A stretch of 64,000 nucleotides of DNA from a virus (taxonomy: Duplodnaviria; Caudoviricetes), in the IMG/VR virus record IMGVR_UViG_3300035208_001913, positions 1 through 64,000 of that record; one strand, 5' to 3'. The position numbers were made by a program, and so were the translations under genes. Of the stretch, positions 1-64,000 are shown piece after piece. Numbering within the stretch: the stretch's first letter is position 1; every line of letters starts with the position of its first letter. Below the pieces are notes generated by a model that worked only from the letters and a program-made list of their open reading frames with translations, made no database searches and had not been told where the DNA came from.

Positions 1-110
1 GTAAAACATACCACGTAATAAATAAAGATGACAACGATTATAAATTGGTTGACGATAATGGAAATGAACGATATTACCAACTGGAACACTTTATTGAGAT
101 AGACGAATAA
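1..110 (+). CDS. 3' end of a hypothetical protein (truncated by window edge)
   Basis: Open frame from base 3 (KTYHVINKDDNDYKLVDDNGNERYYQLEHFIEIDE) to TAA at 108-110. Confidence 0.55.
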   Translation, partial: KTYHVINKDDNDYKLVDDNGNERYYQLEHFIEIDE

Positions 111-172
111 TTTTATTTGTTTATAACTATTTGCTAAATACAACAATTATATATATAAAATAGTATAACTAT

Positions 173-367
173 ATGATACCAAAAGAATTACAATACACTG
201 AAAAAAAACTTTTAATGTTAACAAAACGACAAAAATCATCATTAGAAAAGCTTAGTCAATACGGTGTAAATGTGTCTGAATTTATTCGGCGTGCCATAAG
301 AAGACAGATTAAAGATGAGTGGCCGGAAATTAAGGATAATAAAGACAAAGTGAAGTTGCCTTTTTAA
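173..367 (+). CDS. Ribbon-helix-helix (CopG/Arc-like) DNA-binding protein
   Basis: 64 aa; beta-strand KLLML then helices LEKLSQYG-VNVSEFIRRAI, typical RHH pattern. Confidence 0.6.
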   Translation: MIPKELQYTEKKLLMLTKRQKSSLEKLSQYGVNVSEFIRRAIRRQIKDEWPEIKDNKDKVKLPF

Positions 368-433
368 AAACTACCAAATAATCACAGTCAAAGCAATATC
401 CTGACGTTAGCCAGTTATGGCAAATGGGGCAAA

Positions 434-853
434 TCACGTTAACTCGGTGTTGTAGGTGAACAATGATTCGGGGTCTGTGTCCTTATATATAATACCTTCT
501 AACTTTCTAACTCTAAAATGAACGTGTGCCCCTGTTCCAAGTCCTGTGTTGCCTGTTAATGCAAATACTTCACCAAGTGAAACTTCATTACCCTCTTTTA
601 CAATGACTTTAGACAAATGGGCGTAAGAAGTTAGTAAGCCGTTATCATGTTCAATTCTTAAATAGTTACCATTCAAATCGTCAAAACCTATTTTAACACA
701 TTTGCCAGATGCAATAGTATTTTTTAAAAAAGTACCAATAGGACAGGCAATATCAACTCCATTATGAAAACGTTTCTGTTTAGTTACAGGGTGTATTCTC
801 ATGCCATATTTACTACTTATTCGATATGGTGTTACTGTTGGGTACATGTACAT
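434..853 (-). CDS. M23 family metallopeptidase, probable endolysin
   Basis: ISSKYGMRIHP, HNGVD (HxxxD), YAHLS, GNTG, HVHF (HxH) motifs; last gene of the late arm, next to membrane proteins. Confidence 0.9.
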   Translation of the reverse strand: MYMYPTVTPYRISSKYGMRIHPVTKQKRFHNGVDIACPIGTFLKNTIASGKCVKIGFDDLNGNYLRIEHDNGLLTSYAHLSKVIVKEGNEVSLGEVFALTGNTGLGTGAHVHFRVRKLEGIIYKDTDPESLFTYNTELT

Positions 854-1158
854 TACAGCAACCCCTTCCCATTGTCATAATTAATACCTACCCATGTCAA
901 TATCTTTGCTAATATCCTGTCATAGAAAGCCATTGCAAAACCAAAATAAACTACAATTAAATGTATTGGCATCTTTGCAGAATAAAACCAAATAACACCG
1001 AATATTACCCCCCACGCAAGAGTGATAACAATTTTAAACCATTTAGGCGTTCCTTTAAAGCCTAATTGTAAGGTGAAAAAAGTAAAAACTACAACCGCTA
1101 TCGGATAGAAGTAATCCTGCTGCGGTATTGACTGTAGAGCTGTTGTGATTGTTTCCAT
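853..1158 (-). CDS. Probable holin (three predicted TM helices)
   Basis: 101 aa with three hydrophobic segments; TAATG overlap with the M23 gene. Confidence 0.6.
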   Translation of the reverse strand: METITTALQSIPQQDYFYPIAVVVFTFFTLQLGFKGTPKWFKIVITLAWGVIFGVIWFYSAKMPIHLIVVYFGFAMAFYDRILAKILTWVGINYDNGKGLL

Positions 1159-1161
1159 AAT

Positions 1162-1239
1162 TTAATATTCTTTATATTTGTTAATAATTGAAATTACACC
1201 TGCGACTATGAGACAGGCAAAGAGTATAAGTAGTATCAT
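1162..1239 (-). CDS. 25-aa single-TM micropeptide (not in ORF track)
   Basis: MILLILFACLIVAGVISIINKYKEY*; ATGA overlap with the stop of 1236..1544; fills the gap to the holin. Confidence 0.55.
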   Translation of the reverse strand: MILLILFACLIVAGVISIINKYKEY

Positions 1240-1544
1240 TTTATCAAAGTTGTTACAATGTCAATAAAATTAAAACCAATTAAAGTTGCAATTAATGCTA
1301 CACAAAAATAAAATATTTTTGGATGGGTAACAAAAAACGCAAATATTTCTGTGTTTTTTTGAACGTCTTTTATCGGGCATTCTTTTTCGTGAATTTCTAA
1401 AATTGTAACACGTCCATTAGTTTTTGTGGTCTGCTCCTGAATTTTATCTAATTTAAAATTCATTGCCTTAATAGATTCATTATAATCGTTTTCACGATTG
1501 TCTAATCTTTGTAACAGCAGAGCTGCCAGTTCTTCATTAGTCAT
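1236..1544 (-). CDS. Coiled-coil plus C-terminal TM protein (holin/antiholin-like, XhlA-like layout)
   Basis: N-terminal coiled coil, QTTKTNGRV motif, hydrophobic C-terminus; in lysis cassette. Confidence 0.55.
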   Translation of the reverse strand: MTNEELAALLLQRLDNRENDYNESIKAMNFKLDKIQEQTTKTNGRVTILEIHEKECPIKDVQKNTEIFAFFVTHPKIFYFCVALIATLIGFNFIDIVTTLIK

Positions 1545-1630
1545 TTTTGTTCCTCCCTAAATATAAAATAACATATCAAAAATAATGAAAATAAAAATAA
1601 TCCTACTGTTGATAATATAATTGTTTGCAT
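1541..1630 (-). CDS. 29-aa single-TM micropeptide (not in ORF track)
   Basis: MQTIILSTVGLFLFSLFLICYFIFREEQK*; starts immediately after the stop of 1632..1997; its TGA overlaps the next ATG (ATGA). Confidence 0.55.
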   Translation of the reverse strand: MQTIILSTVGLFLFSLFLICYFIFREEQK

Positions 1631-1631
1631 A

Positions 1632-1997
1632 TTATTCATATTTTGGTTTATGATTTTCGACATCCCAAATACCTTTTAAACAATACTCATTTTCATTTGG
1701 TGGAATTGGAAAGTCGATGACCGTCTTAATTGCTCTTATCTGTTTTCGCCATTCAATCCATTCTATTTCTCCATGACTTGGCAATTCAAAAAAATCTGTT
1801 GCAGTTAGTAATTTTGCTCTTGCTTCCAAAACCTCTTCTAAAGAAGGTTCTAATTCATTAAAAGAATCAATGATTAGCTGTGCTTCTTGCTTCTGCTCAG
1901 GTGTTGGATCTATTGCCCATGATATTGCTGCATTCTGGTCTATGCCTGTAATTGGTAAGCCTTTTTCTAATGATGTATGTAATTTTTTTATATTCAT
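1632..1997 (-). CDS. Tail fibre assembly chaperone-like protein
   Basis: RAKLLTATDF...WRKQIRAI...FPIPP resembles tail assembly chaperone pattern; directly downstream of the fibre gene. Confidence 0.55.
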   Translation of the reverse strand: MNIKKLHTSLEKGLPITGIDQNAAISWAIDPTPEQKQEAQLIIDSFNELEPSLEEVLEARAKLLTATDFFELPSHGEIEWIEWRKQIRAIKTVIDFPIPPNENEYCLKGIWDVENHKPKYE

Positions 1998-1999
1998 AA

Positions 2000-4177
2000 T
2001 TAAAATTCTACTAAAATACTTAAAATTGTGTTATAATAATTTACAGTGCCAGAAAAAACTCTTTCACCAACATAAAAGTTATATACCCCCTTTGTATAAT
2101 TTATAATTCCAAACGAGCTTAAAGTGGCATTAAATGAAGTAAGAATTTGAGGAGCACAAAATGTAACCGCTACCCCAACTATACTGTACCCAATTTGTAA
2201 ACCACCATAGGCACTTGAAGCATCAAACGCAGCTGATTGATGACCAATAGTTATTGTTTCTTGCAATAATAAGATTACTATTTCTGTGCTATTGTCATTA
2301 TTCCACTTCCTTGATGTTGAATTATTGTAAGTATGAGACGTTGTGGAAGTTCTATATACTCTTTTTGTTTTAATATTAAATTTATTTTTTAATAACAATA
2401 TAGTTGCCGACATGGTTATCTGACCCGCTGTGGTAATAGTACCTCCGCTGCCTACATACAACCATGTGTTATCCGTAGGTGAAACTTCCATTCCATTCAC
2501 AAGTGAGTTTGTTATTGGTGTAGCCAAATCAGTCCAAAATACCATTCTTAACTCTGGTGCCGATGTTCCTTTTATGAGGTATATATCAAACGCCTTTGAT
2601 GCAGGGACTTTAAACGTGATTGTAACTGTACCATCTGCTGTGGCATTGTTATTCATTGTGATTTGGGTAGAACTGTCTATACTTGCTATTGTAGATGCAG
2701 CAGCAATACCAGTTCCCGTTACTTCCATACCAACAACTAATTGAGATGTATCTGTAAGCCCTGTTATAACCTTGCTTCCATTGGTTGTTATACCTGTTTG
2801 TGAGTCAGTGAGGTTAATGGATAAGTCTGTTGTAAGTTGGTAAGTAATCCAATCAGTACCATCATATATAGTACATTTCCCACCCAAATACTGAGTAAGA
2901 TATATCACTGTCTTAGCTGTCTGAACTGTTGTGGATACAGGGACACCTGTCTCAAGTGTAAGTCTGAACTGTTGTGGGTAATGTTGAACGTCTATATCTA
3001 TTTTGACTCCAGCATCATCAGTGGCAATACCACCTTTGACTTTTAATTTAAACTCATCAGGCATATCGTTGCCGTTCTCGTCAACTATTGTCTGAATGCC
3101 TGTACTTTCTGCTGACACAAATGGGTCAGCAATAGTACCTGCACCTGTTATCGTAACCCCATCACCTACTTGATCGCCAGAATTATTGCCTGAATGAGTG
3201 CCACCATTAAGCGTTGTGTCGTCTGTAACGGTTAGTGTTTTCCCTGCTGTTATAGCAAGTCCTAAAGCTGTTGCTATATTAGCCCACGTTATATATTTCC
3301 ATAGCAGATTAACAGTGTCCCAGAAGTGGAACTCTGAGGCTGCTATTGGTGTGTCTGCTGCGGTGGCTGTGGGGTCAATTATGCTTAAAGGATGTGTGGC
3401 AGGGTGTGTATAATTATTAGCTCCTGCTTCTATACCATCAAGTTTTAATTTATCACCTGCTACAAAACTTGCTGCTTCACTTGCACTAAAAATAGGGTCT
3501 GTTTCAGTTGCAGGAACATCCGCCCCAGTAATAAAACCTGCTCCATTGGTTAAATCTCCTGTATCTGCTGGGATTGTAGGTTTATTCTTAATAAAATCTA
3601 ATAAAACATTATTAGCCTGATTCCAATCAGATTGTATCTGAGCCGCAGGAATAGCTGGTAAATTATCTAAGTCATTATAATCATTACTTATTGCAACATC
3701 TGATAACTCATAAAGAGTACCATTATATATACCATAATATTTACCATCTAATAAGTTTTTTAATCTTACTTTACTTAAAGCACTTCCATCTCCTTCTATT
3801 GTAACATTATCTGTTTGTATTGTTCCACTTCCTCCTGTTGCTTCTACCCATCCTGTTCCTGGAGTATAACCATAATTCTTTGTAATGTCTGTAGGTAATG
3901 GTAATAAAGCTGTTAATATAGTAGTAAGATTGGTATGTTCTGCTGATGTAATATGTACTGTAGTATTTGCAATATGTAACGTTATAGTATTATTTATAAT
4001 ATTAATATCACTTTGTAATACCCAATGCCAATCATGTTTCCAATTCTTTGTTATCTTAGTACTTATTATAGGTTCTAATCTATAAACATTTCCGGTATCT
4101 GTAATAACAACAATAAGAAATTCACTATAATTATTATAGGAAAATGATATAAATTCTCTATTTGTTAAATATAACAT
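2000..4177 (-). CDS. Tail fibre / receptor-binding protein
   Basis: 725 aa, Thr/Gly-rich; fibre-shaft motifs YNDLDNLP, QSDWNQ...FIKNKP, ETDPIF, KLKLDGIEAGANNYTHPATHP; beta-rich C-terminus. Confidence 0.8.
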   Translation of the reverse strand: MLYLTNREFISFSYNNYSEFLIVVITDTGNVYRLEPIISTKITKNWKHDWHWVLQSDINIINNTITLHIANTTVHITSAEHTNLTTILTALLPLPTDITKNYGYTPGTGWVEATGGSGTIQTDNVTIEGDGSALSKVRLKNLLDGKYYGIYNGTLYELSDVAISNDYNDLDNLPAIPAAQIQSDWNQANNVLLDFIKNKPTIPADTGDLTNGAGFITGADVPATETDPIFSASEAASFVAGDKLKLDGIEAGANNYTHPATHPLSIIDPTATAADTPIAASEFHFWDTVNLLWKYITWANIATALGLAITAGKTLTVTDDTTLNGGTHSGNNSGDQVGDGVTITGAGTIADPFVSAESTGIQTIVDENGNDMPDEFKLKVKGGIATDDAGVKIDIDVQHYPQQFRLTLETGVPVSTTVQTAKTVIYLTQYLGGKCTIYDGTDWITYQLTTDLSINLTDSQTGITTNGSKVITGLTDTSQLVVGMEVTGTGIAAASTIASIDSSTQITMNNNATADGTVTITFKVPASKAFDIYLIKGTSAPELRMVFWTDLATPITNSLVNGMEVSPTDNTWLYVGSGGTITTAGQITMSATILLLKNKFNIKTKRVYRTSTTSHTYNNSTSRKWNNDNSTEIVILLLQETITIGHQSAAFDASSAYGGLQIGYSIVGVAVTFCAPQILTSFNATLSSFGIINYTKGVYNFYVGERVFSGTVNYYNTILSILVEF

Positions 4178-5355
4178 TATGGTATATTTGTTTCAGTTAC
4201 ATTATTATTCACACAATAGTATTCATCATATAACTTATACATTTCTTCTGTAGTTACACAATTAACAGCATCTAATATACAAGTAGAACAAACACCATCT
4301 TCTACATCTCCGTCTATATATAATTCCTTATATGCATTAGCAACAACATTTTCATAAGAACAGTAAGCACCGGTATGATCATTTACCCATAAAACATCTC
4401 CTGTTATCTCTAATATTGAAGTACCATCTCTATATTCTGTTTCTATAAGATTTTCTACTGTCCATACCTGAGTACCTATTTTTACAGTTCTATATGCTTG
4501 ACCATTATTTCCTATATAATCAGCACAATAAGTCCCATCTACTAATAAAAATTCTACAGGAGATGCTAATCGTACTAATTTTACTGAACAACCTAAGTTT
4601 TTATTAGCCATTGCAGATGTAGTAAAATGAGCTAAATTATACATCATTTGTCTCTTTATACCTAAACCCATAAAATCTGTAGATGTCCAAAAATGAGCAA
4701 TACTTTGTTTATGATAAAAATTTCCTAACTCATCTCTATAACCACCAGGTAATCCCTTAAAATTATAAGTATCTGTAGCAGCTGTATTAGGTGCAGTCCA
4801 TGAAGGTTCTAAAGCAGGGGATGTTATAATACTTTTTAAAAATCCTCCTGCAGTAGTAGCAGAACCTATATAATTCATCAATGTATCATAGTCTGTATTT
4901 AAAGGTACTATCCAACTTGCATTAGAAGTTATTTGATGAATATTTGTTATTGCCCATCTATTATATAGATATCCATATTTTATTTTCTTGTATGGTGATA
5001 AAGAGACTCCAATACCTATATATAACAGATTATTATATATTCCTGAAATAGAAACAGATAAGGATTGATTTATAATTTCAAATGCTATTTCATCAATAGT
5101 TCCTGATAAATAAACAGGTTTTTGATTAGAATCTCCAAGTACAATATCACCCCCTGAGAATGAATATATTTCTATCATTTCTTCTGGAAGGACATTATAA
5201 TGATTTAACATTTTTAAATATGATGATATTATAAATAGATTTTGTTCTTCTTTACACATACCATACTTTAAACCGGTTGCATATTTATTCCCATAATATA
5301 CTACTAAATCATTAAGAGCATTTATAAGATTTGTTTTTTCTGATTGATATATCAT
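4177..5355 (-). CDS. Tail-associated protein with Fibrobacter succinogenes major paralogous (Fib_succ_major, CLec-fold) domain
   Basis: YGYLYN, W.VP...DY..L, GLPGGYR, FWTST, GCSVKLVR and YRTVKIGTQVWTVENL motifs. Confidence 0.8.
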   Translation of the reverse strand: MIYQSEKTNLINALNDLVVYYGNKYATGLKYGMCKEEQNLFIISSYLKMLNHYNVLPEEMIEIYSFSGGDIVLGDSNQKPVYLSGTIDEIAFEIINQSLSVSISGIYNNLLYIGIGVSLSPYKKIKYGYLYNRWAITNIHQITSNASWIVPLNTDYDTLMNYIGSATTAGGFLKSIITSPALEPSWTAPNTAATDTYNFKGLPGGYRDELGNFYHKQSIAHFWTSTDFMGLGIKRQMMYNLAHFTTSAMANKNLGCSVKLVRLASPVEFLLVDGTYCADYIGNNGQAYRTVKIGTQVWTVENLIETEYRDGTSILEITGDVLWVNDHTGAYCSYENVVANAYKELYIDGDVEDGVCSTCILDAVNCVTTEEMYKLYDEYYCVNNNVTETNIP

Positions 5356-5367
5356 AATAATAAATTT

Positions 5368-6600
5368 TTAAGAACCACTTAAATCTTGCCATTCATATCC
5401 TGTTGCTGTTGTAACTAATACTTGTCCTGCTACTCCCGGATGTCTTAATGTTTCAAATAATGTTTCTCTTGGATTTACACCCATATCATCTTTAGCAATC
5501 CATATATCTCCTTTTCTAACATTAACTTTTGCTCCTGTACTATCTACTGCATTTAGAAATTCTGGTCTTATTGATTTAGGATATATTAATAAATAAAATG
5601 TATTAGGATTTACTCCTGATTGTTCATTATAGATATCTCCTATTCCTAATATCTTTGCTGTAGTATCTCCTATAACAGCATCATAAATCATAAATACATA
5701 TTCATGTGCTAATACACCTGCAGAAGCTATAATCATATTTAATAATGAAGCAGTACTTGCAGCATCTCCTATAAGTAAATTATGCTGTGGCATTACAGGC
5801 ATTTTCCCAAACGTTACTGCATTATTAGCTATCTTAGCTGATGTAATAGCCAAATCTGTTATCATTGATGTAATAACAGGATTAGTACCTATAATCTGTA
5901 CTAATGTTCCGGGTATTCCTCCTGCGACTGGTACCTTTGCAATAACTGTATAGGTAGTTGTGCTTACAGGTGCTGCTCCTCCTGTAGCAACTGCTATAAA
6001 ATCATATGTCCATGCAGGTTTTTCAATGATAATATAATCATCTTTATCATCTGTAAGGTCTAATTGTGAGGCAGCATATGTAATTCTATGTCCATCAATA
6101 TAATAATTATTGGCATCCATTTCTATTATAGTGCCACCTATATTACTCTTAGTTACTACAGAAGAAGCATAATTATTAAATGGTAATTCATGTCTTCCAT
6201 CTTTTATTAAATCTTCTTTATTAACTGTTTTATTTTCAGCATAATTAATAATATGATCTACTATCTCTTTAATATCATCTCCTGTAGTTATATCTACTAT
6301 ATTTACTGCTGTTGCAGGCAATACATAATCCGGATATGCAGGTAAAGCAATTGTATCTGTTGTTAAATCAGTATAATGAATAACCAAATCAGATGCTATT
6401 ATTTCTATACTACTAATACCATTTCCTGTATCTCCTTTGGGTATTGGAATATAAAGAACTGCTGCGTTAGTTAAAGTAATAACCATTTGGTCAAGAATAT
6501 TTGTTATACTTTGTATTCCTATTCCTGTTGGGCCTACATTTTGTTGAATTGGAGTACAACCACATTCACTACATGGCTGACAATTATTATTTGTTGTCAT
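5368..6600 (-). CDS. Tail fibre/spike-like structural protein
   Basis: GPTGIGIQSI / GDTGNGISSI repeats, ITSAKIANNAVT repeat, Cys-rich N-terminus; in tail module. Confidence 0.65.
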   Translation of the reverse strand: MTTNNNCQPCSECGCTPIQQNVGPTGIGIQSITNILDQMVITLTNAAVLYIPIPKGDTGNGISSIEIIASDLVIHYTDLTTDTIALPAYPDYVLPATAVNIVDITTGDDIKEIVDHIINYAENKTVNKEDLIKDGRHELPFNNYASSVVTKSNIGGTIIEMDANNYYIDGHRITYAASQLDLTDDKDDYIIIEKPAWTYDFIAVATGGAAPVSTTTYTVIAKVPVAGGIPGTLVQIIGTNPVITSMITDLAITSAKIANNAVTFGKMPVMPQHNLLIGDAASTASLLNMIIASAGVLAHEYVFMIYDAVIGDTTAKILGIGDIYNEQSGVNPNTFYLLIYPKSIRPEFLNAVDSTGAKVNVRKGDIWIAKDDMGVNPRETLFETLRHPGVAGQVLVTTATGYEWQDLSGS

Positions 6601-6602
6601 AA

Positions 6603-7214
6603 TTAATTACAATTACAAGGTGAAACACTATAACTATCTAATCCTTCACATAACCTTTGTAGCCTTAATAATGCATTATTAAATGCACAATCATCCTGTT
6701 TACATTCTGCTGCTTTCAATGTATCATATAAATTTTGCTTCATTCTCATTATTGTCAAATAAGAAGTATCACAAGGATTACATAAATTTGCTTCCATTGC
6801 TATCCATCCTGTCATAACACAACAAACTACAGTACAATAAAAGTATTTCTTGTATGTAGTAGTAAATGTTCCTACTTGAGTACCATCTGATACAGTTAAT
6901 ATAATTTCATATATACCATCTACCATCACTAACTGTTGTTGTAAAAATATCAAAGGATATGTTGCACCCGGAACTCCTGTTAATACTGCTGTAATATCCC
7001 ATGGTGAATCAGTAATCTCTACGCCTGTTATATGATTTTTTATTGTTATCGTTGCTGATGTAATATCCTGTCTACGTAAGGTAGGATAAGGAGCAACTTC
7101 TAAATCACTCCAACCACCGGGGTTTGTAGTTACATTATATAATCCAGTATTATCATATATTTCAACATAATTACAATTTAATGTAGTTATATCTAATGCT
7201 AAAGTTAGTGCCAT
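6603..7214 (-). CDS. Tail hub-like structural protein
   Basis: DNTGLYN...NPGGW N-terminus, DGIYEI Ig-like strand, Cys-rich helical C-terminus; first gene of tail module. Confidence 0.55.
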   Translation of the reverse strand: MALTLALDITTLNCNYVEIYDNTGLYNVTTNPGGWSDLEVAPYPTLRRQDITSATITIKNHITGVEITDSPWDITAVLTGVPGATYPLIFLQQQLVMVDGIYEIILTVSDGTQVGTFTTTYKKYFYCTVVCCVMTGWIAMEANLCNPCDTSYLTIMRMKQNLYDTLKAAECKQDDCAFNNALLRLQRLCEGLDSYSVSPCNCN

Positions 7215-7227
7215 AATTATTTTTTTT

Positions 7228-7235
7228 CAAATTTA
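7228..7235 (-). promoter_or_regulatory. Bacteroidota-type -7 promoter element (TAAATTTG)
   Basis: Matches TAnnTTTG in the short intergenic gap upstream of the tail module. Confidence 0.5.
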
Positions 7236-7253
7236 TGAATTTATTTTTAAATA

Positions 7254-10200
7254 TTATTCTTTTTCTTCTTCACCATAATAATCTACCATAGTTTTTATAT
7301 CTTGTGATGTTGATACTAAACTATTTAATGGTAATGATGCTCTTATCTTTTTAAAGTTCATTTCAAAGATACCCTCTATAAATCTATTCATTATACTAAA
7401 GGCTGCAAATGTAGAATCCTTACCTATCATTCTTAATAGAGTAGGAATTACTAATATTGAATCTGAAGCATAAAAGAAATTCTTAACAAGTCTTGTTCTT
7501 AAAATAGGTTTATCATCATCTTTATCTCCAGTAAGTAATGACCATAATAACATTGATGCCATCCATACTAACCATGTAGTCATAAATCTTGCTAAATTTC
7601 TTGCTTTATGTGGTGATTGTGTCCAATATTCTTTGCTAAATACTTTCTGATCCTTAACGAATAAATCTCTACCAGCATTCATCATTGTCCTAAAATAGCC
7701 TTCCATATATACTCTTTTCCATTTAGCAACAGTATTTCCTTCTTCATCTTTAAAGTAATCTACATATCCTAATCCTTCTGAATAAGTTCCTTGTTGAACT
7801 GCATTATTAAACTTTGTCATAAAGAATGTCTTAAAAGTATTGAATAATTTTCCAACAAGCCATGTGCCCATAAGATTTTTCTCATTTCTACTATAAGCAC
7901 CGGTAACATAATTACTAGCTATAGTTTTTATTACTCTTATTTCCTTAAAGAAAAATGGTTTTGTTATTGCATCATCTATATTATTAATAAATCCACTTTC
8001 TAACATTTCATTCTTAGCTAATGCTAATCTTGCTATCTGTTCTGGAGTTTGTGATATACCATCTTTTCCATAATATCTTCTATCTTTAGTAATATCATAT
8101 ACTAATTCTCCTTTTTCATTTAATGATACTGAATCTCTCATACCTTGATTTCTCATATATGCTGCCATAACAACACCTCTTGCATAATAATCAGCTGCCC
8201 AGTTAAAGTAGTTAGCCATATGAGAACCTATAAAGTGTTTCTTTCCTACTTGATGTACTTGATGTGTTGCCATTTCATAATCAGTAGAATTAAATATCTG
8301 ATTTTCCATACCTAACTGACTCAAAAGATTATAGTTTTTAAGTACATCACCCGAAGCTGCAATAAGATCACCTACATTAAAGTATAATCCTTCTTTATTC
8401 TGTTGTATCATCTGTATTACTGAACCTGCTATACCTTCTATAAATGCTGTCATACCATTATGTACTAAACTTAATATACCTACATTAAGATTAGCAAACA
8501 TAACAAATGCAGAAGTGGTATTAGATACGTTAGTTATTATCTTATCTGCCTTAGCTGACTTAATCTGAAATCTCTTTCCTAATATAGTACTTCTTACATA
8601 ACTATCAAGATATTCTAAAGAATTTTTCTGGTCAAATATTTCATCTCCTTCATATATTTCGTTCATTCTATTTAAAAGAGAACGTGCTCCATTAATAACA
8701 GGTAATACATTTTCTTCATATTCCATTTTTCTTTCCATTGAAAGAACAAACATTTTCATTATTACCTCTAAATCCTTTGATATTAAATCTTGTCTTTTTG
8801 GATCTAACAATATCAAGTCATTAGTAGTTTCATCAAAACCTAATCCTAAATGTTTCTTTATATCACTTCTTTTACCATATTTAGTTTTATTAAGTGTTTC
8901 TGTAGAACCTGTATATATTTGTTTGAAAAAAGCATCAGGCATTTCATCAAGAAAATCTGTACCCGATTTATTATCATATATGCCCATTAAGTTTTCAAAA
9001 GATTCCATAGCATTTGCTGTCTGTTCTACAGTAAGATTAATAGCATCTTTAATATGAAACTTACCCATCTTTTCTGTTACTGTCTGATACATCCATGGTA
9101 TAGTACCTGGATTATAATTATAGATATTTTTATTTTCACCTAGTTCTTTAATAGCTTGTTCTATAGTATAAGGAAGTCCATATTGATGTTTTTTATGTAC
9201 TATCATTTTAGCGTACATATTAGTTATCTGATTAACTAACCATGCACCTTTTTTTAATATTTCTTTTCCTTCAGTAGTTTTGTTGAGCTCCTGAGCATAT
9301 TTATATCCTACAGGATCTAATTTTTCATCTGTTGTCCAAGCAACTCTACCTGTCCATACTTTTACATTATTACCCTGCATATCTTTAGCATTCTCATAGA
9401 CATATAATTTATCATAAGCTTTATATGAACTATCAACTACTTCAAATTTTACATCTTGTCTGAAATACTTAACAAAATCAGTAAATCCATTCTTATTAAA
9501 ATTAAGAATCTGTTGTACTACACTCATATGAGATTGTTCTGTAGCATCAGTGATACGACTAAGGACTTCATGTGGTACTGCATATTGTGTAGCAGTCATA
9601 TTATTTATTGTCTGTAAGTCCTTCATCCTATTCATTCGTTCCTGTGGTAATCCATTATTATCTAAAGCAAATATAGTTTTGATAAGAAATAATATTTCAT
9701 GGTTTTCTCTATCTGATATTTTCTTATTATCCATTTCAGAATAGATTTTAGATAATCTCTGTCTACATACTGTTATTTTATCATGGTTACTTAAACCATC
9801 AAAGTTTTCTACTACCTGTCCTTCTATTGTAAAACGTACTGCTTTTTCCTCTAAGTTATCTTTTCTGTTTTTATAAGCCTCATTATAAACTGCATTAAGT
9901 ACATCACCATAAGAATAATTACTATCTCTATATGCTGTTGAACTAAATAGTTTAAGCATCTCTGGACTTAACTTTTCTTTAAAGGAAGTACTTTTAAGCA
10001 TATTATGTAACTGTTCTGTATAATGCTGTCTTTCTGTCCATGATACTACAGGTGTAGAATTAGGATATAGTTGTATTATATTAACATCATCAATACCTAT
10101 ATTCCTATTACTTTCAGCTATTTTATTAGCTAATAGAGTAAGTTTAATATGACTTAGGTCTTTATAAATACTTTTTAATTCTATTCCCTTACTTGCATGG

Positions 10201-13200
10201 CTCATAGGACTTTCAAAAAGGTCAAGAACACCATGTACTTTTATAATTTCTTCATCAAAAAATCTTTTATTAGTTATCTGATAAAGAGAAATATTATATT
10301 TATCCTTATTATCTACTTTGTTTTTATATACTGATACAATGATATCATTAGTATCGAGAGTTTCATCATATAAATCTCTTAACACTTTATCTTCACTTTC
10401 TTTAAGTTCTTTATATGAATAGTATTCTGGAACTGCAAATGTAGAACGCATCATTATCCTACGTAATCTATTCAATGCTTCTAAATCATAAAGATAATCT
10501 CCTTGTGTATTCTTAGGTACATTAGCTCTAAAGTCTGTTATAGTACCACCGGCTTTTAATGATTTTAATGTAATGTCAAATGGACTATTTTTAATTTCTT
10601 CTTCGGTACGTTGTTTAATAATTTTAGCAATTATATTTGCCCATTCTGTTCTTGGTTTTCTAGTAAAATCTACCTTATCTCCATTAGGTAACGTATAATA
10701 AGGTTCTTCCATTTGTTCTAAAGCACTTATCGTTAAATTAATTTCTTTAAGTTCTGTAATTTTTAACGATTCAGGAATAATATTCTGTGGAGAAAGAGAG
10801 GCATTAAGGTCCTTAAAGTTATTGATTTTAGCATTTGATAATTGGTGGATTTCTTTATATCCAGACATTAACATAAGATGCTGTAATCGTTCTGTATCTA
10901 TTTCTAATTTTACTTTTTTATTCAAAATAAGATTAACCATATCTAAACCCAATTCATCAATAGAACTATTTACATTAGATACTAATCCAATACCTTTTAA
11001 TAAACCATTTATAAAATTGGTTATTCTACCTATAATATTTTTTATTCCGGTAAACATTCTATTAATAAATGATTGATCGCCTACTAAATTCTTTTCTATA
11101 AAAGCATTTACCCTATCTTGCGTATTAAGACCTATCATAGTGGCTATTACTTCATGTAATAGTTTATCTCCCTGATAACCATCATAACCTGCCTGTGATT
11201 TAATAAACTGTACTATAGGATGATTTTCATCTACCATCTTATTGGCTTGTTCCATTACTCTTTCATAAAGTAAAGGATTAGATTCTTTCATTAAAAGAGT
11301 ATAAATATGTCCAGATTCATGTAGTTGATTTTCTAATGTAACTAAATTAGGATTATAGTAGTAAATACCATTAGTTATTTCTCCTATTCCTTCAATAGTA
11401 TCGTCTGCAATAAATTTAATATTAGGAAAAGTATCTTGTAAAATACTCATAAATGTTTCTATAACATTATTAGCAAATAACTTATTAGTTTTAGAACGTA
11501 ATTGTTTAGTAGATACATCTTCCTGTAGCTTTAATGTAACACTCTGCATAGAGTTAGCTTTCTTAGTTACTTTTGCTCCATTTTCTATTGCCTCATATTC
11601 AGATTGTATTCCACTGATAACTTTAGCTGTTCCGGCACTTGTCATTACTATATCACCTACAGTAGTATATCTTTCTGAATTGCCTTTAGCAATTACACTA
11701 AGGTTTTTATTGTAAGAGTCTATAACAACTTCACCTTTATCTTTAAGAATATCTAAAGATTCTTTAGAAAGAGGAAAATAGATATACTTAGACATACTTT
11801 TAGATATATTCTTATCTGTATTAAGTCCATGAGGATTGTTCCTTAGAGGCATTGTAGGATAATAGAAATTAGTCTTTTCATCTTTTGTAACTGCAAGTCC
11901 TAATATTCTACCTTTCTTTTGTCTTATTCTGGTATATTTATTATTAGAATCATCTTTAAGTTCTGATTTTGTTTTATAATCGGTTAATTTAAATTGATGA
12001 TTATAGAGTAGTATTTCAGTCATAAGATTTTCTGACAAGTCTTTTTCTATCTTAACATCATACTTTTTTATATTTTCTTCTTTATAAAGACTTTCAAACC
12101 CAGTTTCAGTATTACCTACCTGTATGAATTCTTTATAAGTACCATTAGATGTACTATTACCATAAACAATTAAATGGTATAATGAGTACAATTTCTGAAT
12201 ATCTATTGGTAATCGAGCAAATGATTCTCTAAGAATAAATTTAGTATCTTGTTCAATAAATTTACTATTGTATATTTGCATCTGTGGATATCCTTGCTGT
12301 GTAGTAGTTACAGATAATTCTCTTAAAAATCTTCCTGCTTTATCTCCTAAGTTCTGCATAATTAATTTATGTGTCTCAGGAAAGCTATTAACAAATTTAT
12401 CAATTTCTATTGCGGTACCTGTACTTGCTCTATATATTTCATTTTCAGCTATTTTAAGATTTAATTTATCATAATCTATACTTTCACTTAAAGCACGTAT
12501 AATATTACCATCATAGACTTTTGATACAGCATTGTTAAGTCTCTGAAAAGTTTCATCATTATAAGGTATTCCTGTAGTATCTACTATTGCATTACGAAGT
12601 TCTTTGTTTGCAAACTCATGGAAGTTCTTTTCTATTGCTAATTTTTGTGCATAAAGAGAATTGACATAACTTCTATAAAGAGAATAGTTATGGACAATAT
12701 TTGCAATATTAATATGACTTCTTTTAAATATTTCATCTCTTTTACTATCATCACTTTTATTAGTATAATATTTAATAGAGAGGTTAGCCATTTGATTACC
12801 TACTGTATGAGAAACAAATGGTTTATTAATATAATTTACAAGATCTTCTATGGTATTAAATCCAGTAGCTTCTTCGATATTTCTTATCAATAACTGTAAA
12901 CTTTCTACTCTACCATCAATACCTTTGAGCATTTTGGCAAACTCTCCAAATCGTTGTAGCTGTTCCCCTAATAAAGACGCCTCCTGATACTTTATAATAT
13001 TTTCACCTAATGATTCATCTATATTAAGTTTAGATGATAATCTTCTAAAAAAGTTTTTAAAGTTATTAGCATGATTTTTATAGTCGGCTGTTTCTCCAAA
13101 TCCCATAAACTTAGTAAGACCATCAACCATTTCATTTATTTCAGTTTTATTCTTCTTTGCTTTATTTATAGAGTTTTCTAAGTTTTTATAAACATACATT

Positions 13201-16200
13201 CTATAAATTTCAAGATTACCTATTCCTTCTAAAGATTTAAGACTTTCATAAATTGTTTTAACAATATCCGTAGAATTAATAAAACCTTGTAATTTTGCTT
13301 TATAATCTGTCTGAGAAGTATAATTCTTAGATTGTATCTTTTCAAGTTCTGCTATCTTTTCATTGATAGTAAATGCCATTTCATCATTAACCTGTCCTGT
13401 ATTTATTAATGCATCATATTCCGCTTTAAGTCCTACAATAGATTCTGTTAAAGTTTTTATATCATTATCTTGTTTGTACTTTTGAGCATCCTTGTATCCA
13501 ATATAATTTTTAAGTACATTCTCCATAACAATTTTCATATTGCTTTGGACTTGTTCTTTTATAAAATCATCATTTACATATTGTGATTCAAGAGCACGTA
13601 ATTCTTTATTAAGAGATTTTATTTCATTCTTATCTTCTGTTCCCTGAATTTGTTCTTTTTTAGCCTTAATCATATCCCCTAACGTACCTCTTACATCTTC
13701 AAGTTCTAAAGTATTATCTTCTCTTATTTCTTTTGCTGCTATACCTATGGCATCTTTAAGAGTAATTCTTTTATTACTATTCATATTATGGGAATTATTT
13801 ACAATTCTCATAGCCTCAATAATAACATCATCTTTTAAACTATTCAATATATTTTCTCTTATTGTAGCAGGATTATCATTCTTAGACATAAGAAGTAAAC
13901 CAGAGATAAGATTAGTATTTATTTCTGATATATTAAGTCTTCCTAAAGCACCAGATTCTTTAACATTATCAGTAGCTAAATTTAAATATTCTCCTACTGC
14001 CTGAATAACAGCAAGTAATACTTCCTGTGAACGTTCAATATAGTTACCATCTTTATCATACATCTGTAAAGATTCATCTAATCCATTAACCATAGCAGTT
14101 GGATTTAATGAAAATAATTCAGAAAGAAACACCATCATATTAGCAAAGTGTCCTACAATACCTTTCCCGGAGTCAGTAATACTTATTGCTTTCATTATAC
14201 TTGTAGGTGTACTCATAGTATCTGGAAATTCTTTAGCATCATCTTTTCCTGTATCTTCTAAGAATGCTTTTGTAAATTCAGTATTAGTTTTAGAAAGAAT
14301 AAGTCCAGAGTTTTCTAAGTCATTATAATATCCTTGGAATACATCAAATAACTGATTACTTAATCCATCACCTTTCTCACTTGTTCTATCAATTCTACCA
14401 TCATTAGATATAGTTCTAAAATACATTTGTATAGGGTCGTTGTCATAGTCAGATCCATCATGAGTATTCTTCTCAGGTGCTAACTCTACAGCATTCTCCA
14501 TACCATTATTAAAATGTATTATCCTTCCTATTGAAGCTGTTTCAGAACCCGTTGTAGGTACTCTTACTACTAATACATCGAGAGCTTCATTTAATGTTTG
14601 GTAATAATCTATTACTGTTTCAAGAGCAACATTAAATAAGACCGGAATAGTATGTTCAGTCCCTTTTACTATTTGACGTTTATTCTTCTCATATTGACTA
14701 ATTATATAATTTCTTATTCCCTCATTAGGGATAATAGTAAATAATTTGTCTGATGTTCGAATATTATTTTGTATTGCAATATTGATAAATTGACTTTGTA
14801 GTTCTTCTCTACTTAAACGTTTGTTCCATGCCTGATACATATTTCTACTACCAGCATTGGTAACTATAGTCATTGCTTCATTTAAAGAAGTATTGGTATT
14901 CATACCAAATCTATTTCTAAAAGGAAAATCAATAGCTACTTCTTCAGGCACATATTTAATACCACTATTTAAAAGACTTTCTAATCCTTTAGTTTTTACT
15001 TGATTTAAATCATCAACTGTTAACCAGATATTGTTAGTATCCTCATAGTGTCTTGTATTTATCTTTCTCCTTGTATAACCATCCATTCCTACTGAATCAT
15101 CAGTGAGTGTATTACCAGTAGGGTCTAATTCTGCGGCAGTATGAACAGAACCTGTCGTATTATCAAAATAGTAGTTATTATAAGAAGGTATCTGAACACC
15201 ATCAAAACCAGTCATTGTAAGTTTATAAGCATCATTGAAATATGATATTATATTTTCAATATGTTTTGTTGTTGCAGCATCTAATGGAGTTACAGATGAT
15301 TGAGCAACTAAATCACGTCTCTGAATATTATCTTTACTTACTTTTTCTTTAGCTAACTGATTAAGGAATGCTTTAAATTCTTTTTCCTTACCTTTTTTGG
15401 TTAAGTCCAAAAAGGTTGTAGCAGCTAATTCTATATTCTGTGTAAGAATTCTATCAATAGAATCAGCTCTCGAAGCATTATTTTTAAACAATTTTATTAT
15501 ACGTGTCAACTGAGTAGCTAATACTTTTTGTTTTTCATCAGCACGTTTCTGTGTAAGTGATTGAAGTCCTAAAGAACTTGTAGGTAATACTAATTTCTGA
15601 TTTAATAATTCTTCTCTCTGTTCTAAAGGTAATACTGCATTATCTCTTGTTAATACTTCACCATTAGTATTATTCCAGAATACCTTATTTGATTGTTCTA
15701 TCTTTACAGATGATGAAGGTGCCAGTAAATCAATTGTTACAATTCCTTGTTCGTCAATTTCTGCAATAACTGTATCTAATGCTGACATTAAATCTTTCTT
15801 CTCTTTATATAATTCTACTATTCTATTCCAAACGTTTTCACCAAGCATGAATTTATTCATGTCAATCCAAAACTTAGAACGTTTATTGAATATTTCATTC
15901 TCTGTAGCTGTTACAGAACCATGTTTTATATAATATGACCTTGCTGTTACCGAATCAAAAACTGTTATAACTGTCTTTATAGCACCAAAATGAATTCTGC
16001 CATATTCTCCGCCCTCTGATATCTGCATTTTTCTCATAGATATAAGATTTAAATATCCCATACCATTACTTGCTAACTCATCATTATATTCATTATTATA
16101 AGATTTTAATGTAGCACCCAAATCTTCAATATGCATTACATTAAATGTACTATTCATACCTCCCTTCGTAGGGGTAATAGGTATCATAGGAGCTATATCT

Positions 16201-19200
16201 TTAGCAGAACGTTTAATGAAGTCTACAATATTCTTAAAGTTTGTTATAGGAGCTCTTTGTATGTGAGAAAAACTTTCATTGAATAATAAAGTAGAAGCAA
16301 CAAATGATTGTATCAATGGATGTTTTTCATTAAATGGTACTACCTCTTTAGTATTATCTATTTTATAATAATTCTTTACATATTCCGAAGGTGTATAGTC
16401 TATATCCGACATATACTTTATAAGGTCTTTACTCTGTTCCTGTATTAAGTTATTAAATACTTCTCCTTTATTCTTAGTATTCCAATCATTAATAAACTTA
16501 TGATTAAATAAGGTGTTACGTAAAACAATAGCATTACCGGCAGATAAATATGATACTCCATTTAAAGTATTTATAATGTAATCTGTATTTCTTCTTAAAG
16601 AAGATGATTCTATTGCTTTTACTTGGGCACTATCTATTTTAACTCCATTACTATAATTTTTAGAATCTATCTTAATACCTAAACTTTTTAATGTGGTTAA
16701 CAAAGCATTTTCTCTTTGTGCTGAAAACTTAGAATAATAATCTACAATAGTTTGGGTAATATCAATAAACTTGTTAGTATTGAAGTTGCTATCATTTATT
16801 ACTTTATTAAGTTGACTAAATTCACTTTGTCCTTCATTAATGCTAAACTTCATTAATTCACGTCTTGACTTATCAGAAAAAGGGTTAAGAAGTACTGACA
16901 TTCTATCATGTTTACCTTGCTTCAAATTACCAAAGAAAGTAGTTTCAAAGATAGTAGTCATAAAGTCCGACATAGTAAGGTCTTTAGTAACATTCTCTTT
17001 ATTGTTTTCTTCGGCACCTATTAAAGTACCATACTCTTGAATAAATGCTTTTAGTCCATTATCTTTTAAAAGAGCATTGTTATATTTTATAGTACCATCT
17101 TTTTTTATTTCGGCAAGTGGTGTTTCTATTCCTTGTTCTAATGCTGTTAAAACTTCATTACGTTTGTTATCAATAGTATCCATATTCCCCATGGCTATAT
17201 CAAATGGAGAAGTCATGTTATGGTTGTTGAATGTTCTACCTGCAAAGAGTGTCACAACAGAATCAGAGATATTGATATATTCAAAAATATCTTTTCCTAA
17301 TTCAGCAATAAAATCATAGTAGTTATGAGGTTTCATAGTATTCAATAGCATGTTACTATTTTCTTCACCCTCTACCATACCACTACGTATTTCTTCAGCA
17401 CCCTTTATTTCTTTTCCAGATGTAATGTTTTTATGAAGATATATTAAATCTCTATTACCAGAGGTCATAATAAATTTAGTTTTTTCTTTTATGGCAGCCA
17501 CTCTTTTATCGACATCTAATTTCTCTAATTCTTCAATTAATAAAACATTATATTTTAATGACTTTAGCATAGTTACAAGATTATCACGATAATCTTTTCT
17601 TTCATATAAATCACTAAAACCTATCTTATCTTGGAAAGGAACTCCCAGGTCTTGCATCATTTTTCTTATATCTGCAACACTTTCTGTTATTACTCTTGTA
17701 GTTTTCTCACCATCTTGTGTAATAATAAAAGCTTCTTCCTGTCTGTTTTTAGCATTAACAGTAAAATCGTACATAGAGGATATCCTTATTGCTTCTTTAG
17801 TAATCTGTCCGGTATGAGTAAAGAATTTACTTTGTAATGAATCTTGTATTTTTTTCTTTAAATCATTTTCTGTTCTGGTACCTTGACTTTGTAAAACCTT
17901 AGTTTCATTATTAGCTTTATAGAAAGTTTTTGATTTACCTGTTCTATATACTGAGGCAATAGCATTTTCTAAGTTTTTCCATGCTACTAATTTACTTTTT
18001 ATATTTCGGGAATAGTTAGAAAGATAATTTTCATTCATGTTTTCAACAAGGAATCTCTTACCCATTAACTTCTCAGAAGAAATAGTATTAGAGTTTACAT
18101 ATCTATTACCGAATTCAACAAGAATACTTAAATAGATATCCCTTCTCATTTTAGAATTAGTGGCTTTATTACCAGTTGATTTTATAGAACCTCTTTGCAT
18201 TTCTTCTAAGACTACTAATATATCACTAAAGGTAATATCATAGGCATTTTTATGATTACTTATCTTTTCTACTATTCTTTGGAATATCTGATTGACATCA
18301 CCAAAAGGAACACTACCTCTAAGATTATAAGTATTCTCAATTTCTTCTTTTTGTTTATTAAGAGCTGGCACTAACATAGGGATATTAGTCAAAGCATTTT
18401 CTACATCAGAATTCATTCCTGCATAAGCATTCTTACTTTCATTATCCTCTCCATAAATAACCGGAGTACCAAATATTTTATTATTTTCTACATCAAGTCC
18501 TTCATAAACCTGTTGAACTATATTATTAAATATATCCTTATCCATCATAGCAACTGATGCATACTTTGAATTAAGATTTAAACCAATAATATTATTAGTA
18601 ATTAAATCACGAACATCCTGATATGACATTTGTGTCTCACCACGTAATTGTAAATCATTGGGGCCGAACTTTTCATATCTAACTTTTTCAGCTTTATCAT
18701 TCAATACTTTATAAGCATGAGAAATAGCTGTAACTAAATCAAAACCACGAGACTCAACATTCTTTGATGATTTAAGAAACATATTTACATGACGCCTTAC
18801 TTCATATTTTGCTATCTGCATAATATCAGAAGTAGGAAAAGCATCCTCTACCTTTTTATTGACTGCCTGAGAATTATATATGTTCTTTACTTTCATAAGG
18901 TCCGGATCATATATTGCTGAATGTGCTGTACGTTTACTATAATAACCTACTTCTGCCATTTTTAAGAATTCGTTAAATCCATAATTATATAAACCAACCC
19001 AATTAAGAAATCTTTTGAAAGCATCAACAAATTTTCTGAAAAATGATTTAGGTTTATTACTTATCTTTTGATTTTGGAATGAGTCGGCTATAAATTCATG
19101 GACACTACCTTTATAGTTCTTTGCTTCCATTTCTATTGTAGCTTCCTCTAATACCTTTTGTAATTCATTAGATGTTAGAAGATGTCTTAATACAAAATGC

Positions 19201-22200
19201 ATCCCCTCATGTCTCCCTACATTCTCTTGGAACATACCATTGATACCATATAACTTAATACGCATATCTTCAAGCATACCCATTAACCTGGCATTATCTC
19301 CATATTTCATAATAAGATTAGAGAATACATCTACAAACTCTGAGTTTCTTTTACCTATGACAGATTGTATTTGTTCTCTTACCTCTACTTCATTCTGAAT
19401 AAGATTTGGTGTTGATACTACTAATGTATCATTATCACCATAAAATCCTTGGTCTTCAAAATCTGGTTCTACATAATCCTTATTATTAATATCAATATTT
19501 TCATTTTTGCTTACTGAATAATTAGGTTGAGTAATAAACTTCATTTTGGTAGTAAAGTTTTCTGTTTCTATAACTCCTACTGTTCCATATACATTTTCAA
19601 AAAGTATAGGAACATCAGACTTAGCTTCGATATCATCTAAAGACTTATTAAGTTCTCCTAATATCTTTTTCATTGAGGTTGTTAAAGACTTAGAATCATA
19701 ACCCCATATTTTTAAGTTATTATAATTAGTTTTAGTATTGGTAACTATCTGAAAGAATACTCGAGCCTCACTACCTTTAGGAATAAACTTTTCTAAGCTA
19801 TTCATATTCATAGCAAGGAACTTATACATTTCTGTTTGTTCAATACTTTTATATGTTTCACGATATATATCTGATTTTGTTATTTTCTGTTCTTGTTTTA
19901 ACTTATTTAATTCATTTTTAATTTGTTTTTCAATTTCTTCTATATATTTATCAGTAACATTATTAATAAATTGTATAATTTTATTTGTTTCTATTATTTT
20001 AGGTTCTACTTTAATTTGTACTATTGTAGTCGGATCATTAACTCTTTCAACTTTTACATAATATTCTAATTTCTTTGAACGTAAATATTTTTGTTGTACT
20101 TTTAATTCATCAGATACTAACTTAAATCCTGATTGTGATAATCGTTCTTGAAAAAGTAAACTATTTAAAGTTATTGCTTCATTTTTATAATCATAAAAAG
20201 CATATCCATTTTCTACTGATTTAAGAGTAGTACTTATTTTTTTATTTGGATTATTGGCAAGAGACTTAATAAATTTTAATTTATCAATATTGAAAGCAAT
20301 ATTCTGTCCTTGAAAATCATCTTCACCTAAAGCATTTTTAAATTCTATTTTATCAGTTACTTCTTTTGGATTTATATCATTGATGTAATTACCTATATCT
20401 GTTGCTGATAATTTAATTGCATTCTTCTTTACCTCTCCATTACTTCTTTCTTCCCTTTTTTCATAATCAGTTTCTACAGTAGGAACATATCCTAATATAT
20501 TTACATCACTATCAGTAATACCTAAAGTACTTAAATCACCTAATTCTAATAAACCCTTTAAAGTCCTAAATGAAGTTGCCCGGACATCAACATAATTGTT
20601 TATAGTTATTCTATCTAATTCTACCTGTAATACATGTTCTATGTCTTTTTCTAACGTTCCATTTGCATCAAGTAAATTAGTCTTAGCAATATAAGATACT
20701 ATTACAGGAACAGGAATATCTTCATTAATAAGTTTTTTAATCTCTGAAGCTATCATTTGTTTTCTTACTATATAAGAATTTTTAGTTGTAAAAATCTGAG
20801 TATCATTTTCAAATACTAATGGTATATGACTACCATATAAAGGCATTACATTATTATTTCCATTATTCCATATCTCACTAAATTCTTTAAATTGGGAACC
20901 GGTACCACCACGTTTATAAATTTTACCAAATTCCTCTACAGTCATTTCTTTATCATCAAAAGCAATCCATGGTAATCTTTTCTCTCCTTGTTCAAAAAAT
21001 GTACTATTCTGTTCTGTGATAACTACATCGGCACCATCCTTAGTGTTGATATATCTTATTCCTAATGCAATATTAGGATTAGTAGTTTGTATTCTTTTAT
21101 TAATATAGAAATCAGATTCATCAATTATTAAATCTCCGACATTATTAATAGTATCGAATAAGGTTTTAGTATTTTGATTAGTCTTTAGTGTGGTATATGT
21201 TTCTGAAATTTCAGTATCAGTCATAGTCATTATGCCATTATTGGCAGGATAATAATAACCTATTTCAGTAAGTTCACCTTTGACAAACTGAACTACTGAT
21301 AAATTATTTACTGCATATCCCTGTTTTTGTGCTAATGCTGCATAAATAGTAAGTAATTCTTTATCGTATTGTGTAAGGGTTTTAAAAGCACCTATACCTA
21401 CTTTTCTTATATATATATCTACTATAGGTATAATCTTTTTATCTACTTCTTTTTGTCCTATTACTTTTACTAAGAAAGGATGTCCTTCATATTTCTGTCC
21501 ATCTATTGTAGCAGACAATGTATGACGCCAAAAGTTAGTACCATAAATATCAGCCAGAGGACTTGCATTTTGATTTACCCATGCATCTATTACTTGTTGT
21601 AATTTAGTATCTATCTCTTGTGTAAGGATAATATCTGTTGATTTACTTACTACTTTAGTAGGTACTAAGGTAGAAGCACGAACAGCACCTTCTGTTGGCT
21701 CATAATTATTTCCTTTATTTGTTTTATGATTTTCATTTACTATCTCTTGTGCTTTTTCTGTATCTTCTGGTTTAAATAGTAATGCTGTTCTATTAGACTT
21801 AACTCTTACAGGTGGTGGTTTAGGTATTGATATATCATCACCTAATATATCTGACATATCCTTAACAAGAGTATTTACTTTTTCATTTAAAGTATCTTTG
21901 TTAACAGGAACATATTTGCTTTCTTCTATTTTAACTTCTGTAAATCTATCTGCCATCATCTTAGAGTTGGCAGTATAGAACATTATAAAACCTGCTTCTT
22001 TTGTTCTTGTACTTGCTGTATAACCTGCTCTACCTATACTTAGTTTTTCGTCTGTAATAGCATAATTCTCTACTTTAGGTTTATCATTTGATAAAAAGGC
22101 ATAAGGATCATAAGCAAAGAAAACCATATTAGCCGATAAACCAGAAACCATATTATTCTTTTCGAGTGTTTCATCAAGTCTAAGAACTTTTAATCTCTCT

Positions 22201-25200
22201 GAAAAAGAAGTAAAACGTGCTCTATTATTTTCATCAGATAAGAAAGATTCTCTTTGTTGTTCTGTCTGAAAAATTAATACTGCATCATTACCCGGGGTAT
22301 TAACTGCATCATAAAAATTATTAATAACTTCATCAAGTGTATTCTTCATAAATACACCTTCTCTTATATTAGTACCTATGATAGTATTACCTTGGAAATG
22401 TCCATCTGGTATAATAGCATTATTATTAGTTTGAGGAATACCATGTTTAAATAAAGGTGTAAATGATTCTTGGAATTCTATCGTATAAGGATTACCTACT
22501 CTATGGGCATTTTTAAGAGCTGTGCTTCTATCTTTAGATACTTCTGCTATAAAGTTATCATTAAACGAAATAGATGCAACCTGAGAAGAGTCACCTAGTA
22601 AATAAATCAATTCAGTCTTGCCAGCTTTTCTTTTTTCTTGTGCTATTTGTAATATACCTGCTTTCTTAATATTGTTTATCTCTTTACCTTCTTTTAAAAT
22701 AAATTGGTCTACTGCTGTTGCCTCATCAAATATTATGATATCATCAAGGGCTGACGTATTATTAGCTTCTTTAATAAATGCTTCATGAACAGTCTTAGTA
22801 GTTATATTTAAGTTAGGAAATACTATGGCTCTATTTTTATGTTCATTGTTTAAAGCAACCGTAGGAGATATTATAGTAATATTTAATTTTTCTAAACCTG
22901 ATATCTTTCTGTATATTTCAAAGATATCTAAGATAATAGAAGATTTACCTGCTCCACCAATACCTGTAATACCAAAAATATTCTCAGTAAGAGACCTCTT
23001 ATCCTCATTCTTTTCAGTCATTACCTGAGATATATTCTTATTGTTTACTGTAATATCTTGTGGATTTATAGCGAAGATAACACCATGCATTATTACATCT
23101 ATCTGTTCTACAGAATAAGGTAGTTTATTTTCTCTTACTTCTATAAGATGATCTTTAACTGCTCTATAAATATCAGAATATTTTAATGGAGTAGAAGCAT
23201 TAGCAAGTCTATAAAGTTGATTGAGTAAGGCAAATCTATGTGCAAAGTATTCTCTTGGATTAGTTTTACTATTCATAAGAGCTCCGGGGTCCATAACATA
23301 GTTTCCTATATTATCGTAATAGTCTACAGAATTTTTAATATTGATAGCACCATTTTCCATATACTCATTAAGTGAGTTGTATGGCATACTATTTTTACCT
23401 TTATTAATATCTTTATTTGCTTCTAATTCTTCATAGAGTCCTTTTAAATCATTATTAATTTTTTCTTTACTTGTAGTACTATCTAATGATTTTAAGATAA
23501 GTCTTGATAATTCTATTAAATGTTTTTTATTATCTAAAGAACTAAATAAATAAGCACCTATAAGCATCCAATCCTCAGTACTTCGGTCAACTGTTAAATC
23601 AACATTCTTTATTTCTCTATTACCAAAAGATAATTTCTTTAATGATAAAAGATATTCAGCTAATTCATCTATATTAGTTCCATAATCTAAAGTTAATTGT
23701 GCTTTTATAAGTGTAGATTTGATATCAGCTTTCCAATTACTCTTTTCTTTATTATACGCTTGTAATGATTCAGACAATTCTATCTCACTAATCTTTTCAA
23801 TAATAGCATTAGTTTCATCTAACAACATTGTTCTTTCTTCTGGAAAGAGAATATTTGTATTACTTAATAATCTATTAGGATTATGTTCTTCATCTTTAGT
23901 TCCTTTAAGAGTATCAATAAAATCAGTAAAGTTTAAATAGCCTTTAACATTTTCATTAAGTATTCTCCTAAATTGTATTAAGTTATTAATTACTTTTTCA
24001 ATATTTTCTGTAGGTGGCAATCCTTTTTCTACTATATTTTCATAGTAATCATTTAAAGTTTGTCTTATATTAACAGGTACTTGTTCTTGTTGTCCATTTT
24101 TTCCAGTTTGTGTTGTTGCCCATCTATCAAAATGCAAAGCCTTAATACCATCATTTCTTATCTGTTTACCTATTGTAGGATCTTCATTATAGTTTTCAAA
24201 TGTAAGTCTTTTAGATTTTTCATATTTCTGTCCCCAATTTTCATCTGGCATAAAATCATAAAAATCATAATCTTCACCTATATTTTCTCCTTCAGTATAA
24301 TAATTAAGAACTGCTTCACTAAATTGTTTATATTCACTTCTTATTTTACCTATATAATCATTAAGTTCAGTTACTCTTGCTTCATTAGAGATTACCTGAG
24401 AAGCTTTAATAACATTCTGTATAGATTTATTAATTTGGGTTAAATTAGTCTGTAAACTTGTAAGATTAGTTCCTTTATCAGTAATAGATTTTAACGATGC
24501 AGTATGTTTTGCTAATTGAGTATCAATATTTTTATCTAATTGATTATCTAATATCTGTTCTTGTTGGTCAAGTACTTCATTATATTTTTCTACTGCATAT
24601 TTAATACCTGCTTCATGTCCATTAGAAGTATGTACATAATGTTCACTTGGTGAAGTATATCCTTGTTTATATGCTGCCCCACTAAAACTACCTAACTGTG
24701 ATTGTATTTCTACTAAGTCAAGTAAGTCCCGGAATGTTCTTTTCTGTATAATGTTCTTAATATAAATCTCAGTAGAGTCAGCTAAATGTTTATTTACATA
24801 TCCATCAATACCTTTAAGATATTTTGCTTTCTGTTCTGAAGATAATCCTTTAGGCATCTTCTTACGATAATCTTCTTCTAACTGTCCTTTAACTCTATTC
24901 TCTGCATATATTTTAAATACTTTTTCATCAAGTATTCTATAAGAGTACATAATACTTGTTTTCTTAGTTGCACTTTCTGGTTGTACATATTTAGCAATCT
25001 TAGCATCAAGTGCTTGTATTTGTTTATCTATTGTTCCTGTTTGTTCCTCTACTGACTGTTCTTTTTTTATTGTTGATACTTCTATTTCTTCTGGAGTTAG
25101 TTCTTCACCCTTTTCAAGTTTATCTTTTATTCCTTTAAGGGTATCCTTAGTTTCAACTAATCCAAATGCTTCTTCCATAAGTGTAGTACCTACCATACTA

Positions 25201-27206
25201 GTCATTAAAGACTCTGCCTGACTAAAATTATTTTCTACTGCTCTTTTAATTAATAATTGTACTTCATCAACAAACATATTAATATGAGCATCAGCAACTT
25301 CCTTACCATCTACTACTATACCCGGGCCAAAGATATTAGGATCTATTTTTTTTGCATCGAGCATTTCTTGTCGTAATGCTTCTATAGCTGGTTCATAATT
25401 TCCATCTTTTACTTGTGTCAATATATTTTGAACATATTGTTGTGCAAATAGTTTTTGCTCATTATTCTTTTTTGAACCATGTCCTTTCATTCCAAGATTT
25501 GAAAGCATACCTCCAAATGGTGCTGATAGTCCTGCCATTGCTGCTTCTTCCCAATTCCAAAATTCTGGTTGTAAAGGTTTTTCTCCTGCTCTCCATCTTA
25601 ATGCATTATCTACATCTTCCTTACTAGTTTTCCATATATTATAAGGTAATCTTTCTTTATTCCCTATTGGACTTTCTCTTTGATATTCTGTAGTTCCATC
25701 AGGAAGTAATACAGAATTAAACTTATGATTGCCATACATAGCAAGAGTAGCTTCCCCTTGTGATTCAGCAAGACTATTTAAAGCAATATCTATTGGATAA
25801 TCCATAAATCCTTCTGCTAATTCTTCAACACCTTCTTCAAGTCCCATGGCTACATATTTACCCCACTTATGTTCGCCCATTTTACGTAGGCTATTGTCAA
25901 GTGAATAGTAAAATGATTTTAGGATATTATCTCCTGCTTTTCTTTGTGCAAAAGGTAATGTACTTATTGCTCTTTTAGGTCCGGCTAATTGATTATAAGC
26001 TTTTGTCCATTGTGTATTAAACTTATCCATACCTATAGCATCCCTTAAATAAACGTTTGCCATAAATATTCTTTCAGAAGCATAAGTAGCTGCTGCCCAT
26101 GGTATAAACATTAAAGAAGTTATCTTTGGATCCACTCCTTGTTGAATTGCCATATTACGCATCATACCACCTGCTTGAAAACCACCTACAAACAAAGAAG
26201 ATTGCATAGCAAAATTAGCTGCTAAATTTTTAGATGAATCTAATCCTCTTTTCATAGAGTTTATCATACTCATTCTACCACCATAACTAGCTTGTGCAAA
26301 CTTAGATAAACTTGCTATCTGTCCTATACCATCACCAAAAGAATATAAGAATGAATTAAGATTATCAAAAGCACCTTCTTCTTCATTCTGATGTTTAGCC
26401 AATGTACCACTAAATAAATTGGTAACAGCATTATTGGCTTGATTAAAATACCATCCTTCGGGAGTTCTTTCTTGTCCTGATATAGAATAAGCAAAATCTT
26501 CCATTACTGCAAGTGGAGATAATAAACCTGTTGCCATTTTACTTACAGCACCATCTAATACTCCTTTTAATAATGAACCAAGTAATGATCCTTCCATACG
26601 CCTTGTACCAAAGAAACTCTGTACTGACTGTGTAGGTTGCATTACATTCAAAGGCATTACCTCTGTTATAAAAGATTGTCTATCTTCATCCCATACTGTT
26701 ACAGGTATTTCTCCATTTAATATACTTGACTGTGGTGCTCCGGAAAAATACTGTCCATCTTTTTTCCATATACCAGAACTCTTAGCAACTTCTTCTTGAT
26801 GAAATTTCTGTACTGGTCCTAATGCTACATCAAAATATTCTCCTGTTTGTGGTTTTGGTGATGTTATTGCCGGTACCTTTTTATTAGTTACATATTTTAA
26901 TGGAGTATTAGTAGTCTGAAAAGGAATATACATATTCTGCAAATAGTTCTCACTGGATTTATAGCCGTCATATAATTTGACAGCTTCTCCATAAGTCTTT
27001 TGCAATACATCATCTGTAATGTTAGGATTCTTACTTTTTACGAACTTAGAATAATCTTCAAACTTTTCTAATCCTATAGGGTCTTTACTATATTGCATGT
27101 CTCCTACAGTTGCACCATTAGCAATACTTGAAGCAAATGGTGTTATCTTATCTTTAGGAGGATCTTCCTGTGTAGGAACTACTTGTTGTGTATTATTATC
27201 TGCCAT
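7254..27206 (-). CDS. Giant virion-associated two-barrel RNA polymerase polyprotein (crAss-type) with SF1 helicase-like and two zincin domains
   Basis: 6650 aa. RNAP motifs in order: DFIKR, NGMGY, K..V/K.GS, SSVK, GLQ, TQL, G...VQ, RVPT, GSDYDND (14436-14450), VGHFAN, ATDNVK. Walker A GIGGAGKS (22941-22964), Walker B IIIFDEA. HEGMH (19197-19211) and HESGH (11307-11321). Confidence 0.9.
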   Translation of the reverse strand: MADNNTQQVVPTQEDPPKDKITPFASSIANGATVGDMQYSKDPIGLEKFEDYSKFVKSKNPNITDDVLQKTYGEAVKLYDGYKSSENYLQNMYIPFQTTNTPLKYVTNKKVPAITSPKPQTGEYFDVALGPVQKFHQEEVAKSSGIWKKDGQYFSGAPQSSILNGEIPVTVWDEDRQSFITEVMPLNVMQPTQSVQSFFGTRRMEGSLLGSLLKGVLDGAVSKMATGLLSPLAVMEDFAYSISGQERTPEGWYFNQANNAVTNLFSGTLAKHQNEEEGAFDNLNSFLYSFGDGIGQIASLSKFAQASYGGRMSMINSMKRGLDSSKNLAANFAMQSSLFVGGFQAGGMMRNMAIQQGVDPKITSLMFIPWAAATYASERIFMANVYLRDAIGMDKFNTQWTKAYNQLAGPKRAISTLPFAQRKAGDNILKSFYYSLDNSLRKMGEHKWGKYVAMGLEEGVEELAEGFMDYPIDIALNSLAESQGEATLAMYGNHKFNSVLLPDGTTEYQRESPIGNKERLPYNIWKTSKEDVDNALRWRAGEKPLQPEFWNWEEAAMAGLSAPFGGMLSNLGMKGHGSKKNNEQKLFAQQYVQNILTQVKDGNYEPAIEALRQEMLDAKKIDPNIFGPGIVVDGKEVADAHINMFVDEVQLLIKRAVENNFSQAESLMTSMVGTTLMEEAFGLVETKDTLKGIKDKLEKGEELTPEEIEVSTIKKEQSVEEQTGTIDKQIQALDAKIAKYVQPESATKKTSIMYSYRILDEKVFKIYAENRVKGQLEEDYRKKMPKGLSSEQKAKYLKGIDGYVNKHLADSTEIYIKNIIQKRTFRDLLDLVEIQSQLGSFSGAAYKQGYTSPSEHYVHTSNGHEAGIKYAVEKYNEVLDQQEQILDNQLDKNIDTQLAKHTASLKSITDKGTNLTSLQTNLTQINKSIQNVIKASQVISNEARVTELNDYIGKIRSEYKQFSEAVLNYYTEGENIGEDYDFYDFMPDENWGQKYEKSKRLTFENYNEDPTIGKQIRNDGIKALHFDRWATTQTGKNGQQEQVPVNIRQTLNDYYENIVEKGLPPTENIEKVINNLIQFRRILNENVKGYLNFTDFIDTLKGTKDEEHNPNRLLSNTNILFPEERTMLLDETNAIIEKISEIELSESLQAYNKEKSNWKADIKSTLIKAQLTLDYGTNIDELAEYLLSLKKLSFGNREIKNVDLTVDRSTEDWMLIGAYLFSSLDNKKHLIELSRLILKSLDSTTSKEKINNDLKGLYEELEANKDINKGKNSMPYNSLNEYMENGAINIKNSVDYYDNIGNYVMDPGALMNSKTNPREYFAHRFALLNQLYRLANASTPLKYSDIYRAVKDHLIEVRENKLPYSVEQIDVIMHGVIFAINPQDITVNNKNISQVMTEKNEDKRSLTENIFGITGIGGAGKSSIILDIFEIYRKISGLEKLNITIISPTVALNNEHKNRAIVFPNLNITTKTVHEAFIKEANNTSALDDIIIFDEATAVDQFILKEGKEINNIKKAGILQIAQEKRKAGKTELIYLLGDSSQVASISFNDNFIAEVSKDRSTALKNAHRVGNPYTIEFQESFTPLFKHGIPQTNNNAIIPDGHFQGNTIIGTNIREGVFMKNTLDEVINNFYDAVNTPGNDAVLIFQTEQQRESFLSDENNRARFTSFSERLKVLRLDETLEKNNMVSGLSANMVFFAYDPYAFLSNDKPKVENYAITDEKLSIGRAGYTASTRTKEAGFIMFYTANSKMMADRFTEVKIEESKYVPVNKDTLNEKVNTLVKDMSDILGDDISIPKPPPVRVKSNRTALLFKPEDTEKAQEIVNENHKTNKGNNYEPTEGAVRASTLVPTKVVSKSTDIILTQEIDTKLQQVIDAWVNQNASPLADIYGTNFWRHTLSATIDGQKYEGHPFLVKVIGQKEVDKKIIPIVDIYIRKVGIGAFKTLTQYDKELLTIYAALAQKQGYAVNNLSVVQFVKGELTEIGYYYPANNGIMTMTDTEISETYTTLKTNQNTKTLFDTINNVGDLIIDESDFYINKRIQTTNPNIALGIRYINTKDGADVVITEQNSTFFEQGEKRLPWIAFDDKEMTVEEFGKIYKRGGTGSQFKEFSEIWNNGNNNVMPLYGSHIPLVFENDTQIFTTKNSYIVRKQMIASEIKKLINEDIPVPVIVSYIAKTNLLDANGTLEKDIEHVLQVELDRITINNYVDVRATSFRTLKGLLELGDLSTLGITDSDVNILGYVPTVETDYEKREERSNGEVKKNAIKLSATDIGNYINDINPKEVTDKIEFKNALGEDDFQGQNIAFNIDKLKFIKSLANNPNKKISTTLKSVENGYAFYDYKNEAITLNSLLFQERLSQSGFKLVSDELKVQQKYLRSKKLEYYVKVERVNDPTTIVQIKVEPKIIETNKIIQFINNVTDKYIEEIEKQIKNELNKLKQEQKITKSDIYRETYKSIEQTEMYKFLAMNMNSLEKFIPKGSEARVFFQIVTNTKTNYNNLKIWGYDSKSLTTSMKKILGELNKSLDDIEAKSDVPILFENVYGTVGVIETENFTTKMKFITQPNYSVSKNENIDINNKDYVEPDFEDQGFYGDNDTLVVSTPNLIQNEVEVREQIQSVIGKRNSEFVDVFSNLIMKYGDNARLMGMLEDMRIKLYGINGMFQENVGRHEGMHFVLRHLLTSNELQKVLEEATIEMEAKNYKGSVHEFIADSFQNQKISNKPKSFFRKFVDAFKRFLNWVGLYNYGFNEFLKMAEVGYYSKRTAHSAIYDPDLMKVKNIYNSQAVNKKVEDAFPTSDIMQIAKYEVRRHVNMFLKSSKNVESRGFDLVTAISHAYKVLNDKAEKVRYEKFGPNDLQLRGETQMSYQDVRDLITNNIIGLNLNSKYASVAMMDKDIFNNIVQQVYEGLDVENNKIFGTPVIYGEDNESKNAYAGMNSDVENALTNIPMLVPALNKQKEEIENTYNLRGSVPFGDVNQIFQRIVEKISNHKNAYDITFSDILVVLEEMQRGSIKSTGNKATNSKMRRDIYLSILVEFGNRYVNSNTISSEKLMGKRFLVENMNENYLSNYSRNIKSKLVAWKNLENAIASVYRTGKSKTFYKANNETKVLQSQGTRTENDLKKKIQDSLQSKFFTHTGQITKEAIRISSMYDFTVNAKNRQEEAFIITQDGEKTTRVITESVADIRKMMQDLGVPFQDKIGFSDLYERKDYRDNLVTMLKSLKYNVLLIEELEKLDVDKRVAAIKEKTKFIMTSGNRDLIYLHKNITSGKEIKGAEEIRSGMVEGEENSNMLLNTMKPHNYYDFIAELGKDIFEYINISDSVVTLFAGRTFNNHNMTSPFDIAMGNMDTIDNKRNEVLTALEQGIETPLAEIKKDGTIKYNNALLKDNGLKAFIQEYGTLIGAEENNKENVTKDLTMSDFMTTIFETTFFGNLKQGKHDRMSVLLNPFSDKSRRELMKFSINEGQSEFSQLNKVINDSNFNTNKFIDITQTIVDYYSKFSAQRENALLTTLKSLGIKIDSKNYSNGVKIDSAQVKAIESSSLRRNTDYIINTLNGVSYLSAGNAIVLRNTLFNHKFINDWNTKNKGEVFNNLIQEQSKDLIKYMSDIDYTPSEYVKNYYKIDNTKEVVPFNEKHPLIQSFVASTLLFNESFSHIQRAPITNFKNIVDFIKRSAKDIAPMIPITPTKGGMNSTFNVMHIEDLGATLKSYNNEYNDELASNGMGYLNLISMRKMQISEGGEYGRIHFGAIKTVITVFDSVTARSYYIKHGSVTATENEIFNKRSKFWIDMNKFMLGENVWNRIVELYKEKKDLMSALDTVIAEIDEQGIVTIDLLAPSSSVKIEQSNKVFWNNTNGEVLTRDNAVLPLEQREELLNQKLVLPTSSLGLQSLTQKRADEKQKVLATQLTRIIKLFKNNASRADSIDRILTQNIELAATTFLDLTKKGKEKEFKAFLNQLAKEKVSKDNIQRRDLVAQSSVTPLDAATTKHIENIISYFNDAYKLTMTGFDGVQIPSYNNYYFDNTTGSVHTAAELDPTGNTLTDDSVGMDGYTRRKINTRHYEDTNNIWLTVDDLNQVKTKGLESLLNSGIKYVPEEVAIDFPFRNRFGMNTNTSLNEAMTIVTNAGSRNMYQAWNKRLSREELQSQFINIAIQNNIRTSDKLFTIIPNEGIRNYIISQYEKNKRQIVKGTEHTIPVLFNVALETVIDYYQTLNEALDVLVVRVPTTGSETASIGRIIHFNNGMENAVELAPEKNTHDGSDYDNDPIQMYFRTISNDGRIDRTSEKGDGLSNQLFDVFQGYYNDLENSGLILSKTNTEFTKAFLEDTGKDDAKEFPDTMSTPTSIMKAISITDSGKGIVGHFANMMVFLSELFSLNPTAMVNGLDESLQMYDKDGNYIERSQEVLLAVIQAVGEYLNLATDNVKESGALGRLNISEINTNLISGLLLMSKNDNPATIRENILNSLKDDVIIEAMRIVNNSHNMNSNKRITLKDAIGIAAKEIREDNTLELEDVRGTLGDMIKAKKEQIQGTEDKNEIKSLNKELRALESQYVNDDFIKEQVQSNMKIVMENVLKNYIGYKDAQKYKQDNDIKTLTESIVGLKAEYDALINTGQVNDEMAFTINEKIAELEKIQSKNYTSQTDYKAKLQGFINSTDIVKTIYESLKSLEGIGNLEIYRMYVYKNLENSINKAKKNKTEINEMVDGLTKFMGFGETADYKNHANNFKNFFRRLSSKLNIDESLGENIIKYQEASLLGEQLQRFGEFAKMLKGIDGRVESLQLLIRNIEEATGFNTIEDLVNYINKPFVSHTVGNQMANLSIKYYTNKSDDSKRDEIFKRSHINIANIVHNYSLYRSYVNSLYAQKLAIEKNFHEFANKELRNAIVDTTGIPYNDETFQRLNNAVSKVYDGNIIRALSESIDYDKLNLKIAENEIYRASTGTAIEIDKFVNSFPETHKLIMQNLGDKAGRFLRELSVTTTQQGYPQMQIYNSKFIEQDTKFILRESFARLPIDIQKLYSLYHLIVYGNSTSNGTYKEFIQVGNTETGFESLYKEENIKKYDVKIEKDLSENLMTEILLYNHQFKLTDYKTKSELKDDSNNKYTRIRQKKGRILGLAVTKDEKTNFYYPTMPLRNNPHGLNTDKNISKSMSKYIYFPLSKESLDILKDKGEVVIDSYNKNLSVIAKGNSERYTTVGDIVMTSAGTAKVISGIQSEYEAIENGAKVTKKANSMQSVTLKLQEDVSTKQLRSKTNKLFANNVIETFMSILQDTFPNIKFIADDTIEGIGEITNGIYYYNPNLVTLENQLHESGHIYTLLMKESNPLLYERVMEQANKMVDENHPIVQFIKSQAGYDGYQGDKLLHEVIATMIGLNTQDRVNAFIEKNLVGDQSFINRMFTGIKNIIGRITNFINGLLKGIGLVSNVNSSIDELGLDMVNLILNKKVKLEIDTERLQHLMLMSGYKEIHQLSNAKINNFKDLNASLSPQNIIPESLKITELKEINLTISALEQMEEPYYTLPNGDKVDFTRKPRTEWANIIAKIIKQRTEEEIKNSPFDITLKSLKAGGTITDFRANVPKNTQGDYLYDLEALNRLRRIMMRSTFAVPEYYSYKELKESEDKVLRDLYDETLDTNDIIVSVYKNKVDNKDKYNISLYQITNKRFFDEEIIKVHGVLDLFESPMSHASKGIELKSIYKDLSHIKLTLLANKIAESNRNIGIDDVNIIQLYPNSTPVVSWTERQHYTEQLHNMLKSTSFKEKLSPEMLKLFSSTAYRDSNYSYGDVLNAVYNEAYKNRKDNLEEKAVRFTIEGQVVENFDGLSNHDKITVCRQRLSKIYSEMDNKKISDRENHEILFLIKTIFALDNNGLPQERMNRMKDLQTINNMTATQYAVPHEVLSRITDATEQSHMSVVQQILNFNKNGFTDFVKYFRQDVKFEVVDSSYKAYDKLYVYENAKDMQGNNVKVWTGRVAWTTDEKLDPVGYKYAQELNKTTEGKEILKKGAWLVNQITNMYAKMIVHKKHQYGLPYTIEQAIKELGENKNIYNYNPGTIPWMYQTVTEKMGKFHIKDAINLTVEQTANAMESFENLMGIYDNKSGTDFLDEMPDAFFKQIYTGSTETLNKTKYGKRSDIKKHLGLGFDETTNDLILLDPKRQDLISKDLEVIMKMFVLSMERKMEYEENVLPVINGARSLLNRMNEIYEGDEIFDQKNSLEYLDSYVRSTILGKRFQIKSAKADKIITNVSNTTSAFVMFANLNVGILSLVHNGMTAFIEGIAGSVIQMIQQNKEGLYFNVGDLIAASGDVLKNYNLLSQLGMENQIFNSTDYEMATHQVHQVGKKHFIGSHMANYFNWAADYYARGVVMAAYMRNQGMRDSVSLNEKGELVYDITKDRRYYGKDGISQTPEQIARLALAKNEMLESGFINNIDDAITKPFFFKEIRVIKTIASNYVTGAYSRNEKNLMGTWLVGKLFNTFKTFFMTKFNNAVQQGTYSEGLGYVDYFKDEEGNTVAKWKRVYMEGYFRTMMNAGRDLFVKDQKVFSKEYWTQSPHKARNLARFMTTWLVWMASMLLWSLLTGDKDDDKPILRTRLVKNFFYASDSILVIPTLLRMIGKDSTFAAFSIMNRFIEGIFEMNFKKIRASLPLNSLVSTSQDIKTMVDYYGEEEKE

Positions 27207-27212
27207 TGTTAA

Positions 27213-29441
27213 TTATTCGTTTATTGATGGAGCTAAATTACTTTCTGTTGTTTTTGTTTCAGTTTTAGGATTTTCAAAACGTAGTTTTTCTGCCTGATAA
27301 TTCATATCTAAATTATAAGTAGCATCATCATATTGTGTAAGAGCAGGTAATTGTACATATGAAGAAACTTTTACATTTCCATTACCATCTAATTTAGCAT
27401 CTATTGTTTTAAATCCTCTTTTTTCTTTTAAATGTTTTATTGCTTGTTCATCGAGACCTTTTTCTTTTAAAACTTCTTCTACTTCTTTAAATGTCATTCC
27501 TTCTATTTTAAAGAAACCATCTATAACATTAGATTCTACGCCATCCCATTTTTTATTTTCGAGATTATTTATAGTTTTAGTAGGAATAAGAGTTACATTA
27601 GCTCCTTTTAAATCTTCATTAATATCTATGTTAGCACCATATACTTTTAAACTTCTATTACGCATACTTGCATTTACAAAGGTCATATTAACTGCATCAT
27701 TAGGAGGTATCTGTCCTGTTAGATAAGAAGTAAGAACATTATCTCCTTTAGTAAGGTTTTCAATACTATTAATCATCATTGCTTTATTCTGTTCTGTTGA
27801 GTAAGATTGTTTAGGATGAACCGCATTTTTAAGGTCTTTACTATTCCACTCATCTCTAAGCCATAATAATCCATCATTAATATCATCTAACCAATCTGCA
27901 TTATATGCTAACTTTCCAATCTTTACATCATTTACTAATGCTTTCATTGTTAAAGATTCTAATCTTTTATTATATTCCGGACTATCTTTTGTTATTCCTA
28001 ATATATTTAATCTACTATCTAAATCTTTAGTTAATTTTTCTTTTTTATTATTATATTCTAATGATAATCCTTTATCTTTTAATATAAAATCCATATAACT
28101 ACCATCTTCACCAGAAGTAAATGTTTTTATATTGGCATTAGTATTCCTTGTTCCATCAGCATTAAGTTGTGGTTCTAAATTAGCAAACCACCAATTAGAT
28201 TTTTGATTTTGTTTATTATATCCAAAAGCACCACTATCCTGTTGAACATTAGGAATATTCTTATATTCATAATTTAATTTAAATTTTGATAATACTCTTT
28301 CTTTTATAAATTCTTCCTGAGTTAGATCAGATACATATTTTGTTTCTTTAGTCTCTGGATCTATATATCCCATACCACCTTGAACAGCCTGAATATATTC
28401 ACTATTCCAATATGCTCTTTCATTAGTAGTAAGTCTTTGCACATAAGAATTTATTTTTCTTTCTGCTTCAGTTCTATTATCCTTACTTGTTATATCTGAA
28501 TAATAAAATCCTTTTCCACTTATTGCTTCTTCTGAATTAGGTACTCCTTTTCTTATTGTAGTACTTATTGGAGGTATTGAATCTACAAGTGCTGTATAAG
28601 CATTTTCAACATCTTTTTGTTGATTAGCAGTCATATAACCACCCTTATCAATAGGTTGTCCATAAGGTTTACCATACGGTCCTATCTGGTCTTGAATATT
28701 CATATTATCAAAAACAGATATAGGGTTTAATTCTAAATTTTTTAGATATAACTGTAAGTCATTATCATCTTCTTTATCTAATGGTAATTCTTTAGGAATA
28801 CTACTTTTTAAAAATTCTTTATCTTCTTTGGTAAACTTATAAGGTGTAGGACTATCATAACTCTGCATTACCTTTCTCTGTAGTTGTTTTATCTTTCCAT
28901 AATTACTTGACGACATCTGTGTTAACTTTTCCTCACTACCAAAAGCAGATATGCTAAACATATTAGAAAAAACATCACTATTCTTAGAAGCTATAAATTT
29001 TTGTGAATTAGGATCATCAAATATTTCACCGTATGTTTTTTTATTCTGTAATTCCTGTTGATGATAAGCTGTCTTACGTGCACTTGCTTCCAAGATATCT
29101 TTTCTTTCATTTTCTATTTCTAATTGATGCTTATTATAGAATGTAGATGGATTACCTCCTCCTTCTTTTTTATATTGTGCTAACCATTTAGAAGTAAACT
29201 GGTCATTCTTATCTTGTAAAGCATTATCAAAGAGAGTAGATTCATATTGAGCATTTGACATATACTCATATTTTTTTGCTGCTTCTTTTTGTTGCTTAGG
29301 TGTTTTTGCAGAAACACCACTTTTTGCACCCATCATACCTAATTGATACATTCTTGTATCATCTGGTAGTTGAATAGCAGAACCAAACTGTGTCATATTT
29401 AACAAAGCCTGTCCACTTCTAAGTCCGTCAAATAGTCCCAT
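27213..29441 (-). CDS. Probable internal virion cargo/ejection protein
   Basis: 742 aa, low-complexity helical; lies between the muzzle and RNAP genes as cargo genes do in crAss-like phages. Confidence 0.5.
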   Translation of the reverse strand: MGLFDGLRSGQALLNMTQFGSAIQLPDDTRMYQLGMMGAKSGVSAKTPKQQKEAAKKYEYMSNAQYESTLFDNALQDKNDQFTSKWLAQYKKEGGGNPSTFYNKHQLEIENERKDILEASARKTAYHQQELQNKKTYGEIFDDPNSQKFIASKNSDVFSNMFSISAFGSEEKLTQMSSSNYGKIKQLQRKVMQSYDSPTPYKFTKEDKEFLKSSIPKELPLDKEDDNDLQLYLKNLELNPISVFDNMNIQDQIGPYGKPYGQPIDKGGYMTANQQKDVENAYTALVDSIPPISTTIRKGVPNSEEAISGKGFYYSDITSKDNRTEAERKINSYVQRLTTNERAYWNSEYIQAVQGGMGYIDPETKETKYVSDLTQEEFIKERVLSKFKLNYEYKNIPNVQQDSGAFGYNKQNQKSNWWFANLEPQLNADGTRNTNANIKTFTSGEDGSYMDFILKDKGLSLEYNNKKEKLTKDLDSRLNILGITKDSPEYNKRLESLTMKALVNDVKIGKLAYNADWLDDINDGLLWLRDEWNSKDLKNAVHPKQSYSTEQNKAMMINSIENLTKGDNVLTSYLTGQIPPNDAVNMTFVNASMRNRSLKVYGANIDINEDLKGANVTLIPTKTINNLENKKWDGVESNVIDGFFKIEGMTFKEVEEVLKEKGLDEQAIKHLKEKRGFKTIDAKLDGNGNVKVSSYVQLPALTQYDDATYNLDMNYQAEKLRFENPKTETKTTESNLAPSINE

Positions 29442-29445
29442 ATTA

Positions 29446-30807
29446 TTAATTTGTTTCTTCTGTTTGTGTATTTAAAGCTATACTATTATTAGGAGATAAA
29501 ATTTGCATTAATAATAATACTTTTTGATTACTATCCATATCCTTTGTTACTTCATCAAACATCTTCATATCTATACCTTTTTGTGTTGCCTGTGTTTTAA
29601 GATTTGCTAATGTTGTAAATGAATTACTAATACCTGCTAATAGGGTTGCTCTCTCTGCTGATATCTTGTCATTTTCTGCAGTCTGTAATCCTATATTCTG
29701 TGCTTCTATCTGTGTTGCAGTTGCATTATTAGCCATTTGATTATTATAATCTAATTCTGCTTGCTTATTTTTTACTTCATTACTTGCTTTAGCTCCTTGT
29801 ATTCCTAAATCTTTAGAAGCATTATAATGTGCTGCTCCTATTCCTGCATATAAGTCAGGCATACCACCTGCAGATTTAATATTTCTTAATAGCATCGCAG
29901 TAGATTTATCCATTTGTGCATTAGTCTCTGCTCTTAGTGCTAATGAAGGGTCTGTTAGTTGTGGTGCTTCTGTAGGTCTGAATTTAACTTTCTCTGAAGG
30001 TTTACGATTAAAAGAATTATAAAGTCCATATAGTAATGCTGCTGTTTCTACTCCGGCTTTTATATTAGCCATAGTTTTAGAAGTCTTTAAATTCTTATCA
30101 TAATCTTCTCTCCAAGTACTATATGCATTATTAGCATCTACTTCATTTTTATTAACTGTAACTGTTGGTAGTTGCTCTGAATATAAATCATCTTTTATTT
30201 GTTTAGGAGGAGGAATAGAATACATTCTCTGTGGTTTACTAATAGTATTATCAGGACTTGTTTCACTTCCTATAATTTTCTGTTGTCCTAATGCAGTATA
30301 ATTAGGATTTAAATTATTAGATAATAATGTATTAGTAAAATTTGTTTCTTGTGTAATAGGTTGTGTTTTATAAGGGGGTTCATCATTACCTATTACTATA
30401 CCATCTTTAGCTTGTACTGTTTCTCCAAAATCTAAATCGGGACTTATAACACCACCATTATTAATAGTTTCATCTTGCTTATTACCACTGATATTCTTAT
30501 ATTGACTATAACCTGACATAGCAGTTGTTAATGCTCCTATATAGTCTCCCTCACCAGCACTATTAATAGTATTCTCATTACCTGTCAATAATTTAGATAA
30601 TCCCTCTTGTGATGAAAAGTCTCTCCAGTGTTTTTTTCCTTGTTTTGCTAAGGTATCATCTGTTTCAATACCTTGTTCTAATAAATCTGCTGTGCCATCG
30701 AACGCATATTTTATTGGACCTCCTATTAATCCTCCTATACCTCTTAATAATGAATAGCCTGTTTGTCTGTTTTGTACAGCTTTATCTGTTTGCGATACTT
30801 TACTCAT
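29446..30807 (-). CDS. Probable cargo/ejection protein with membrane-inserting segments
   Basis: Gly/Ala-rich hydrophobic stretches (LLRGIGGLIGG, AGVETAALLYGL), Gln/Asn/Ala coiled coil; synteny. Confidence 0.55.
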   Translation of the reverse strand: MSKVSQTDKAVQNRQTGYSLLRGIGGLIGGPIKYAFDGTADLLEQGIETDDTLAKQGKKHWRDFSSQEGLSKLLTGNENTINSAGEGDYIGALTTAMSGYSQYKNISGNKQDETINNGGVISPDLDFGETVQAKDGIVIGNDEPPYKTQPITQETNFTNTLLSNNLNPNYTALGQQKIIGSETSPDNTISKPQRMYSIPPPKQIKDDLYSEQLPTVTVNKNEVDANNAYSTWREDYDKNLKTSKTMANIKAGVETAALLYGLYNSFNRKPSEKVKFRPTEAPQLTDPSLALRAETNAQMDKSTAMLLRNIKSAGGMPDLYAGIGAAHYNASKDLGIQGAKASNEVKNKQAELDYNNQMANNATATQIEAQNIGLQTAENDKISAERATLLAGISNSFTTLANLKTQATQKGIDMKMFDEVTKDMDSNQKVLLLMQILSPNNSIALNTQTEETN

Positions 30808-30818
30808 GATATTTATTT

Positions 30819-33800
30819 TTATGAATGTGATATTCTAAATTGTGTTATTATATTCCTTAACTCCATTCTAAGATTATTCTTATAATAAAGTGTAATCTTT
30901 AACCATTCTCCTTTCATCTGTGAACCTATACTATAATCAACATCTGTTGTTGCTGTAGCATCTTTTACCGGGAACATCCATTTACCTTCTTTATAAACAG
31001 GTGTTATCCAGAAACTTGCTGTCTCTGTTCCAAAATTATGTAATGATGATTGATATTTAGTTTCATATTCTATTTTTTCAAAATCTGTTTTCTGACTATC
31101 AATAGATATTGCATCATATTGTTTTATTAAAGATACATAGTTTTCTTGTTCACTTACCATTCCATTAACTACAATACTTATTATAGCCTCGACATCTGTA
31201 CCATATAATTCTAAATCACTTCCTTCTATATTATGCAAATATAAATCAATTTGTGAAGTATTTTGAAAACAAGAATAAAAATCATCATTGAGAGTAAAAT
31301 AAAATGTAGGTTTAAAATAATACTCACAAGTGAACATATTTAATTTTTCATTAAATACTAATGTCCTGTATAGTTTTATTCTTTTATCATTAGGGTCAAA
31401 TTTAATAAATGTTATAAGTATCTCTGCATTCTTTCTATCAAATCCTGAAACAATACCTTCTCTGAAAGCGGGGTTATCATTAAATGATATTAAGGCATCT
31501 GAATAAGAACTTATATCTTTTCTAATATCTGCTAACCATTTCTTGTTCAACATTTCATCTAAGATATTAGTAGATTGTAAACTTGTTTTACCTATACCCG
31601 ATACAGCTCCTGTTATTCGCCATATAATAGTTCTTTTTAAATCAACACCATAAACTGCATTATCCGATTGAACTATACTCCATTGATGTTGTGAACCATA
31701 TTCAGCAATAGGTTTTACATTTTCTGATAATAACTGATTGTCTCCTAATACTATTTCCTGTGAAGCAGTGTCAGCATCTTGTAAAATCTTTCTTTCTCCG
31801 ATATAATGTTGATTAATACAATCACGTTGAATAGAATATAAGTATCCATGGAGTACACCTATTTTATTAATTTCTCCATATCTTATATCATAATCTTTAA
31901 AAGAGTTAACATTTATAATTCTATATTTATCTTCAAAAGAATATGGATGATGTTGCTCACTATAATATATTGCTGTTGGTTTCTTTGTAATATAAGCAGG
32001 TAAATAAGGATCATAAAGATAATGAGGAATTACCGACAATATTTTGTCATAACCTCTATTAAAATAAAATTCTTCATCACCATTCATTAGGTTTCTACTT
32101 GTTATAACATGTGCTAATGAATTAGGTTGCTTAGGATAGTATATATCATTTGGAGTATTAAAACGCATAGCAGCATTAATAGCATTCTCTGTAACAAGTC
32201 CTAATAGAACTCCATGTCCATAAGGAATAGGCTCTATACCAGTATTACTAAAAAATTGTGTAGTCGTATCAGAGGCAAGGGCATATGACTGAGCATACCA
32301 TGACATATTATATCCCATTTGTTTTATAAATACCATTTGCAGAAAACAATCTCCATTAAAAACATTAATATTTGTTGCTAATGTATCTATATCAAAAATA
32401 TCTGAAATTTGATAATATTCTCTATTAATATTATAATGAGAAACAATATTATATCCGGCTTCTTTAGGATTTCTTTTATATAAATTTACTATAGAATTAT
32501 TATAATCCCATACTCTATCTCCTTTTAATGGATCCATAGTATGTTCATTATTTGTTGTCTCTATAGCTAAATATCTTGACGTAGCACAATCTCTTATTGT
32601 ATGTCTATCACTTGAATCATTATTCCATATAATACTATTCCCATCATTACTATCTAAAGAATAAGCGTCTCTTGTATAAGAAATATATTTTCCATTAATT
32701 TTATTTATAGGTCCCGTATTCTTTGGGACATCGTAAACATCAGAAGTAAATAATTCAGATTTTTTTGTATATGCTGTTCCATGATAATCATCTTCTGATA
32801 AGTTCTTCATTTTATATACCCAATAAGAAGGTCTAACAAAGTGACTATTATGTTCTGTATCTAATTCTTCCATACCTACTTTACCCAATTCCTGTATAAA
32901 TGAAACATCTATTCTTTTATCAGGATTAGCAATATAGTCAATACCAAAAAATCCATAACTATTTTTAATAGCGAACATTCTATTCTCATCCATATAACGT
33001 TGATCGGGATGCGTTTTATCAGTATCCATTATAGGATAGTTCCTATACATTAATGGAATCTGAGCAACAGTATCTTTCTTATTATCTGCTATATCTCCTG
33101 CATTTTGACCATTAAAAATTAGTTCTGTACTTGAACCTGTAACCTTATTAAATATTAATGCCGGTATATTATCGGCAATGTCATATCTTTGAGAAAAAGG
33201 TAAATCAACAGTATTAATAACAGTTCCACATTGACTTATCATTAGTCCTTGATATAATAGATTTTCATGTCTTTCTGTTCTGGTAAAATAGACTCCTGCT
33301 ACATTATTCTTTATCCATGTTCCTTCTACAGTTGTATTTAAAAATGTTAAGGAATCACCCATATCAAATTTAGCTCCCATTAAATTTATCCACTTATCTA
33401 CAGTATAAAGATGTACTTTTTCTCTACTTGGAAATCTAAATATTCCTTTGTTATTAGTTAATGTACTTAAAGGATTTAGGTATTCATTATTGATTTGTGA
33501 AATTAATAAATCATAAGCATCTAATCCTCTCACAGGATAAGATAATGATTTATAACCATCTTTAAAAACAAATACAATAGCAAATGAATATGCTTCTCCT
33601 CTAAAATAACCTACATTATCATAAATTAATTTATAATTTTTATATTGTTTATTATGAAAACTATTATTAATAACATCTGTATCTGCATCTATGTTTAAGT
33701 TAAAAGCAGAAATTTTTATTTTCTGAGCAAAATCTACTAATGCTACATTATGTCTTTGTATTCCACTCCAATTAGCACCATAGAATACATTTCCAAAATG

Positions 33801-34877
33801 AGTTATATCCTTACATGTTCTTAGATAACCAGTCTGTTTAAGGATATCCGATATATCAGCACCTTCTTCTCCTAAGTGATCAGTATGTGTTATTATTTGC
33901 CAACTATTTCCAGTTATTGGAACTTGTTGACTTAATTTATTCTCTTCTATTAATATATTATTTGTATAATCAGAATAATATCTTGTATAATAAATCTCTA
34001 TATAAGCATAGTTAGTATCAATATTATCTAATCGTATAGTTACTTGTTTGGTAGATACTGAACCTCCATAACCACCTTGTACTGTAGGACTATCCCCTGA
34101 ATTCCCATCATATACTTGACAAGCTCTACTCTGTGCTATTATATTTGTAGGTGTTAAGTTTATATCTAAATAACGGAAAAAATAGATATACATTCCATAT
34201 TTTAGTCCTCCTCCATTTTCTATTAAATCTATTTCTGGATTTAAAAGTCCATTGTTACCCGGTATAAGACTTACACTATTAGGGAAACTATCATTCCATA
34301 CATACCGATTATTAAGTCCTCCATTCTGCAATATGCCAGTATTTATTGCTTTTATTGGTTCATTAAAGTCTGTAAAAAATAAAGTATAACTATCATCATA
34401 ATCTAATCTCGCAAACATACTTATCTGCTTAAAAGGATAGATATTAAGTAATGCAGTATTAAATACTAATCTCTGTGTAATAGGGTCAAAGTTAATATCA
34501 GTAGGTTTATGTGTTCCGGTAAAATTTACTAATGGTTTATATATTCTTTCCCATCCACCTCCCGAATTAGGAACTACTGGATTTATAGTATAACTTTTAG
34601 GTGAAGGATAACATCCTATTTCACCAGTACCACTTCCTGTTGAATCAGCACTTATTATAAAAGCAACTCCATTTATCTCACATACTCCTATAATGATATA
34701 TCCTGTTGTTATTTGACTTTCTTTCTGATTAGATGATAATGATGTACAAATAAATCCTTGTCCATCCTGATTAAAGAAACGTACATTTGCAGTAGGAAAA
34801 ACCCAATTTGCAGGACTAACTTTAGAATTATCTAAATCAGATATTACTCCCTTATGAAATTGATTTATTTGCTTCAT
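30819..34877 (-). CDS. Tail stabilisation/muzzle protein (P22 gp10-like)
   Basis: 1352 aa; N-terminal FHKGVISDLD...ANVR, GYFRGEAYSFAIVF, YGSQHQWS, C-terminal MKGEWLKITL; typical size and position. Confidence 0.8.
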   Translation of the reverse strand: MKQINQFHKGVISDLDNSKVSPANWVFPTANVRFFNQDGQGFICTSLSSNQKESQITTGYIIIGVCEINGVAFIISADSTGSGTGEIGCYPSPKSYTINPVVPNSGGGWERIYKPLVNFTGTHKPTDINFDPITQRLVFNTALLNIYPFKQISMFARLDYDDSYTLFFTDFNEPIKAINTGILQNGGLNNRYVWNDSFPNSVSLIPGNNGLLNPEIDLIENGGGLKYGMYIYFFRYLDINLTPTNIIAQSRACQVYDGNSGDSPTVQGGYGGSVSTKQVTIRLDNIDTNYAYIEIYYTRYYSDYTNNILIEENKLSQQVPITGNSWQIITHTDHLGEEGADISDILKQTGYLRTCKDITHFGNVFYGANWSGIQRHNVALVDFAQKIKISAFNLNIDADTDVINNSFHNKQYKNYKLIYDNVGYFRGEAYSFAIVFVFKDGYKSLSYPVRGLDAYDLLISQINNEYLNPLSTLTNNKGIFRFPSREKVHLYTVDKWINLMGAKFDMGDSLTFLNTTVEGTWIKNNVAGVYFTRTERHENLLYQGLMISQCGTVINTVDLPFSQRYDIADNIPALIFNKVTGSSTELIFNGQNAGDIADNKKDTVAQIPLMYRNYPIMDTDKTHPDQRYMDENRMFAIKNSYGFFGIDYIANPDKRIDVSFIQELGKVGMEELDTEHNSHFVRPSYWVYKMKNLSEDDYHGTAYTKKSELFTSDVYDVPKNTGPINKINGKYISYTRDAYSLDSNDGNSIIWNNDSSDRHTIRDCATSRYLAIETTNNEHTMDPLKGDRVWDYNNSIVNLYKRNPKEAGYNIVSHYNINREYYQISDIFDIDTLATNINVFNGDCFLQMVFIKQMGYNMSWYAQSYALASDTTTQFFSNTGIEPIPYGHGVLLGLVTENAINAAMRFNTPNDIYYPKQPNSLAHVITSRNLMNGDEEFYFNRGYDKILSVIPHYLYDPYLPAYITKKPTAIYYSEQHHPYSFEDKYRIINVNSFKDYDIRYGEINKIGVLHGYLYSIQRDCINQHYIGERKILQDADTASQEIVLGDNQLLSENVKPIAEYGSQHQWSIVQSDNAVYGVDLKRTIIWRITGAVSGIGKTSLQSTNILDEMLNKKWLADIRKDISSYSDALISFNDNPAFREGIVSGFDRKNAEILITFIKFDPNDKRIKLYRTLVFNEKLNMFTCEYYFKPTFYFTLNDDFYSCFQNTSQIDLYLHNIEGSDLELYGTDVEAIISIVVNGMVSEQENYVSLIKQYDAISIDSQKTDFEKIEYETKYQSSLHNFGTETASFWITPVYKEGKWMFPVKDATATTDVDYSIGSQMKGEWLKITLYYKNNLRMELRNIITQFRISHS

Positions 34878-34879
34878 TT

Positions 34880-35503
34880 TTATTCTCCTAATCCTTGATG
34901 ATATAAATTACCTCCTAATAATGAAGGTTGTATATTGTTGATTATAGTTTTAATATTCAATAGTCTTTTTCTGTCTATATTTCTAAATCCATTTTTACAG
35001 GCGTCTATTTGTAAACTTTTCTGTTGATCTATATATCCCCATTTAGTATTATCTATCTCTCCCTTCAACCATCCTTCATAATTTAATTTCCAGATACAAA
35101 AAGCCTCACAAGCCTGCTCATGTCCTTGCTTTATTAATGGATATCCTGTTTCTTCATCTATTGTAATACCAAAATAATTAATATATACTGTTGTTTCAGT
35201 CATATCACTATTAAAGTTAAGATATGCTCCATTATTATAATATGATATTCTTGAAGTAGGATCTGTTTCAGATGTATAAACATCTAATATCCTATAAAGG
35301 TTACATGGTACCGGAGTTTGTAAATTAGTTACTGTTAAAGGTACTTTAAGATAAGTTGTCATTGATTCTATATCACCACACCATTCTGTTTCACATTCAG
35401 CACACCACGCTATAATATCACTCTCCTGTATAATCTTACTTGGAAATAGTTTTGTTAACCTATCAAAAATATCTCCGTATGTTGTGTATTTGCTATTATC
35501 CAT
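34880..35503 (-). CDS. Tail ring / tubular protein (P22 gp4-like)
   Basis: 207 aa; VPCNLYRI, VYINYFG...DEETGYPLI pattern; directly upstream of the muzzle gene. Confidence 0.65.
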   Translation of the reverse strand: MDNSKYTTYGDIFDRLTKLFPSKIIQESDIIAWCAECETEWCGDIESMTTYLKVPLTVTNLQTPVPCNLYRILDVYTSETDPTSRISYYNNGAYLNFNSDMTETTVYINYFGITIDEETGYPLIKQGHEQACEAFCIWKLNYEGWLKGEIDNTKWGYIDQQKSLQIDACKNGFRNIDRKRLLNIKTIINNIQPSLLGGNLYHQGLGE

Positions 35504-36155
35504 TTTGTAAAGCTATGAAATTATTACTATAACTTGTATTAGTTTCTTTAATATATTTTTTAAGTATCTTATGATATTTACTTGATAATATGCATTTATA
35601 CCATAAACTCTTTTTAAATCTTTTGGACTTATTTTCTCCAAAATTAAATTCTGTTACTACTTTATGATAAAATACTTTTTCCTTACGTTTCTCCGGACAC
35701 CCTATTCTTACCACATGTCGTATAGGATTCTTATCTCCAAATTTTAAATGTTCTTTAAAGAAAAACTTTCCTAAGAATTTCTCTATGAACCCTATTTTTA
35801 AAAGAACATCTTTTGCTGCACCATTTGTAATTTCATATTCTATATGAAGTTCTATTAAATCTTTTATTAATAGTCTATAAAATATCTCCCAAACATCGGT
35901 CTTAAATCTTTTAGTTCTATTTTCTGTATCTATGTTATATTTAGTATTTGAAAAGAATTCTAACATATCTTTTTGCGTAACTCTCTTTGGTCTTATATAT
36001 TGCCAATATACTAATATCTTACCTCTTGTTTTTCTTCTTTTCTCTAAATATGCATTTTGCCTTTGTTTCTTTAATGATAATGGTTTATCCATATTATGCT
36101 GATGTTTTTTCTTGTTCTTCTGTATTTCTATATCCTGCAGCGTTAGTGCTTGCAA
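35496..36155 (-). CDS. Basic DNA-binding protein, possibly IHF/HU-like
   Basis: Very Lys/Arg-rich; helix-strand pattern IFYRLLIKDLIE...LKIG; IHF-like genes occur in the crAss tail block. Confidence 0.4.
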   Translation of the reverse strand: MQALTLQDIEIQKNKKKHQHNMDKPLSLKKQRQNAYLEKRRKTRGKILVYWQYIRPKRVTQKDMLEFFSNTKYNIDTENRTKRFKTDVWEIFYRLLIKDLIELHIEYEITNGAAKDVLLKIGFIEKFLGKFFFKEHLKFGDKNPIRHVVRIGCPEKRKEKVFYHKVVTEFNFGENKSKRFKKSLWYKCILSSKYHKILKKYIKETNTSYSNNFIALQNG

Positions 36156-36537
36156 AAAATCTTTTTTCTGATTCCATATAGTCTAAGTAAGCCTGAGAAT
36201 AATCTACTTTAAGAGTAGTATCTATACCTAATAACCTTTTAGTTTCTTTAACATAATCTACTATGTTATCGGAATACTTCTCATAAAGATAGTTTAACTT
36301 ATCTACATATTCTAAAGGATATGTTTCGTTATATTCTACTACTGCATCTTCGGGAATATCATAAGTAACACCATCTATTTCTATTTGATAATGTTTTTTT
36401 ACTTTATATTTATTCTTTACACCACAGTCAGTACATACTACTGCTTTCATTATAGTACCAGTATACTCATATTGTTCAAATCTTTTGAACCATACATCAT
36501 CTACTTCTATTGTATATGTGAAAAGTACTCTACTCAT
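36094..36537 (-). CDS. Hypothetical protein
   Basis: 147 aa ORF in operon context, one CxxC. Confidence 0.6.
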   Translation of the reverse strand: MSRVLFTYTIEVDDVWFKRFEQYEYTGTIMKAVVCTDCGVKNKYKVKKHYQIEIDGVTYDIPEDAVVEYNETYPLEYVDKLNYLYEKYSDNIVDYVKETKRLLGIDTTLKVDYSQAYLDYMESEKRFFASTNAAGYRNTEEQEKTSA

Positions 36538-36868
36538 AATATTTCCATGTTAAGATTAATACCCATGGTATAACAATAAATGGAGTAAAGATAGTATCAT
36601 ACTTTATCAGTAATACTATACTTACTACACATGATATATAGGGCGACATACAAATACTGCATAATCCTAATGGATGCAATATCCATCTTTTCCATCTGTC
36701 CTTTTTTCTCCAGTTCTTTATCCAATGATAAGTTAACCATAGGTAGTAACGTCGGAATATCATTCCTGGTTCCATTGTTATCTGTATCATCTTCACGATC
36801 CCAAAGGAAATAAATATTCCCATTAACGATACGACAACCTCTTTTACGACATCTAAGATTTGTAACAT
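36530..36868 (-). CDS. DUF1360-like membrane protein
   Basis: Hydrophobic helices around PLGLCSICMSPY (CxxC). Confidence 0.55.
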   Translation of the reverse strand: MLQILDVVKEVVVSLMGIFISFGIVKMIQITMEPGMIFRRYYLWLTYHWIKNWRKKDRWKRWILHPLGLCSICMSPYISCVVSIVLLIKYDTIFTPFIVIPWVLILTWKYYE

Positions 36869-36871
36869 TCA

Positions 36872-37543
36872 TTACCTTTTTCTTTGTTGTTGTTGACCAT
36901 CACTAGTTCCATCTCTTGCATCATTCTTTTCATCTCTTGGTATTCCATAAGTACTAAGAATATCCTGTTTTACTATCATCTCTAATTTATAAGGGTCGGG
37001 TACCGGATACATATCAGTACCTTCATCATAATCACATACATCTGCTGGGTTAGCAAATAATCCTATCATAGATACAAAACCTATAGGACATGAAAGATTA
37101 CGTAATATAGCGGTATCAATACTTATAACACTATATATCGTATCATTCTTAGTCCATTTAGAGAATTTACTTGCTAATAAACCTGCTAAACTCTTTCGAG
37201 TAAAATTCTTATTTAAATCTAAGGTTCCTAAATATTTAATGTTTATCCATCCTACTCTTGTTAACAAAGCAGGAAGGGTAACATATATTTCATTAATCCC
37301 TGTATCTTCACATTCTACTTCACATGACTTATTACTATCTAATTTTACCTCTATACATTCTGTACGTTGGTAGTATAAATCATCTACTGATTTCTTTTTT
37401 TCAAATTCATCATTAATTAGTATTGCACGTACATCATTAATTTTATCGGCTATAAACTCATTATCAAGTTTACTATCATCTATGATATTATAATTAGATA
37501 ATGCTAATTTAATCGAATCTATAATTGCGGGTAGTGTTTTCAA
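36872..37543 (-). CDS. Tail ring protein
   Basis: 223 aa, TTG start; DDSKL...I...INDVRAILI, GLFANP, YPVP, D.KNDA motifs of crAss ring proteins. Confidence 0.7.
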   Translation of the reverse strand: MKTLPAIIDSIKLALSNYNIIDDSKLDNEFIADKINDVRAILINDEFEKKKSVDDLYYQRTECIEVKLDSNKSCEVECEDTGINEIYVTLPALLTRVGWINIKYLGTLDLNKNFTRKSLAGLLASKFSKWTKNDTIYSVISIDTAILRNLSCPIGFVSMIGLFANPADVCDYDEGTDMYPVPDPYKLEMIVKQDILSTYGIPRDEKNDARDGTSDGQQQQRKR

Positions 37544-37559
37544 TAGTTTAAATTTTAAT

Positions 37560-37567
37560 CAAAAATA
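37560..37567 (-). promoter_or_regulatory. Bacteroidota-type -7 promoter element (TATTTTTG)
   Basis: TAnnTTTG between the terminator and the next gene start. Confidence 0.5.
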
Positions 37568-37600
37568 CAACAATAATTAATAATATAAAAAAATATTATT

Positions 37601-37630
37601 AAAAAAGGGAGTTGCACAATTACAACCCCC
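37601..37630 (-). terminator. Rho-independent terminator ending the capsid operon
   Basis: Minus strand GGGGGTTGTA-ATTG-TGCAACTCCC followed by T6. Confidence 0.85.
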
Positions 37631-37662
37631 TCTTTCAACATCAACTGAATTAAAAATAAATA

Positions 37663-38880
37663 TTAGTATGGAAGTGCTGCTACATCATCAGCCCAACCGG
37701 TTGCTGTACCATTCCAATATTCAGTAAGTTCATTAAAATCTTTATCATAACCACCTGCTGTTGACATGTAGTCTGTTGAGAGGAATTTATTAGTAGTAAC
37801 ATCAACTAATTCACTTTCTCTGAAATAGAGTTCTACTTCTGATAAGAATGAATTTGCATGACTGGCTCCTACCAAATCATAATGGTCTAACTTATTGATA
37901 ATGGTAACTTTTACAAAGTTAGCATCTACAGGTTCATTACTCCTTGTCATTGCTGCTAACCATCCATTATTAGGTATATGACTGAATGTTTGGAATACTT
38001 CATCAGAAGTTAATTGAGAATAACGGTTTTTCTGTACTTCCAAGAAGTTAGTACCCCAGAATGGATCCATCTCTACTGAAAATGTTACATCAGTATATTT
38101 TGCAATAAGACCAATATAAATTTCAGTATTTGTATTTGCTATAGTACCTGCAGTATTTGTAAATGTTAATGTATTTCCAAAATTAACATCTTCATGTGCA
38201 ATAATTACTATAGACGTTGCAACTGTAGGATGTTGATACGCATATGCTGTAGTTCCTGCATTAATATTAGCAATAAAACCTGCAATAGTACCTGATGCGG
38301 CAACTATATGTTGACTTGTTAAACCTGCATTAAGTGTCATAGCTGAAGCAGCATTCCATGAATCTAAGATTAACGATTTACCTGCTTTTACTATTGTTCC
38401 GGGTTGTTCATAAGGAAACGCAGGTTTGTAACCCAAATCTTTATTAATCTGCTCAATGATAGTTTCTTTCATTGTCAATATCTGAGCAAGAGAAATAAGA
38501 TGATCATTTGGTGCTGCCTGTGATACTGGTTTTGTAATAAGTCCTGAATAAGGAGTCATTTTATGATAATAATCACTGTTATCTACTCCTGGTTTCTTAA
38601 CTGATTTTCTTATTGACAAACCATAGTCATAGTTACATTCTACGCATGGCATATTTCCAGTAAGCGAAACTAACTGTACTTTAGGCAACCATGAAGTAGT
38701 ATGACTAACATATACTTTTGTTACACCTGATATAAAAGGAATACTATATCCATGGTCTTTTAATACTAATACTTTTTTTGCTAACATAGTATCATAATAT
38801 GCACCAATTGCTGAAGAATCAATAACATTAAATAATACTTTTTTTGAGGGTTGGGATAAATTCCCGCCTTGTGCTGACAT
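37663..38880 (-). CDS. Auxiliary capsid / structural protein
   Basis: 405 aa, Ala/Thr-rich, last gene of the capsid operon before a terminator. Confidence 0.55.
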   Translation of the reverse strand: MSAQGGNLSQPSKKVLFNVIDSSAIGAYYDTMLAKKVLVLKDHGYSIPFISGVTKVYVSHTTSWLPKVQLVSLTGNMPCVECNYDYGLSIRKSVKKPGVDNSDYYHKMTPYSGLITKPVSQAAPNDHLISLAQILTMKETIIEQINKDLGYKPAFPYEQPGTIVKAGKSLILDSWNAASAMTLNAGLTSQHIVAASGTIAGFIANINAGTTAYAYQHPTVATSIVIIAHEDVNFGNTLTFTNTAGTIANTNTEIYIGLIAKYTDVTFSVEMDPFWGTNFLEVQKNRYSQLTSDEVFQTFSHIPNNGWLAAMTRSNEPVDANFVKVTIINKLDHYDLVGASHANSFLSEVELYFRESELVDVTTNKFLSTDYMSTAGGYDKDFNELTEYWNGTATGWADDVAALPY

Positions 38881-38907
38881 AATTTTTTGTTTTTAAATTG
38901 TTTAAAC

Positions 38908-39552
38908 TTATTTCTTACCTACACGGAACATATCTTCCTGTAGATTGCTTTGATATCTTTCTTCTTTTACTCTTTCTAAATATGTCCGAACTGCTAAGTC
39001 CACTATTTCTTGACGTTGTAGTGCTCTTATCTCGCCCGGTACATCAGGAGGGCCTAAAGCTATTGCTGTAGGATATTTGATATACTCTATTCTCATACTA
39101 CTTGCAGTTGAAGATGTTCCTGTTATTAATTCTACAACATTACCAGTAATTTTATAGTATAACCTATTATCTTTAGGGTTACTATAATATGATAATGCTC
39201 CATAATTATCGGCTCTCATCGGTTTTGATTTAAGCCATCCAGAAACACCTGTCAATCCACAAATATTATTAACATAGGTTATCTTAAATTGTATGCCAAG
39301 AGTTTTCATCACAGCACTAGGATATGTAAACAAATTACCTGACGTTGGTGAAGATATTGCAATTACATGAATAGGTTGCAAATCTTCTATTATCTTCTGA
39401 TTAAATTCTGCCATATCAGCTTTATCTCTAACCCAGTTAAGATAACATTCATTGATAAGTAATACCCATTCTGTTGGGTTCAATACTGCCGTTGATTCTT
39501 TCTTAATCCCCGACAATGTCGCTGCATACATTTGTGTTGCGGTAGTTAACAT
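38908..39552 (-). CDS. Head-tail adaptor ring protein
   Basis: 214 aa; EDLQPI, IEYIKYP, QEIVDLAV motifs typical of crAss ring proteins. Confidence 0.7.
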   Translation of the reverse strand: MLTTATQMYAATLSGIKKESTAVLNPTEWVLLINECYLNWVRDKADMAEFNQKIIEDLQPIHVIAISSPTSGNLFTYPSAVMKTLGIQFKITYVNNICGLTGVSGWLKSKPMRADNYGALSYYSNPKDNRLYYKITGNVVELITGTSSTASSMRIEYIKYPTAIALGPPDVPGEIRALQRQEIVDLAVRTYLERVKEERYQSNLQEDMFRVGKK

Positions 39553-39554
39553 AA

Positions 39555-40562
39555 TTATCTAACTTTACTTAACATATAATCAATAACTTCTACTTCGGTA
39601 GCTAAATACTCCCATTCTGTTTTCTTATATTTCTTTGAACCACACATTTTCTTTAATTCCTCTAATGATAATTCCTTATATTGATTGCGTAATTCTTCCT
39701 GTGTTTTCAAACGTATCTTTTCTGTTAAATCAGTTTTACCTTCTTTTTCATTTGAAAGTGTTTTCCACTTTCCAACATACATTTGATTTTCAGGATTAGC
39801 CATGAATATCTTTACTCCTTTTACACCCTTACCAATAAACTTAGGACCATCATAGAAGTCGTCTCCTACTTTTTTTATAATTCCATATATTGAGGCTTTA
39901 AGAATAAATAATTCATCATTGCTTTCATCACCTTTACAAGTAAGTACTTCTTCGGGATGTTCTTTACATGCTTGATAAAGTTTAGCTCTTATCATTACTT
40001 CTGTCATTCCCTCTACGTTAATGTTAAAGGATTTAATTTTATAATTAAGTAATAAGGCTAATTCTTTATATCGCTCTATGGTACATTCTTCTCTTATAAA
40101 TTTGGTTGCATCATATATCATATCTTCTTTAGAAACAGTTTCTTTTGCTATTGATTCTACATCGTTGATATAAAAATAATCTGTACCATGACGTACTGTA
40201 TTTCTTGAACTTGCTACCATCCATGAATAATTTTTAAACATATTAAACTCAAAGAAGTCTTTGGGATTAACTGGTTTACCATCATTATCTTTGGTAACAT
40301 CAAATTTACGTCTATTCCATAAGGGATAGAGTCCATGAGGATTGATAACATAAGGGAACTTATCTCTTTTGATATCCGAAAGAGGAATCTTACCCAGCAT
40401 TTCATCGAGGGTAAGATTTCCTTTCGTTTTTTCATCAGAAGAATCTATGTGTTGACCTGTAAGCCATGTTCCTATTTTCGAGTCCTCCATAGGTCTGAAT
40501 GGATATGGAGTTTCCATATACCTTTTATCTATTGCTATTATCTCTATAACTTGTTTCTTCAT
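39555..40562 (-). CDS. Hypothetical protein of the capsid operon
   Basis: 335 aa ORF directly downstream of the MCP. Confidence 0.7.
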   Translation of the reverse strand: MKKQVIEIIAIDKRYMETPYPFRPMEDSKIGTWLTGQHIDSSDEKTKGNLTLDEMLGKIPLSDIKRDKFPYVINPHGLYPLWNRRKFDVTKDNDGKPVNPKDFFEFNMFKNYSWMVASSRNTVRHGTDYFYINDVESIAKETVSKEDMIYDATKFIREECTIERYKELALLLNYKIKSFNINVEGMTEVMIRAKLYQACKEHPEEVLTCKGDESNDELFILKASIYGIIKKVGDDFYDGPKFIGKGVKGVKIFMANPENQMYVGKWKTLSNEKEGKTDLTEKIRLKTQEELRNQYKELSLEELKKMCGSKKYKKTEWEYLATEVEVIDYMLSKVR

Positions 40563-40586
40563 CTTTATTTTTTATTAAATTAATAA

Positions 40587-42059
40587 TTAGGACTGTGCCG
40601 GTACATAATATACAGGGTTAGCATTTGTAGGAACAGGTTTGAAAATTCTTGAAACCTTATTTCTACAGATAACACCTGATTGGAAAAGTAAATGTTTGTG
40701 ACTACCATCAATTGAAGAAGCAATATCTCCACCTGCATCAATACCTTTAACGGTACCAGACTTAACACCTCTGAGTGTCATCATTTCAATACCATTATTG
40801 CCATTATCATCAACACCCAAAGGTACGATGATTGCATCATGAGAAGAACGTCTTGTTCCATCAGGTAAGTCAATACTTGGACGTTGCATTGTATCGAAGT
40901 AACGGTAACGGATAAATTTAAGCCTAACACCATCAATTTCATAGTATTCATAAGAGTTGTTTACGCCCTTACTTGCACCACTACCTTCAACGTTGTTATT
41001 CATAGTTGTGAAACCAGCTTCTCTTAATACTCTACTAAAGTTAGATATTGCTTGTTTTCCACCCATTACTACAGCTTCAATAAGTCCATCTTTACCACGT
41101 CTTAAATCAATGTCTGACATGATACCTTCAATGAAGTTCATATTCCATACACTTACAGGATATTCAAAAGCACCTTCACCTTGGTACATGATACCATCAC
41201 CGGCCATTACTTCACGACCTTTAGTATCTTTCATTAAGATGTTACCATCTTCATCAACAGTACCTTGTCCAAATACCATAGCATATTCATGATATTCAGC
41301 TGCTCTTTTCATCATAAGATAATCAGCATGTGATAAGAATGATTTTTCACCATTATGAATAGTCCATTTCATTCCTTCTTTCATTGCTGCTGCTGTACCT
41401 GACCATGAGTGTTTGAAACGTTGTAATGTCATGTATGAACGACCCCATCCATCAAAAGTGTATTTCTCACCTGCTGTTTCAGAGAAATCGTGTTCGTACA
41501 TTGTCATTACTGGAGTGCATTCCATTCCTTCTTGTAAAAGAATAGGATCACAATAGGTAGCTTTAATTTTGGTAACAACTTTTACTCTGTATTTAAACGA
41601 ACCATTATATTCTTCTGGAACTTGGTCGTCTATAATATAAAGTAATGTTCTGTTATCAGCTAATTCTAAAGTTTCTTTTGGTATAGCCCAATTTGAATCT
41701 AAGTAAACATAGAATTCGGTCTGGTCTTTACCGGGAGTTGTTGGATAAGCATCGGAAGCATAACAAGCACCATTTGAAAAGACACCTACGAAACGCATCT
41801 TTCTTTTATTGGTATTTGCTATAGGATACATTACCACATTTGATTTTGTAACTTTGTATTGTCCGTTTGCTAATCCTTCATAAAGTCCTTTAGCTTTCAA
41901 ACCTTTTATTTCTAAAAAGTCTGTAAGTGGTGCTTCTTCGGGAAACAAACGATAAACGGTTGTAATCATATCGGGGTCAACTACTGCTGCCCTCATTAAG
42001 TTATAGCTACTAATACTTTCATTGGCTATATCTTTAGGTTGTCCTGGGAGTAATCTCAT
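40587..42059 (-). CDS. Major capsid protein
   Basis: 490 aa; size, position and motifs (MTLQRFKHSWSG, GREVMAGDGIMYQ, YEIDG...FD) fit crAss-like MCP. Confidence 0.85.
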   Translation of the reverse strand: MRLLPGQPKDIANESISSYNLMRAAVVDPDMITTVYRLFPEEAPLTDFLEIKGLKAKGLYEGLANGQYKVTKSNVVMYPIANTNKRKMRFVGVFSNGACYASDAYPTTPGKDQTEFYVYLDSNWAIPKETLELADNRTLLYIIDDQVPEEYNGSFKYRVKVVTKIKATYCDPILLQEGMECTPVMTMYEHDFSETAGEKYTFDGWGRSYMTLQRFKHSWSGTAAAMKEGMKWTIHNGEKSFLSHADYLMMKRAAEYHEYAMVFGQGTVDEDGNILMKDTKGREVMAGDGIMYQGEGAFEYPVSVWNMNFIEGIMSDIDLRRGKDGLIEAVVMGGKQAISNFSRVLREAGFTTMNNNVEGSGASKGVNNSYEYYEIDGVRLKFIRYRYFDTMQRPSIDLPDGTRRSSHDAIIVPLGVDDNGNNGIEMMTLRGVKSGTVKGIDAGGDIASSIDGSHKHLLFQSGVICRNKVSRIFKPVPTNANPVYYVPAQS

Positions 42060-42079
42060 TTTAATTATTTTTTAAAGAT

Positions 42080-43195
42080 TTAATCTGTTTTATCTTCGCC
42101 CTTCCATTTTTTCCAGTCTACTAAATCTACACCGGTTTTAGAAGAACTATTGGCAGTTATGTCAGCTTTAACGCCTAACTTTTTCTCTATTGTATCTTTA
42201 ACTTGGTTCTTTGCCTCTGCTATCTTAGCCTTTATTGCTTTACCACCACCTTTCCATAATATTGCACCTAATTCATATAACGTTTCATCACTTTGTAATA
42301 AGAGGTCATATAAACTACTTGTGCCTGTCTTAGGATTAATCTTTACTGCTTCCTTAAAGAATTTCTGATATTCCACTATTTCAGCTTTGCTGAATGAAAT
42401 ACCTAATAACTCTTCTTTGTTTTTGTAAGCATTGATTAATTTATCGGCAATAGTATCTTTTTCTTTATTTAAGTTTATTAAATTATTTTCTACAGTTTGT
42501 TTAGCTAATTCAATTTCCTTTGCTTGTCTCTCTTTTGTTATCTGTTGATATTGACTTTTAATTTTCTTAGCTTCTATACTCTGTTCGAGTTTAGTCATTT
42601 TATTAATATGCTCTGATATTTCTTCATCAGTACTTCCTTCTGTATTTTGGTCTGTCTTACCATATTCATTTTTATAAACACTAAAGAGAATATCTGTATC
42701 GGGCATTTCCAAGAATGCTTTCTGTTGTAATCTACCTTCTATCCATTTCTTTTCATCATACTGTCCTTTACTATGTAAATCTATAATTTCTTTTGCTGTA
42801 TCGGGAATACCTTCTAAGTTAGTACCTGTATTAATATTTTCTGTCAACCAATCTAAAAGGATTTTACTTTCAGTTTCAGGAGTAATACCTTCGGGCATCT
42901 TAAATGTTCCTACACCTAATTCAGCTTCATATTCTTCCTTTATAGTGTCCCATATAGGATTATGTTTTACTTCTGGCAGTTCTTCCGTTTTTTCTTCCTT
43001 TTTTGTTTCATCTGTTTTAGTTGTTTGAAGTTCTACTTCTGGATCTGTTACTTCACCATCTTTAAAACTTGCTATAATAGCAGCTTCTATTTCTTCAGAT
43101 GTTTTATTCTTTACTTCTTCAGTAACACCATTTTCACCTTTATCATCAATAACGACATCGTCAATTATTTCTTTTTCATTATCATCTATATCCAT
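42080..43195 (-). CDS. Scaffolding-like protein
   Basis: Highly acidic N-terminus, coiled coil, immediately upstream of the MCP. Confidence 0.6.
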   Translation of the reverse strand: MDIDDNEKEIIDDVVIDDKGENGVTEEVKNKTSEEIEAAIIASFKDGEVTDPEVELQTTKTDETKKEEKTEELPEVKHNPIWDTIKEEYEAELGVGTFKMPEGITPETESKILLDWLTENINTGTNLEGIPDTAKEIIDLHSKGQYDEKKWIEGRLQQKAFLEMPDTDILFSVYKNEYGKTDQNTEGSTDEEISEHINKMTKLEQSIEAKKIKSQYQQITKERQAKEIELAKQTVENNLINLNKEKDTIADKLINAYKNKEELLGISFSKAEIVEYQKFFKEAVKINPKTGTSSLYDLLLQSDETLYELGAILWKGGGKAIKAKIAEAKNQVKDTIEKKLGVKADITANSSSKTGVDLVDWKKWKGEDKTD

Positions 43196-43235
43196 TTTTT
43201 TAAATTTTTAGTTTATATTCTTATCCTTTAATTTG

Positions 43236-43243
43236 CAAATATA
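43236..43243 (-). promoter_or_regulatory. Bacteroidota-type -7 promoter element (TATATTTG)
   Basis: TAnnTTTG in the intergenic gap upstream of the scaffold-MCP operon. Confidence 0.6.
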
Positions 43244-43273
43244 TATTATTTTAAATTAATAAAAAAAATATTT

Positions 43274-44689
43274 TTAATGTGATTGGCCAGAAGGATTATA
43301 TCCTCTTTTTAATTTAGTTCCTTTTTTTTCAGTAACAGTAAAATTTCCTCCACTATCTCTATTTACTATAAAACCTTCTTTTTCTAATCTTTTTTTATCT
43401 TGAAAATAATCTGTAGTTCTCGAATATGCTGAATTTATTTCATTATTTTTATTTAATATCCATGAGGCTTTTTGAGCTTTATCCATTCCATTAGTATTTT
43501 CATTTATATAATTAGTTAGTTCTACATCTTCTTTTATATCTGCAGCAACTCCAATTAGTCCAGTTAATGGAATTAAAGTGCCAAATGAACTAGTACTAAA
43601 AGGTTTACCACTACCTCCACTTTTAAAGAAACCACCTTTAAAGGTATTATTAGATTTTCCTATTACATTTGGAACTATTTCTTTTGTTGTAGTTTGTAAA
43701 GGTTCTTTAAAATTTTTAAAGATTTTAGAAGTTTGTTCATAATTCTTATTTGGTTTTAAATTAACTTCTTTTTCTAATATTGTATTTGGATTATTTTTAT
43801 CTTTTATATATATATATTTTGTTGTTTTTGGTTTAGCCTCAACAAGAGTTGGATTTTTTTCAACACATGGTTTACTATATGCTCTTTTAGTTACTGTAGA
43901 AGTTTCATTAGTTATTGGTTGTTCAATTATTGGTGTTGTTTCTGTTACTACAGGTTTAAATGCATCCTTATAAGCAACCTGTACTTCTTTAGGAGTAGTT
44001 AAAGGTTTCTTGGTATCTATTAACTTTTTAGAAAATTGTTTTGGTGTTAATTTAGTTTCTCCTGTATTTAATAAAGTTCTTTCTTTACTACCTTCTGTTA
44101 ATGGAACTCCTTGTTTATATGCTCTTTTAATTTCTCCTGTTGCTGTTTTACCTCCTGTAAAATATGATTTCTGTAATAGACTTCCTCCTTTATAACCTTG
44201 TACTTTATTTATTAAATCACCTACAAACTTTCTTCCCGGAACCGCAACTGCATAAGTTGTTGTTAATCCTGCAAGTCCTGTACCTACACCTGAATAATCT
44301 CTTGATTTATCCAATTTAGAAGTCTTTCCTTCTTCAATATCATTTACACTTTGTGTAGAATCTATTTTTAATATAGAATTTAATATACTATCTGTTCTTA
44401 CAGAATCCTGTAATGCTTTCTCTCTTTCATATATTGCAGTACTATCAACAGGTATTTTAATTGTATCTGGAGGTTCTCCTACTACTAAACCTTTCTTAGC
44501 ATTATTTGCCATAGTAGGTAAAGTAGATACTAATTCATCAATAGCAGTATGATTACCTTCTGTAATCCATTGTTCTACTTGTTGTCTATACTTAATAGGT
44601 ATTATAGCTATATCACCATTAGAATTACGTAATGAAAGTTCTCCACCCTCAACTTCTACGTTCTTAGGTTGTTTAAATTTTAGTGCCAT
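43274..44689 (-). CDS. Probable virion cargo protein
   Basis: VEVEGGE motif, AKKGLVVGEPP, two Gly-rich hydrophobic segments, Lys/Thr-rich middle. Confidence 0.5.
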   Translation of the reverse strand: MALKFKQPKNVEVEGGELSLRNSNGDIAIIPIKYRQQVEQWITEGNHTAIDELVSTLPTMANNAKKGLVVGEPPDTIKIPVDSTAIYEREKALQDSVRTDSILNSILKIDSTQSVNDIEEGKTSKLDKSRDYSGVGTGLAGLTTTYAVAVPGRKFVGDLINKVQGYKGGSLLQKSYFTGGKTATGEIKRAYKQGVPLTEGSKERTLLNTGETKLTPKQFSKKLIDTKKPLTTPKEVQVAYKDAFKPVVTETTPIIEQPITNETSTVTKRAYSKPCVEKNPTLVEAKPKTTKYIYIKDKNNPNTILEKEVNLKPNKNYEQTSKIFKNFKEPLQTTTKEIVPNVIGKSNNTFKGGFFKSGGSGKPFSTSSFGTLIPLTGLIGVAADIKEDVELTNYINENTNGMDKAQKASWILNKNNEINSAYSRTTDYFQDKKRLEKEGFIVNRDSGGNFTVTEKKGTKLKRGYNPSGQSH

Positions 44690-44691
44690 TG

Positions 44692-45582
44692 TTATTGATT
44701 TATATGTTTCATTAACTCTTCGTTAGTAATAATATTATTATCTCTTATATCAATTAATCTTTGTCCATGTTTAGGATTCTTTTTAAAATCTAATGGTCCT
44801 TTAGTTAAATCCCAGCCGAATATCTTTGTAGCTCCTTGTAAATCTTTATGTCCTAATGCTATTGAACCATTTCCTTGTAGTAACTGAAGTCTATCAACTT
44901 CTTTAGTTAAACCTAACTTATCTGCTTTTGCCATTTTATCATAATAAATTAATGACGCTGCTTCTATATTTCCTAACTTTCTGCCTAATTTATCTTCCTG
45001 TTCTTTAAGTGTGCTTGGTCCTAGATGAAATAAATCATCATATGCACCATAAGTTGATTCTTGTCCAGCCCATGCAATTGCAGTAGGTACATCTTCTTTT
45101 TTCCAATATTTTTTTATACTATCTAATGCAGATAATTGTAATCCATTTTCTTGTTTATTAGTATCTGTTATAGGTATATTCATTGCAACATCAAATGTTC
45201 TTTTATCTGGGATTCCTATATAAACATTTTGTTTTCTTTTATCAACAAATTCTAAAGGTTGTCTTTCAATTGCTTTTATTGCAGTCCTATTATATCTATC
45301 TTTTAATTCATTACTTTGTATATTCCAAATAGTCTTACCTCCAGTTATAGAAGATATTTCTTTTGGTGGTTTTTCTACTAGCACACCATCTTTTGCTTTA
45401 AAACTTCCACTACCATTAGTCTGCTGTATCTGTCCATCTCCTACCTTTATATCTATACCACCTCCTTCATGTGAAGGTCCTTTAAAGTCTTTTATTATTT
45501 CCCAACTACCTCCGGGGGTAAAACCAAAGTTACCTCCATTCTCTAATTTAGGATATACAAATTTTTTATATGTTCGTTTCAT
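44692..45582 (-). CDS. Probable virion cargo protein with lysozyme/transglycosylase-like domain
   Basis: GPSHEGGG motif; PTAIAWAGQES resembles the catalytic-Glu helix of SLT-like enzymes. Confidence 0.45.
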   Translation of the reverse strand: MKRTYKKFVYPKLENGGNFGFTPGGSWEIIKDFKGPSHEGGGIDIKVGDGQIQQTNGSGSFKAKDGVLVEKPPKEISSITGGKTIWNIQSNELKDRYNRTAIKAIERQPLEFVDKRKQNVYIGIPDKRTFDVAMNIPITDTNKQENGLQLSALDSIKKYWKKEDVPTAIAWAGQESTYGAYDDLFHLGPSTLKEQEDKLGRKLGNIEAASLIYYDKMAKADKLGLTKEVDRLQLLQGNGSIALGHKDLQGATKIFGWDLTKGPLDFKKNPKHGQRLIDIRDNNIITNEELMKHINQ

Positions 45583-45874
45583 TTATTTTCTTTTTAGCAT
45601 AACGATATTTGACTTTCTGTTTCCAAAGGATATTTTGTTCTTTATACATCTTCTTTAATACCTCCTGAGCATACTTATTAGTGTAAGGCTTAAACATAAT
45701 CGGAGAGTTTACTTGCCATCCTTTTCTTATACATCTTCCCCAACTTCTTTCTAAATCTATTAATGCTTTCTTAACATCATTTCTTTTACAAGTTGTTCTC
45801 TCTGGTTTATTCTTTGTATTTTCCTTTATTTCTTTATATATCCTATCAATATAATCATGTAAATTTAATAACAT
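45566..45874 (-). CDS. Small basic protein, possibly HU/IHF-like
   Basis: CKRNDVKKAL...CIRKGWQV resembles HU helix 2 and strand 1. Confidence 0.4.
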   Translation of the reverse strand: MLLNLHDYIDRIYKEIKENTKNKPERTTCKRNDVKKALIDLERSWGRCIRKGWQVNSPIMFKPYTNKYAQEVLKKMYKEQNILWKQKVKYRYAKKKINETNI

Positions 45875-45877
45875 ATT

Positions 45878-48412
45878 TTAATCTTTTACCATTTCTTTTT
45901 TTCTTGCTACTTTTTCTTTTACTTTAATATCAGCCATCTTAACTTCTAATCCATTCTTTTCCATAAGGGCATTTATATTCATCTGCATTGCTTGTAGTTG
46001 TAAACCTATACCCTGTAGTTCTTCATTTTTAATAGCACTACGTTGTTGTTCTCCAAGATAAGTAAGTTCTACGTCTCTCTCAGATGTTATTGATGCTGCT
46101 TTAATATTTGCTTCTGTATCAATTTTTTTATTATCTATTTGTAATTTCTTTTCCGCTAACTGAGCATCAAGTTCCATCTTAGATTTTTTCAACTGTAAGT
46201 CAAGTTCTTTGAGTTTAACGTCTTGTTGTTTTAACATACCCTCAAAGTCCTGGTCAAATTTCTTCAACTCCATCTCTGCCTGTTTCTGTGCTTCTATCTG
46301 ATTAGTTTGCGATTTCTGTGCTAATTCCTGTGATTTCTTAGTCCAAAATCTAAATGATTTCTTTAACTGTGTCAAAGATTCCATATCGTAAATATCAAGA
46401 ACTTTTTCAAAAGGCATTTGTCCTTTTTCTGATTGTCTGAAAGCCATCTGCTTTAATTCATTTTTAGACTGTTCTTCTTCTGAACTATTTTCATACATAA
46501 CTGCATAGTCAGAACCGGATAATAATTCTTTAGGTATATTAATATACTCTATACCATCAGGATTTTTAATATCTAATATAGCACCATCTTTCCATGCATA
46601 CTTACAGTAGTAATTTATTAACTGTGTCATAGCACGTATTTCTACTTCATCATGTTTATAGAAAAGTATTTCGGTGATTAACATAGACTGTTCTCTTGCC
46701 ATCTCTGCTGTTCCTACTTGGTCTGTTGCTACTATTTGTCCTAACCTCTGTCTTGGTACTCCTATAATCTCTAAGGCAGTATTTCTAATACTTTCTAACA
46801 TATTATCAATATATTGTACCGAAGGAGGAAGTGTATCATCATAGTCTTTCCATTGATTATAAGGACTTGTTACCTTTCCTGTTTTTTTTACTGTTTCAAT
46901 ATAAAGATTACCTGTTTTTTTATGATATTTATGTTCCTCTAAAGTCATTCCCTCTGGAGTCTGTGCAATATCTATTATCTGTCCTTTAACTCCCGATACT
47001 GCTATGATAAGTTCTCTATGATAATGAAGTAATACAAAGAGGTCTTGTAAATCTTTCGTTGCCCATATAAGACTATAAGGTTGATTAGCAATATTTGAAA
47101 ATGAAGGTCCAATGATTGGTAATCTACGTTTCATATAATTATCTCTATCAATAAGAGCTTCATCTTTTCTTCGTGCATTGACAACATACTTACCATTTAT
47201 TATTACTGCTTGGTATATGTCTGTCATATATCTTTTAGTTATTTTCTTATATTGTTTAGCTATATTTTCATCTATAATGTTATCATAGAAATGTTTAAAA
47301 TCTATATCAGGATTATTTTTATTAGATTTCTCTCCTATATGAATAGTCTTTGGAACTCTCCAATATATTCGTACTCTTTCTATTCCTGTACTTGTATCTT
47401 CGGTACCACCATATAAACCTGTATTAGATTCATCAGATAAATCAGAACCTAAAGATAAACCACTTTCTATTTCTTCAATGATACTATCATTAAGGTCTGG
47501 ACTATCTCCATATATATCAATGAAATCATTAAAAGAAATAACATCTTTTACCCCTGCCCATGGTCCATCTTCAACCCAATCAACACCTGCAATTTTAGGA
47601 TAGAATATGTTATTAGAGTTAAGATAATAATAATCACATTTATTAGCTTCCGGGACATAATCTACAAACCTATATTCTTTTCCTGTTACAAATCTATCTG
47701 TAATACCCATAACTCTTTGAGTACGGATATTATGTTCTGTGATAAGTTTCTTTAAACCTTTTTGTGCTAATATCTCTTTAAGGTCTCGATAGTCATAAGT
47801 ATAATATTCTTCAATCTCATTTTTCTTATCTTCATTGATTTGGATTTTATTACTTATTTCTTCTTGTATTAAAGTTAGTTGATTTTCTAACTGGGGTAGT
47901 ATCTTTTTTAATTCTTCTTGCTGTTGTGCCTGTTGTTCATTCTGTGGTTGTTGTTGTAATTGTTGTTGTATCTGTTGTAACTGTTGTTGCATAGAACTAA
48001 GTGCCATACGCATCTCACTCTGTTGTATAAGTAATTCCTTTTTAATCTTATCCAGCATATCAATAAACATAGTCTCCTGTTTCTTTTCTTTAGATTCATT
48101 ATCATTGATAAATGTAGATAATATAAAAGGTCTGCGTGAGGCTTGTGATATTAAGAGGTCTATAGGACTTCTCTGAATAGATATATTCCTTATCTTTGAA
48201 GGTAATGAAAATGTTTCTTCACCATTAGGACTTTTTATTTTAGTAAGATAATCCCAATCTTCGGGATTCATATATCCATGATAATAACGCCAGCATTTTA
48301 AATCTCTGTATTTTTCTAATCTATTACCTATTGTTTGGTGATATAATGCAAGTGCATATTCTTCCATCCATGGTTTATCCTTTTTTTTATTAAGGGTTGA
48401 AAGTAATTTCAT
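45878..48412 (-). CDS. Portal protein
   Basis: 844 aa; YYHG, PIDLL, PYSL...DLQDL, IIGVPRQRLGQI motifs; long C-terminal coiled-coil barrel. Confidence 0.85.
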   Translation of the reverse strand: MKLLSTLNKKKDKPWMEEYALALYHQTIGNRLEKYRDLKCWRYYHGYMNPEDWDYLTKIKSPNGEETFSLPSKIRNISIQRSPIDLLISQASRRPFILSTFINDNESKEKKQETMFIDMLDKIKKELLIQQSEMRMALSSMQQQLQQIQQQLQQQPQNEQQAQQQEELKKILPQLENQLTLIQEEISNKIQINEDKKNEIEEYYTYDYRDLKEILAQKGLKKLITEHNIRTQRVMGITDRFVTGKEYRFVDYVPEANKCDYYYLNSNNIFYPKIAGVDWVEDGPWAGVKDVISFNDFIDIYGDSPDLNDSIIEEIESGLSLGSDLSDESNTGLYGGTEDTSTGIERVRIYWRVPKTIHIGEKSNKNNPDIDFKHFYDNIIDENIAKQYKKITKRYMTDIYQAVIINGKYVVNARRKDEALIDRDNYMKRRLPIIGPSFSNIANQPYSLIWATKDLQDLFVLLHYHRELIIAVSGVKGQIIDIAQTPEGMTLEEHKYHKKTGNLYIETVKKTGKVTSPYNQWKDYDDTLPPSVQYIDNMLESIRNTALEIIGVPRQRLGQIVATDQVGTAEMAREQSMLITEILFYKHDEVEIRAMTQLINYYCKYAWKDGAILDIKNPDGIEYINIPKELLSGSDYAVMYENSSEEEQSKNELKQMAFRQSEKGQMPFEKVLDIYDMESLTQLKKSFRFWTKKSQELAQKSQTNQIEAQKQAEMELKKFDQDFEGMLKQQDVKLKELDLQLKKSKMELDAQLAEKKLQIDNKKIDTEANIKAASITSERDVELTYLGEQQRSAIKNEELQGIGLQLQAMQMNINALMEKNGLEVKMADIKVKEKVARKKEMVKD

Positions 48413-48999
48413 TATTTTTTTGTTTTAGGTAAGTAGTCAAACATTCTCCTTCTCATCTCTATTTTCTTATTTTTAGAACCTATCTTTATTAGTTGTTCTA
48501 ATTCTTTAGACAAAGATATTAAAGATTTACTTAATGCTAACGCATCAGCTTTTTCCTTACTATTATCTATTTCTACTTGTACCTTTTTATTTTCTATTAA
48601 TCCATTAATTTCTACAGGTACCTCAACCGTTACAATCTTTGTGAATTTGATATTTCCGATTCTTGTTATAAGATCATCCATATCATTCTGAACATTTTTT
48701 CTTAATCTTTCTTCTCTGGAACATTGAATTTCTTCGTACAAATTTATGAAATTTTTTACATCTTTATTATTTTCATATAAATTTATATCTTCTCCACCTA
48801 AATGTCTTTTACAAATATACAACTTTCTTTGAGAAGTTAGCATTTCTCTGTAAATACTTTCGTTGCAATACATCCAAAAAATATATGTAAGAGCTTTATC
48901 ATAGAACTCTTTACCATGTTTTTTTAATTTAAGGACTTCTTCAATATATTGAGCTTCCTTAATAACTTCTACTTTACCATCTATTTCTTCTAATATCAT
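48412..48999 (-). CDS. Helical packaging-region protein (possible terminase small subunit)
   Basis: KALTYIFWMY...SIY pattern with C-terminal coiled coil; overlaps both TerL and portal genes. Confidence 0.45.
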   Translation of the reverse strand: MILEEIDGKVEVIKEAQYIEEVLKLKKHGKEFYDKALTYIFWMYCNESIYREMLTSQRKLYICKRHLGGEDINLYENNKDVKNFINLYEEIQCSREERLRKNVQNDMDDLITRIGNIKFTKIVTVEVPVEINGLIENKKVQVEIDNSKEKADALALSKSLISLSKELEQLIKIGSKNKKIEMRRRMFDYLPKTKK

Positions 49000-51023
49000 T
49001 TGTATGCTACTTTAAAATTACCATTTCTATCTTGGACATAATAAGAAAATCTTACTTTCTTATCTTTTTTAGCTATTAATTCTTCTTCTACCTCCAATAC
49101 TAATACTTCACATATTGCTGTTGCTATCGTTATATCACAATTATATTTTGCTTCTTTAGGATTATACTTAAACTTAGCATAAGCTTTCATCTGTTCCACA
49201 TCATCCATTTTAGAAATAAAATCATCTGTAAGTCTATCTCTAAGAATAGAAAGCCAATAAGGTTTTGTTGCAGGGTCTATACCCCACCAGTTACTTGACT
49301 TACTATTATCAACCATATTAGCCATTGCAAATTCAGGTCGTGGCATAACAAATGCTGAAAGATTATTCCTTTTATACCAATCGAATATTCTTAACTTGCT
49401 ATGCTCTATAAGGTTTCTACAACCAAAATAAACACTTAATAAAGCACTATATTCAAAGAATGTTTCTGCTCCTCCTTCTTCTACCGTCGGTCTTGAAACT
49501 ACTCTTGCTACATACTTACTACTTGACTGTAAAGCATTATAGAAAGTCTTACGGATATAAGATGCACCCATAGAATTAGTATAATAGGCTTCATCCTGGT
49601 CATAACTATCAGTACCTTGTAAATATAATCCTTCTGGTATTATTCCATCAACTTTATAAGGATGCTCATAGATATAAAATGGTCCTGCTATATCAGCTTC
49701 CCAAACAACACCATTATATTTATTCTTAATATCTTTCCATCTTAACCACCCTCTTGATTCTACTTGACTTGCCTTGTTAAGATTTACATAGGCTATTCTT
49801 TCATTTAACTTCTGTGTTATACTTTCTCCAAAATAACCACCACCTGTTATAAGGAATATATCTGTAGCAAATAAAGGATGCTGAGTACGATAACGATATT
49901 TCTCTTCATGAGTTTTCTTTTTCTCATATTCTTTCTGCCACTCTATCATACTTGCTCCTATAAGACTATTACCTTCACTATCAATAATCTTATATTCTAA
50001 ATCACGTATTACATGCCCTACCCTCCTACTTGATTCCTCTTTATCCCATTTGTTCTTAAAAGATAGAATATTATATTGTTCAGGATTATAATGACGTTGT
50101 TCCATATCATAAACACCATCAGACATTTCACCCCCGGTTCCTAAGAAGAACTGAAATCCTGTTTTAACTCCTTCATTCCATATAGAAGGTTCAACAAAAC
50201 CGGCAGTACTTATACTCCAGTTTTTCTTTCCCTTACCTATTTCTTCATATATAATCCAGTATGGAGAATATCTACTCATACATTGAGGATTGTCTTTAGC
50301 AGTAATACATCTTACTTCACTTTTAGTATTTTGACTTTGGATAAGTTCTTTATTATCTCCACCTTTAGAACGGTCTTTATAGAATTGGGTATTTTTAAGA
50401 TAGTCTAAACCATCTTTAGTCATATTAAATGTATTCTCAGCATCAGTGAGTGTATAACCTACTATGATAGTTTGTGCTGCAGGAACAAAGGTATAGTTCC
50501 AACCGGCTATCATACCTGCTACTTTATTACTTTCTCCCTTTTGACGTGCTTTAGAATCCTGGTTATCTTTACTTTGTTCTTCCATCATCTGTAACCGACG
50601 TGCAAAAAGGAAATCTATATCAAGGAATTTAGGATATGTTAATTGTTTAGCATTTCCAAACATCTTATTCTTAACTAAAGCTTTCATACGCCAGAAGTTA
50701 AGATAGAAATATAAACGAGGTGGAATGATTATAGTACGATTATAAATCCATAGATCATAATTAGGTAAGTAACAATCATTACCTTCCCAGATACAATCAA
50801 TGCCATCAATAAACATGTCTCCACCTTTTTCAATAGCATCTTCTACAATATATCCTTCAGTACAATACTTCTGTTGTCTTTCCCACCATGACTCATCAGT
50901 GATACATTTACTTAACGTATCTTTATCTACATCTTCGGGATTAAGATGAAACATATCATCTTTATCCGGAAGGTCTAATCCTGCTGCTACAGGTGAAAAT
51001 TTTATCGTATTTACAAAACGCAT
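48996..51023 (-). CDS. terL: Terminase large subunit
   Basis: LYFYLNF, Walker A KARQKGES, Walker B IIYEEIG, GTGG motif, nuclease GTDSYDQD and DITIA. Confidence 0.92.
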   Translation of the reverse strand: MRFVNTIKFSPVAAGLDLPDKDDMFHLNPEDVDKDTLSKCITDESWWERQQKYCTEGYIVEDAIEKGGDMFIDGIDCIWEGNDCYLPNYDLWIYNRTIIIPPRLYFYLNFWRMKALVKNKMFGNAKQLTYPKFLDIDFLFARRLQMMEEQSKDNQDSKARQKGESNKVAGMIAGWNYTFVPAAQTIIVGYTLTDAENTFNMTKDGLDYLKNTQFYKDRSKGGDNKELIQSQNTKSEVRCITAKDNPQCMSRYSPYWIIYEEIGKGKKNWSISTAGFVEPSIWNEGVKTGFQFFLGTGGEMSDGVYDMEQRHYNPEQYNILSFKNKWDKEESSRRVGHVIRDLEYKIIDSEGNSLIGASMIEWQKEYEKKKTHEEKYRYRTQHPLFATDIFLITGGGYFGESITQKLNERIAYVNLNKASQVESRGWLRWKDIKNKYNGVVWEADIAGPFYIYEHPYKVDGIIPEGLYLQGTDSYDQDEAYYTNSMGASYIRKTFYNALQSSSKYVARVVSRPTVEEGGAETFFEYSALLSVYFGCRNLIEHSKLRIFDWYKRNNLSAFVMPRPEFAMANMVDNSKSSNWWGIDPATKPYWLSILRDRLTDDFISKMDDVEQMKAYAKFKYNPKEAKYNCDITIATAICEVLVLEVEEELIAKKDKKVRFSYYVQDRNGNFKVAYK

Positions 51024-51349
51024 TATTTTCCTTTAGGAAATTTAGACTTCTCATTTAATTTGAATGTTGCTCTTTCTTCCATATACTTCATTACAGTAAC
51101 ATAATCTGTTTCTGCAATATGCCACGGTACTAATGAGTTACTATGAAATACATTTTTATAATATATCTTATCCGGGCCCCACCATCCACATTCAATACCT
51201 TTTATTACACATCTTGTCTCTTGAAGTGTTGAGTTACCTCTTGTAGTATTAAACTTTTTAAACTCTTTAATAACTCTTATCACTTCTAACTTAATTCCTA
51301 AGTTATCTTTATGGGCGACATCATCACCCTCTTTAAAATAATAGTCCAT
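51023..51349 (-). CDS. YodC/DUF2158-like small beta-barrel protein
   Basis: FKEGDDVAHK...IECGWW...VFHSNSL pattern. Confidence 0.55.
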   Translation of the reverse strand: MDYYFKEGDDVAHKDNLGIKLEVIRVIKEFKKFNTTRGNSTLQETRCVIKGIECGWWGPDKIYYKNVFHSNSLVPWHIAETDYVTVMKYMEERATFKLNEKSKFPKGK

Positions 51350-51360
51350 TGTTTATATTT

Positions 51361-52962
51361 TTATGTTACTAATATTGCTATACCCTTTTGTATGAATACA
51401 AGAGCCCATTTATTTTTAATTTTATATGTTTTTCCTATCTCATATATACTGAAAGTTTTTGTAAATAACAATAATACACTTTCTTTATTAACAGGATTTT
51501 TATCTATTATTACACCTGAATGTTCTCCTGTTTGTATAGAAGTATAGGTTTTATCTAAATATACTTTATTAGGTATTACTTCATTTAATTTTTTAGCTAC
51601 TCTATAATCTCCACGTTTCCAATATCCCCATTCAATATCTTTTGAATATTTACTATGAAACATATATCCTATTGTACTTATATCTCTACAGATAGGATTT
51701 CCTCCTTCTTTCATAGACTTCCAATTACCATCACTGGGAACTAATCTATTTAGAAAGTCAACACGCCAAAATAATAAATCATCTTCTGTATTTATTCCAG
51801 TTACTAATTCTTCTATTACAGTAGGATTTGTAAGTTTATCATCATCATCTAAATATAATATCCAACCATTATTAACTTTTTTTGTCATTATATCAAGATA
51901 ATGATTATAAGGGAACCATATACCATAATCTACAATATCCTCTGGCTTTTCTATTTCATTAATAACTTTATCATAATGAACCACTCTACATTTATAAGGA
52001 TATACATATTTTTTAGTTTCCTCATCTTTCTTTTCTATACCTACAATAACATTAATATTTTCATAAGTTTGTTCTAAAATACTTTTCATGCAATCATGAA
52101 AATAATTTTCTCTCCTACATGAACGAATAAGAATATTAACTGTTGGCTTTTTATCTATATATAACATTTTAGTTTTTTTATATAATTGTTCATAACTGGG
52201 AACATATACTATTTGACTATCTGCAAATTGAGGATACCATCTTTGAAAAGAACCTATTTTTATTTCCTGCGTTTCCGGAAATCCTGGTTTACTATAAATA
52301 ATATTCTGACCACCAAAGAAAGAAGCAAGAATAGAATAGCCACCATTCATAGTAATATAATGTTGACAATTACTAAATACTTGTAACATTACTTTATTCC
52401 AATCTGATTTCTGTTTATTAAGAAGGTCTTGAAAAATAATAATTTCTTTATGGTTATTTTTAATATGTTCATAATCACCTAATTTTAAATTATGAGCATG
52501 ATCCTGAAAACATTCCGGTAAATCTACACCAAAATAAACTATCTGATATTTATCTTTTAGTTTCTTAAATAATCTATCAAGACATTCTAAAGAAAAATAA
52601 TTAATTGGTTTTATCTTCCATTCTATATTATATCTATTACAAATACATAATGTAGGTTTATCCCATTTATATTTATCATTAGAATAATATTCTTTGTAAG
52701 GTGGTATTTCAAATTTAGTAAAATCAAGATAATGAGTATGAATTTTAGCATTAGGTATTTTCTCTTTATATAATTTATCCATATTATCCCAATCTCTATT
52801 ATCTGCTGAAATAGTATGTTTAGGACTAAAATAATATAGTGACTTACTTCCTTTTCCGGAAATAGTTTCTTTAAGTTTCTTTTGTTTATGTAACCAATAA
52901 GCATAAGGAACACAACTTATTAATTCATATCCAAACTCTACATTATAACTATTTATAATCAT
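51361..52962 (-). CDS. Two-domain glycosyltransferase (uncharacterised N-terminal GT-B-like domain plus GT2 domain)
   Basis: C-terminal TVNILIRS...SILEQTYEN, ILYLDDDD (DxD), GDY; N-terminal domain with HYITMNGGYSILASFFG. Confidence 0.8.
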   Translation of the reverse strand: MIINSYNVEFGYELISCVPYAYWLHKQKKLKETISGKGSKSLYYFSPKHTISADNRDWDNMDKLYKEKIPNAKIHTHYLDFTKFEIPPYKEYYSNDKYKWDKPTLCICNRYNIEWKIKPINYFSLECLDRLFKKLKDKYQIVYFGVDLPECFQDHAHNLKLGDYEHIKNNHKEIIIFQDLLNKQKSDWNKVMLQVFSNCQHYITMNGGYSILASFFGGQNIIYSKPGFPETQEIKIGSFQRWYPQFADSQIVYVPSYEQLYKKTKMLYIDKKPTVNILIRSCRRENYFHDCMKSILEQTYENINVIVGIEKKDEETKKYVYPYKCRVVHYDKVINEIEKPEDIVDYGIWFPYNHYLDIMTKKVNNGWILYLDDDDKLTNPTVIEELVTGINTEDDLLFWRVDFLNRLVPSDGNWKSMKEGGNPICRDISTIGYMFHSKYSKDIEWGYWKRGDYRVAKKLNEVIPNKVYLDKTYTSIQTGEHSGVIIDKNPVNKESVLLLFTKTFSIYEIGKTYKIKNKWALVFIQKGIAILVT

Positions 52963-53840
52963 GAAATTATATTTTTATCTTTTAATATTTTTATAATATT
53001 ATTTGCTTTATGTTCCCATGTATGATTATTTAAAATAAAGTTATATGCACGTTCAACTATTTCTAATCTTTCATTTTCATGAGAAAGATAATAATTAATT
53101 TTTTCTGTTAATTCGTCGAATGTTTTAAAATAAATTACATTATTACCAAATACTTCACGAAGTTCTTTTGTTTCATATGCAATACATAATGCCTTATATC
53201 CTATAATTTGATACATCCTATTTGAATATGTACGTGATGTATCGTAATGATTTATAGCTATACCTATTTTGGATTCATTATAAACACTATTATGAATTTT
53301 CTTTATATTAAAAGACCAATCAGTACCAAAACAATAAAAATTTTTATACATATTCATAAGTCTAAAAATATATGAACATCGTATTGAACTTAAAGGAAAA
53401 ATATTTAAACTATTTTGTCCAGTGAAAACTATATCATATTTTCTTTCAATATCTTTAACTTCATAAGGTTTAAATCCCATCATCAAATATTCTGCATTTT
53501 TTCCTAACTTTTTTACTTCTTCTTTAGAATTATCACTTGAAGTTAAAAATAAATTAATAGAAGTCATAAATTTATACCAAGATTCCAAAGGTATTCTTTC
53601 ATCATTTCTCCAATATATATTATAAGAGTTTTTAAAATGTTCATAAGTCTGAATATTGAAACAAAATTTATTATAATGTATTAAAACAACATCTGGTTTA
53701 AAATTATCATAATATTTAATAATATCATTCTGTATTTCAAACTGAAATATTTGTATCTCGGAAAAATAATTATTAAACTCTTTAATAAAATTATTTAATT
53801 GATTATACCTATCTTTCTTAATTATATAAAGTAATTTCAT
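52959..53840 (-). CDS. GT-B glycosyltransferase (CgeB / Glyco_trans_1_2-like)
   Basis: YDIVFTG, YNESKIGI, SNRMYQIIG, KINYYLSHENER, HTWEHKA. Confidence 0.8.
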   Translation of the reverse strand: MKLLYIIKKDRYNQLNNFIKEFNNYFSEIQIFQFEIQNDIIKYYDNFKPDVVLIHYNKFCFNIQTYEHFKNSYNIYWRNDERIPLESWYKFMTSINLFLTSSDNSKEEVKKLGKNAEYLMMGFKPYEVKDIERKYDIVFTGQNSLNIFPLSSIRCSYIFRLMNMYKNFYCFGTDWSFNIKKIHNSVYNESKIGIAINHYDTSRTYSNRMYQIIGYKALCIAYETKELREVFGNNVIYFKTFDELTEKINYYLSHENERLEIVERAYNFILNNHTWEHKANNIIKILKDKNIIS

Positions 53841-54760
53841 AATAGTTTTAATAATTCAATTTCTACTTTTTTACTTATAATTTTATAATCAAATTGTTTT
53901 ACTACTTCTAATGCATTAGTTCTTATTCTATTCCTTTCTTCTTCATTTGAAATTAAATATTCTATATATTCTTTCATTAATATATCATTTCCACATTGTA
54001 CTTTGTATGTTGTTTCTTTATTAAATGCAAATTCGCTATTACACATTATATCAGTACAAACTACAATACAACCACATGCCATAGCTTCTAATACAGGATT
54101 ACACCAACCACCTCTTATATGACCATCTACATATATAAGTCCTGTGTTTAGAAAATCAGACATATCAGTTTGTTTAATACCTTTAGCAAAATATGTTTTA
54201 ATAGGTAACTTATTAAATCCTTCAAGTGCATTTATTACAGTTTCACTACCTTTACGTGGTCTCATATCTCCAGCCCATATTAAACAATCTCTTTTAATAT
54301 CAGGTTTATACTTAAACATATTAAGATTTATACCTCCTACTGATATATCTAATACTTTAAAATTTTCTTTTCTAAGAAGTTCTAATTGTTTATTTGAATC
54401 AGCAATAAGATAATGATGTGTAACAATTTCTTTTAAAAATCTACTTTTATTGAAATCTTTATTATTATCATCTACTCCCATAAAACAATAGATTTTTATT
54501 TTAGCTTTAGCTGCCTTAAAAAATTCAGTGTACATTAGTTCATCAGGAACCGCAACCATTATAAGAAAATCTAAATCATCATCTATACATTTATGACAAT
54601 GTTTTGTTTTACCAAGATATTCTATCCATGTAACTGAATTAGCAGCCGGAGCATATAGAGTTACTTCATGACCATATTTTACTAACCAATTACTATTTTC
54701 AATAACTTCTCGAACACTACCAAATATTCCATTAGTAGATATTAACCATCCTATTTTCAT
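53837..54760 (-). CDS. GT4 family glycosyltransferase
   Basis: GHEVTLY, RPRKG, GWCNPVLEAMACGCIVVCTD. Confidence 0.88.
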   Translation of the reverse strand: MKIGWLISTNGIFGSVREVIENSNWLVKYGHEVTLYAPAANSVTWIEYLGKTKHCHKCIDDDLDFLIMVAVPDELMYTEFFKAAKAKIKIYCFMGVDDNNKDFNKSRFLKEIVTHHYLIADSNKQLELLRKENFKVLDISVGGINLNMFKYKPDIKRDCLIWAGDMRPRKGSETVINALEGFNKLPIKTYFAKGIKQTDMSDFLNTGLIYVDGHIRGGWCNPVLEAMACGCIVVCTDIMCNSEFAFNKETTYKVQCGNDILMKEYIEYLISNEEERNRIRTNALEVVKQFDYKIISKKVEIELLKLL

Positions 54761-55287
54761 AATAAAATATTTTTAAAATTACATAGATAATATTCCCAAC
54801 TATAAATTCCTTTAGGTATTTTATATTTTTTCTTTTTATTATAAAGAAGAACAATACCTGTTTCTATATCTTTTAGTTCCATATACCAACCTTCTTTAGC
54901 AAGTTGAACTATTGCTACCCAAACATCACCTTGCCAATTTTTAGATATTCTTTCTCTAAATTGATGATGTTCTGCTTTAGGTAAACAATCATGTATTACA
55001 ATAACTCCTTTATTATTTAAAACAGATAAAGAATTATTTACATCTTTTATAACTTGTTCACTTAAATGTAATCCATCAACAAAAATAATATCAAATGTAT
55101 TTTTATTTTCTATAAAAAAATCATCAGATGTTTTCATTATTGTTGCTTCATTTATAGGATCAACACTAATTTTTACTTTACAGATAATTTCATTAAAATT
55201 GATTCCACTACCTGCACCTATTTCAAGATAACTTTTATAGTTATTATCTTTTATTAATTTATTTAATAATATAGTTCTTTCTAACAT
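54757..55287 (-). CDS. Class I SAM-dependent methyltransferase (Methyltransf_24-like)
   Basis: YLEIGAGSG, SVDP, TSDDFF, FDIIFVDGLH, GVIVIHDC. Confidence 0.85.
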   Translation of the reverse strand: MLERTILLNKLIKDNNYKSYLEIGAGSGINFNEIICKVKISVDPINEATIMKTSDDFFIENKNTFDIIFVDGLHLSEQVIKDVNNSLSVLNNKGVIVIHDCLPKAEHHQFRERISKNWQGDVWVAIVQLAKEGWYMELKDIETGIVLLYNKKKKYKIPKGIYSWEYYLCNFKNILL

Positions 55288-55302
55288 AATTTATTTTTTT
55301 TA

Positions 55303-55334
55303 CAAACTTATTAATCTTTTTTAACTTCTTCAAA
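55303..55334 (-). promoter_or_regulatory. Bacteroidota primary-sigma promoter (-33 TTTG, 20-nt spacer, -7 TAAGTTTG)
   Basis: Both elements with consensus spacing, 15 nt upstream of the methyltransferase ATG. Confidence 0.65.
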
Positions 55335-55408
55335 TTTATTTTCTTCTGGTATTACAGGAAATAAAATCTTTCTCTGTCGAGTATTTCTTAAATTAGTTTT
55401 TGTAGGTA

Positions 55409-56167
55409 TTAATTATTTTGATATTTAAAAATAAATCCCCTTATTGTTTTACGTTCATTTCTACAAACTCGTCTTATACTATTATAACAAATACCCGTAT
55501 CTTTACATGCTATATTAATATTATCAAAAGTATTTATTAATTCATTTAGTTTAGAATATTGAAATACTTTAATCCAATTTTCTTCTTTTTTAAAATGACT
55601 TTTACTTAGATTTTCTATATGTTTAGAACTAAATATAATACCTTTTCTTGAATTACTTATTTTATTTTTTGTTTCTTCAGTTCTTTTTTTTCCTAACATA
55701 TATTTATTACCTTTTTTTAATTCCGATATTTTCTTTTTAAATAATTCTGATTTTTTAGAACCTAAATTATATTTATTACCTTTCCTATATTTCATTAACA
55801 TTAAATTTACTTCATCTGACATTTTTCTACCTGGTTTTCCAGTTAATGCTTTACTTATTTTCAGTTTAGTTTCATTAGACATTATTCTTACATTACCACC
55901 ATCTATAAGATTTAATCCATATTTTGAATTAAAAGTTTGAAATAAATCAACATAATATTTTTCTAATTCATTTAATTGTTCAGAATTACATTCTTGTAAT
56001 ATTTCAAATTTATGTTTATCAACACCATATTTTTTTAAAGAATTATAAATTCTTGGTTGTGATTTACACTTTAAATACTTATATTCTTTCCATCTTTTTT
56101 CAATATCTTTACTTTGTCCAATATAAATATTCATAGTTGGACTTGTTATCTTATATATTCCTATCAT
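55409..56167 (-). mobile_element. Free-standing GIY-YIG homing endonuclease with NUMOD3 repeats and C-terminal NUMOD1/IENR1
   Basis: GIYKIT...YIGQS...KRW, E...GLN; repeats SNETKLKIS / TEETKNKIS; VFQYS...I..AC...VC C-terminus. Confidence 0.9.
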
Positions 56168-56309
56168 AATTATTTGTTAATATTATTGGAAAAATAAATT
56201 TTAATTGACCTTTAACTCTATAATTATTAATAGGTTTAAGACCACTTTGAAATCTTATTCTTGCAATAAGCCATTGTTCTTTCATATACTTACTTCTATC
56301 AAATTTCAT
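56151..56309 (-). CDS. 52-aa hypothetical protein (not in ORF track)
   Basis: MKFDRSKYMKEQWLIARIRFQSGLKPINNYRVKGQLKFIFPIILTNNYDRNI*; ATGA overlap with upstream gene. Confidence 0.5.
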   Translation of the reverse strand: MKFDRSKYMKEQWLIARIRFQSGLKPINNYRVKGQLKFIFPIILTNNYDRNI

Positions 56310-56620
56310 TTTAAGTTCTCATAACGTAAACCTTTGTGATACGAATTATAATTTATCCATGTATTAAATGTTTTCTCCATGCAATAGTCCACCGATTGAT
56401 AATACCAGTCAATTATAAGTCCTTTCTTACAGTTGTTATTAATATCATACAGTATATCGGAGAAGTTAAATGTGAAGTCGTTAAACGTTCCTACACCACC
56501 TACTTCATTACCTATCCAGCCATACCAATCCATTTCCTGCTTACGGCAGAACTCATACAGATAGTCATTGACTACATCTACATATCTTATAAGCAATTCT
56601 TCTCTTTCTTTTTTATTCAT
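56306..56620 (-). CDS. Hypothetical protein
   Basis: 104 aa ORF overlapping neighbours in operon. Confidence 0.7.
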   Translation of the reverse strand: MNKKEREELLIRYVDVVNDYLYEFCRKQEMDWYGWIGNEVGGVGTFNDFTFNFSDILYDINNNCKKGLIIDWYYQSVDYCMEKTFNTWINYNSYHKGLRYENLK

Positions 56621-56804
56621 TTAATTTAGGATAAAATATTTGTTTATAAACTATACCGAAGAATCTTTTTCTTTTCATTATCAATCTAAAAGGATATTTA
56701 AATTTACCATTTTCTTCAATAGGTTCACCTGTAATTAAAATTATTGTTTTAGTATTACAACCAAAAAATATTTTTATTTTATTTATAATTTTATTCATTA
56801 TCAA
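56613..56804 (-). CDS. Hypothetical protein
   Basis: 63 aa ORF tiling the operon. Confidence 0.5.
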   Translation of the reverse strand: MIMNKIINKIKIFFGCNTKTIILITGEPIEENGKFKYPFRLIMKRKRFFGIVYKQIFYPKLNE

Positions 56805-57015
56805 AAGGCATTTTTAAAAATCCTATTCTTTGTTTAATATATTTTCCATTAATAGAAAATTCACTGGGAGTTAACCAACAAGTTTTATAGGTTCCTTCAC
56901 TAAAATATGACACTTCATATTGTTCATAATTTTGTCTTATAGTAACTCCGGTAATAATACCATCTATGTTACCTATATTTGTTAGTATTCTTGTACCATG
57001 TTTTATTATTAGCAT
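56791..57015 (-). CDS. Hypothetical SH3/YorP-like small protein
   Basis: 74 aa; G.ITGV...YEVSY...WL...E barrel pattern. Confidence 0.55.
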   Translation of the reverse strand: MLIIKHGTRILTNIGNIDGIITGVTIRQNYEQYEVSYFSEGTYKTCWLTPSEFSINGKYIKQRIGFLKMPFDNE

Positions 57016-57119
57016 TTTTATTCTTTTATGTTATTTGAGCAACACCTTCTTCTACCTCATTTATTATCAATAGAAAAATCTGTAATCTTTTTATTGTCAT
57101 TTCTTTTAATATTATCAAA

Positions 57120-57458
57120 TTAATGAAATGGAACATACATCACAGTTACACCTTCTGGTTCTAACCTAACTGATTGTATATTAAGTTTGTCAAACTCCTG
57201 ATGGCATTTTCTACATAACACCTGCATATTAGTTACCGACCAAGCAACTTCACTCCTACCTTGTTTTTGACAATCTGATACGGAAATTATATGAGCACAA
57301 TCTAAAGGCAAACAATCATTTCTTTTACATTTCTCACAAAAATTATAACCGTACTTATCTTTTTGTAATTGTAGTAAGAGAGCTTTTGACTCCCTTACTT
57401 TTCTATTAATTACTTTCTTATCCACCCGGGTACCATCGGAACAATTATAACTTGGCAT
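57120..57458 (-). CDS. HNH (NinG-like) endonuclease
   Basis: CEKC...LDCAHII...NMQVLCRKCH. Confidence 0.8.
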   Translation of the reverse strand: MPSYNCSDGTRVDKKVINRKVRESKALLLQLQKDKYGYNFCEKCKRNDCLPLDCAHIISVSDCQKQGRSEVAWSVTNMQVLCRKCHQEFDKLNIQSVRLEPEGVTVMYVPFH

Positions 57459-58617
57459 CTTGTAGTTTTTTAATTAATTCTTTGAATTTTTTTAAAAATA
57501 CAGCTTCTTTATTATTTACTTCATGTTGTTCTAATCTAAAAAAGCAATTATATAGAATAACTAAATCATCTTCAGTAATAATTACTTTATTTTTATCTTT
57601 CTTATATTTATCAATCTCATATAATAAATCTGATACGTGTCCTTCTAAAGACTTATAACTTTTTTTTAACTTCTCATGTTCTCTATGTAAGTCCATAACA
57701 GTACTACCTTCAGGTATAGAAGTACAATTAAAATGCTTATTTTCTATTGTTCCCTCAAAAGGTGTCATTCCTTTTCCGGGACAAGAAGTTTCAAGTGTAC
57801 ATACCTTTTGGTTTAATTCAGCATTTACCTTAATAACTTCATCTAATTTCTTATTTAACTTTTCATTCTTTTCTTCTATATTTTTGAGATTGTTTTTACT
57901 ATTTACTTTTATAAGATGATTATTAGCAATTTCTAATTCCTTTTTTTTTCTTTCTAAGTCAGAAATTGTTTCAAGAAATTGATGATTAGCAGTTATAACT
58001 TCTTCATTTCTTCTCTCTAATTCTTGATGTTTCTTTATATGCTTTTCTAAATCAAAAGAATTAAGAAGAACATTTCTTTGTTTGAGGTCATTATTTTCTT
58101 TTTCCAAATCGGTGGATAATTGTTTAAAGTAACTATTACATTTTATTAAATCTTCTATCTTCTTTTCAGAATATTTTAATTTAGCGTCTATAAATCCAAA
58201 ATGATTTTTTAATGTTAAATATTTCAAAGAAAGATTATCTTCAGTTCCTTTACAACTATCCATTATTTTTTCTTGACAATCACCTAATATAATTTCAGAA
58301 GTACTATTTCTTTCTAAATCCTTTTCTAATATTGATTGTGCAAAACCTTTTATAGTTTCTCTTCTTAATTTTGATTTAGTGGCATTATAACTTTCTCTTT
58401 CTTTCAAAAGATAATCTTTTAGTTTATAAAATTTACCATCTTCTTCAACAATAAAACGGAAAATATTTAATTTATTATCAAATAAAGTTTCACAAATAAT
58501 ACCCTTATCATCAAAACCTACATTTATGATATTATCATTTTTTCTTATATTGGTAACATTACGAATTACACGTAACAAATTATCGTTATTATATATAAAT
58601 AATTTTACTCTTTTCAT
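57445..58617 (-). CDS. Coiled-coil hypothetical protein
   Basis: 390 aa with long heptad stretches. Confidence 0.65.
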   Translation of the reverse strand: MKRVKLFIYNNDNLLRVIRNVTNIRKNDNIINVGFDDKGIICETLFDNKLNIFRFIVEEDGKFYKLKDYLLKERESYNATKSKLRRETIKGFAQSILEKDLERNSTSEIILGDCQEKIMDSCKGTEDNLSLKYLTLKNHFGFIDAKLKYSEKKIEDLIKCNSYFKQLSTDLEKENNDLKQRNVLLNSFDLEKHIKKHQELERRNEEVITANHQFLETISDLERKKKELEIANNHLIKVNSKNNLKNIEEKNEKLNKKLDEVIKVNAELNQKVCTLETSCPGKGMTPFEGTIENKHFNCTSIPEGSTVMDLHREHEKLKKSYKSLEGHVSDLLYEIDKYKKDKNKVIITEDDLVILYNCFFRLEQHEVNNKEAVFLKKFKELIKKLQDAKL

Positions 58618-58619
58618 AA

Positions 58620-58979
58620 TTAATTTATTGTTAAAGGATTTTTCTTAGGAGTTCTAACAGCTAATACATTATGTATAGAAATCTTAATATACAACTCACC
58701 ATTAAGATTAATATAATCTTCATCCCTAAAGGGTCTATCAATATAAAGTAAATCACCTTTCTTAATCCCTTTCGGAAAGTACTCCTCAAAACCTATTCCA
58801 CATAATACACATTCTAACTTATAAGGCTGATCTTTACAATCACTTAACATAGGCTCTTTCTTTGCCTTCTCATTTAACTGTATGATAACTGAATTAGGTT
58901 TCTTTAACTTAGGCTCTATTAATTTACCTACTAACATCTGCTTCTTTAGTGAAAGCTCACTTAATTTATAATCTTCCAT
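58620..58979 (-). CDS. GroES-like co-chaperonin
   Basis: Mobile-loop-like SVIIQL, V.CG.G, IKKGDLLY, LNGELY..I...NVLAV. Confidence 0.65.
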   Translation of the reverse strand: MEDYKLSELSLKKQMLVGKLIEPKLKKPNSVIIQLNEKAKKEPMLSDCKDQPYKLECVLCGIGFEEYFPKGIKKGDLLYIDRPFRDEDYINLNGELYIKISIHNVLAVRTPKKNPLTIN

Positions 58980-58980
58980 A

Positions 58981-59133
58981 TTATTGTTTTTTTAATTTGT
59001 TTTCTAATTCTTCCATATATAATCTTAAATACTTATTTACTAAATAACTTATTGTCCTATCCTCCCTCTTAGAGTACTTCTCCAACAACGCCAATACATA
59101 TCCCTCCATCCTATAAGACCGCAATACCTTCAT
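58981..59133 (-). CDS. 50-aa ribbon-helix-helix regulator (not in ORF track)
   Basis: MKVLRSYRMEGYVLALLEKYSKREDRTISYLVNKYLRLYMEELENKLKKQ*; first gene after a promoter element. Confidence 0.7.
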   Translation of the reverse strand: MKVLRSYRMEGYVLALLEKYSKREDRTISYLVNKYLRLYMEELENKLKKQ

Positions 59134-59152
59134 AACTAATCATATTTTATTG

Positions 59153-59160
59153 CAAATATA
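59153..59160 (-). promoter_or_regulatory. Bacteroidota-type -7 promoter element (TATATTTG) heading the leftward arm
   Basis: TAnnTTTG 19 nt upstream of the RHH ATG; same TATATTTGCAA as at 43233-43243. Confidence 0.6.
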
Positions 59161-59188
59161 ATAATTATTGTAATACAACGTATCACAT

Positions 59189-59317
59189 CCCCCACTTTTA
59201 TTTTGTTAATTAATAACACTCCCAACTAAACTACCCATACCCCACTACATTAAAATACCCCCATAACATTATATTAACATATACACCCTCTTAGAGGAAC
59301 CCCCCTACACCCCCCCC
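59189..59317. other. C-run-rich non-coding tract at the strand switch
   Basis: Runs C5, C3, C3, C4, C5, C3, C6, C8 with almost no G on the + strand. Confidence 0.7.
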
Positions 59318-59359
59318 TAATGAATTAAAAATAAATTAATAATCTAAAAATTTAAAAAA

Positions 59360-59719
59360 ATGAAAAAACAAGATTTAGAAAAACAAAAAGCTCTTGATGC
59401 AGTTTCCGGCAAGGCAGTAGTAACTGTAGGTGTACCGTATAGTGTTATTGAGGGTATGAAAAGAAGTTTGTACTTAGACAAGAATGTAAATTTGCCAGTA
59501 GGTACATTTAGTCTTTTAGTAGGCAAACGTTTCAAATCAGGTGCTAATGATGCAAGTTGTGTATTAAGACACACTTCAGCAGATGGCAGTACATTTGAAT
59601 TTAGAGTTAACGCAAGTGAACTCAAAGCTCTTAATGTATTGAAAGCAGATGCAAATGACAATGCTTACTGTGATGACTTCAAAGGAACAATTAAAGAGGG
59701 CGTTATTGAATTAGTTTAA
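59360..59719 (+). CDS. Hypothetical protein, first rightward gene
   Basis: 119 aa, A-rich initiation context, followed by a strong terminator. Confidence 0.75.
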   Translation: MKKQDLEKQKALDAVSGKAVVTVGVPYSVIEGMKRSLYLDKNVNLPVGTFSLLVGKRFKSGANDASCVLRHTSADGSTFEFRVNASELKALNVLKADANDNAYCDDFKGTIKEGVIELV

Positions 59720-59769
59720 AACTTTAGGAGAGGGAGTTATTGAACTAGTTTAAAACTTTAGGAGAGGGG
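59702..59769 (+). repeat. 34-bp tandem duplication
   Basis: GTTATTGAA(T/C)TAGTTTAAAACTTTAGGAGAGGG(A/G) x2. Confidence 0.9.
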
Positions 59770-59793
59770 ATAAAACCCCTTTCCTTTTTTTTT
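59760..59793 (+). terminator. Rho-independent terminator
   Basis: AGGAGAGGGG-ATAAAA-CCCCTTTCCT followed by T8. Confidence 0.85.
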
Positions 59794-59867
59794 ATTATTT
59801 TAATTTAATTTCTGTTACTATATATAGTGGTTATATATATAATGTTGTCTTGGTTGCTTAACCAGTA

Positions 59868-60089
59868 TCACATTTTAAATGAATTTCCTTTATAATTACA
59901 CTTACTTACCGGAACATTTAGCCAAATTATGAAGGATTTATACTCTAATTTACCATATATTGGTAATATTCTATATAAAGTCATAGTTGTTACCTTCATA
60001 AATTTAGAAAGTGCTTTCTTATTTGTTGTCAACAGGACATCTTTACTATCTAAATTGACACAAACATATTGAATTTCTACTTTTATCAT
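59868..60089 (-). CDS. Small HTH-like protein (start likely ATG 60089 rather than 60125)
   Basis: NKKALSKFMKVTTMTLYRIL is HTH-like; -7 element TATCTTTG at 60114-60121 lies upstream of this ATG. Confidence 0.5.
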   Translation of the reverse strand: MIKVEIQYVCVNLDSKDVLLTTNKKALSKFMKVTTMTLYRILPIYGKLEYKSFIIWLNVPVSKCNYKGNSFKM

Positions 60090-60113
60090 AGTAATGTTGT
60101 ATTGGTTAGAGTA

Positions 60114-60121
60114 CAAAGATA
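60114..60121 (-). promoter_or_regulatory. Bacteroidota-type -7 promoter element (TATCTTTG)
   Basis: TAnnTTTG 24 nt upstream of ATG 60089. Confidence 0.5.
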
Positions 60122-60506
60122 ACACTTTTATTCATATAAACATCTATTTATTACTTATTATAATACTATTATATATAAGCATTAGTTGTGATATAGCCTA
60201 TTATAGTCCTTTACATTGGATGTGCTGCGCACTAATATTGAATAGAGTTATATTACATTAGTTATGTACTACTATATATTGTTATAAAAGGCTATAGATG
60301 TATATAATAGTATAATTATAATATTGTGTGTAGTAATATACTATATGATAATATGATTGGTTGTTTATCTTAAATGGGTTAATACGTAAGTTGTTTATTT
60401 ATTATTATGGTAGTAGATATCAGAATGATATTTATGTTTGTTCGATTCCAATAATAGTGGCTAAAATTTAGAGCTGGTGGCAACAGTGTAATTCAGCGTA
60501 TATAAT

Positions 60507-60671
60507 ATGAATATTTTATATGTAAAAAAAGTAGGTGATGGATTAAATTATAGGGATATATATTCTTTTGATTTATATTCATTTAATGATTTATTTGATA
60601 AGATAACTGAAGGCTTAACAGTTAAGATACTAACTGAAAAGGAATTAAATGATATGAAAGGAGGTGCATAA
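60507..60671 (+). CDS. 54-aa hypothetical protein (not in ORF track)
   Basis: MNILYVKKVGDGLNYRDIYS...KGGA*; TAATG overlap with the next ORF. Confidence 0.55.
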   Translation: MNILYVKKVGDGLNYRDIYSFDLYSFNDLFDKITEGLTVKILTEKELNDMKGGA

Positions 60672-60802
60672 TGTTTGGTGATTTTGATGTATATGATAAT
60701 GAGTGTACTGCTTGTTCAGCTAGTGATGCTCAGTTTGAAGCATGGATTGATAGACGTATTACAAAATGGCGAAAACTTTATTATAGATTACGTAAAAGGT
60801 AA
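60671..60802 (+). CDS. 43-aa hypothetical protein with CxxC (not in ORF track)
   Basis: MFGDFDVYDNECTACSASDAQFEAWIDRRITKWRKLYYRLRKR*; TAATG overlaps at both ends. Confidence 0.55.
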   Translation: MFGDFDVYDNECTACSASDAQFEAWIDRRITKWRKLYYRLRKR

Positions 60803-61011
60803 TGATAGAGAACTTTATTCTTAATGAAGAGGACTTGGCTCCGCTCTTAAATGAGTGGGGCTTAGATGTATTAATATATGATTTTAGAGAGAATTTCATG
60901 AGTTCTATTATGTATATAGGACATGATATAAGCATATTGCTGGCTTTATGGAAGAGTCAGTTACTTGAAGCATATTATAATAACTGCAATCAATTACGAT
61001 TGGCAGTGTAA
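60802..61011 (+). CDS. Hypothetical protein
   Basis: 69 aa; coupled to upstream ORF. Confidence 0.55.
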   Translation: MIENFILNEEDLAPLLNEWGLDVLIYDFRENFMSSIMYIGHDISILLALWKSQLLEAYYNNCNQLRLAV

Positions 61012-61078
61012 TGTATAAGAGAATGATGAGCACACGATTAAACAGCTTAAACTACTGCTGTGCTTGTTGTTCTCTTTA

Positions 61079-61150
61079 AGATATATATTGTAATGGAAGC
61101 ATGACACTCTTTGAAGTGTTAGTATCTGGTTCGAGTCCAGATTATATCAC
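61079..61150 (+). tRNA. Atypical tRNA-Gln(TTG)-like element
   Basis: Acceptor AGATATA/TATATCA, D-loop TAATGGAAG, anticodon arm ACACT-CTTTGA-AGTGT, T-arm ATCTGG-TTCGAGT-CCAGAT; several non-canonical features. Confidence 0.6.
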
Positions 61151-61189
61151 AAATTTAATACTAATTATTAATTTAAAATATAAAATAAA

Positions 61190-61345
61190 ATGAAAACAAA
61201 ATTTGCAATAACAAATAAAGCAACAGGTTTTATTGTTGCTTTACTTGAAAACTTTGTGCATGTTGATTTGCATGAAGATTTTGAATTATGCCAAATTAAT
61301 GAAAACTGCCATATTGAGGGTGAATTTTTGATTTGGGATAATTAA
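61190..61345 (+). CDS. 51-aa acidic hypothetical protein (not in ORF track)
   Basis: MKTKFAITNKATGFIVALLENF...LIWDN*; A-rich initiation context. Confidence 0.6.
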   Translation: MKTKFAITNKATGFIVALLENFVHVDLHEDFELCQINENCHIEGEFLIWDN

Positions 61346-61362
61346 AAAATAAATAACAATAT

Positions 61363-61518
61363 AATCTCTTATCCTTCTACTAAACGTTCTTTTAGTTATT
61401 ATTCACATAAGAATCAATTATTTAATAACTTTATATAAATATTGATTATGTCTGTTAACAGAACTATTATCAATTAAAAACTTGTGGGTAATGTAGAAGT
61501 GATAAGAGATTTTTTTTT
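61363..61518 (+). ncRNA. Candidate structured non-coding RNA
   Basis: 18-bp closing stem AATCTCTTATCCTTCTAC / GTAGAAG(T)GATAAGAGATT with internal hairpins, followed by a T-run. Confidence 0.5.
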
Positions 61519-61598
61519 ATTGCCTTAGATGGTACATCTGTTCGTTCAGAGATAAGGCACAAATAGCAATAATGCTATCTAATTAAAAACAAATTACA

Positions 61599-61787
61599 AT
61601 GAAGGTATTAAGATTTAAAAATGCTTTAGAAAGACTTAAAGCACAACTTACATCTGGAGTAAAAACAGATAAAAAAGAACAAGTAGGACAAAAGAAGTAC
61701 AATACTGTTCCTCTTACTGATTCTGATAAAAAAAGAATTGAAAAAGAAATTGTTATTCTTGAAGAAAAGATTAAAAAATTTAATTAA
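61599..61787 (+). CDS. Small basic hypothetical protein
   Basis: 62 aa helical hairpin. Confidence 0.7.
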   Translation: MKVLRFKNALERLKAQLTSGVKTDKKEQVGQKKYNTVPLTDSDKKRIEKEIVILEEKIKKFN

Positions 61788-61801
61788 AATAAACTATAAT
61801 T

Positions 61802-62272
61802 ATGTATATAATTAACTTTTTAAACGAGCAACAAAAAGTTGCTATACAGGAACAAATCGACAAATTCGGTTTAGTACTTGTATCTAATGCTGTTACTAAA
61901 GAACAGTATATAATAAATAAAGCTAATAATAAGAAAGCTTTATTAGTTGTAAAACCTGATGGTAGTCTATGGCTTTGTCGTGGTATGCGACAGAATCATA
62001 AGGATTGGGATAACTTTACTGAATGGCTTACAAAATTAAATGATTATTTGGTTATTGTACCTAATAATTTATGGAGTGATGAATGTGCTAAAGGAACACA
62101 TAATCATCCTTTTAATTTACTATTATTCCTTGAAAAGCATAAAATAGAAGAAACAAAAATTGTTAGAGCGATAAATGTGTTTAATCAGAAATACAAATTA
62201 TTATCTGATATGCCACTAAAAGCAATGAAATCTTCTTACCTTAGTATCCTAAAAGAAAAAGAATTAGTATGA
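61802..62272 (+). CDS. Hypothetical protein
   Basis: 156 aa ORF in operon. Confidence 0.7.
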   Translation: MYIINFLNEQQKVAIQEQIDKFGLVLVSNAVTKEQYIINKANNKKALLVVKPDGSLWLCRGMRQNHKDWDNFTEWLTKLNDYLVIVPNNLWSDECAKGTHNHPFNLLLFLEKHKIEETKIVRAINVFNQKYKLLSDMPLKAMKSSYLSILKEKELV

Positions 62273-62493
62273 CAGAAATAATTAAACAAAACAGTTTAAT
62301 ACATCCACTTAGTATAAACTATTGTGGTGTATATGCGAAACGTCTTAGCCTATCACAGGCTGATGTTTTGCGAATCCTTAATCGTAAAGCTATAAAATAT
62401 CAAAAGGATTTTATTGATGCTGCTATGCGTTTTAAACGCAAACAATGTCTTAAAATAATTAATCAGTTCACAAAACAACTAAACTTAAATTAA
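62269..62493 (+). CDS. Hypothetical protein
   Basis: 74 aa, ATGA overlap. Confidence 0.6.
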   Translation: MTEIIKQNSLIHPLSINYCGVYAKRLSLSQADVLRILNRKAIKYQKDFIDAAMRFKRKQCLKIINQFTKQLNLN

Positions 62494-62494
62494 A

Positions 62495-62812
62495 ATGAGT
62501 ATTTTCAATTTTCTAAAAAGAAAACCGAAGATTGTTGAGCCTATCATTAAAGTAGACCCTAACCAAAAAGTAGTAAAACAATTCTTTATTGATTACTTTA
62601 AAAGAAAGGAAATTGATGAGCAATGGTGGGGTATAAGTAAAATCACTGTTATAACGTTTGATAAAGGCGTTAAGGTTATTGTAGAACTTGCAAGGCCCGG
62701 ATTGTTAATCGGAAAAGCAGGACATAATGTTCGTGCTTTATCTGCGGAATTAGAAGCAATTATTGGATTGCCTGTAACCTTTACTACTCATATGGTAAGT
62801 GTATGGAATTAA
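62495..62812 (+). CDS. Type II KH-domain protein resembling the ribosomal protein uS3 N-terminal domain
   Basis: GISKITV...VKVIVELARPGLLIGKAG matches uS3 GIS.V.I...V.I.TARPG.VIGK.G. Confidence 0.8.
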   Translation: MSIFNFLKRKPKIVEPIIKVDPNQKVVKQFFIDYFKRKEIDEQWWGISKITVITFDKGVKVIVELARPGLLIGKAGHNVRALSAELEAIIGLPVTFTTHMVSVWN

Positions 62813-63054
62813 GTTCAATTGACCTATTAATATTAAAATCTGAAACGATAGAGAAGATAAAAGATATTCAATATCGTTTCGGATTACTTTCTTCTGAGTT
62901 TATTCTATCAACAGATTCAGAAGTTATAGAAAATAATGTAGGACACAATGTTTATATAGCAAAACAAATTACTGTTCTTACCCAATCATTGGATAATGAA
63001 TATAAAAATTTAAAATATTATCAAAAACAAATTAAGGAGATAAAACAATGTTAG
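62803..63054 (+). CDS. Coiled-coil hypothetical protein
   Basis: 83 aa ORF in operon. Confidence 0.6.
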   Translation: MELSSIDLLILKSETIEKIKDIQYRFGLLSSEFILSTDSEVIENNVGHNVYIAKQITVLTQSLDNEYKNLKYYQKQIKEIKQC

Positions 63055-63470
63055 TAAAACCTTTTATTCAAGTATTATTTAAAAATTGGTTACTCATAAT
63101 AATAATAATGCTTTTTCTTATTATTCCATTTATCATTATGGATATATACGGATTATCCTTATGGTTTCCTGTGCTTACTGTACTGTTATATATTATTCTT
63201 ATAGTATGTTATACTATAATTAAATGTAGTGGTATTGCAAGCAGACATGAAGAAGAAATAGAAAGAAACTATTATGGCAAATGTATTTGTAAAGTATCTA
63301 AATATAAATGCAATTTTGGTATACTATCTATTGATACACATGAATGTCTTTTTCGCAAAGGATATATCTATGAACAAGCTAATAGAGAAAAAGAATTTAG
63401 CCTTATTGATGATTTAGATTATATTGTTATTATTCCGGTTGAATTAAGAAAACATTTTAATTTAGTTTAA
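63048..63470 (+). CDS. Membrane protein (two TM helices, Cys-containing soluble domain)
   Basis: Two long hydrophobic segments at the N-terminus. Confidence 0.6.
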   Translation: MLVKPFIQVLFKNWLLIIIIMLFLIIPFIIMDIYGLSLWFPVLTVLLYIILIVCYTIIKCSGIASRHEEEIERNYYGKCICKVSKYKCNFGILSIDTHECLFRKGYIYEQANREKEFSLIDDLDYIVIIPVELRKHFNLV

Positions 63471-63472
63471 TT

Positions 63473-63838
63473 ATGAAAGGAACTAAAATACTTAAGGATA
63501 TCATTAAAGATATTCTTATAGCTTCAGACAATGCTAAAGATTGTGATTATACTCTTTATAATATTTACCTTAATATAATTGGAGTAGAATCTTGGTTATA
63601 TACTTTAAGTTGGTGGTTACAAGTACAAAAAAATGGAGGTTATACTGTTGATAATAAATACATAGCCTGTATAAGTGTCGTATCCAGACGTCGTAGGGAG
63701 CTTCAAAAAGAGTTTCCTGAGTTACAAGGTACTAAGTACTATAAGAGACAAGAACAACTTCAACAACAAGCTCTGTTAGATACAGGGTATGAAAATAAAA
63801 TGACTATACTTGGTATAGATAAAGGTACAACACCTTAA
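63473..63838 (+). CDS. Hypothetical protein
   Basis: 121 aa; KDCDYTL, SRRRRELQKEFPEL. Confidence 0.7.
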   Translation: MKGTKILKDIIKDILIASDNAKDCDYTLYNIYLNIIGVESWLYTLSWWLQVQKNGGYTVDNKYIACISVVSRRRRELQKEFPELQGTKYYKRQEQLQQQALLDTGYENKMTILGIDKGTTP

Positions 63839-63859
63839 ATTATTAATAAAATATTTATC

Positions 63860-64000
63860 ATGAGAAAAGTAATAAATTTTGAAAAAGACAATTGTGAAGT
63901 AATCACATTAGAAGAACTCAAAGAAACATGTAGTTTAAGCGACTACAAGGGACATAAGCCAAAGGCAAAACCGCTTGAACATTATGAGCTTATAGAAACA
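63860..64000 (+). CDS. 5' part of a possible DUF932/DUF3871-like protein (truncated)
   Basis: MRKVINFEKDNCEVITLEELKET...PLEHYELIET, open to window end. Confidence 0.4.
   Translation, partial: MRKVINFEKDNCEVITLEELKETCSLSDYKGHKPKAKPLEHYELIET

Follow-up and report, generated by a model that had tools for sequence, protein, structure and literature searches.

What kind of protein does a phage encode in a single reading frame of about 20 kb, and what would a helicase be doing inside it? The locus that raises these questions lies in the window analysed here (the whole stretch of 64,000 nucleotides):

7254..27206, minus strand: giant ORF (6,650 codons without interruption; 6,650 aa, ~758 kDa, one Cys, at aa 5814)

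The motifs quoted for this protein in the original prediction were all located at the residues claimed: GIGGAGKS starts at 1415, IIIFDEA at 1490, LLGDSSQV at 1536, AHRVGN at 1567, SGLSA at 1688, YTASTRTK at 1729, HEGMH at 2666, DYDND at 4253 and HESGH at 5296. The giant protein also has two colinear homologues, P0002 and P0003 (6,635 and 7,520 aa), with which it shares 25–35% identity; domain order is identical in the three giants and the catalytic and other key residues are all invariant. We argue that the gene probably encodes an end-to-end fusion, in the gene order of phi14:2, of three large crAss virion proteins plus a helicase module, serving as polyvalent cargo injected into the host. 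The first part would be a gp67/gp47-type protein (aa ~1–2800) with a zincin-type domain (Z1) at its end and a Dda/RecD-like SF1 helicase module inserted into it; the second, a two-barrel RNA polymerase of the gp66/gp50 type (aa ~2800–4980); and the third, a gp65/gp49-type protein (aa ~4980–6650) with another zincin-type domain (Z2) at its start. The part homologies, their order, the conservation of catalytic residues, the crAss context and a cargo-like scarcity of cysteine are established.

A crAss-like setting

Judged by its genes, the phage is a very divergent and distant crAss-like virus. PHROG matches identify its portal (6e-52), terminase (7.5e-45) and capsid (6e-18); the portal is 21–27% identical to Crassvirales portals, and in tblastn it matches Crassvirales-type portals only. 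These genes lie in one module with a muzzle gene, a combination that marks a crAss-like phage. Upstream of the giant gene are:

30819..34877, minus strand: muzzle protein gene, two genes upstream of the giant gene (Pfam PF25731 crAss_MUZ, E 5.7e-34)
27213..30807, minus strand: two cysteine-free ORFs (453 and 742 aa; 29446-30807 and 27213-29441) between the muzzle and giant genes, in the position of crAss001 gp45/gp46

Phi14:2 has the gene order terL..portal..MCP..g071..g067-g066-g065, and the giant gene occupies the position of g067-g066-g065. The two cysteine-free ORFs have no family match, and their comparison with the crAss001 cargo proteins gp45 and gp46 (PMC10172136) is positional. The cargo set had been predicted to be fused: the three large proteins are indeed in one chain, but the genes at the C1 and C2 positions stay separate upstream.

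A probable fusion of three virion-type proteins

Four regions of the giant protein can be tied to virion proteins of other Crassvirales:

18927..19379, minus strand: zincin-type domain Z1, aa ~2610–2760 (HEGMH 2666–2670 + HEFIAD, Glu 2704)
13743..16307, minus strand: crAss-type RNA polymerase core, aa 3634–4488 (profile match, motifs RVPTTGS + DYDND)
11007..11459, minus strand: zincin-type domain Z2, aa ~5250–5400 (HESGH 5296–5300 + HEVIAT, Glu 5352)
7281..9008, minus strand: C-terminal gp49/gp65-type region, aa 6067–6642 (hhalign match, moderately hydrophobic segments)

Gp66 of Cellulophaga phage phi14:2 is a virion RNA polymerase that prefers single-stranded templates in vitro (bioRxiv 10.1101/2020.03.07.982082). 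The core of the giant protein aligned with seven Crassvirales RNA polymerase cores over 650 columns (hhalign 95.2%, E 2.9e-8), with a score of 77 against at most 18 in reversed, shuffled and cross controls, whose probability was at most 0.1%. The alignment pairs RVPTTGS..DYDND with RIPNQGQ..DFDID of gp66, the catalytic loop reading DYDND in the giant but DFDID in gp66. RVPTTGS lies at aa 4215–4221 and DYDND at aa 4253–4257 (nt 14436–14450), both invariant in the three giants, and the arrangement is that of the gp66 family: a DxDxD metal-binding loop preceded by the R-x-P-T motif of the beta-prime-like barrel. AlphaFold2, run on aa 3640–4540 with a three-sequence alignment only, gave an unusable model (pLDDT 37.9). 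The crAss-type core proposed originally is upheld by the profile–profile comparison and its controls. Toward the other end of the third part, the C-terminal ~580 aa matched a gp49/gp65-type alignment over 514 columns (hhalign 97.8%, E 1e-12) and crAss001 gp49 alone at 90%.

The likeness to the blocks of phi14:2 (g067-g066-g065) and crAss001 (gp47/gp50/gp49) extends beyond the homologous polymerase core with its DxDxD loop. These blocks have the same place in the structural module as the giant gene, the order of parts is as in phi14:2, and the proteins on either side of the polymerase carry an HExxH domain; a homologous C-terminal region and few cysteines are further features shared with the giant. 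The differences are that they are separate proteins, whereas here there is one 6,650-aa chain with an added helicase module, and that identity to the giant lies below the reach of BLAST or phmmer.

Both zincin-type domains have an HExxH motif and a later Glu, with all of these residues invariant, and Crassvirales homologues show the equivalent pattern YHEAFH..AEDFR. A sub-HMM of Z1 matched the HExxH of gp47-type segments in seven phages (cr108_1, cr55_1, Dulem 41, cr50_1, cr273_1, cr118_1 and crAss001, in gp47; E 8e-9 to 1e-2). Profile matches of Z2 are weak (the cr118_1 protein downstream of the RNA polymerase, E 4e-4; the gp49/gp65-type alignment, E 2e-3), and phi14:2 gp65 and Fpv2 gp33 carry HExxH at the equivalent relative place. 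Neither domain matched a curated zincin family in Pfam or NCBIfam, but both are homologous to domains in unfused Crassvirales proteins, so that the two zincin-type domains first noticed by their HExxH and Glu residues stand. A search of the genome with PF18818 (MPTase-PolyVal) was likewise empty, in a tool whose initial filter failed to pick up AAA_30 as well. As a lead only, look-alikes of Z1 in the Atlas are polyvalent-protein LPD23/LPD1 clusters.

Z1 lies ~130 residues before the polymerase segment and Z2 ~300 after it, and together they would process or activate the chain. Autoproteolysis by zincin domains has been proposed for polyvalent proteins (PMC5512222) and for crAss polyproteins (bioRxiv 10.1101/2020.03.07.982082). 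Such domains are also present where the genes are already separate, and excision therefore cannot be their sole role. Zincin excision of the polymerase, like melting of the template by the helicase, is a reasonable idea but not a new one. Polyvalent proteins resemble the giant in being DNA-delivered, multi-domain giants with interspersed zincin-type domains and an add-on helicase (Iyer et al. 2017, PMC5512222). In the virion RNA polymerase of N4, an HExxH domain and then a large region of helices come after the polymerase (PMC13434306), and the giant likewise has HExxH there, although the polymerase is predicted to be of the two-barrel crAss/QDE-1 type in the giant and is T7-like in N4.

Regions without recognizable relatives

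Two further features are conserved or distinctive in the giant protein:

25347..27206, minus strand: N-terminal region, aa 1–620 (Gly/Ala/Ser-rich, EEGxEE motif, conserved in the three giants)
21282..21524, minus strand: conserved block, aa 1895–1975 (G[HR]PF..PIVDI..K..AAY, just after the helicase, no family match)

The N-terminal region had no detectable relative among known Crassvirales proteins, and aa 620–1340, 1800–2560, 2800–3600, 4540–5230 and 5420–6050 showed no similarity to their Crassvirales counterparts. Because these middle regions and the N-terminus match nothing, the segment boundaries given above are estimates. No match within the giant protein came from a PHROGs scan and nothing meaningful from NCBIfam; no Pfam or PHROG family covers its polymerase and zincin domains. 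Sequence searches of the PDB with regions of the protein returned nothing relevant, including 6VR4, the structure of phi14:2 gp66 (matches to PDB “Tako8” were rejected, their scores being summed repeats). No shorter relatives came from word-based searches that used the polymerase and the C-terminal region, tblastn with the polymerase region found no match in phage genomes, and IMG/VR and the JGI metagenomes yielded no related loci.

Both termini had been described as hydrophobic. The N-terminus does not fit this description, being Gly/Ala/Ser-rich and mildly hydrophobic; the C-terminus fits in part, with three moderately hydrophobic segments by hydropathy (aa 6230–6260, 6541–6559 and 6577–6595). 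One segment only exceeds 1.5 on the Kyte-Doolittle scale, and the giant protein has no clear transmembrane helix. The nuclease-like domains also predicted, for which no coordinates were given, found no Pfam or NCBIfam match; comparison of all unassigned regions with Crassvirales exonucleases gave hhalign probabilities of 0.1–2.4%, a genome search with PF12705 in an insensitive tool came back empty, and the nuclease reading was rejected for want of profile support. The block at aa 1895–1975, with a conserved Asp and Lys and no regular (D/E)xK, is the only candidate for such an element.

An SF1 helicase in the first part

The module that has no counterpart in phi14:2 or crAss001 is a helicase:

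21912..23054, minus strand: SF1 (Dda/RecD-like) helicase core, aa 1385–1765 (Pfam, hhalign and invariant motifs)

Its motifs comprise Walker A (1415–1422), the Walker B DEA (1494–1496), motif III GDSSQ, motif IV HR1569, motif V VSGL (1687–1690; aligned by eye, with an atypical Ser for Gln/Lys) and motif VI TxxxR1734. In Pfam, a 401-aa helicase piece scored 24.4 bits with Viral_helicase1, above the cut-off of 21; AAA_30 (24.1 versus 27) and AAA_19 (22 versus 25.1) remained below theirs. Precomputed annotations of the homologue P0002 include PF13604 and PF13245. Hhalign matched the module to fused Suoliviridae helicases (95.6%, with motifs I–IV and VI aligned) and to Dda-like helicases (95.4%, E 1e-8); alignments against whole homologues, which scattered the helicase piece, were left unused. 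With the piece as query, phmmer run exhaustively over 1.8 billion representatives returned its self-match only, and AlphaFold2 on aa 1385–1765 as a single sequence gave an unusable model (pLDDT 32). The P-loop region does match SF1/RecD-like profiles, and profile–profile comparison with controls supports the predicted SF1-type ATPase. Against T4 Dda and RecD-like SF1B enzymes, the matched stretch is the first RecA-like domain and includes Walker A, Walker B and motif III; unlike them, the giant's helicase is embedded in a 758-kDa chain, has no cysteine and is very divergent.

Helicase and polymerase are also fused in Suoliviridae, where the giants of cr50_1 (YP_010110216, 4,774 aa, annotated “DNA helicase”) and cr118_1 (YP_010110531, 4,946 aa, “exonuclease V”) combine a gp47-type segment with a Z1-type zincin, the RNA polymerase and a Dda/RecD-like SF1 helicase, as here. 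There, however, the helicase is C-terminal (aa ~4250–4910), downstream of the polymerase, whereas here it lies ~2,500 aa before the core and before Z1. The gp49/gp65-type protein is a separate gene in those phages and fused here, and the Pfam matches of their helicases are strong (E 1e-21 to 1e-25) while that of the giant is borderline.

What the helicase does can be approached from its context. Because the genome has a separate DnaB-like replicative helicase gene elsewhere, the SF1 domain is unlikely to be replicative. Most crAss-like phages have no fused helicase, and it is therefore not essential to this type of polymerase. Our tentative proposal, which we hold at somewhat less than even strength, is that the helicase, tethered to the polymerase, would open the incoming duplex and feed it single-stranded template. 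It is less likely that the helicase is a counter-defence or DNA-protection effector, which would enter with the DNA in the manner of polyvalent proteins such as P1 DarB and then strip or outrun restriction or RecBCD-type enzymes, or sit on the DNA end as it comes in. Polyvalent proteins do often pair zincins and helicases for conflict in the early phase (PMC5512222), the Atlas look-alikes of Z1 belong to polyvalent-protein LPD clusters, and the module is optional and sporadic among crAss-like phages, as accessory defence-related domains usually are; but its fusion partner in the two lineages examined is the polymerase block and not a methylase- or ART-type effector, the module is SF1B-like where DarB-type proteins have SWI2/SNF2, and no defence-related domain was detected beside it. 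Still more doubtful is a translocase that pulls the genome into the cell, alone or with transcription, with the hydrophobic C-terminal segments as its anchor. T7 and N4 are established cases of genome entry coupled to transcription, the C-terminal segments are moderately hydrophobic and the ATPase residues are all invariant, but Dda/RecD-type enzymes move on single-stranded and not duplex DNA, the protein offers no clear transmembrane helix as an anchor, and the module is missing from most crAss-like phages.

A single chain of known design

The claim of one unbroken 20-kb frame holds. It is very improbable that assembly error erased stops and made this frame an artefact, or that internal starts yield separate products instead of one chain. 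Most Crassvirales do have a separate gene for each of the three parts, and the segment boundaries are estimates only, but three contigs on record encode the identical 6,650-aa protein, two homologues of only 25–35% identity retain the uninterrupted order, reference genomes hold other fused giants of 4,400–5,800 aa, and the frame has no stop where ~612 would be expected by chance (from base composition over 6,650 codons; the alternative frames of the same strand have 669 and 1,074).

The possibility that the architecture would prove common and already described was largely realised, in published fused polyproteins and in the SF1–polymerase fusions of RefSeq Suoliviridae. One preprint describes fused crAss polyproteins (bioRxiv 10.1101/2020.03.07.982082), and the zincin is published there as well. 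The design of the giant is known but its arrangement is new: fusions of the three proteins had been reported, as had the zincin, and what is new is the complete fusion, the helicase upstream of the polymerase and the extreme scarcity of cysteine.

Proposed delivery and early transcription

The fusion of three virion proteins and a helicase would be kept in the capsid as a chain that crosses the tail and periplasm in an unfolded state, together with the DNA or before it, and refolds inside the cytoplasm, where the polymerase would transcribe the early arm of the genome. Its composition resembles that of proven cargo. The giant has one cysteine in 6,650 aa, compared with 1.29% in the other ORFs of the phage (P ~3e-36); its helicase module has none, compared with five to seven in free Dda-like helicases; and the proteomically verified virion proteins phi14:2 gp65–67 and crAss001 gp47/49/50 are likewise cysteine-depleted (the crAss cargo proteins are described in PMC10172136). 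Near-total absence of cysteine, common to proven cargo, is a simple marker and could help to spot injected proteins in uncultured phages.

The gene mainly widens the known range of crAss “transcription-block” fusions. The virion polymerase of phi14:2 barely transcribes duplex DNA in vitro. A helicase that recurs in cis with such a polymerase, placed differently in different lineages, offers a concrete, testable candidate for the template-opening activity that is missing. A more ambitious proposal, and one we regard as speculative and rather unlikely, is that coupling of an SF1B helicase to the polymerase has been selected for and arose more than once (upstream here, downstream in Suoliviridae), the helicase making the single-stranded template required by this polymerase family. 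If so, the chain would be a self-contained machine that needs no classical promoter melting to begin early transcription on the duplex as it enters.

A single giant chain in the transcription block

The single 20-kb ORF of the original prediction is borne out, as is each motif quoted from it, found at its stated residue. Strand base composition would give about 612 stop codons in 6,650 codons, and the other two frames of the same strand hold 669 and 1,074, whereas the giant frame is one ORF. It is very unlikely that this single frame is an artefactual fusion; the protein is recorded in identical form on three contigs, and a search limited to proteins near this length returned two further giants, P0002 (6,635 aa; 27-35% identity, colinear along the full length) and P0003 (7,520 aa). 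No shorter relatives were found, and IMG/VR, JGI metagenomes and GenBank phages yielded no related loci; the lineage is sparsely sampled. The window covers the opening 64 kb of the source virus record, whose 94,993 bp CheckV rates as complete.

Features around the giant gene
7254..27206, minus strand: giant ORF, 6,650 aa, calculated mass 758 kDa
30819-34877: crass muzzle protein (Pfam family match, E 5.7e-34)
40587-42059, minus strand: major capsid protein (PHROG)
45878-48412, minus strand: portal (PHROG)
48996-51023, minus strand: terminase (PHROG)

The portal matches Crassvirales-type portals only (21-27% identity), and two ORFs (453 and 742 aa), with gaps of just a few bases, lie between the muzzle and giant genes. 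In phi14:2 the order in the same reading direction is terminase, portal, capsid, g071, then g067, g066 (RNA polymerase) and g065; in crAss001 the cargo proteins gp45 and gp46 come after the muzzle gp44, as do the RNA-polymerase-associated gp47, gp49 and gp50, and all of these were found in virions (PMC10172136). Together, the muzzle and portal matches and these gene orders put the giant gene in the place of the “transcription block”, in a crAss-like phage that is very distant from the known ones.

Elsewhere, a Fib_succ_major domain (Pfam, E 4.9e-19) occurs in a 392-aa protein (window 4177-5355) encoded downstream of the giant ORF, among tail genes, and GIY-YIG/NUMOD homing-endonuclease-like genes lie at window 55409-56167, between a glycosyltransferase cassette and upstream genes, and at record 73603-74292, in the early or replication arm. 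The early arm (record 64001-94993) carries a DnaB-like helicase (76131-77465) and a DUF1064 protein, and no DNA polymerase was recognised among its ORFs of at least 200 aa. This is a minimal replication set, and such sets are described for some crAss-like groups. An apparent ~6.2 kb tandem duplication outside the window (record ~82,982-89,216 and 89,217-94,993), which includes two radical-SAM-like genes and in which the ORF size series 323, 218, 203, 110, 120, 140, 103 aa is present twice, may reflect true repetition or an artefact of assembly where the linear record ends.

Domains of the giant protein

Residues invariant in a three-way alignment of the giant, P0002 and P0003, and a block conserved in all three
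G1415, G1418, G1420, K1421: Walker A
D1494-E-A: Walker B
G1538, R1569, VSGL 1687-1690, T1730, R1734: further helicase-module residues
aa 1895-1975 (window 21282-21524): conserved block, G[HR]PF..PIVDI..K..AAY
H2666/E2667/H2670 and E2704: first zincin-type domain (Z1)
R4215/P4217/T4219 and D4253/D4255/D4257: polymerase
H5296/E5297/H5300 and E5352: second zincin-type domain (Z2)

Residues 3600-4540 have no Pfam, PHROG or PDB sequence match. The three-giant sub-alignment was compared by hhalign with an alignment of seven Crassvirales polymerase cores (phi14:2 gp66, crAss001 gp50, cr50_1, cr118_1, cr55_1, Dulem 41 and DAC17), and the two matched colinearly over 650 columns (probability 95.2%, E 2.9e-8), with a score of 77 vs at most 18 in reversed, column-shuffled and cross controls. 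The giant's VRVPTTGS...GSDYDNDP aligns with YRIPNQGQ...GSDFDIDK of gp66, and the GHFANM and ATDNxxE blocks downstream of the catalytic loop also align. The predicted crAss-type RNA polymerase core is supported at the level of sequence profiles only, not of fold. The loop reads DYDND, in contrast to DFDID in gp66; Fpv2 gp33, from a Flavobacterium phage, has DYDID, with the giant's tyrosine. The closest named Atlas cluster, viral PF05183 (QDE-1-type polymerase; 0.79), is a lead only.

An SF1-type helicase is likewise supported by profiles. In a Pfam scan of a 401-aa helicase piece, Viral_helicase1 scored 24.4 bits (cut-off 21), with AAA_30 (24.1 vs 27) and AAA_19 (22 vs 25.1) below cut-off; P0002 carries precomputed PF13604 and PF13245. 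By hhalign the giant-family region matches the helicases of cr50_1 and cr118_1 (95.6%, E 1.3e-8, 398 columns; motifs I, II, III, IV and VI in register) and five Dda-like helicases (95.4%, E 1.8e-8), with negative controls. The module comes before Z1 and, by ~2,500 residues, before the polymerase core. It is an optional cassette among crAss-like phages, because it is absent from Carjivirus gp44, cr55_1, Fpv2 gp33 and the examined part of cr273_1.

The claim of nuclease-like domains is the sole exception among these observations and was not borne out. The conserved block directly follows the helicase; its resemblance to a RecB-type nuclease end is loose, with neither a regular (D/E)xK nor profile support, and this candidate was rejected. 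The original interpretation is supported in part, in its profile-based polymerase, SF1 and zincin homologies.

The two zincins stand unequally, and curated zincin families gave no match to the giant. In seven phages (cr108_1, cr55_1, Dulem 41, cr50_1, cr273_1, cr118_1 and, with its gp47, crAss001; E 8e-9 to 1e-2), a sub-HMM of aa 2560-2800 (Z1) matches HExxH regions, which lie in a protein or segment of gp47 type and share YHEAFH, ~40 residues and AE(D/E)FR; Z1 itself has RHEGMH...HEFIAD. The protein whose gene precedes the polymerase gene in Dulem 41 and Carjivirus carries this domain 100-200 residues from its end, and by this comparison the first fusion boundary falls near aa 2800. In the Atlas, Z1 resembles the LPD23, LPD1 and ART-PolyVal clusters of polyvalent-protein domains. 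Z2 profile matches are weak (E 4e-4 to 2e-3); its HExxH is matched in relative position in phi14:2 gp65 (aa 247). Fpv2 gp33 (a 4,401-aa virion protein) has an HEVIH motif ~960 residues past its DYDID loop (vs 1,043 for HExxH in the giant), and is a cultured-phage case of polymerase and downstream-zincin fusion. Residues 6067-6642 match a gp49/gp65-type protein alignment (97.8%, E 1e-12, 514 columns).

Relation to known fusions

Fusion as such has precedents. According to a passage of the Drobysheva preprint that cites Yutin 2018, the three virion proteins form one huge polyprotein in some crAss-like phages, likely cleaved (bioRxiv 10.1101/2020.03.07.982082). In GenBank, Carjivirus gp45 bears the label “RNAP associated protein fused to zincin protease”, and its neighbour gp44 the label “RNAP catalytic subunit fused to unknown RNAP subunit”. 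Iyer et al. (2017; PMC5512222) defined polyvalent proteins with interspersed zincin domains, described helicase add-ons, proposed autoproteolysis before or after injection, and found a zincin domain always present in N4-type virion polymerases; a 2026 N4 structure confirmed an HExxH subdomain after the polymerase (PMC13434306).

Polymerase-helicase fusions are already present in RefSeq: cr50_1 YP_010110216 (4,774 aa, “DNA helicase”, 5617-19941) and cr118_1 YP_010110531 (4,946 aa, “exonuclease V”, 5101-19941) both carry the crAss polymerase core (DFDID at ~aa 3155-3212) and clear C-terminal AAA_30, AAA_19 and UvrD_C_2 matches (E 5e-21 to 2e-25). Their names reflect the C-terminal SF1 domain and hide the virion RNA polymerase and zincin. 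We found no published discussion of a helicase fused to a crAss polymerase. In these Suoliviridae the helicase follows the polymerase, whereas in the giant it precedes Z1 and the polymerase; this upstream position, the DYDND loop and the complete joining of all three parts, in a lineage with very little sampling, are what is distinctive.

Proposed mechanism and cysteine depletion

What the sequence shows is the identity and order of the parts, conserved catalytic residues, the setting of the gene in the genome and a distinctive composition. In the mechanism proposed beside these, the giant chain would be packaged and would leave the virion in an extended form; work on crAss001 argues for partial unfolding (PMC10172136). 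The ejected chain would refold, and its polymerase would transcribe the early arm, of opposite orientation. The zincins may process or activate the chain; excision from the fusion cannot be their sole role, because zincins also occur in unfused homologues. The Drobysheva preprint states that gp65 orthologues contain a zincin-like protease, which might activate the polymerase (bioRxiv 10.1101/2020.03.07.982082). The helicase could open duplex for a single-strand-preferring polymerase: duplex DNA is a poor template for gp66, in contrast to single-stranded or denatured DNA, which it transcribes well (bioRxiv 10.1101/2020.03.07.982082). DNA internalisation, and counter-defence or end protection, are rival roles for this module. 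The DnaB-like helicase of the early arm (record 76131-77465) is a separate gene.

The giant has one cysteine (aa 5814), vs ~86 expected from the mean of 1.29% across the remaining ORFs of at least 150 aa in this phage (P ~3e-36). P0002 and P0003 have one each, and the ORFs upstream of the giant gene (27213-29441 and 29446-30807) none; ORFs at 42080-43195 and 44692-45582 also lack cysteine. The Crassvirales polymerase-block proteins examined, including proteomically verified gp65-67 (phi14:2) and gp47/49/50 (crAss001), have 0.02-0.29% cysteine in all but cr124_1 (0.76%, TAG read as Gln). Free Dda-like helicases have 5-7 cysteines per ~440 residues and the giant's helicase module has none, which suggests that the module moves together with the remainder of the chain. 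We infer that passage through the periplasm in an unfolded state constrains such proteins, and extreme cysteine depletion may serve as a marker of ejected proteins.

What the first reader, a model, noticed from the sequence alone, without database searches (positions are those of the whole stretch)
51361..55334. Glycosylation cassette (methyltransferase + GT4 + CgeB-like GT + two-domain GT2) with its own promoter, leading into the packaging genes
Seen: four tightly overlapped (ATGA) genes behind a full -33/-7 promoter, in the late/structural orientation and reading on toward terL. They encode up to four transferase domains and no nucleotide-sugar synthesis or base-modification genes. Known: some actinobacteriophages glycosylate capsid/tail proteins using GT clusters within structural operons; DNA glycosylation normally needs a hydroxymethylase or similar handle. 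Inference: this crAss-like phage may build a multi-sugar, methyl-capped glycan on its virion, or remodel host surface glycans. I am not aware of this being characterised in crAss-like phages. This is the best candidate for an undescribed system in the window.
Basis: partly seen in the sequence, partly recalled or inferred. Interest (0 to 1): 0.8.

Follow-up and report, generated by a model that had tools for sequence, protein, structure and literature searches.

The report
Phage capsid sugar-coating gene cassette
An environmental crAss-like phage carries, just ahead of its DNA-packaging genes, four soluble enzymes (four sugar-adding domains and a methyl-adding enzyme) that most likely put a small methylated sugar chain on its own capsid protein, a feature shown so far only in mycobacteriophages and algal giant viruses with unrelated enzymes.

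Summary
Four minus-strand genes (54757-55287, 53837-54760, 52959-53840, 51361-52962) are joined by ATGA overlaps. A Bacteroidetes-type -33/-7 motif precedes them, and they run on through a 108-aa gene into terL and the portal gene.

They encode a Methyltransf_24 methyltransferase, a GT4-like enzyme, a CgeB-like GT-B enzyme and a two-domain enzyme. The unexplained N-terminal 270 aa of the last one is a compact GT-B fold closest to GT9 heptosyltransferases. Its C-terminal part is a GT-A domain with an invariant DDD.

This two-domain family has hundreds of metagenomic members and none in 50,697 GenBank phage records. About 30 of 39 viral loci hold it in or beside the head or packaging module. It occurs split, and also fused to a homologue of this methyltransferase.

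In two unrelated capsid-protein families, capsid proteins encoded beside this enzyme end in a C-terminal serine (17 of 18). Relatives without it rarely do (6 of 54). This phage's capsid protein also ends in serine, though the link is weaker in its own lineage.

No enzyme that would make a DNA base handle is present. None of 80 crAss-like relatives has the cassette.

Best reading: virion (capsid) glycosylation, unproven. The scan has noted similar head-module cassettes in many other phages.

The parts
55303..55334 (-). Bacteroidetes-type promoter-like motif TTTG-N20-TAAGTTTG in the 121-nt gap before the cassette
   Evidence: the only one of 4 window matches placed upstream of a co-oriented gene; not enriched overall (3.5 expected)
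54757..55287 (-). 176-aa class I SAM methyltransferase (Methyltransf_24, O-methyltransferase-like); predicted to methylate the glycan
   Evidence: Pfam 36.8 bits; all 46 homologues carry PF13578 and one is named 'predicted O-methyltransferase YrrM'; 38% identical to the C-terminal domain of a natural fusion with the two-domain glycosyltransferase (P0024)
53837..54760 (-). 307-aa GT4-like (Glycos_transf_1) GT-B glycosyltransferase
   Evidence: Pfam 50.1 bits; homologues lie beside the two-domain enzyme in L008, L009, L031, L037 and L048
52959..53840 (-). 293-aa Glyco_trans_1_2 (CgeB-like) glycosyltransferase
   Evidence: Pfam 70.8 bits; the same Pfam family sits in the Francisella polysaccharide cluster that holds a homologue of the two-domain enzyme
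52153..52962 (-). N-terminal domain (residues 1-270) of the 533-aa protein: compact GT-B fold, closest to GT9 heptosyltransferases; invariant EFGYEL and NGG motifs
   Evidence: AF2 pLDDT 94.7; VIA-align Z: WaaC 14.5, a Veillonella GT9 14.2, WaaF 13.8, TibC 12.4; alignments A1 and A2
51361..52152 (-). C-terminal part (residues 271-533): GT-A (GT2-like) domain with invariant DDD 372-374 and near-invariant D452, plus a roughly 45-aa terminal mini-domain
   Evidence: Foldseek hits SpsA, WrtF and TarP at E 2e-8 to 1e-6; invariant columns in A1; the mini-domain is found only inside this family
51023..51349 (-). 108-aa ORF between the cassette and terL; conserved in relatives that lack the cassette, so it belongs to the packaging block and not to the cassette
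48996..51023 (-). Large terminase, the first packaging gene downstream of the cassette
   Evidence: phrog_6681 at 7.5e-45
40587..42059 (-). Major capsid protein, the predicted acceptor (inferred): it ends ...YYVPAQS, with a C-terminal Ser on a tail about 12 aa longer than in most relatives
   Evidence: phrog_11589 at 6e-18; C-termini compared

Best explanation
The cassette is a late-expressed, phage-encoded protein-glycosylation system that decorates the virion. The most likely target is the major capsid protein at its exposed C-terminal serine.

All four proteins are soluble and cytoplasmic. They would use host nucleotide sugars. One of the four glycosyltransferase domains would start an O-linked glycan on the acceptor, and the others would extend it to a short oligosaccharide. 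The GT9-like GT-B domain is a candidate for the first step because its nearest solved relatives include the protein heptosyltransferase TibC. The Methyltransf_24 enzyme would O-methylate a sugar, probably as a cap.

Transcription together with terL, the portal gene and the capsid gene would supply the enzymes when capsid protein is being made.

Shown here: gene structure, folds, conserved catalytic motifs, synteny, the methyltransferase fusion, and the link between the enzyme and a serine-ended capsid protein.

Inferred: the acceptor, the order of action, the sugars, and the benefit (shielding or adhesion of the particle).
For: 1. Synteny. About 30 of the 39 IMG/VR loci with a homologue of the 533-aa protein hold it in or beside the head or packaging module. 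It lies directly after an HK97-type capsid gene, after a phrog_7231 capsid-type gene, between terL and portal, or beside portal. These are at least seven independent backgrounds.
2. Neighbours. The genes beside it there are other soluble transferases: Methyltransf_11/25, TOD1/MUCI70, GT2_4, GT-D-like, and homologues of this cassette's GT4 and methyltransferase.
3. Fusion and split forms. The methyltransferase is 38% identical to a domain fused to the enzyme in P0024. The enzyme's two domains also occur as separate genes.
4. Capsid C-terminus, first family. All 12 distinct HK97-type capsid proteins encoded beside the enzyme end in Ser. They are only 20-31% identical, and the terminal Ser is one of 9 invariant columns. 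Among relatives without the enzyme, 4 of 22 groups end in Ser (Fisher p 3e-6). One of those four has a different GT2 right after the capsid gene. None of 5 non-Ser control records has a GT2.
5. Capsid C-terminus, second family. In the unrelated phrog_7231 family, 5 of 6 with the enzyme end in Ser against 2 of 32 without it (p 2e-4). A matched pair differs at the last residue...QEVS with the enzyme...QEVV without.
6. Capsid C-terminus, third family. The ends are AGS, AAS and AAT.
7. This phage's capsid protein ends ...VPAQS.
8. Precedents. Mycobacteriophage glycans sit at the C-termini of capsid and tail-tube subunits (PMC12619734, citing Freeman 2023). Corndog gp35-38 lie inside its head module, and Che8 gp108-110 lie just before its HNH and packaging end (PMC12363180). 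PBCV-1 A064R is a soluble GT+GT+methyltransferase protein that builds the methylated cap of the capsid glycan (PMC9614988).
9. No transmembrane segments. No thymidylate-synthase homologue, TET or C5 methylase in this complete genome.
10. Rarity in cells. The family is rare in cellular genomes: 19 loci among 185,579 species.
Against: - No direct evidence of a glycan exists; the phage is uncultured.
- In this phage's own lineage the serine link is weak. Ten of 44 relatives' capsid proteins also end in Ser without any cassette near terL. One of them is a complete 92.6-kb genome with no GT2 and no N-domain homologue.
- L012 and L020 carry the enzyme beside portal, but their capsid proteins end in Ala. 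L010 is a further exception.
- The association tests use dereplicated sequences and are not corrected for phylogeny.
- Cellular homologues sit in ABC-transporter-type polysaccharide clusters, so the domains may extend glycans on lipid carriers.
- 33 of 120 homologues have K/R-rich, partly AT-hook-like tails. These hint at DNA or membrane binding.
- The cassette proteins show no sequence similarity to the mycobacteriophage enzymes.
Confidence: 0.55

Rival explanations
1. Host envelope remodelling. The enzymes act at the cytoplasmic face of the membrane on lipid-linked LPS, capsule or other polysaccharide precursors of the Bacteroidota host. The altered surface would block superinfection, or stop progeny from sticking to infected cells and debris.
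For: - Homologues in real bacteria lie in polysaccharide clusters. In Pseudoxanthomonas the cluster has Wzm/Wzt ABC transporter genes, UDP-glucose dehydrogenase, multi-domain GTs and methyltransferases. In Francisella philomiragia it has KpsC/S-like Capsule_synth, a pyruvyl transferase and a Glyco_trans_1_2 gene.
- The nearest solved folds of the N-domain are the LPS heptosyltransferases WaaC and WaaF.
- Benler et al. 2021 read a glycosyltransferase between portal and capsid genes in 'Gratiaviridae' this way (PMC8008677).
- Basic C-terminal tails in 33 of 120 homologues could bind membranes.
Against: - The cassette has no flippase, transporter, priming transferase or membrane segment.
- The genes sit in a late structural operon of an apparently lytic phage, which leaves little time to export a new surface glycan.
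- The family is rare in cellular genomes, where prophages would show up. A seroconversion function would predict the opposite.
- This reading does not explain the repeated placement beside capsid genes or the serine-ended capsid proteins.
- A 30%-identical homologue of the N-domain occurs in a giant virus of eukaryotes.
Confidence: 0.17
2. DNA sugar hypermodification. The enzymes glycosylate phage DNA around the time of packaging, to protect it from host nucleases.
For: - Phage GT-A enzymes with TarP-like folds and R...DDD...EDY/F motifs, and GT-B enzymes related to LPS enzymes, put mono- to trisaccharides (including heptose) on 5hmC. Such clusters can lie near terminase and structural genes (bioRxiv 10.1101/2023.12.21.572611).
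- The GT-A domain here hits TarP and carries R280, DDD 372-374 and GDY 451-453.
- The cassette abuts terL.
- 15 of 120 homologues end in AT-hook-like RGR/GRP motifs.
- PHROGs labels the methyltransferase family 'DNA methyltransferase'.
Against: - No thymidylate-synthase homologue and no C5 methylase in this 100%-complete genome. No Tet_JBP hit either, though that model never passed its cut-off in any control genome.
- Two other complete or near-complete genomes carrying the enzyme also lack a thymidylate-synthase homologue.
- The DDD and acidic-base motifs are general to inverting GT-A enzymes.
- The methyltransferase is Methyltransf_24, is fused to the glycosyltransferase in nature, and lacks DNA-methylase motifs.
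- This phage's own enzyme has no basic tail.
- This reading does not explain the capsid serine association.
Confidence: 0.1
3. Another cytoplasmic target. The enzymes glycosylate a different virion part (tail fibre, portal, head fibre), a host protein or a small molecule, for example as an anti-defence measure. On this reading the head-module position reflects a tolerated insertion site for accessory genes.
For: - The cassette is absent from 80 crAss-like relatives, so it is an accessory acquisition.
- It has lower GC (20-26%) than the core genes (28-36%) and lies next to a GIY-YIG homing endonuclease.
- L012 and L020 carry the enzyme but their capsid proteins do not end in Ser.
- In L022 and L027 the enzyme lies among metabolic genes.
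Against: - An insertion-site effect does not predict a conserved C-terminal Ser on neighbouring capsid proteins in two unrelated families.
- Four glycosyltransferase domains plus a methyltransferase are more than is needed to inactivate a small molecule.
Confidence: 0.1

Closest known systems
Mycobacteriophage virion glycosylation (Che8 gp108-110, Corndog gp35-38, Myrna; Freeman et al. 2023, read only through PMC12619734, PMC12363180 and PMC11256854)
   Same: - Phage-encoded soluble glycosyltransferases.
- The genes lie in the head module (Corndog, between gp34 and the protease gp39) or directly before the packaging end (Che8); checked.
- The glycans are reported at the C-termini of capsid and tail-tube subunits, which matches the serine-ended capsid proteins found here.
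   Different: - No detectable sequence similarity to any of the four proteins here (blastp and a family HMM).
- Different host phylum and phage type.
- This cassette adds a GT9-like domain and a methyltransferase.
- The glycan here is only predicted.
Chlorovirus PBCV-1 A064R (with A061L): GT + GT + methyltransferase acting on the capsid protein Vp54 glycan (PMC9614988)
   Same: - A virus-encoded, soluble, multi-domain enzyme.
- Two glycosyltransferase domains and a class I SAM methyltransferase build and methylate the end of the capsid glycan.
- The natural fusion P0024 (GT9-like + GT-A + methyltransferase) has the same layout.
   Different: - Eukaryotic virus.
- N-linked glycan on internal Asn residues.
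- Homology to A064R was not tested here.
- A064R is expressed early.
GT9 heptosyltransferases (WaaC, WaaF) and the protein heptosyltransferase TibC
   Same: - They are the best structural matches of the N-domain, over nearly its whole length (Z 12.4-14.5).
- The domain has an acidic residue cluster after strand 1 and a glycine-rich loop, where GT-B enzymes bind donor and acceptor.
- TibC O-glycosylates serines of a protein in the cytoplasm.
   Different: - Only 8-14% identity.
- The Pfam Glyco_transf_9 model does not match.
- The domain is about 60-110 residues shorter.
- Donor sugar unknown.
Phage DNA sugar-hypermodification clusters (5hmC, 5hmU or 5hoC glycosylation; Pyle et al., bioRxiv 10.1101/2023.12.21.572611; Lee et al., PMC13326640)
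   Same: - Several GT-A and GT-B enzymes derived from LPS or teichoic-acid enzymes.
- Oligosaccharide products.
- Sometimes located near terminase genes.
   Different: Those pathways need a thymidylate-synthase homologue, or a C5 methylase plus a TET-type oxygenase. None was found in this complete genome.

Membership tests
CAZy GT9 / Pfam Glyco_transf_9 (N-domain of the 533-aa protein) | GT-B fold superposable on the heptosyltransferases | tested here: met
   VIA-align Z 14.5 (WaaC), 14.2, 13.8 (WaaF) and 12.4 (TibC), with 216-229 residues aligned. Foldseek's top two hits are GT9 structures.
CAZy GT9 / Pfam Glyco_transf_9 (N-domain of the 533-aa protein) | Sequence match to the family model PF01075 | tested here: not met
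   No PF01075 hit at E <= 0.01. Only 30-39% of members of some neighbouring Atlas clusters carry it. The domain is a GT9-like fold, not a sequence member.
GT-A / GT2 (C-domain of the 533-aa protein) | GT-A fold with a DxD metal-binding motif and an acidic catalytic base | tested here: met
   SpsA, WrtF and TarP at E 2e-8 to 1e-6. D372-D374 invariant and D452 in at least 90% of 29 homologues.
GT-A / GT2 (C-domain of the 533-aa protein) | Pfam Glycos_transf_2 above the curated cut-off | tested here: not met
   19.7 bits against a cut-off of 23.3. Many homologues do carry PF00535 in the precomputed table.
GT4 / Pfam Glycos_transf_1 (307-aa protein) | Family model above cut-off, and the EX7E motif | tested here: inconclusive
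   50.1 bits against 26.4. The second Glu is present (LEAMACG), but Gly replaces the first Glu eight residues before it (read).
Pfam Glyco_trans_1_2 (CgeB-like; 293-aa protein) | Family model above cut-off | tested here: met
   70.8 bits against 25, residues 167-283.
Methyltransf_24 class I SAM methyltransferase (176-aa protein) | Family model above cut-off, and a glycine-rich SAM loop | tested here: met
   36.8 bits against 26.3. EIGAGSG at residues 22-28. All 46 homologues carry PF13578.
Mycobacteriophage virion-glycosylation enzymes (Che8 gp108-110 / Corndog gp35-38) | Homology to those glycosyltransferases | tested here: not met
   Best blastp E 0.018 over a short stretch; no hit with the family HMM. 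Che8 and Corndog proteins match each other at 47-56% identity.
Mycobacteriophage virion-glycosylation enzymes (Che8 gp108-110 / Corndog gp35-38) | Glycan covalently bound to capsid or tail-tube subunits | not testable with these tools
   Needs virions or co-expression plus mass spectrometry. The only indirect evidence is the serine-ended capsid association.
Phage DNA sugar hypermodification | A thymidylate-synthase homologue that makes 5hm or 5ho pyrimidines in the genome | tested here: not met
   No PF00303 match at E <= 1 in a record rated 100% complete; the control rang in 10 of 14 genomes.
Phage DNA sugar hypermodification | A C5 DNA methylase plus a TET/JBP oxygenase in the genome | tested here: inconclusive
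   No PF00145 match, with working controls. No PF12851 match, but that model never passed its cut-off in any control genome.
Seroconversion-type O-antigen modification (GtrABC-like) | Membrane flippase and membrane glycosyltransferase components | tested here: not met
   No hydrophobic segment typical of a membrane span. The highest 19-residue Kyte-Doolittle mean is 1.74, inside a Rossmann core. No such Pfam families.

The most novel reading that the evidence does not exclude
The two-domain enzyme (GT9-like GT-B plus GT-A) defines a large, uncharacterised, mostly viral family. Its job would be to O-glycosylate the C-terminal serine of major capsid proteins. A terminal Ser would then act as a portable 'glycan tag' used by many unrelated environmental phages, this crAss-like phage among them.
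Probability: 0.4. Interest if true: 0.8.

Novelty: new variant of a known kind. Interest (0 to 1): 0.66.

Why it matters
Virion glycosylation by a phage's own enzymes is experimentally established only for a few mycobacteriophages. There it changes antibody recognition. If this reading is right, an unrelated enzyme family does the same in hundreds of uncultured phages of Gram-negative and Bacteroidota hosts, and has been picked up by a crAss-like phage.

The work yields a concrete, cheap test. Co-express a serine-ended capsid protein with the cassette and look for a mass shift that a Ser-to-Ala change removes.

A glycan coat would bear on how phage particles stick to mucus and polysaccharides, how they escape adsorption to debris or recognition by immune systems, and how capsid surfaces might be engineered. 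It also gives a function to an unannotated domain family of about 940 sequence clusters.

Tried and rejected
- **Close relatives in IMG/VR.** Single-protein scans with the 533-aa protein and with TerL found nothing. Alignment-based scans were needed.
- **GenBank phages.** tblastn of the 533-aa protein against 50,697 records gave no match. blastn of the region matched only 220 nt of the homing-endonuclease gene.
- **The look-up of encoding contigs.** The contexts of the closest TerL relatives (65-75% identity) and of the metagenomic homologues could not be read.
- **PDB sequence searches.** Searches with the methyltransferase, the GT4-like and the CgeB-like proteins gave nothing useful.
- **Hairpin sites.** I looked for the integron-like hairpin sites reported elsewhere in this genome at the cassette borders. 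Only weak AT-rich inverted repeats turned up.
- **C-terminal mini-domain.** I tested whether the roughly 45-aa terminal mini-domain of the 533-aa protein copies a separate head-module protein. It occurs only inside this family.
- **Ser/Thr-tract proteins.** I looked for small Ser/Thr-tract proteins beside the enzyme and found none.
- **Capsid alignment.** The alignment of all 12 HK97-type capsid proteins was too diverse for a collection scan. A five-sequence subset was used instead.
- **'DNA methyltransferase' label.** I rejected the PHROGs label for the methyltransferase. Its Pfam family, its homologue names and the natural fusion to the glycosyltransferase all point to a sugar or small-molecule O-methyltransferase.

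Full report
**What is there**

The window is the first 64 kb of a 94,993-bp single-contig virus record rated 100% complete. It is a distant crAss-like phage:
- TerL (48996-51023, minus strand) matches phrog_6681 and is about 26% identical to crAss-like terminases.
- The portal gene is at 45878-48412.
- The major capsid gene is at 40587-42059 (phrog_11589).
- A 6650-aa ORF lies downstream.

The four flagged ORFs are real and on the minus strand: 54757-55287 (176 aa), 53837-54760 (307 aa), 52959-53840 (293 aa) and 51361-52962 (533 aa). Their three junctions are ATGA overlaps. Close packing continues through a 108-aa ORF into terL, a 195-aa ORF and the portal gene. No terminator-like site lies between 50800 and 57200.

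The 121-nt gap upstream holds TTTG-N20-TAAGTTTG at 55303-55334. The pattern is no more frequent in the window than chance (4 found, 3.5 expected). This copy is the only one in an intergenic gap on the right strand.

The cassette genes and the GIY-YIG/NUMOD homing-endonuclease gene just upstream (55409-56167) have 20-26% GC. Core structural genes have 28-36%.

**The proteins**

Pfam gives Methyltransf_24, Glycos_transf_1 (GT4-like) and Glyco_trans_1_2 (CgeB-like), all above their cut-offs. For residues 278-329 of the 533-aa protein it gives a sub-threshold Glycos_transf_2 hit.

An AlphaFold model of the 533-aa protein, built on 29 homologues, has mean pLDDT 92.5.
- Its C-terminal half is a GT-A domain like SpsA, WrtF and TarP. 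D372-D374 are invariant and D452 is nearly invariant.
- The N-terminal 270 residues, modelled alone (pLDDT 94.7), form a compact GT-B fold. Its four best matches among 48,161 chains are all GT9 enzymes: WaaC (Z 14.5), a Veillonella GT9 (14.2), WaaF (13.8) and the protein heptosyltransferase TibC (12.4).
- The Pfam GT9 model does not match, so this is a GT9-like fold and not a sequence member.
- Invariant EFGYEL (E9, E13) after strand 1 and NGG 206-208 sit where GT-B enzymes bind acceptor and donor. This placement is my inference.

None of the four proteins has a membrane-span-like segment. The cassette therefore encodes four soluble glycosyltransferase domains and one methyltransferase.

**The family and where it lives**

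The two-domain protein has 386 full-length relatives at 40-58% identity in metagenome protein sets. Some are fused to a further GT2 domain or to Methyltransf_24.

A profile of the N-domain finds 939 clusters at 50% identity among 1.84 billion representatives. Nearest neighbours are mostly viral and include giant viruses. A Terrestrivirus protein is 30% identical with TM 0.87.

No homologue exists in 50,697 GenBank phage records. Only 19 loci turned up among one genome each of 185,579 prokaryote species.

The methyltransferase is 38% identical to the C-terminal domain of the natural fusion P0024. All 46 of its homologues are Methyltransf_24, and one is named a predicted O-methyltransferase. This ties it to the glycan pathway and not to DNA methylation, despite a PHROGs label.

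I mapped 39 IMG/VR loci and annotated the recurring neighbours. About 30 hold the enzyme in or beside the head or packaging module. The placements are:
- directly after an HK97-type capsid gene in a TerL-portal-protease-capsid row;
- after a phrog_7231 capsid-type gene;
- between terL and portal (L005, L033-L038, and L048 from a Bacteroidetes bin);
- beside portal (L012, L020).

The genes wedged in with it are other soluble transferases. These are Methyltransf_11/25, TOD1/MUCI70, GT2_4, GT-D-like, and homologues of this cassette's GT4 and methyltransferase. The two domains also occur as separate genes.

Exceptions are L022 and L027, where the enzyme lies among NAMPT genes, and L016-L018 and L023, whose neighbours are unannotated.

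In real bacteria, larger homologues sit in ABC-transporter-type polysaccharide clusters:
- Pseudoxanthomonas: Wzm/Wzt, UDP-glucose dehydrogenase, multi-domain GTs and a methyltransferase.
- Francisella philomiragia: KpsC/S-like Capsule_synth, a pyruvyl transferase and a Glyco_trans_1_2 gene.

**A link to the capsid protein**

While reading the capsid proteins encoded beside the enzyme, I found that they end in serine.

- *HK97-type family.* All 12 distinct sequences end in Ser. They are only 20-31% identical to each other, and the terminal Ser is one of nine invariant columns.
- *Relatives of that family without the enzyme* (29-41% identical, fetched). Only 4 of 22 distinct groups end in Ser; the rest end in V, P, L, A, T or I. 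Fisher p is 3e-6.
- *Glycosyltransferases among those relatives.* One of the four Ser-ending groups (L173) has a different GT2 gene immediately after its capsid gene. None of five non-Ser control records has any GT2.
- *Unrelated phrog_7231 family.* Five of six with the enzyme end in Ser. Among relatives at 53-89% identity that lack it, 2 of 32 distinct sequences do. Fisher p is 2e-4. A matched pair differs at the last residue...QEVS with the enzyme and ...QEVV without.
- *Third family.* The ends are AGS, AAS and AAT.
- *Exceptions.* L012 and L020 end in Ala, and L010 in Val.

The counts are dereplicated but not corrected for phylogeny.

According to PMC12619734, citing Freeman et al. 2023, mycobacteriophage glycans sit at the C-termini of capsid and tail-tube subunits. 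I could not read the primary paper.

**This phage specifically**

Its capsid protein ends ...YYVPAQS, on a tail about 12 residues longer than in most relatives (...RIFRPYNS).

The link is weaker here. Ten of 44 crAss-like relatives also end in Ser, and none of 80 relatives (TerL 34-49% identical) has a homologue of any cassette gene within 10 kb of terL. A complete 92.6-kb relative has neither a GT2 nor the N-domain.

The cassette is therefore a lineage-specific acquisition placed at the head of the packaging block.

**Rivals**

*DNA glycosylation.* Pyle et al. (bioRxiv 10.1101/2023.12.21.572611) show TarP-like GT-A and LPS-like GT-B phage enzymes building oligosaccharides on 5hmC, sometimes near terminase genes. 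Fifteen of 120 homologues of the enzyme here end in AT-hook-like motifs.

Those pathways need a thymidylate-synthase homologue, or a C5 methylase plus a TET-type oxygenase. This complete genome has none at E <= 1, and two other complete or near-complete carrier genomes lack the thymidylate-synthase homologue. The TET model never passed its cut-off in any control genome, so that part is inconclusive.

*Host-glycan remodelling.* Benler et al. proposed this for a head-module glycosyltransferase (PMC8008677). It fits the cellular homologues. It does not fit the lack of any export or membrane component, the late lytic context, the rarity in cellular genomes, or the capsid serine pattern.

**Comparison with what is known**

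The closest systems by function are two.
- *The mycobacteriophage cassette.* Corndog gp35-38 lie between gp34 and the capsid protease. Che8 gp108-110 lie just before the HNH and packaging end. The two sets are 47-56% identical to each other.
- *PBCV-1 A064R.* This is a soluble GT+GT+methyltransferase protein that builds the methylated cap of the capsid glycan (PMC9614988).

The proteins here share no detectable sequence similarity with the mycobacteriophage enzymes. This cassette would work like those systems, but it is not a member of that family.

**Verdict**

I rate it a new variant of a known kind. The known kind is glycosylation of a virus particle by the virus's own enzymes. What is new is the enzyme family, the phage group, and a specific testable acceptor, the capsid C-terminal serine.

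Earlier notes of this scan describe similar head-module transferase cassettes in many other phages. Those notes are not independent evidence. One of them gave the Corndog lead, which I checked against the record.

Noticed in passing
window 55409-56167 (-): A GIY-YIG + NUMOD homing-endonuclease gene lies directly upstream of the cassette. Part of it (about 220 nt) is 70% identical at the DNA level to Flavobacterium phage FL-1, the only nucleotide match of the region in GenBank phages. A second GIY-YIG/NUMOD ORF exists elsewhere in the genome.
   Followed up: partly
P0001 homologues, e.g. P0010, P0026, P0123: 33 of 120 homologues of the two-domain enzyme end in a K/R-rich tail. Fifteen of these have AT-hook-like RGR/GRP cores (e.g. 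KKRGRPV, KKAGRPKKK). The window's own protein lacks such a tail. The tails could bind DNA, membrane or the procapsid interior; this is unexplained.
   Followed up: partly
window 48412-48999 and 51023-51349; loci L062, L070, L118: Gene order differs from relatives. In them the 108-aa and 195-aa ORF homologues both precede terL. Here the 195-aa ORF lies between terL and portal.
   Followed up: no
TerL homologues P0182, P0198, P0203, P0212, P0213, P0230: Several TerL relatives are about 1040-1090 aa and carry intein or homing-endonuclease domains (PF14528, PF05203, PF05204). Terminase inteins are therefore common in this phage clade. The window's TerL has none.
   Followed up: no
L118:9756-11220 and L122:15883-17360: The two closest capsid-protein relatives (57-58% identical) also carry C-terminal extensions. 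One is rich in Ser/Thr/Gly (...LSTGGSTASTGGTAV). Neither record shows a GT2 or the N-domain, but both records are incomplete.
   Followed up: partly
BFVD A0A3G4ZQV3: A Terrestrivirus (giant virus) protein of 329 aa is 30% identical to the GT9-like N-domain (TM 0.87). The domain family therefore spans phages and giant viruses of eukaryotes.
   Followed up: no
L173:5433-6317: A phage whose HK97-type capsid protein ends in Ser lacks the two-domain enzyme. It has a different 294-aa GT2 gene immediately after the capsid gene. This suggests that other enzyme families can fill the same position.
   Followed up: partly
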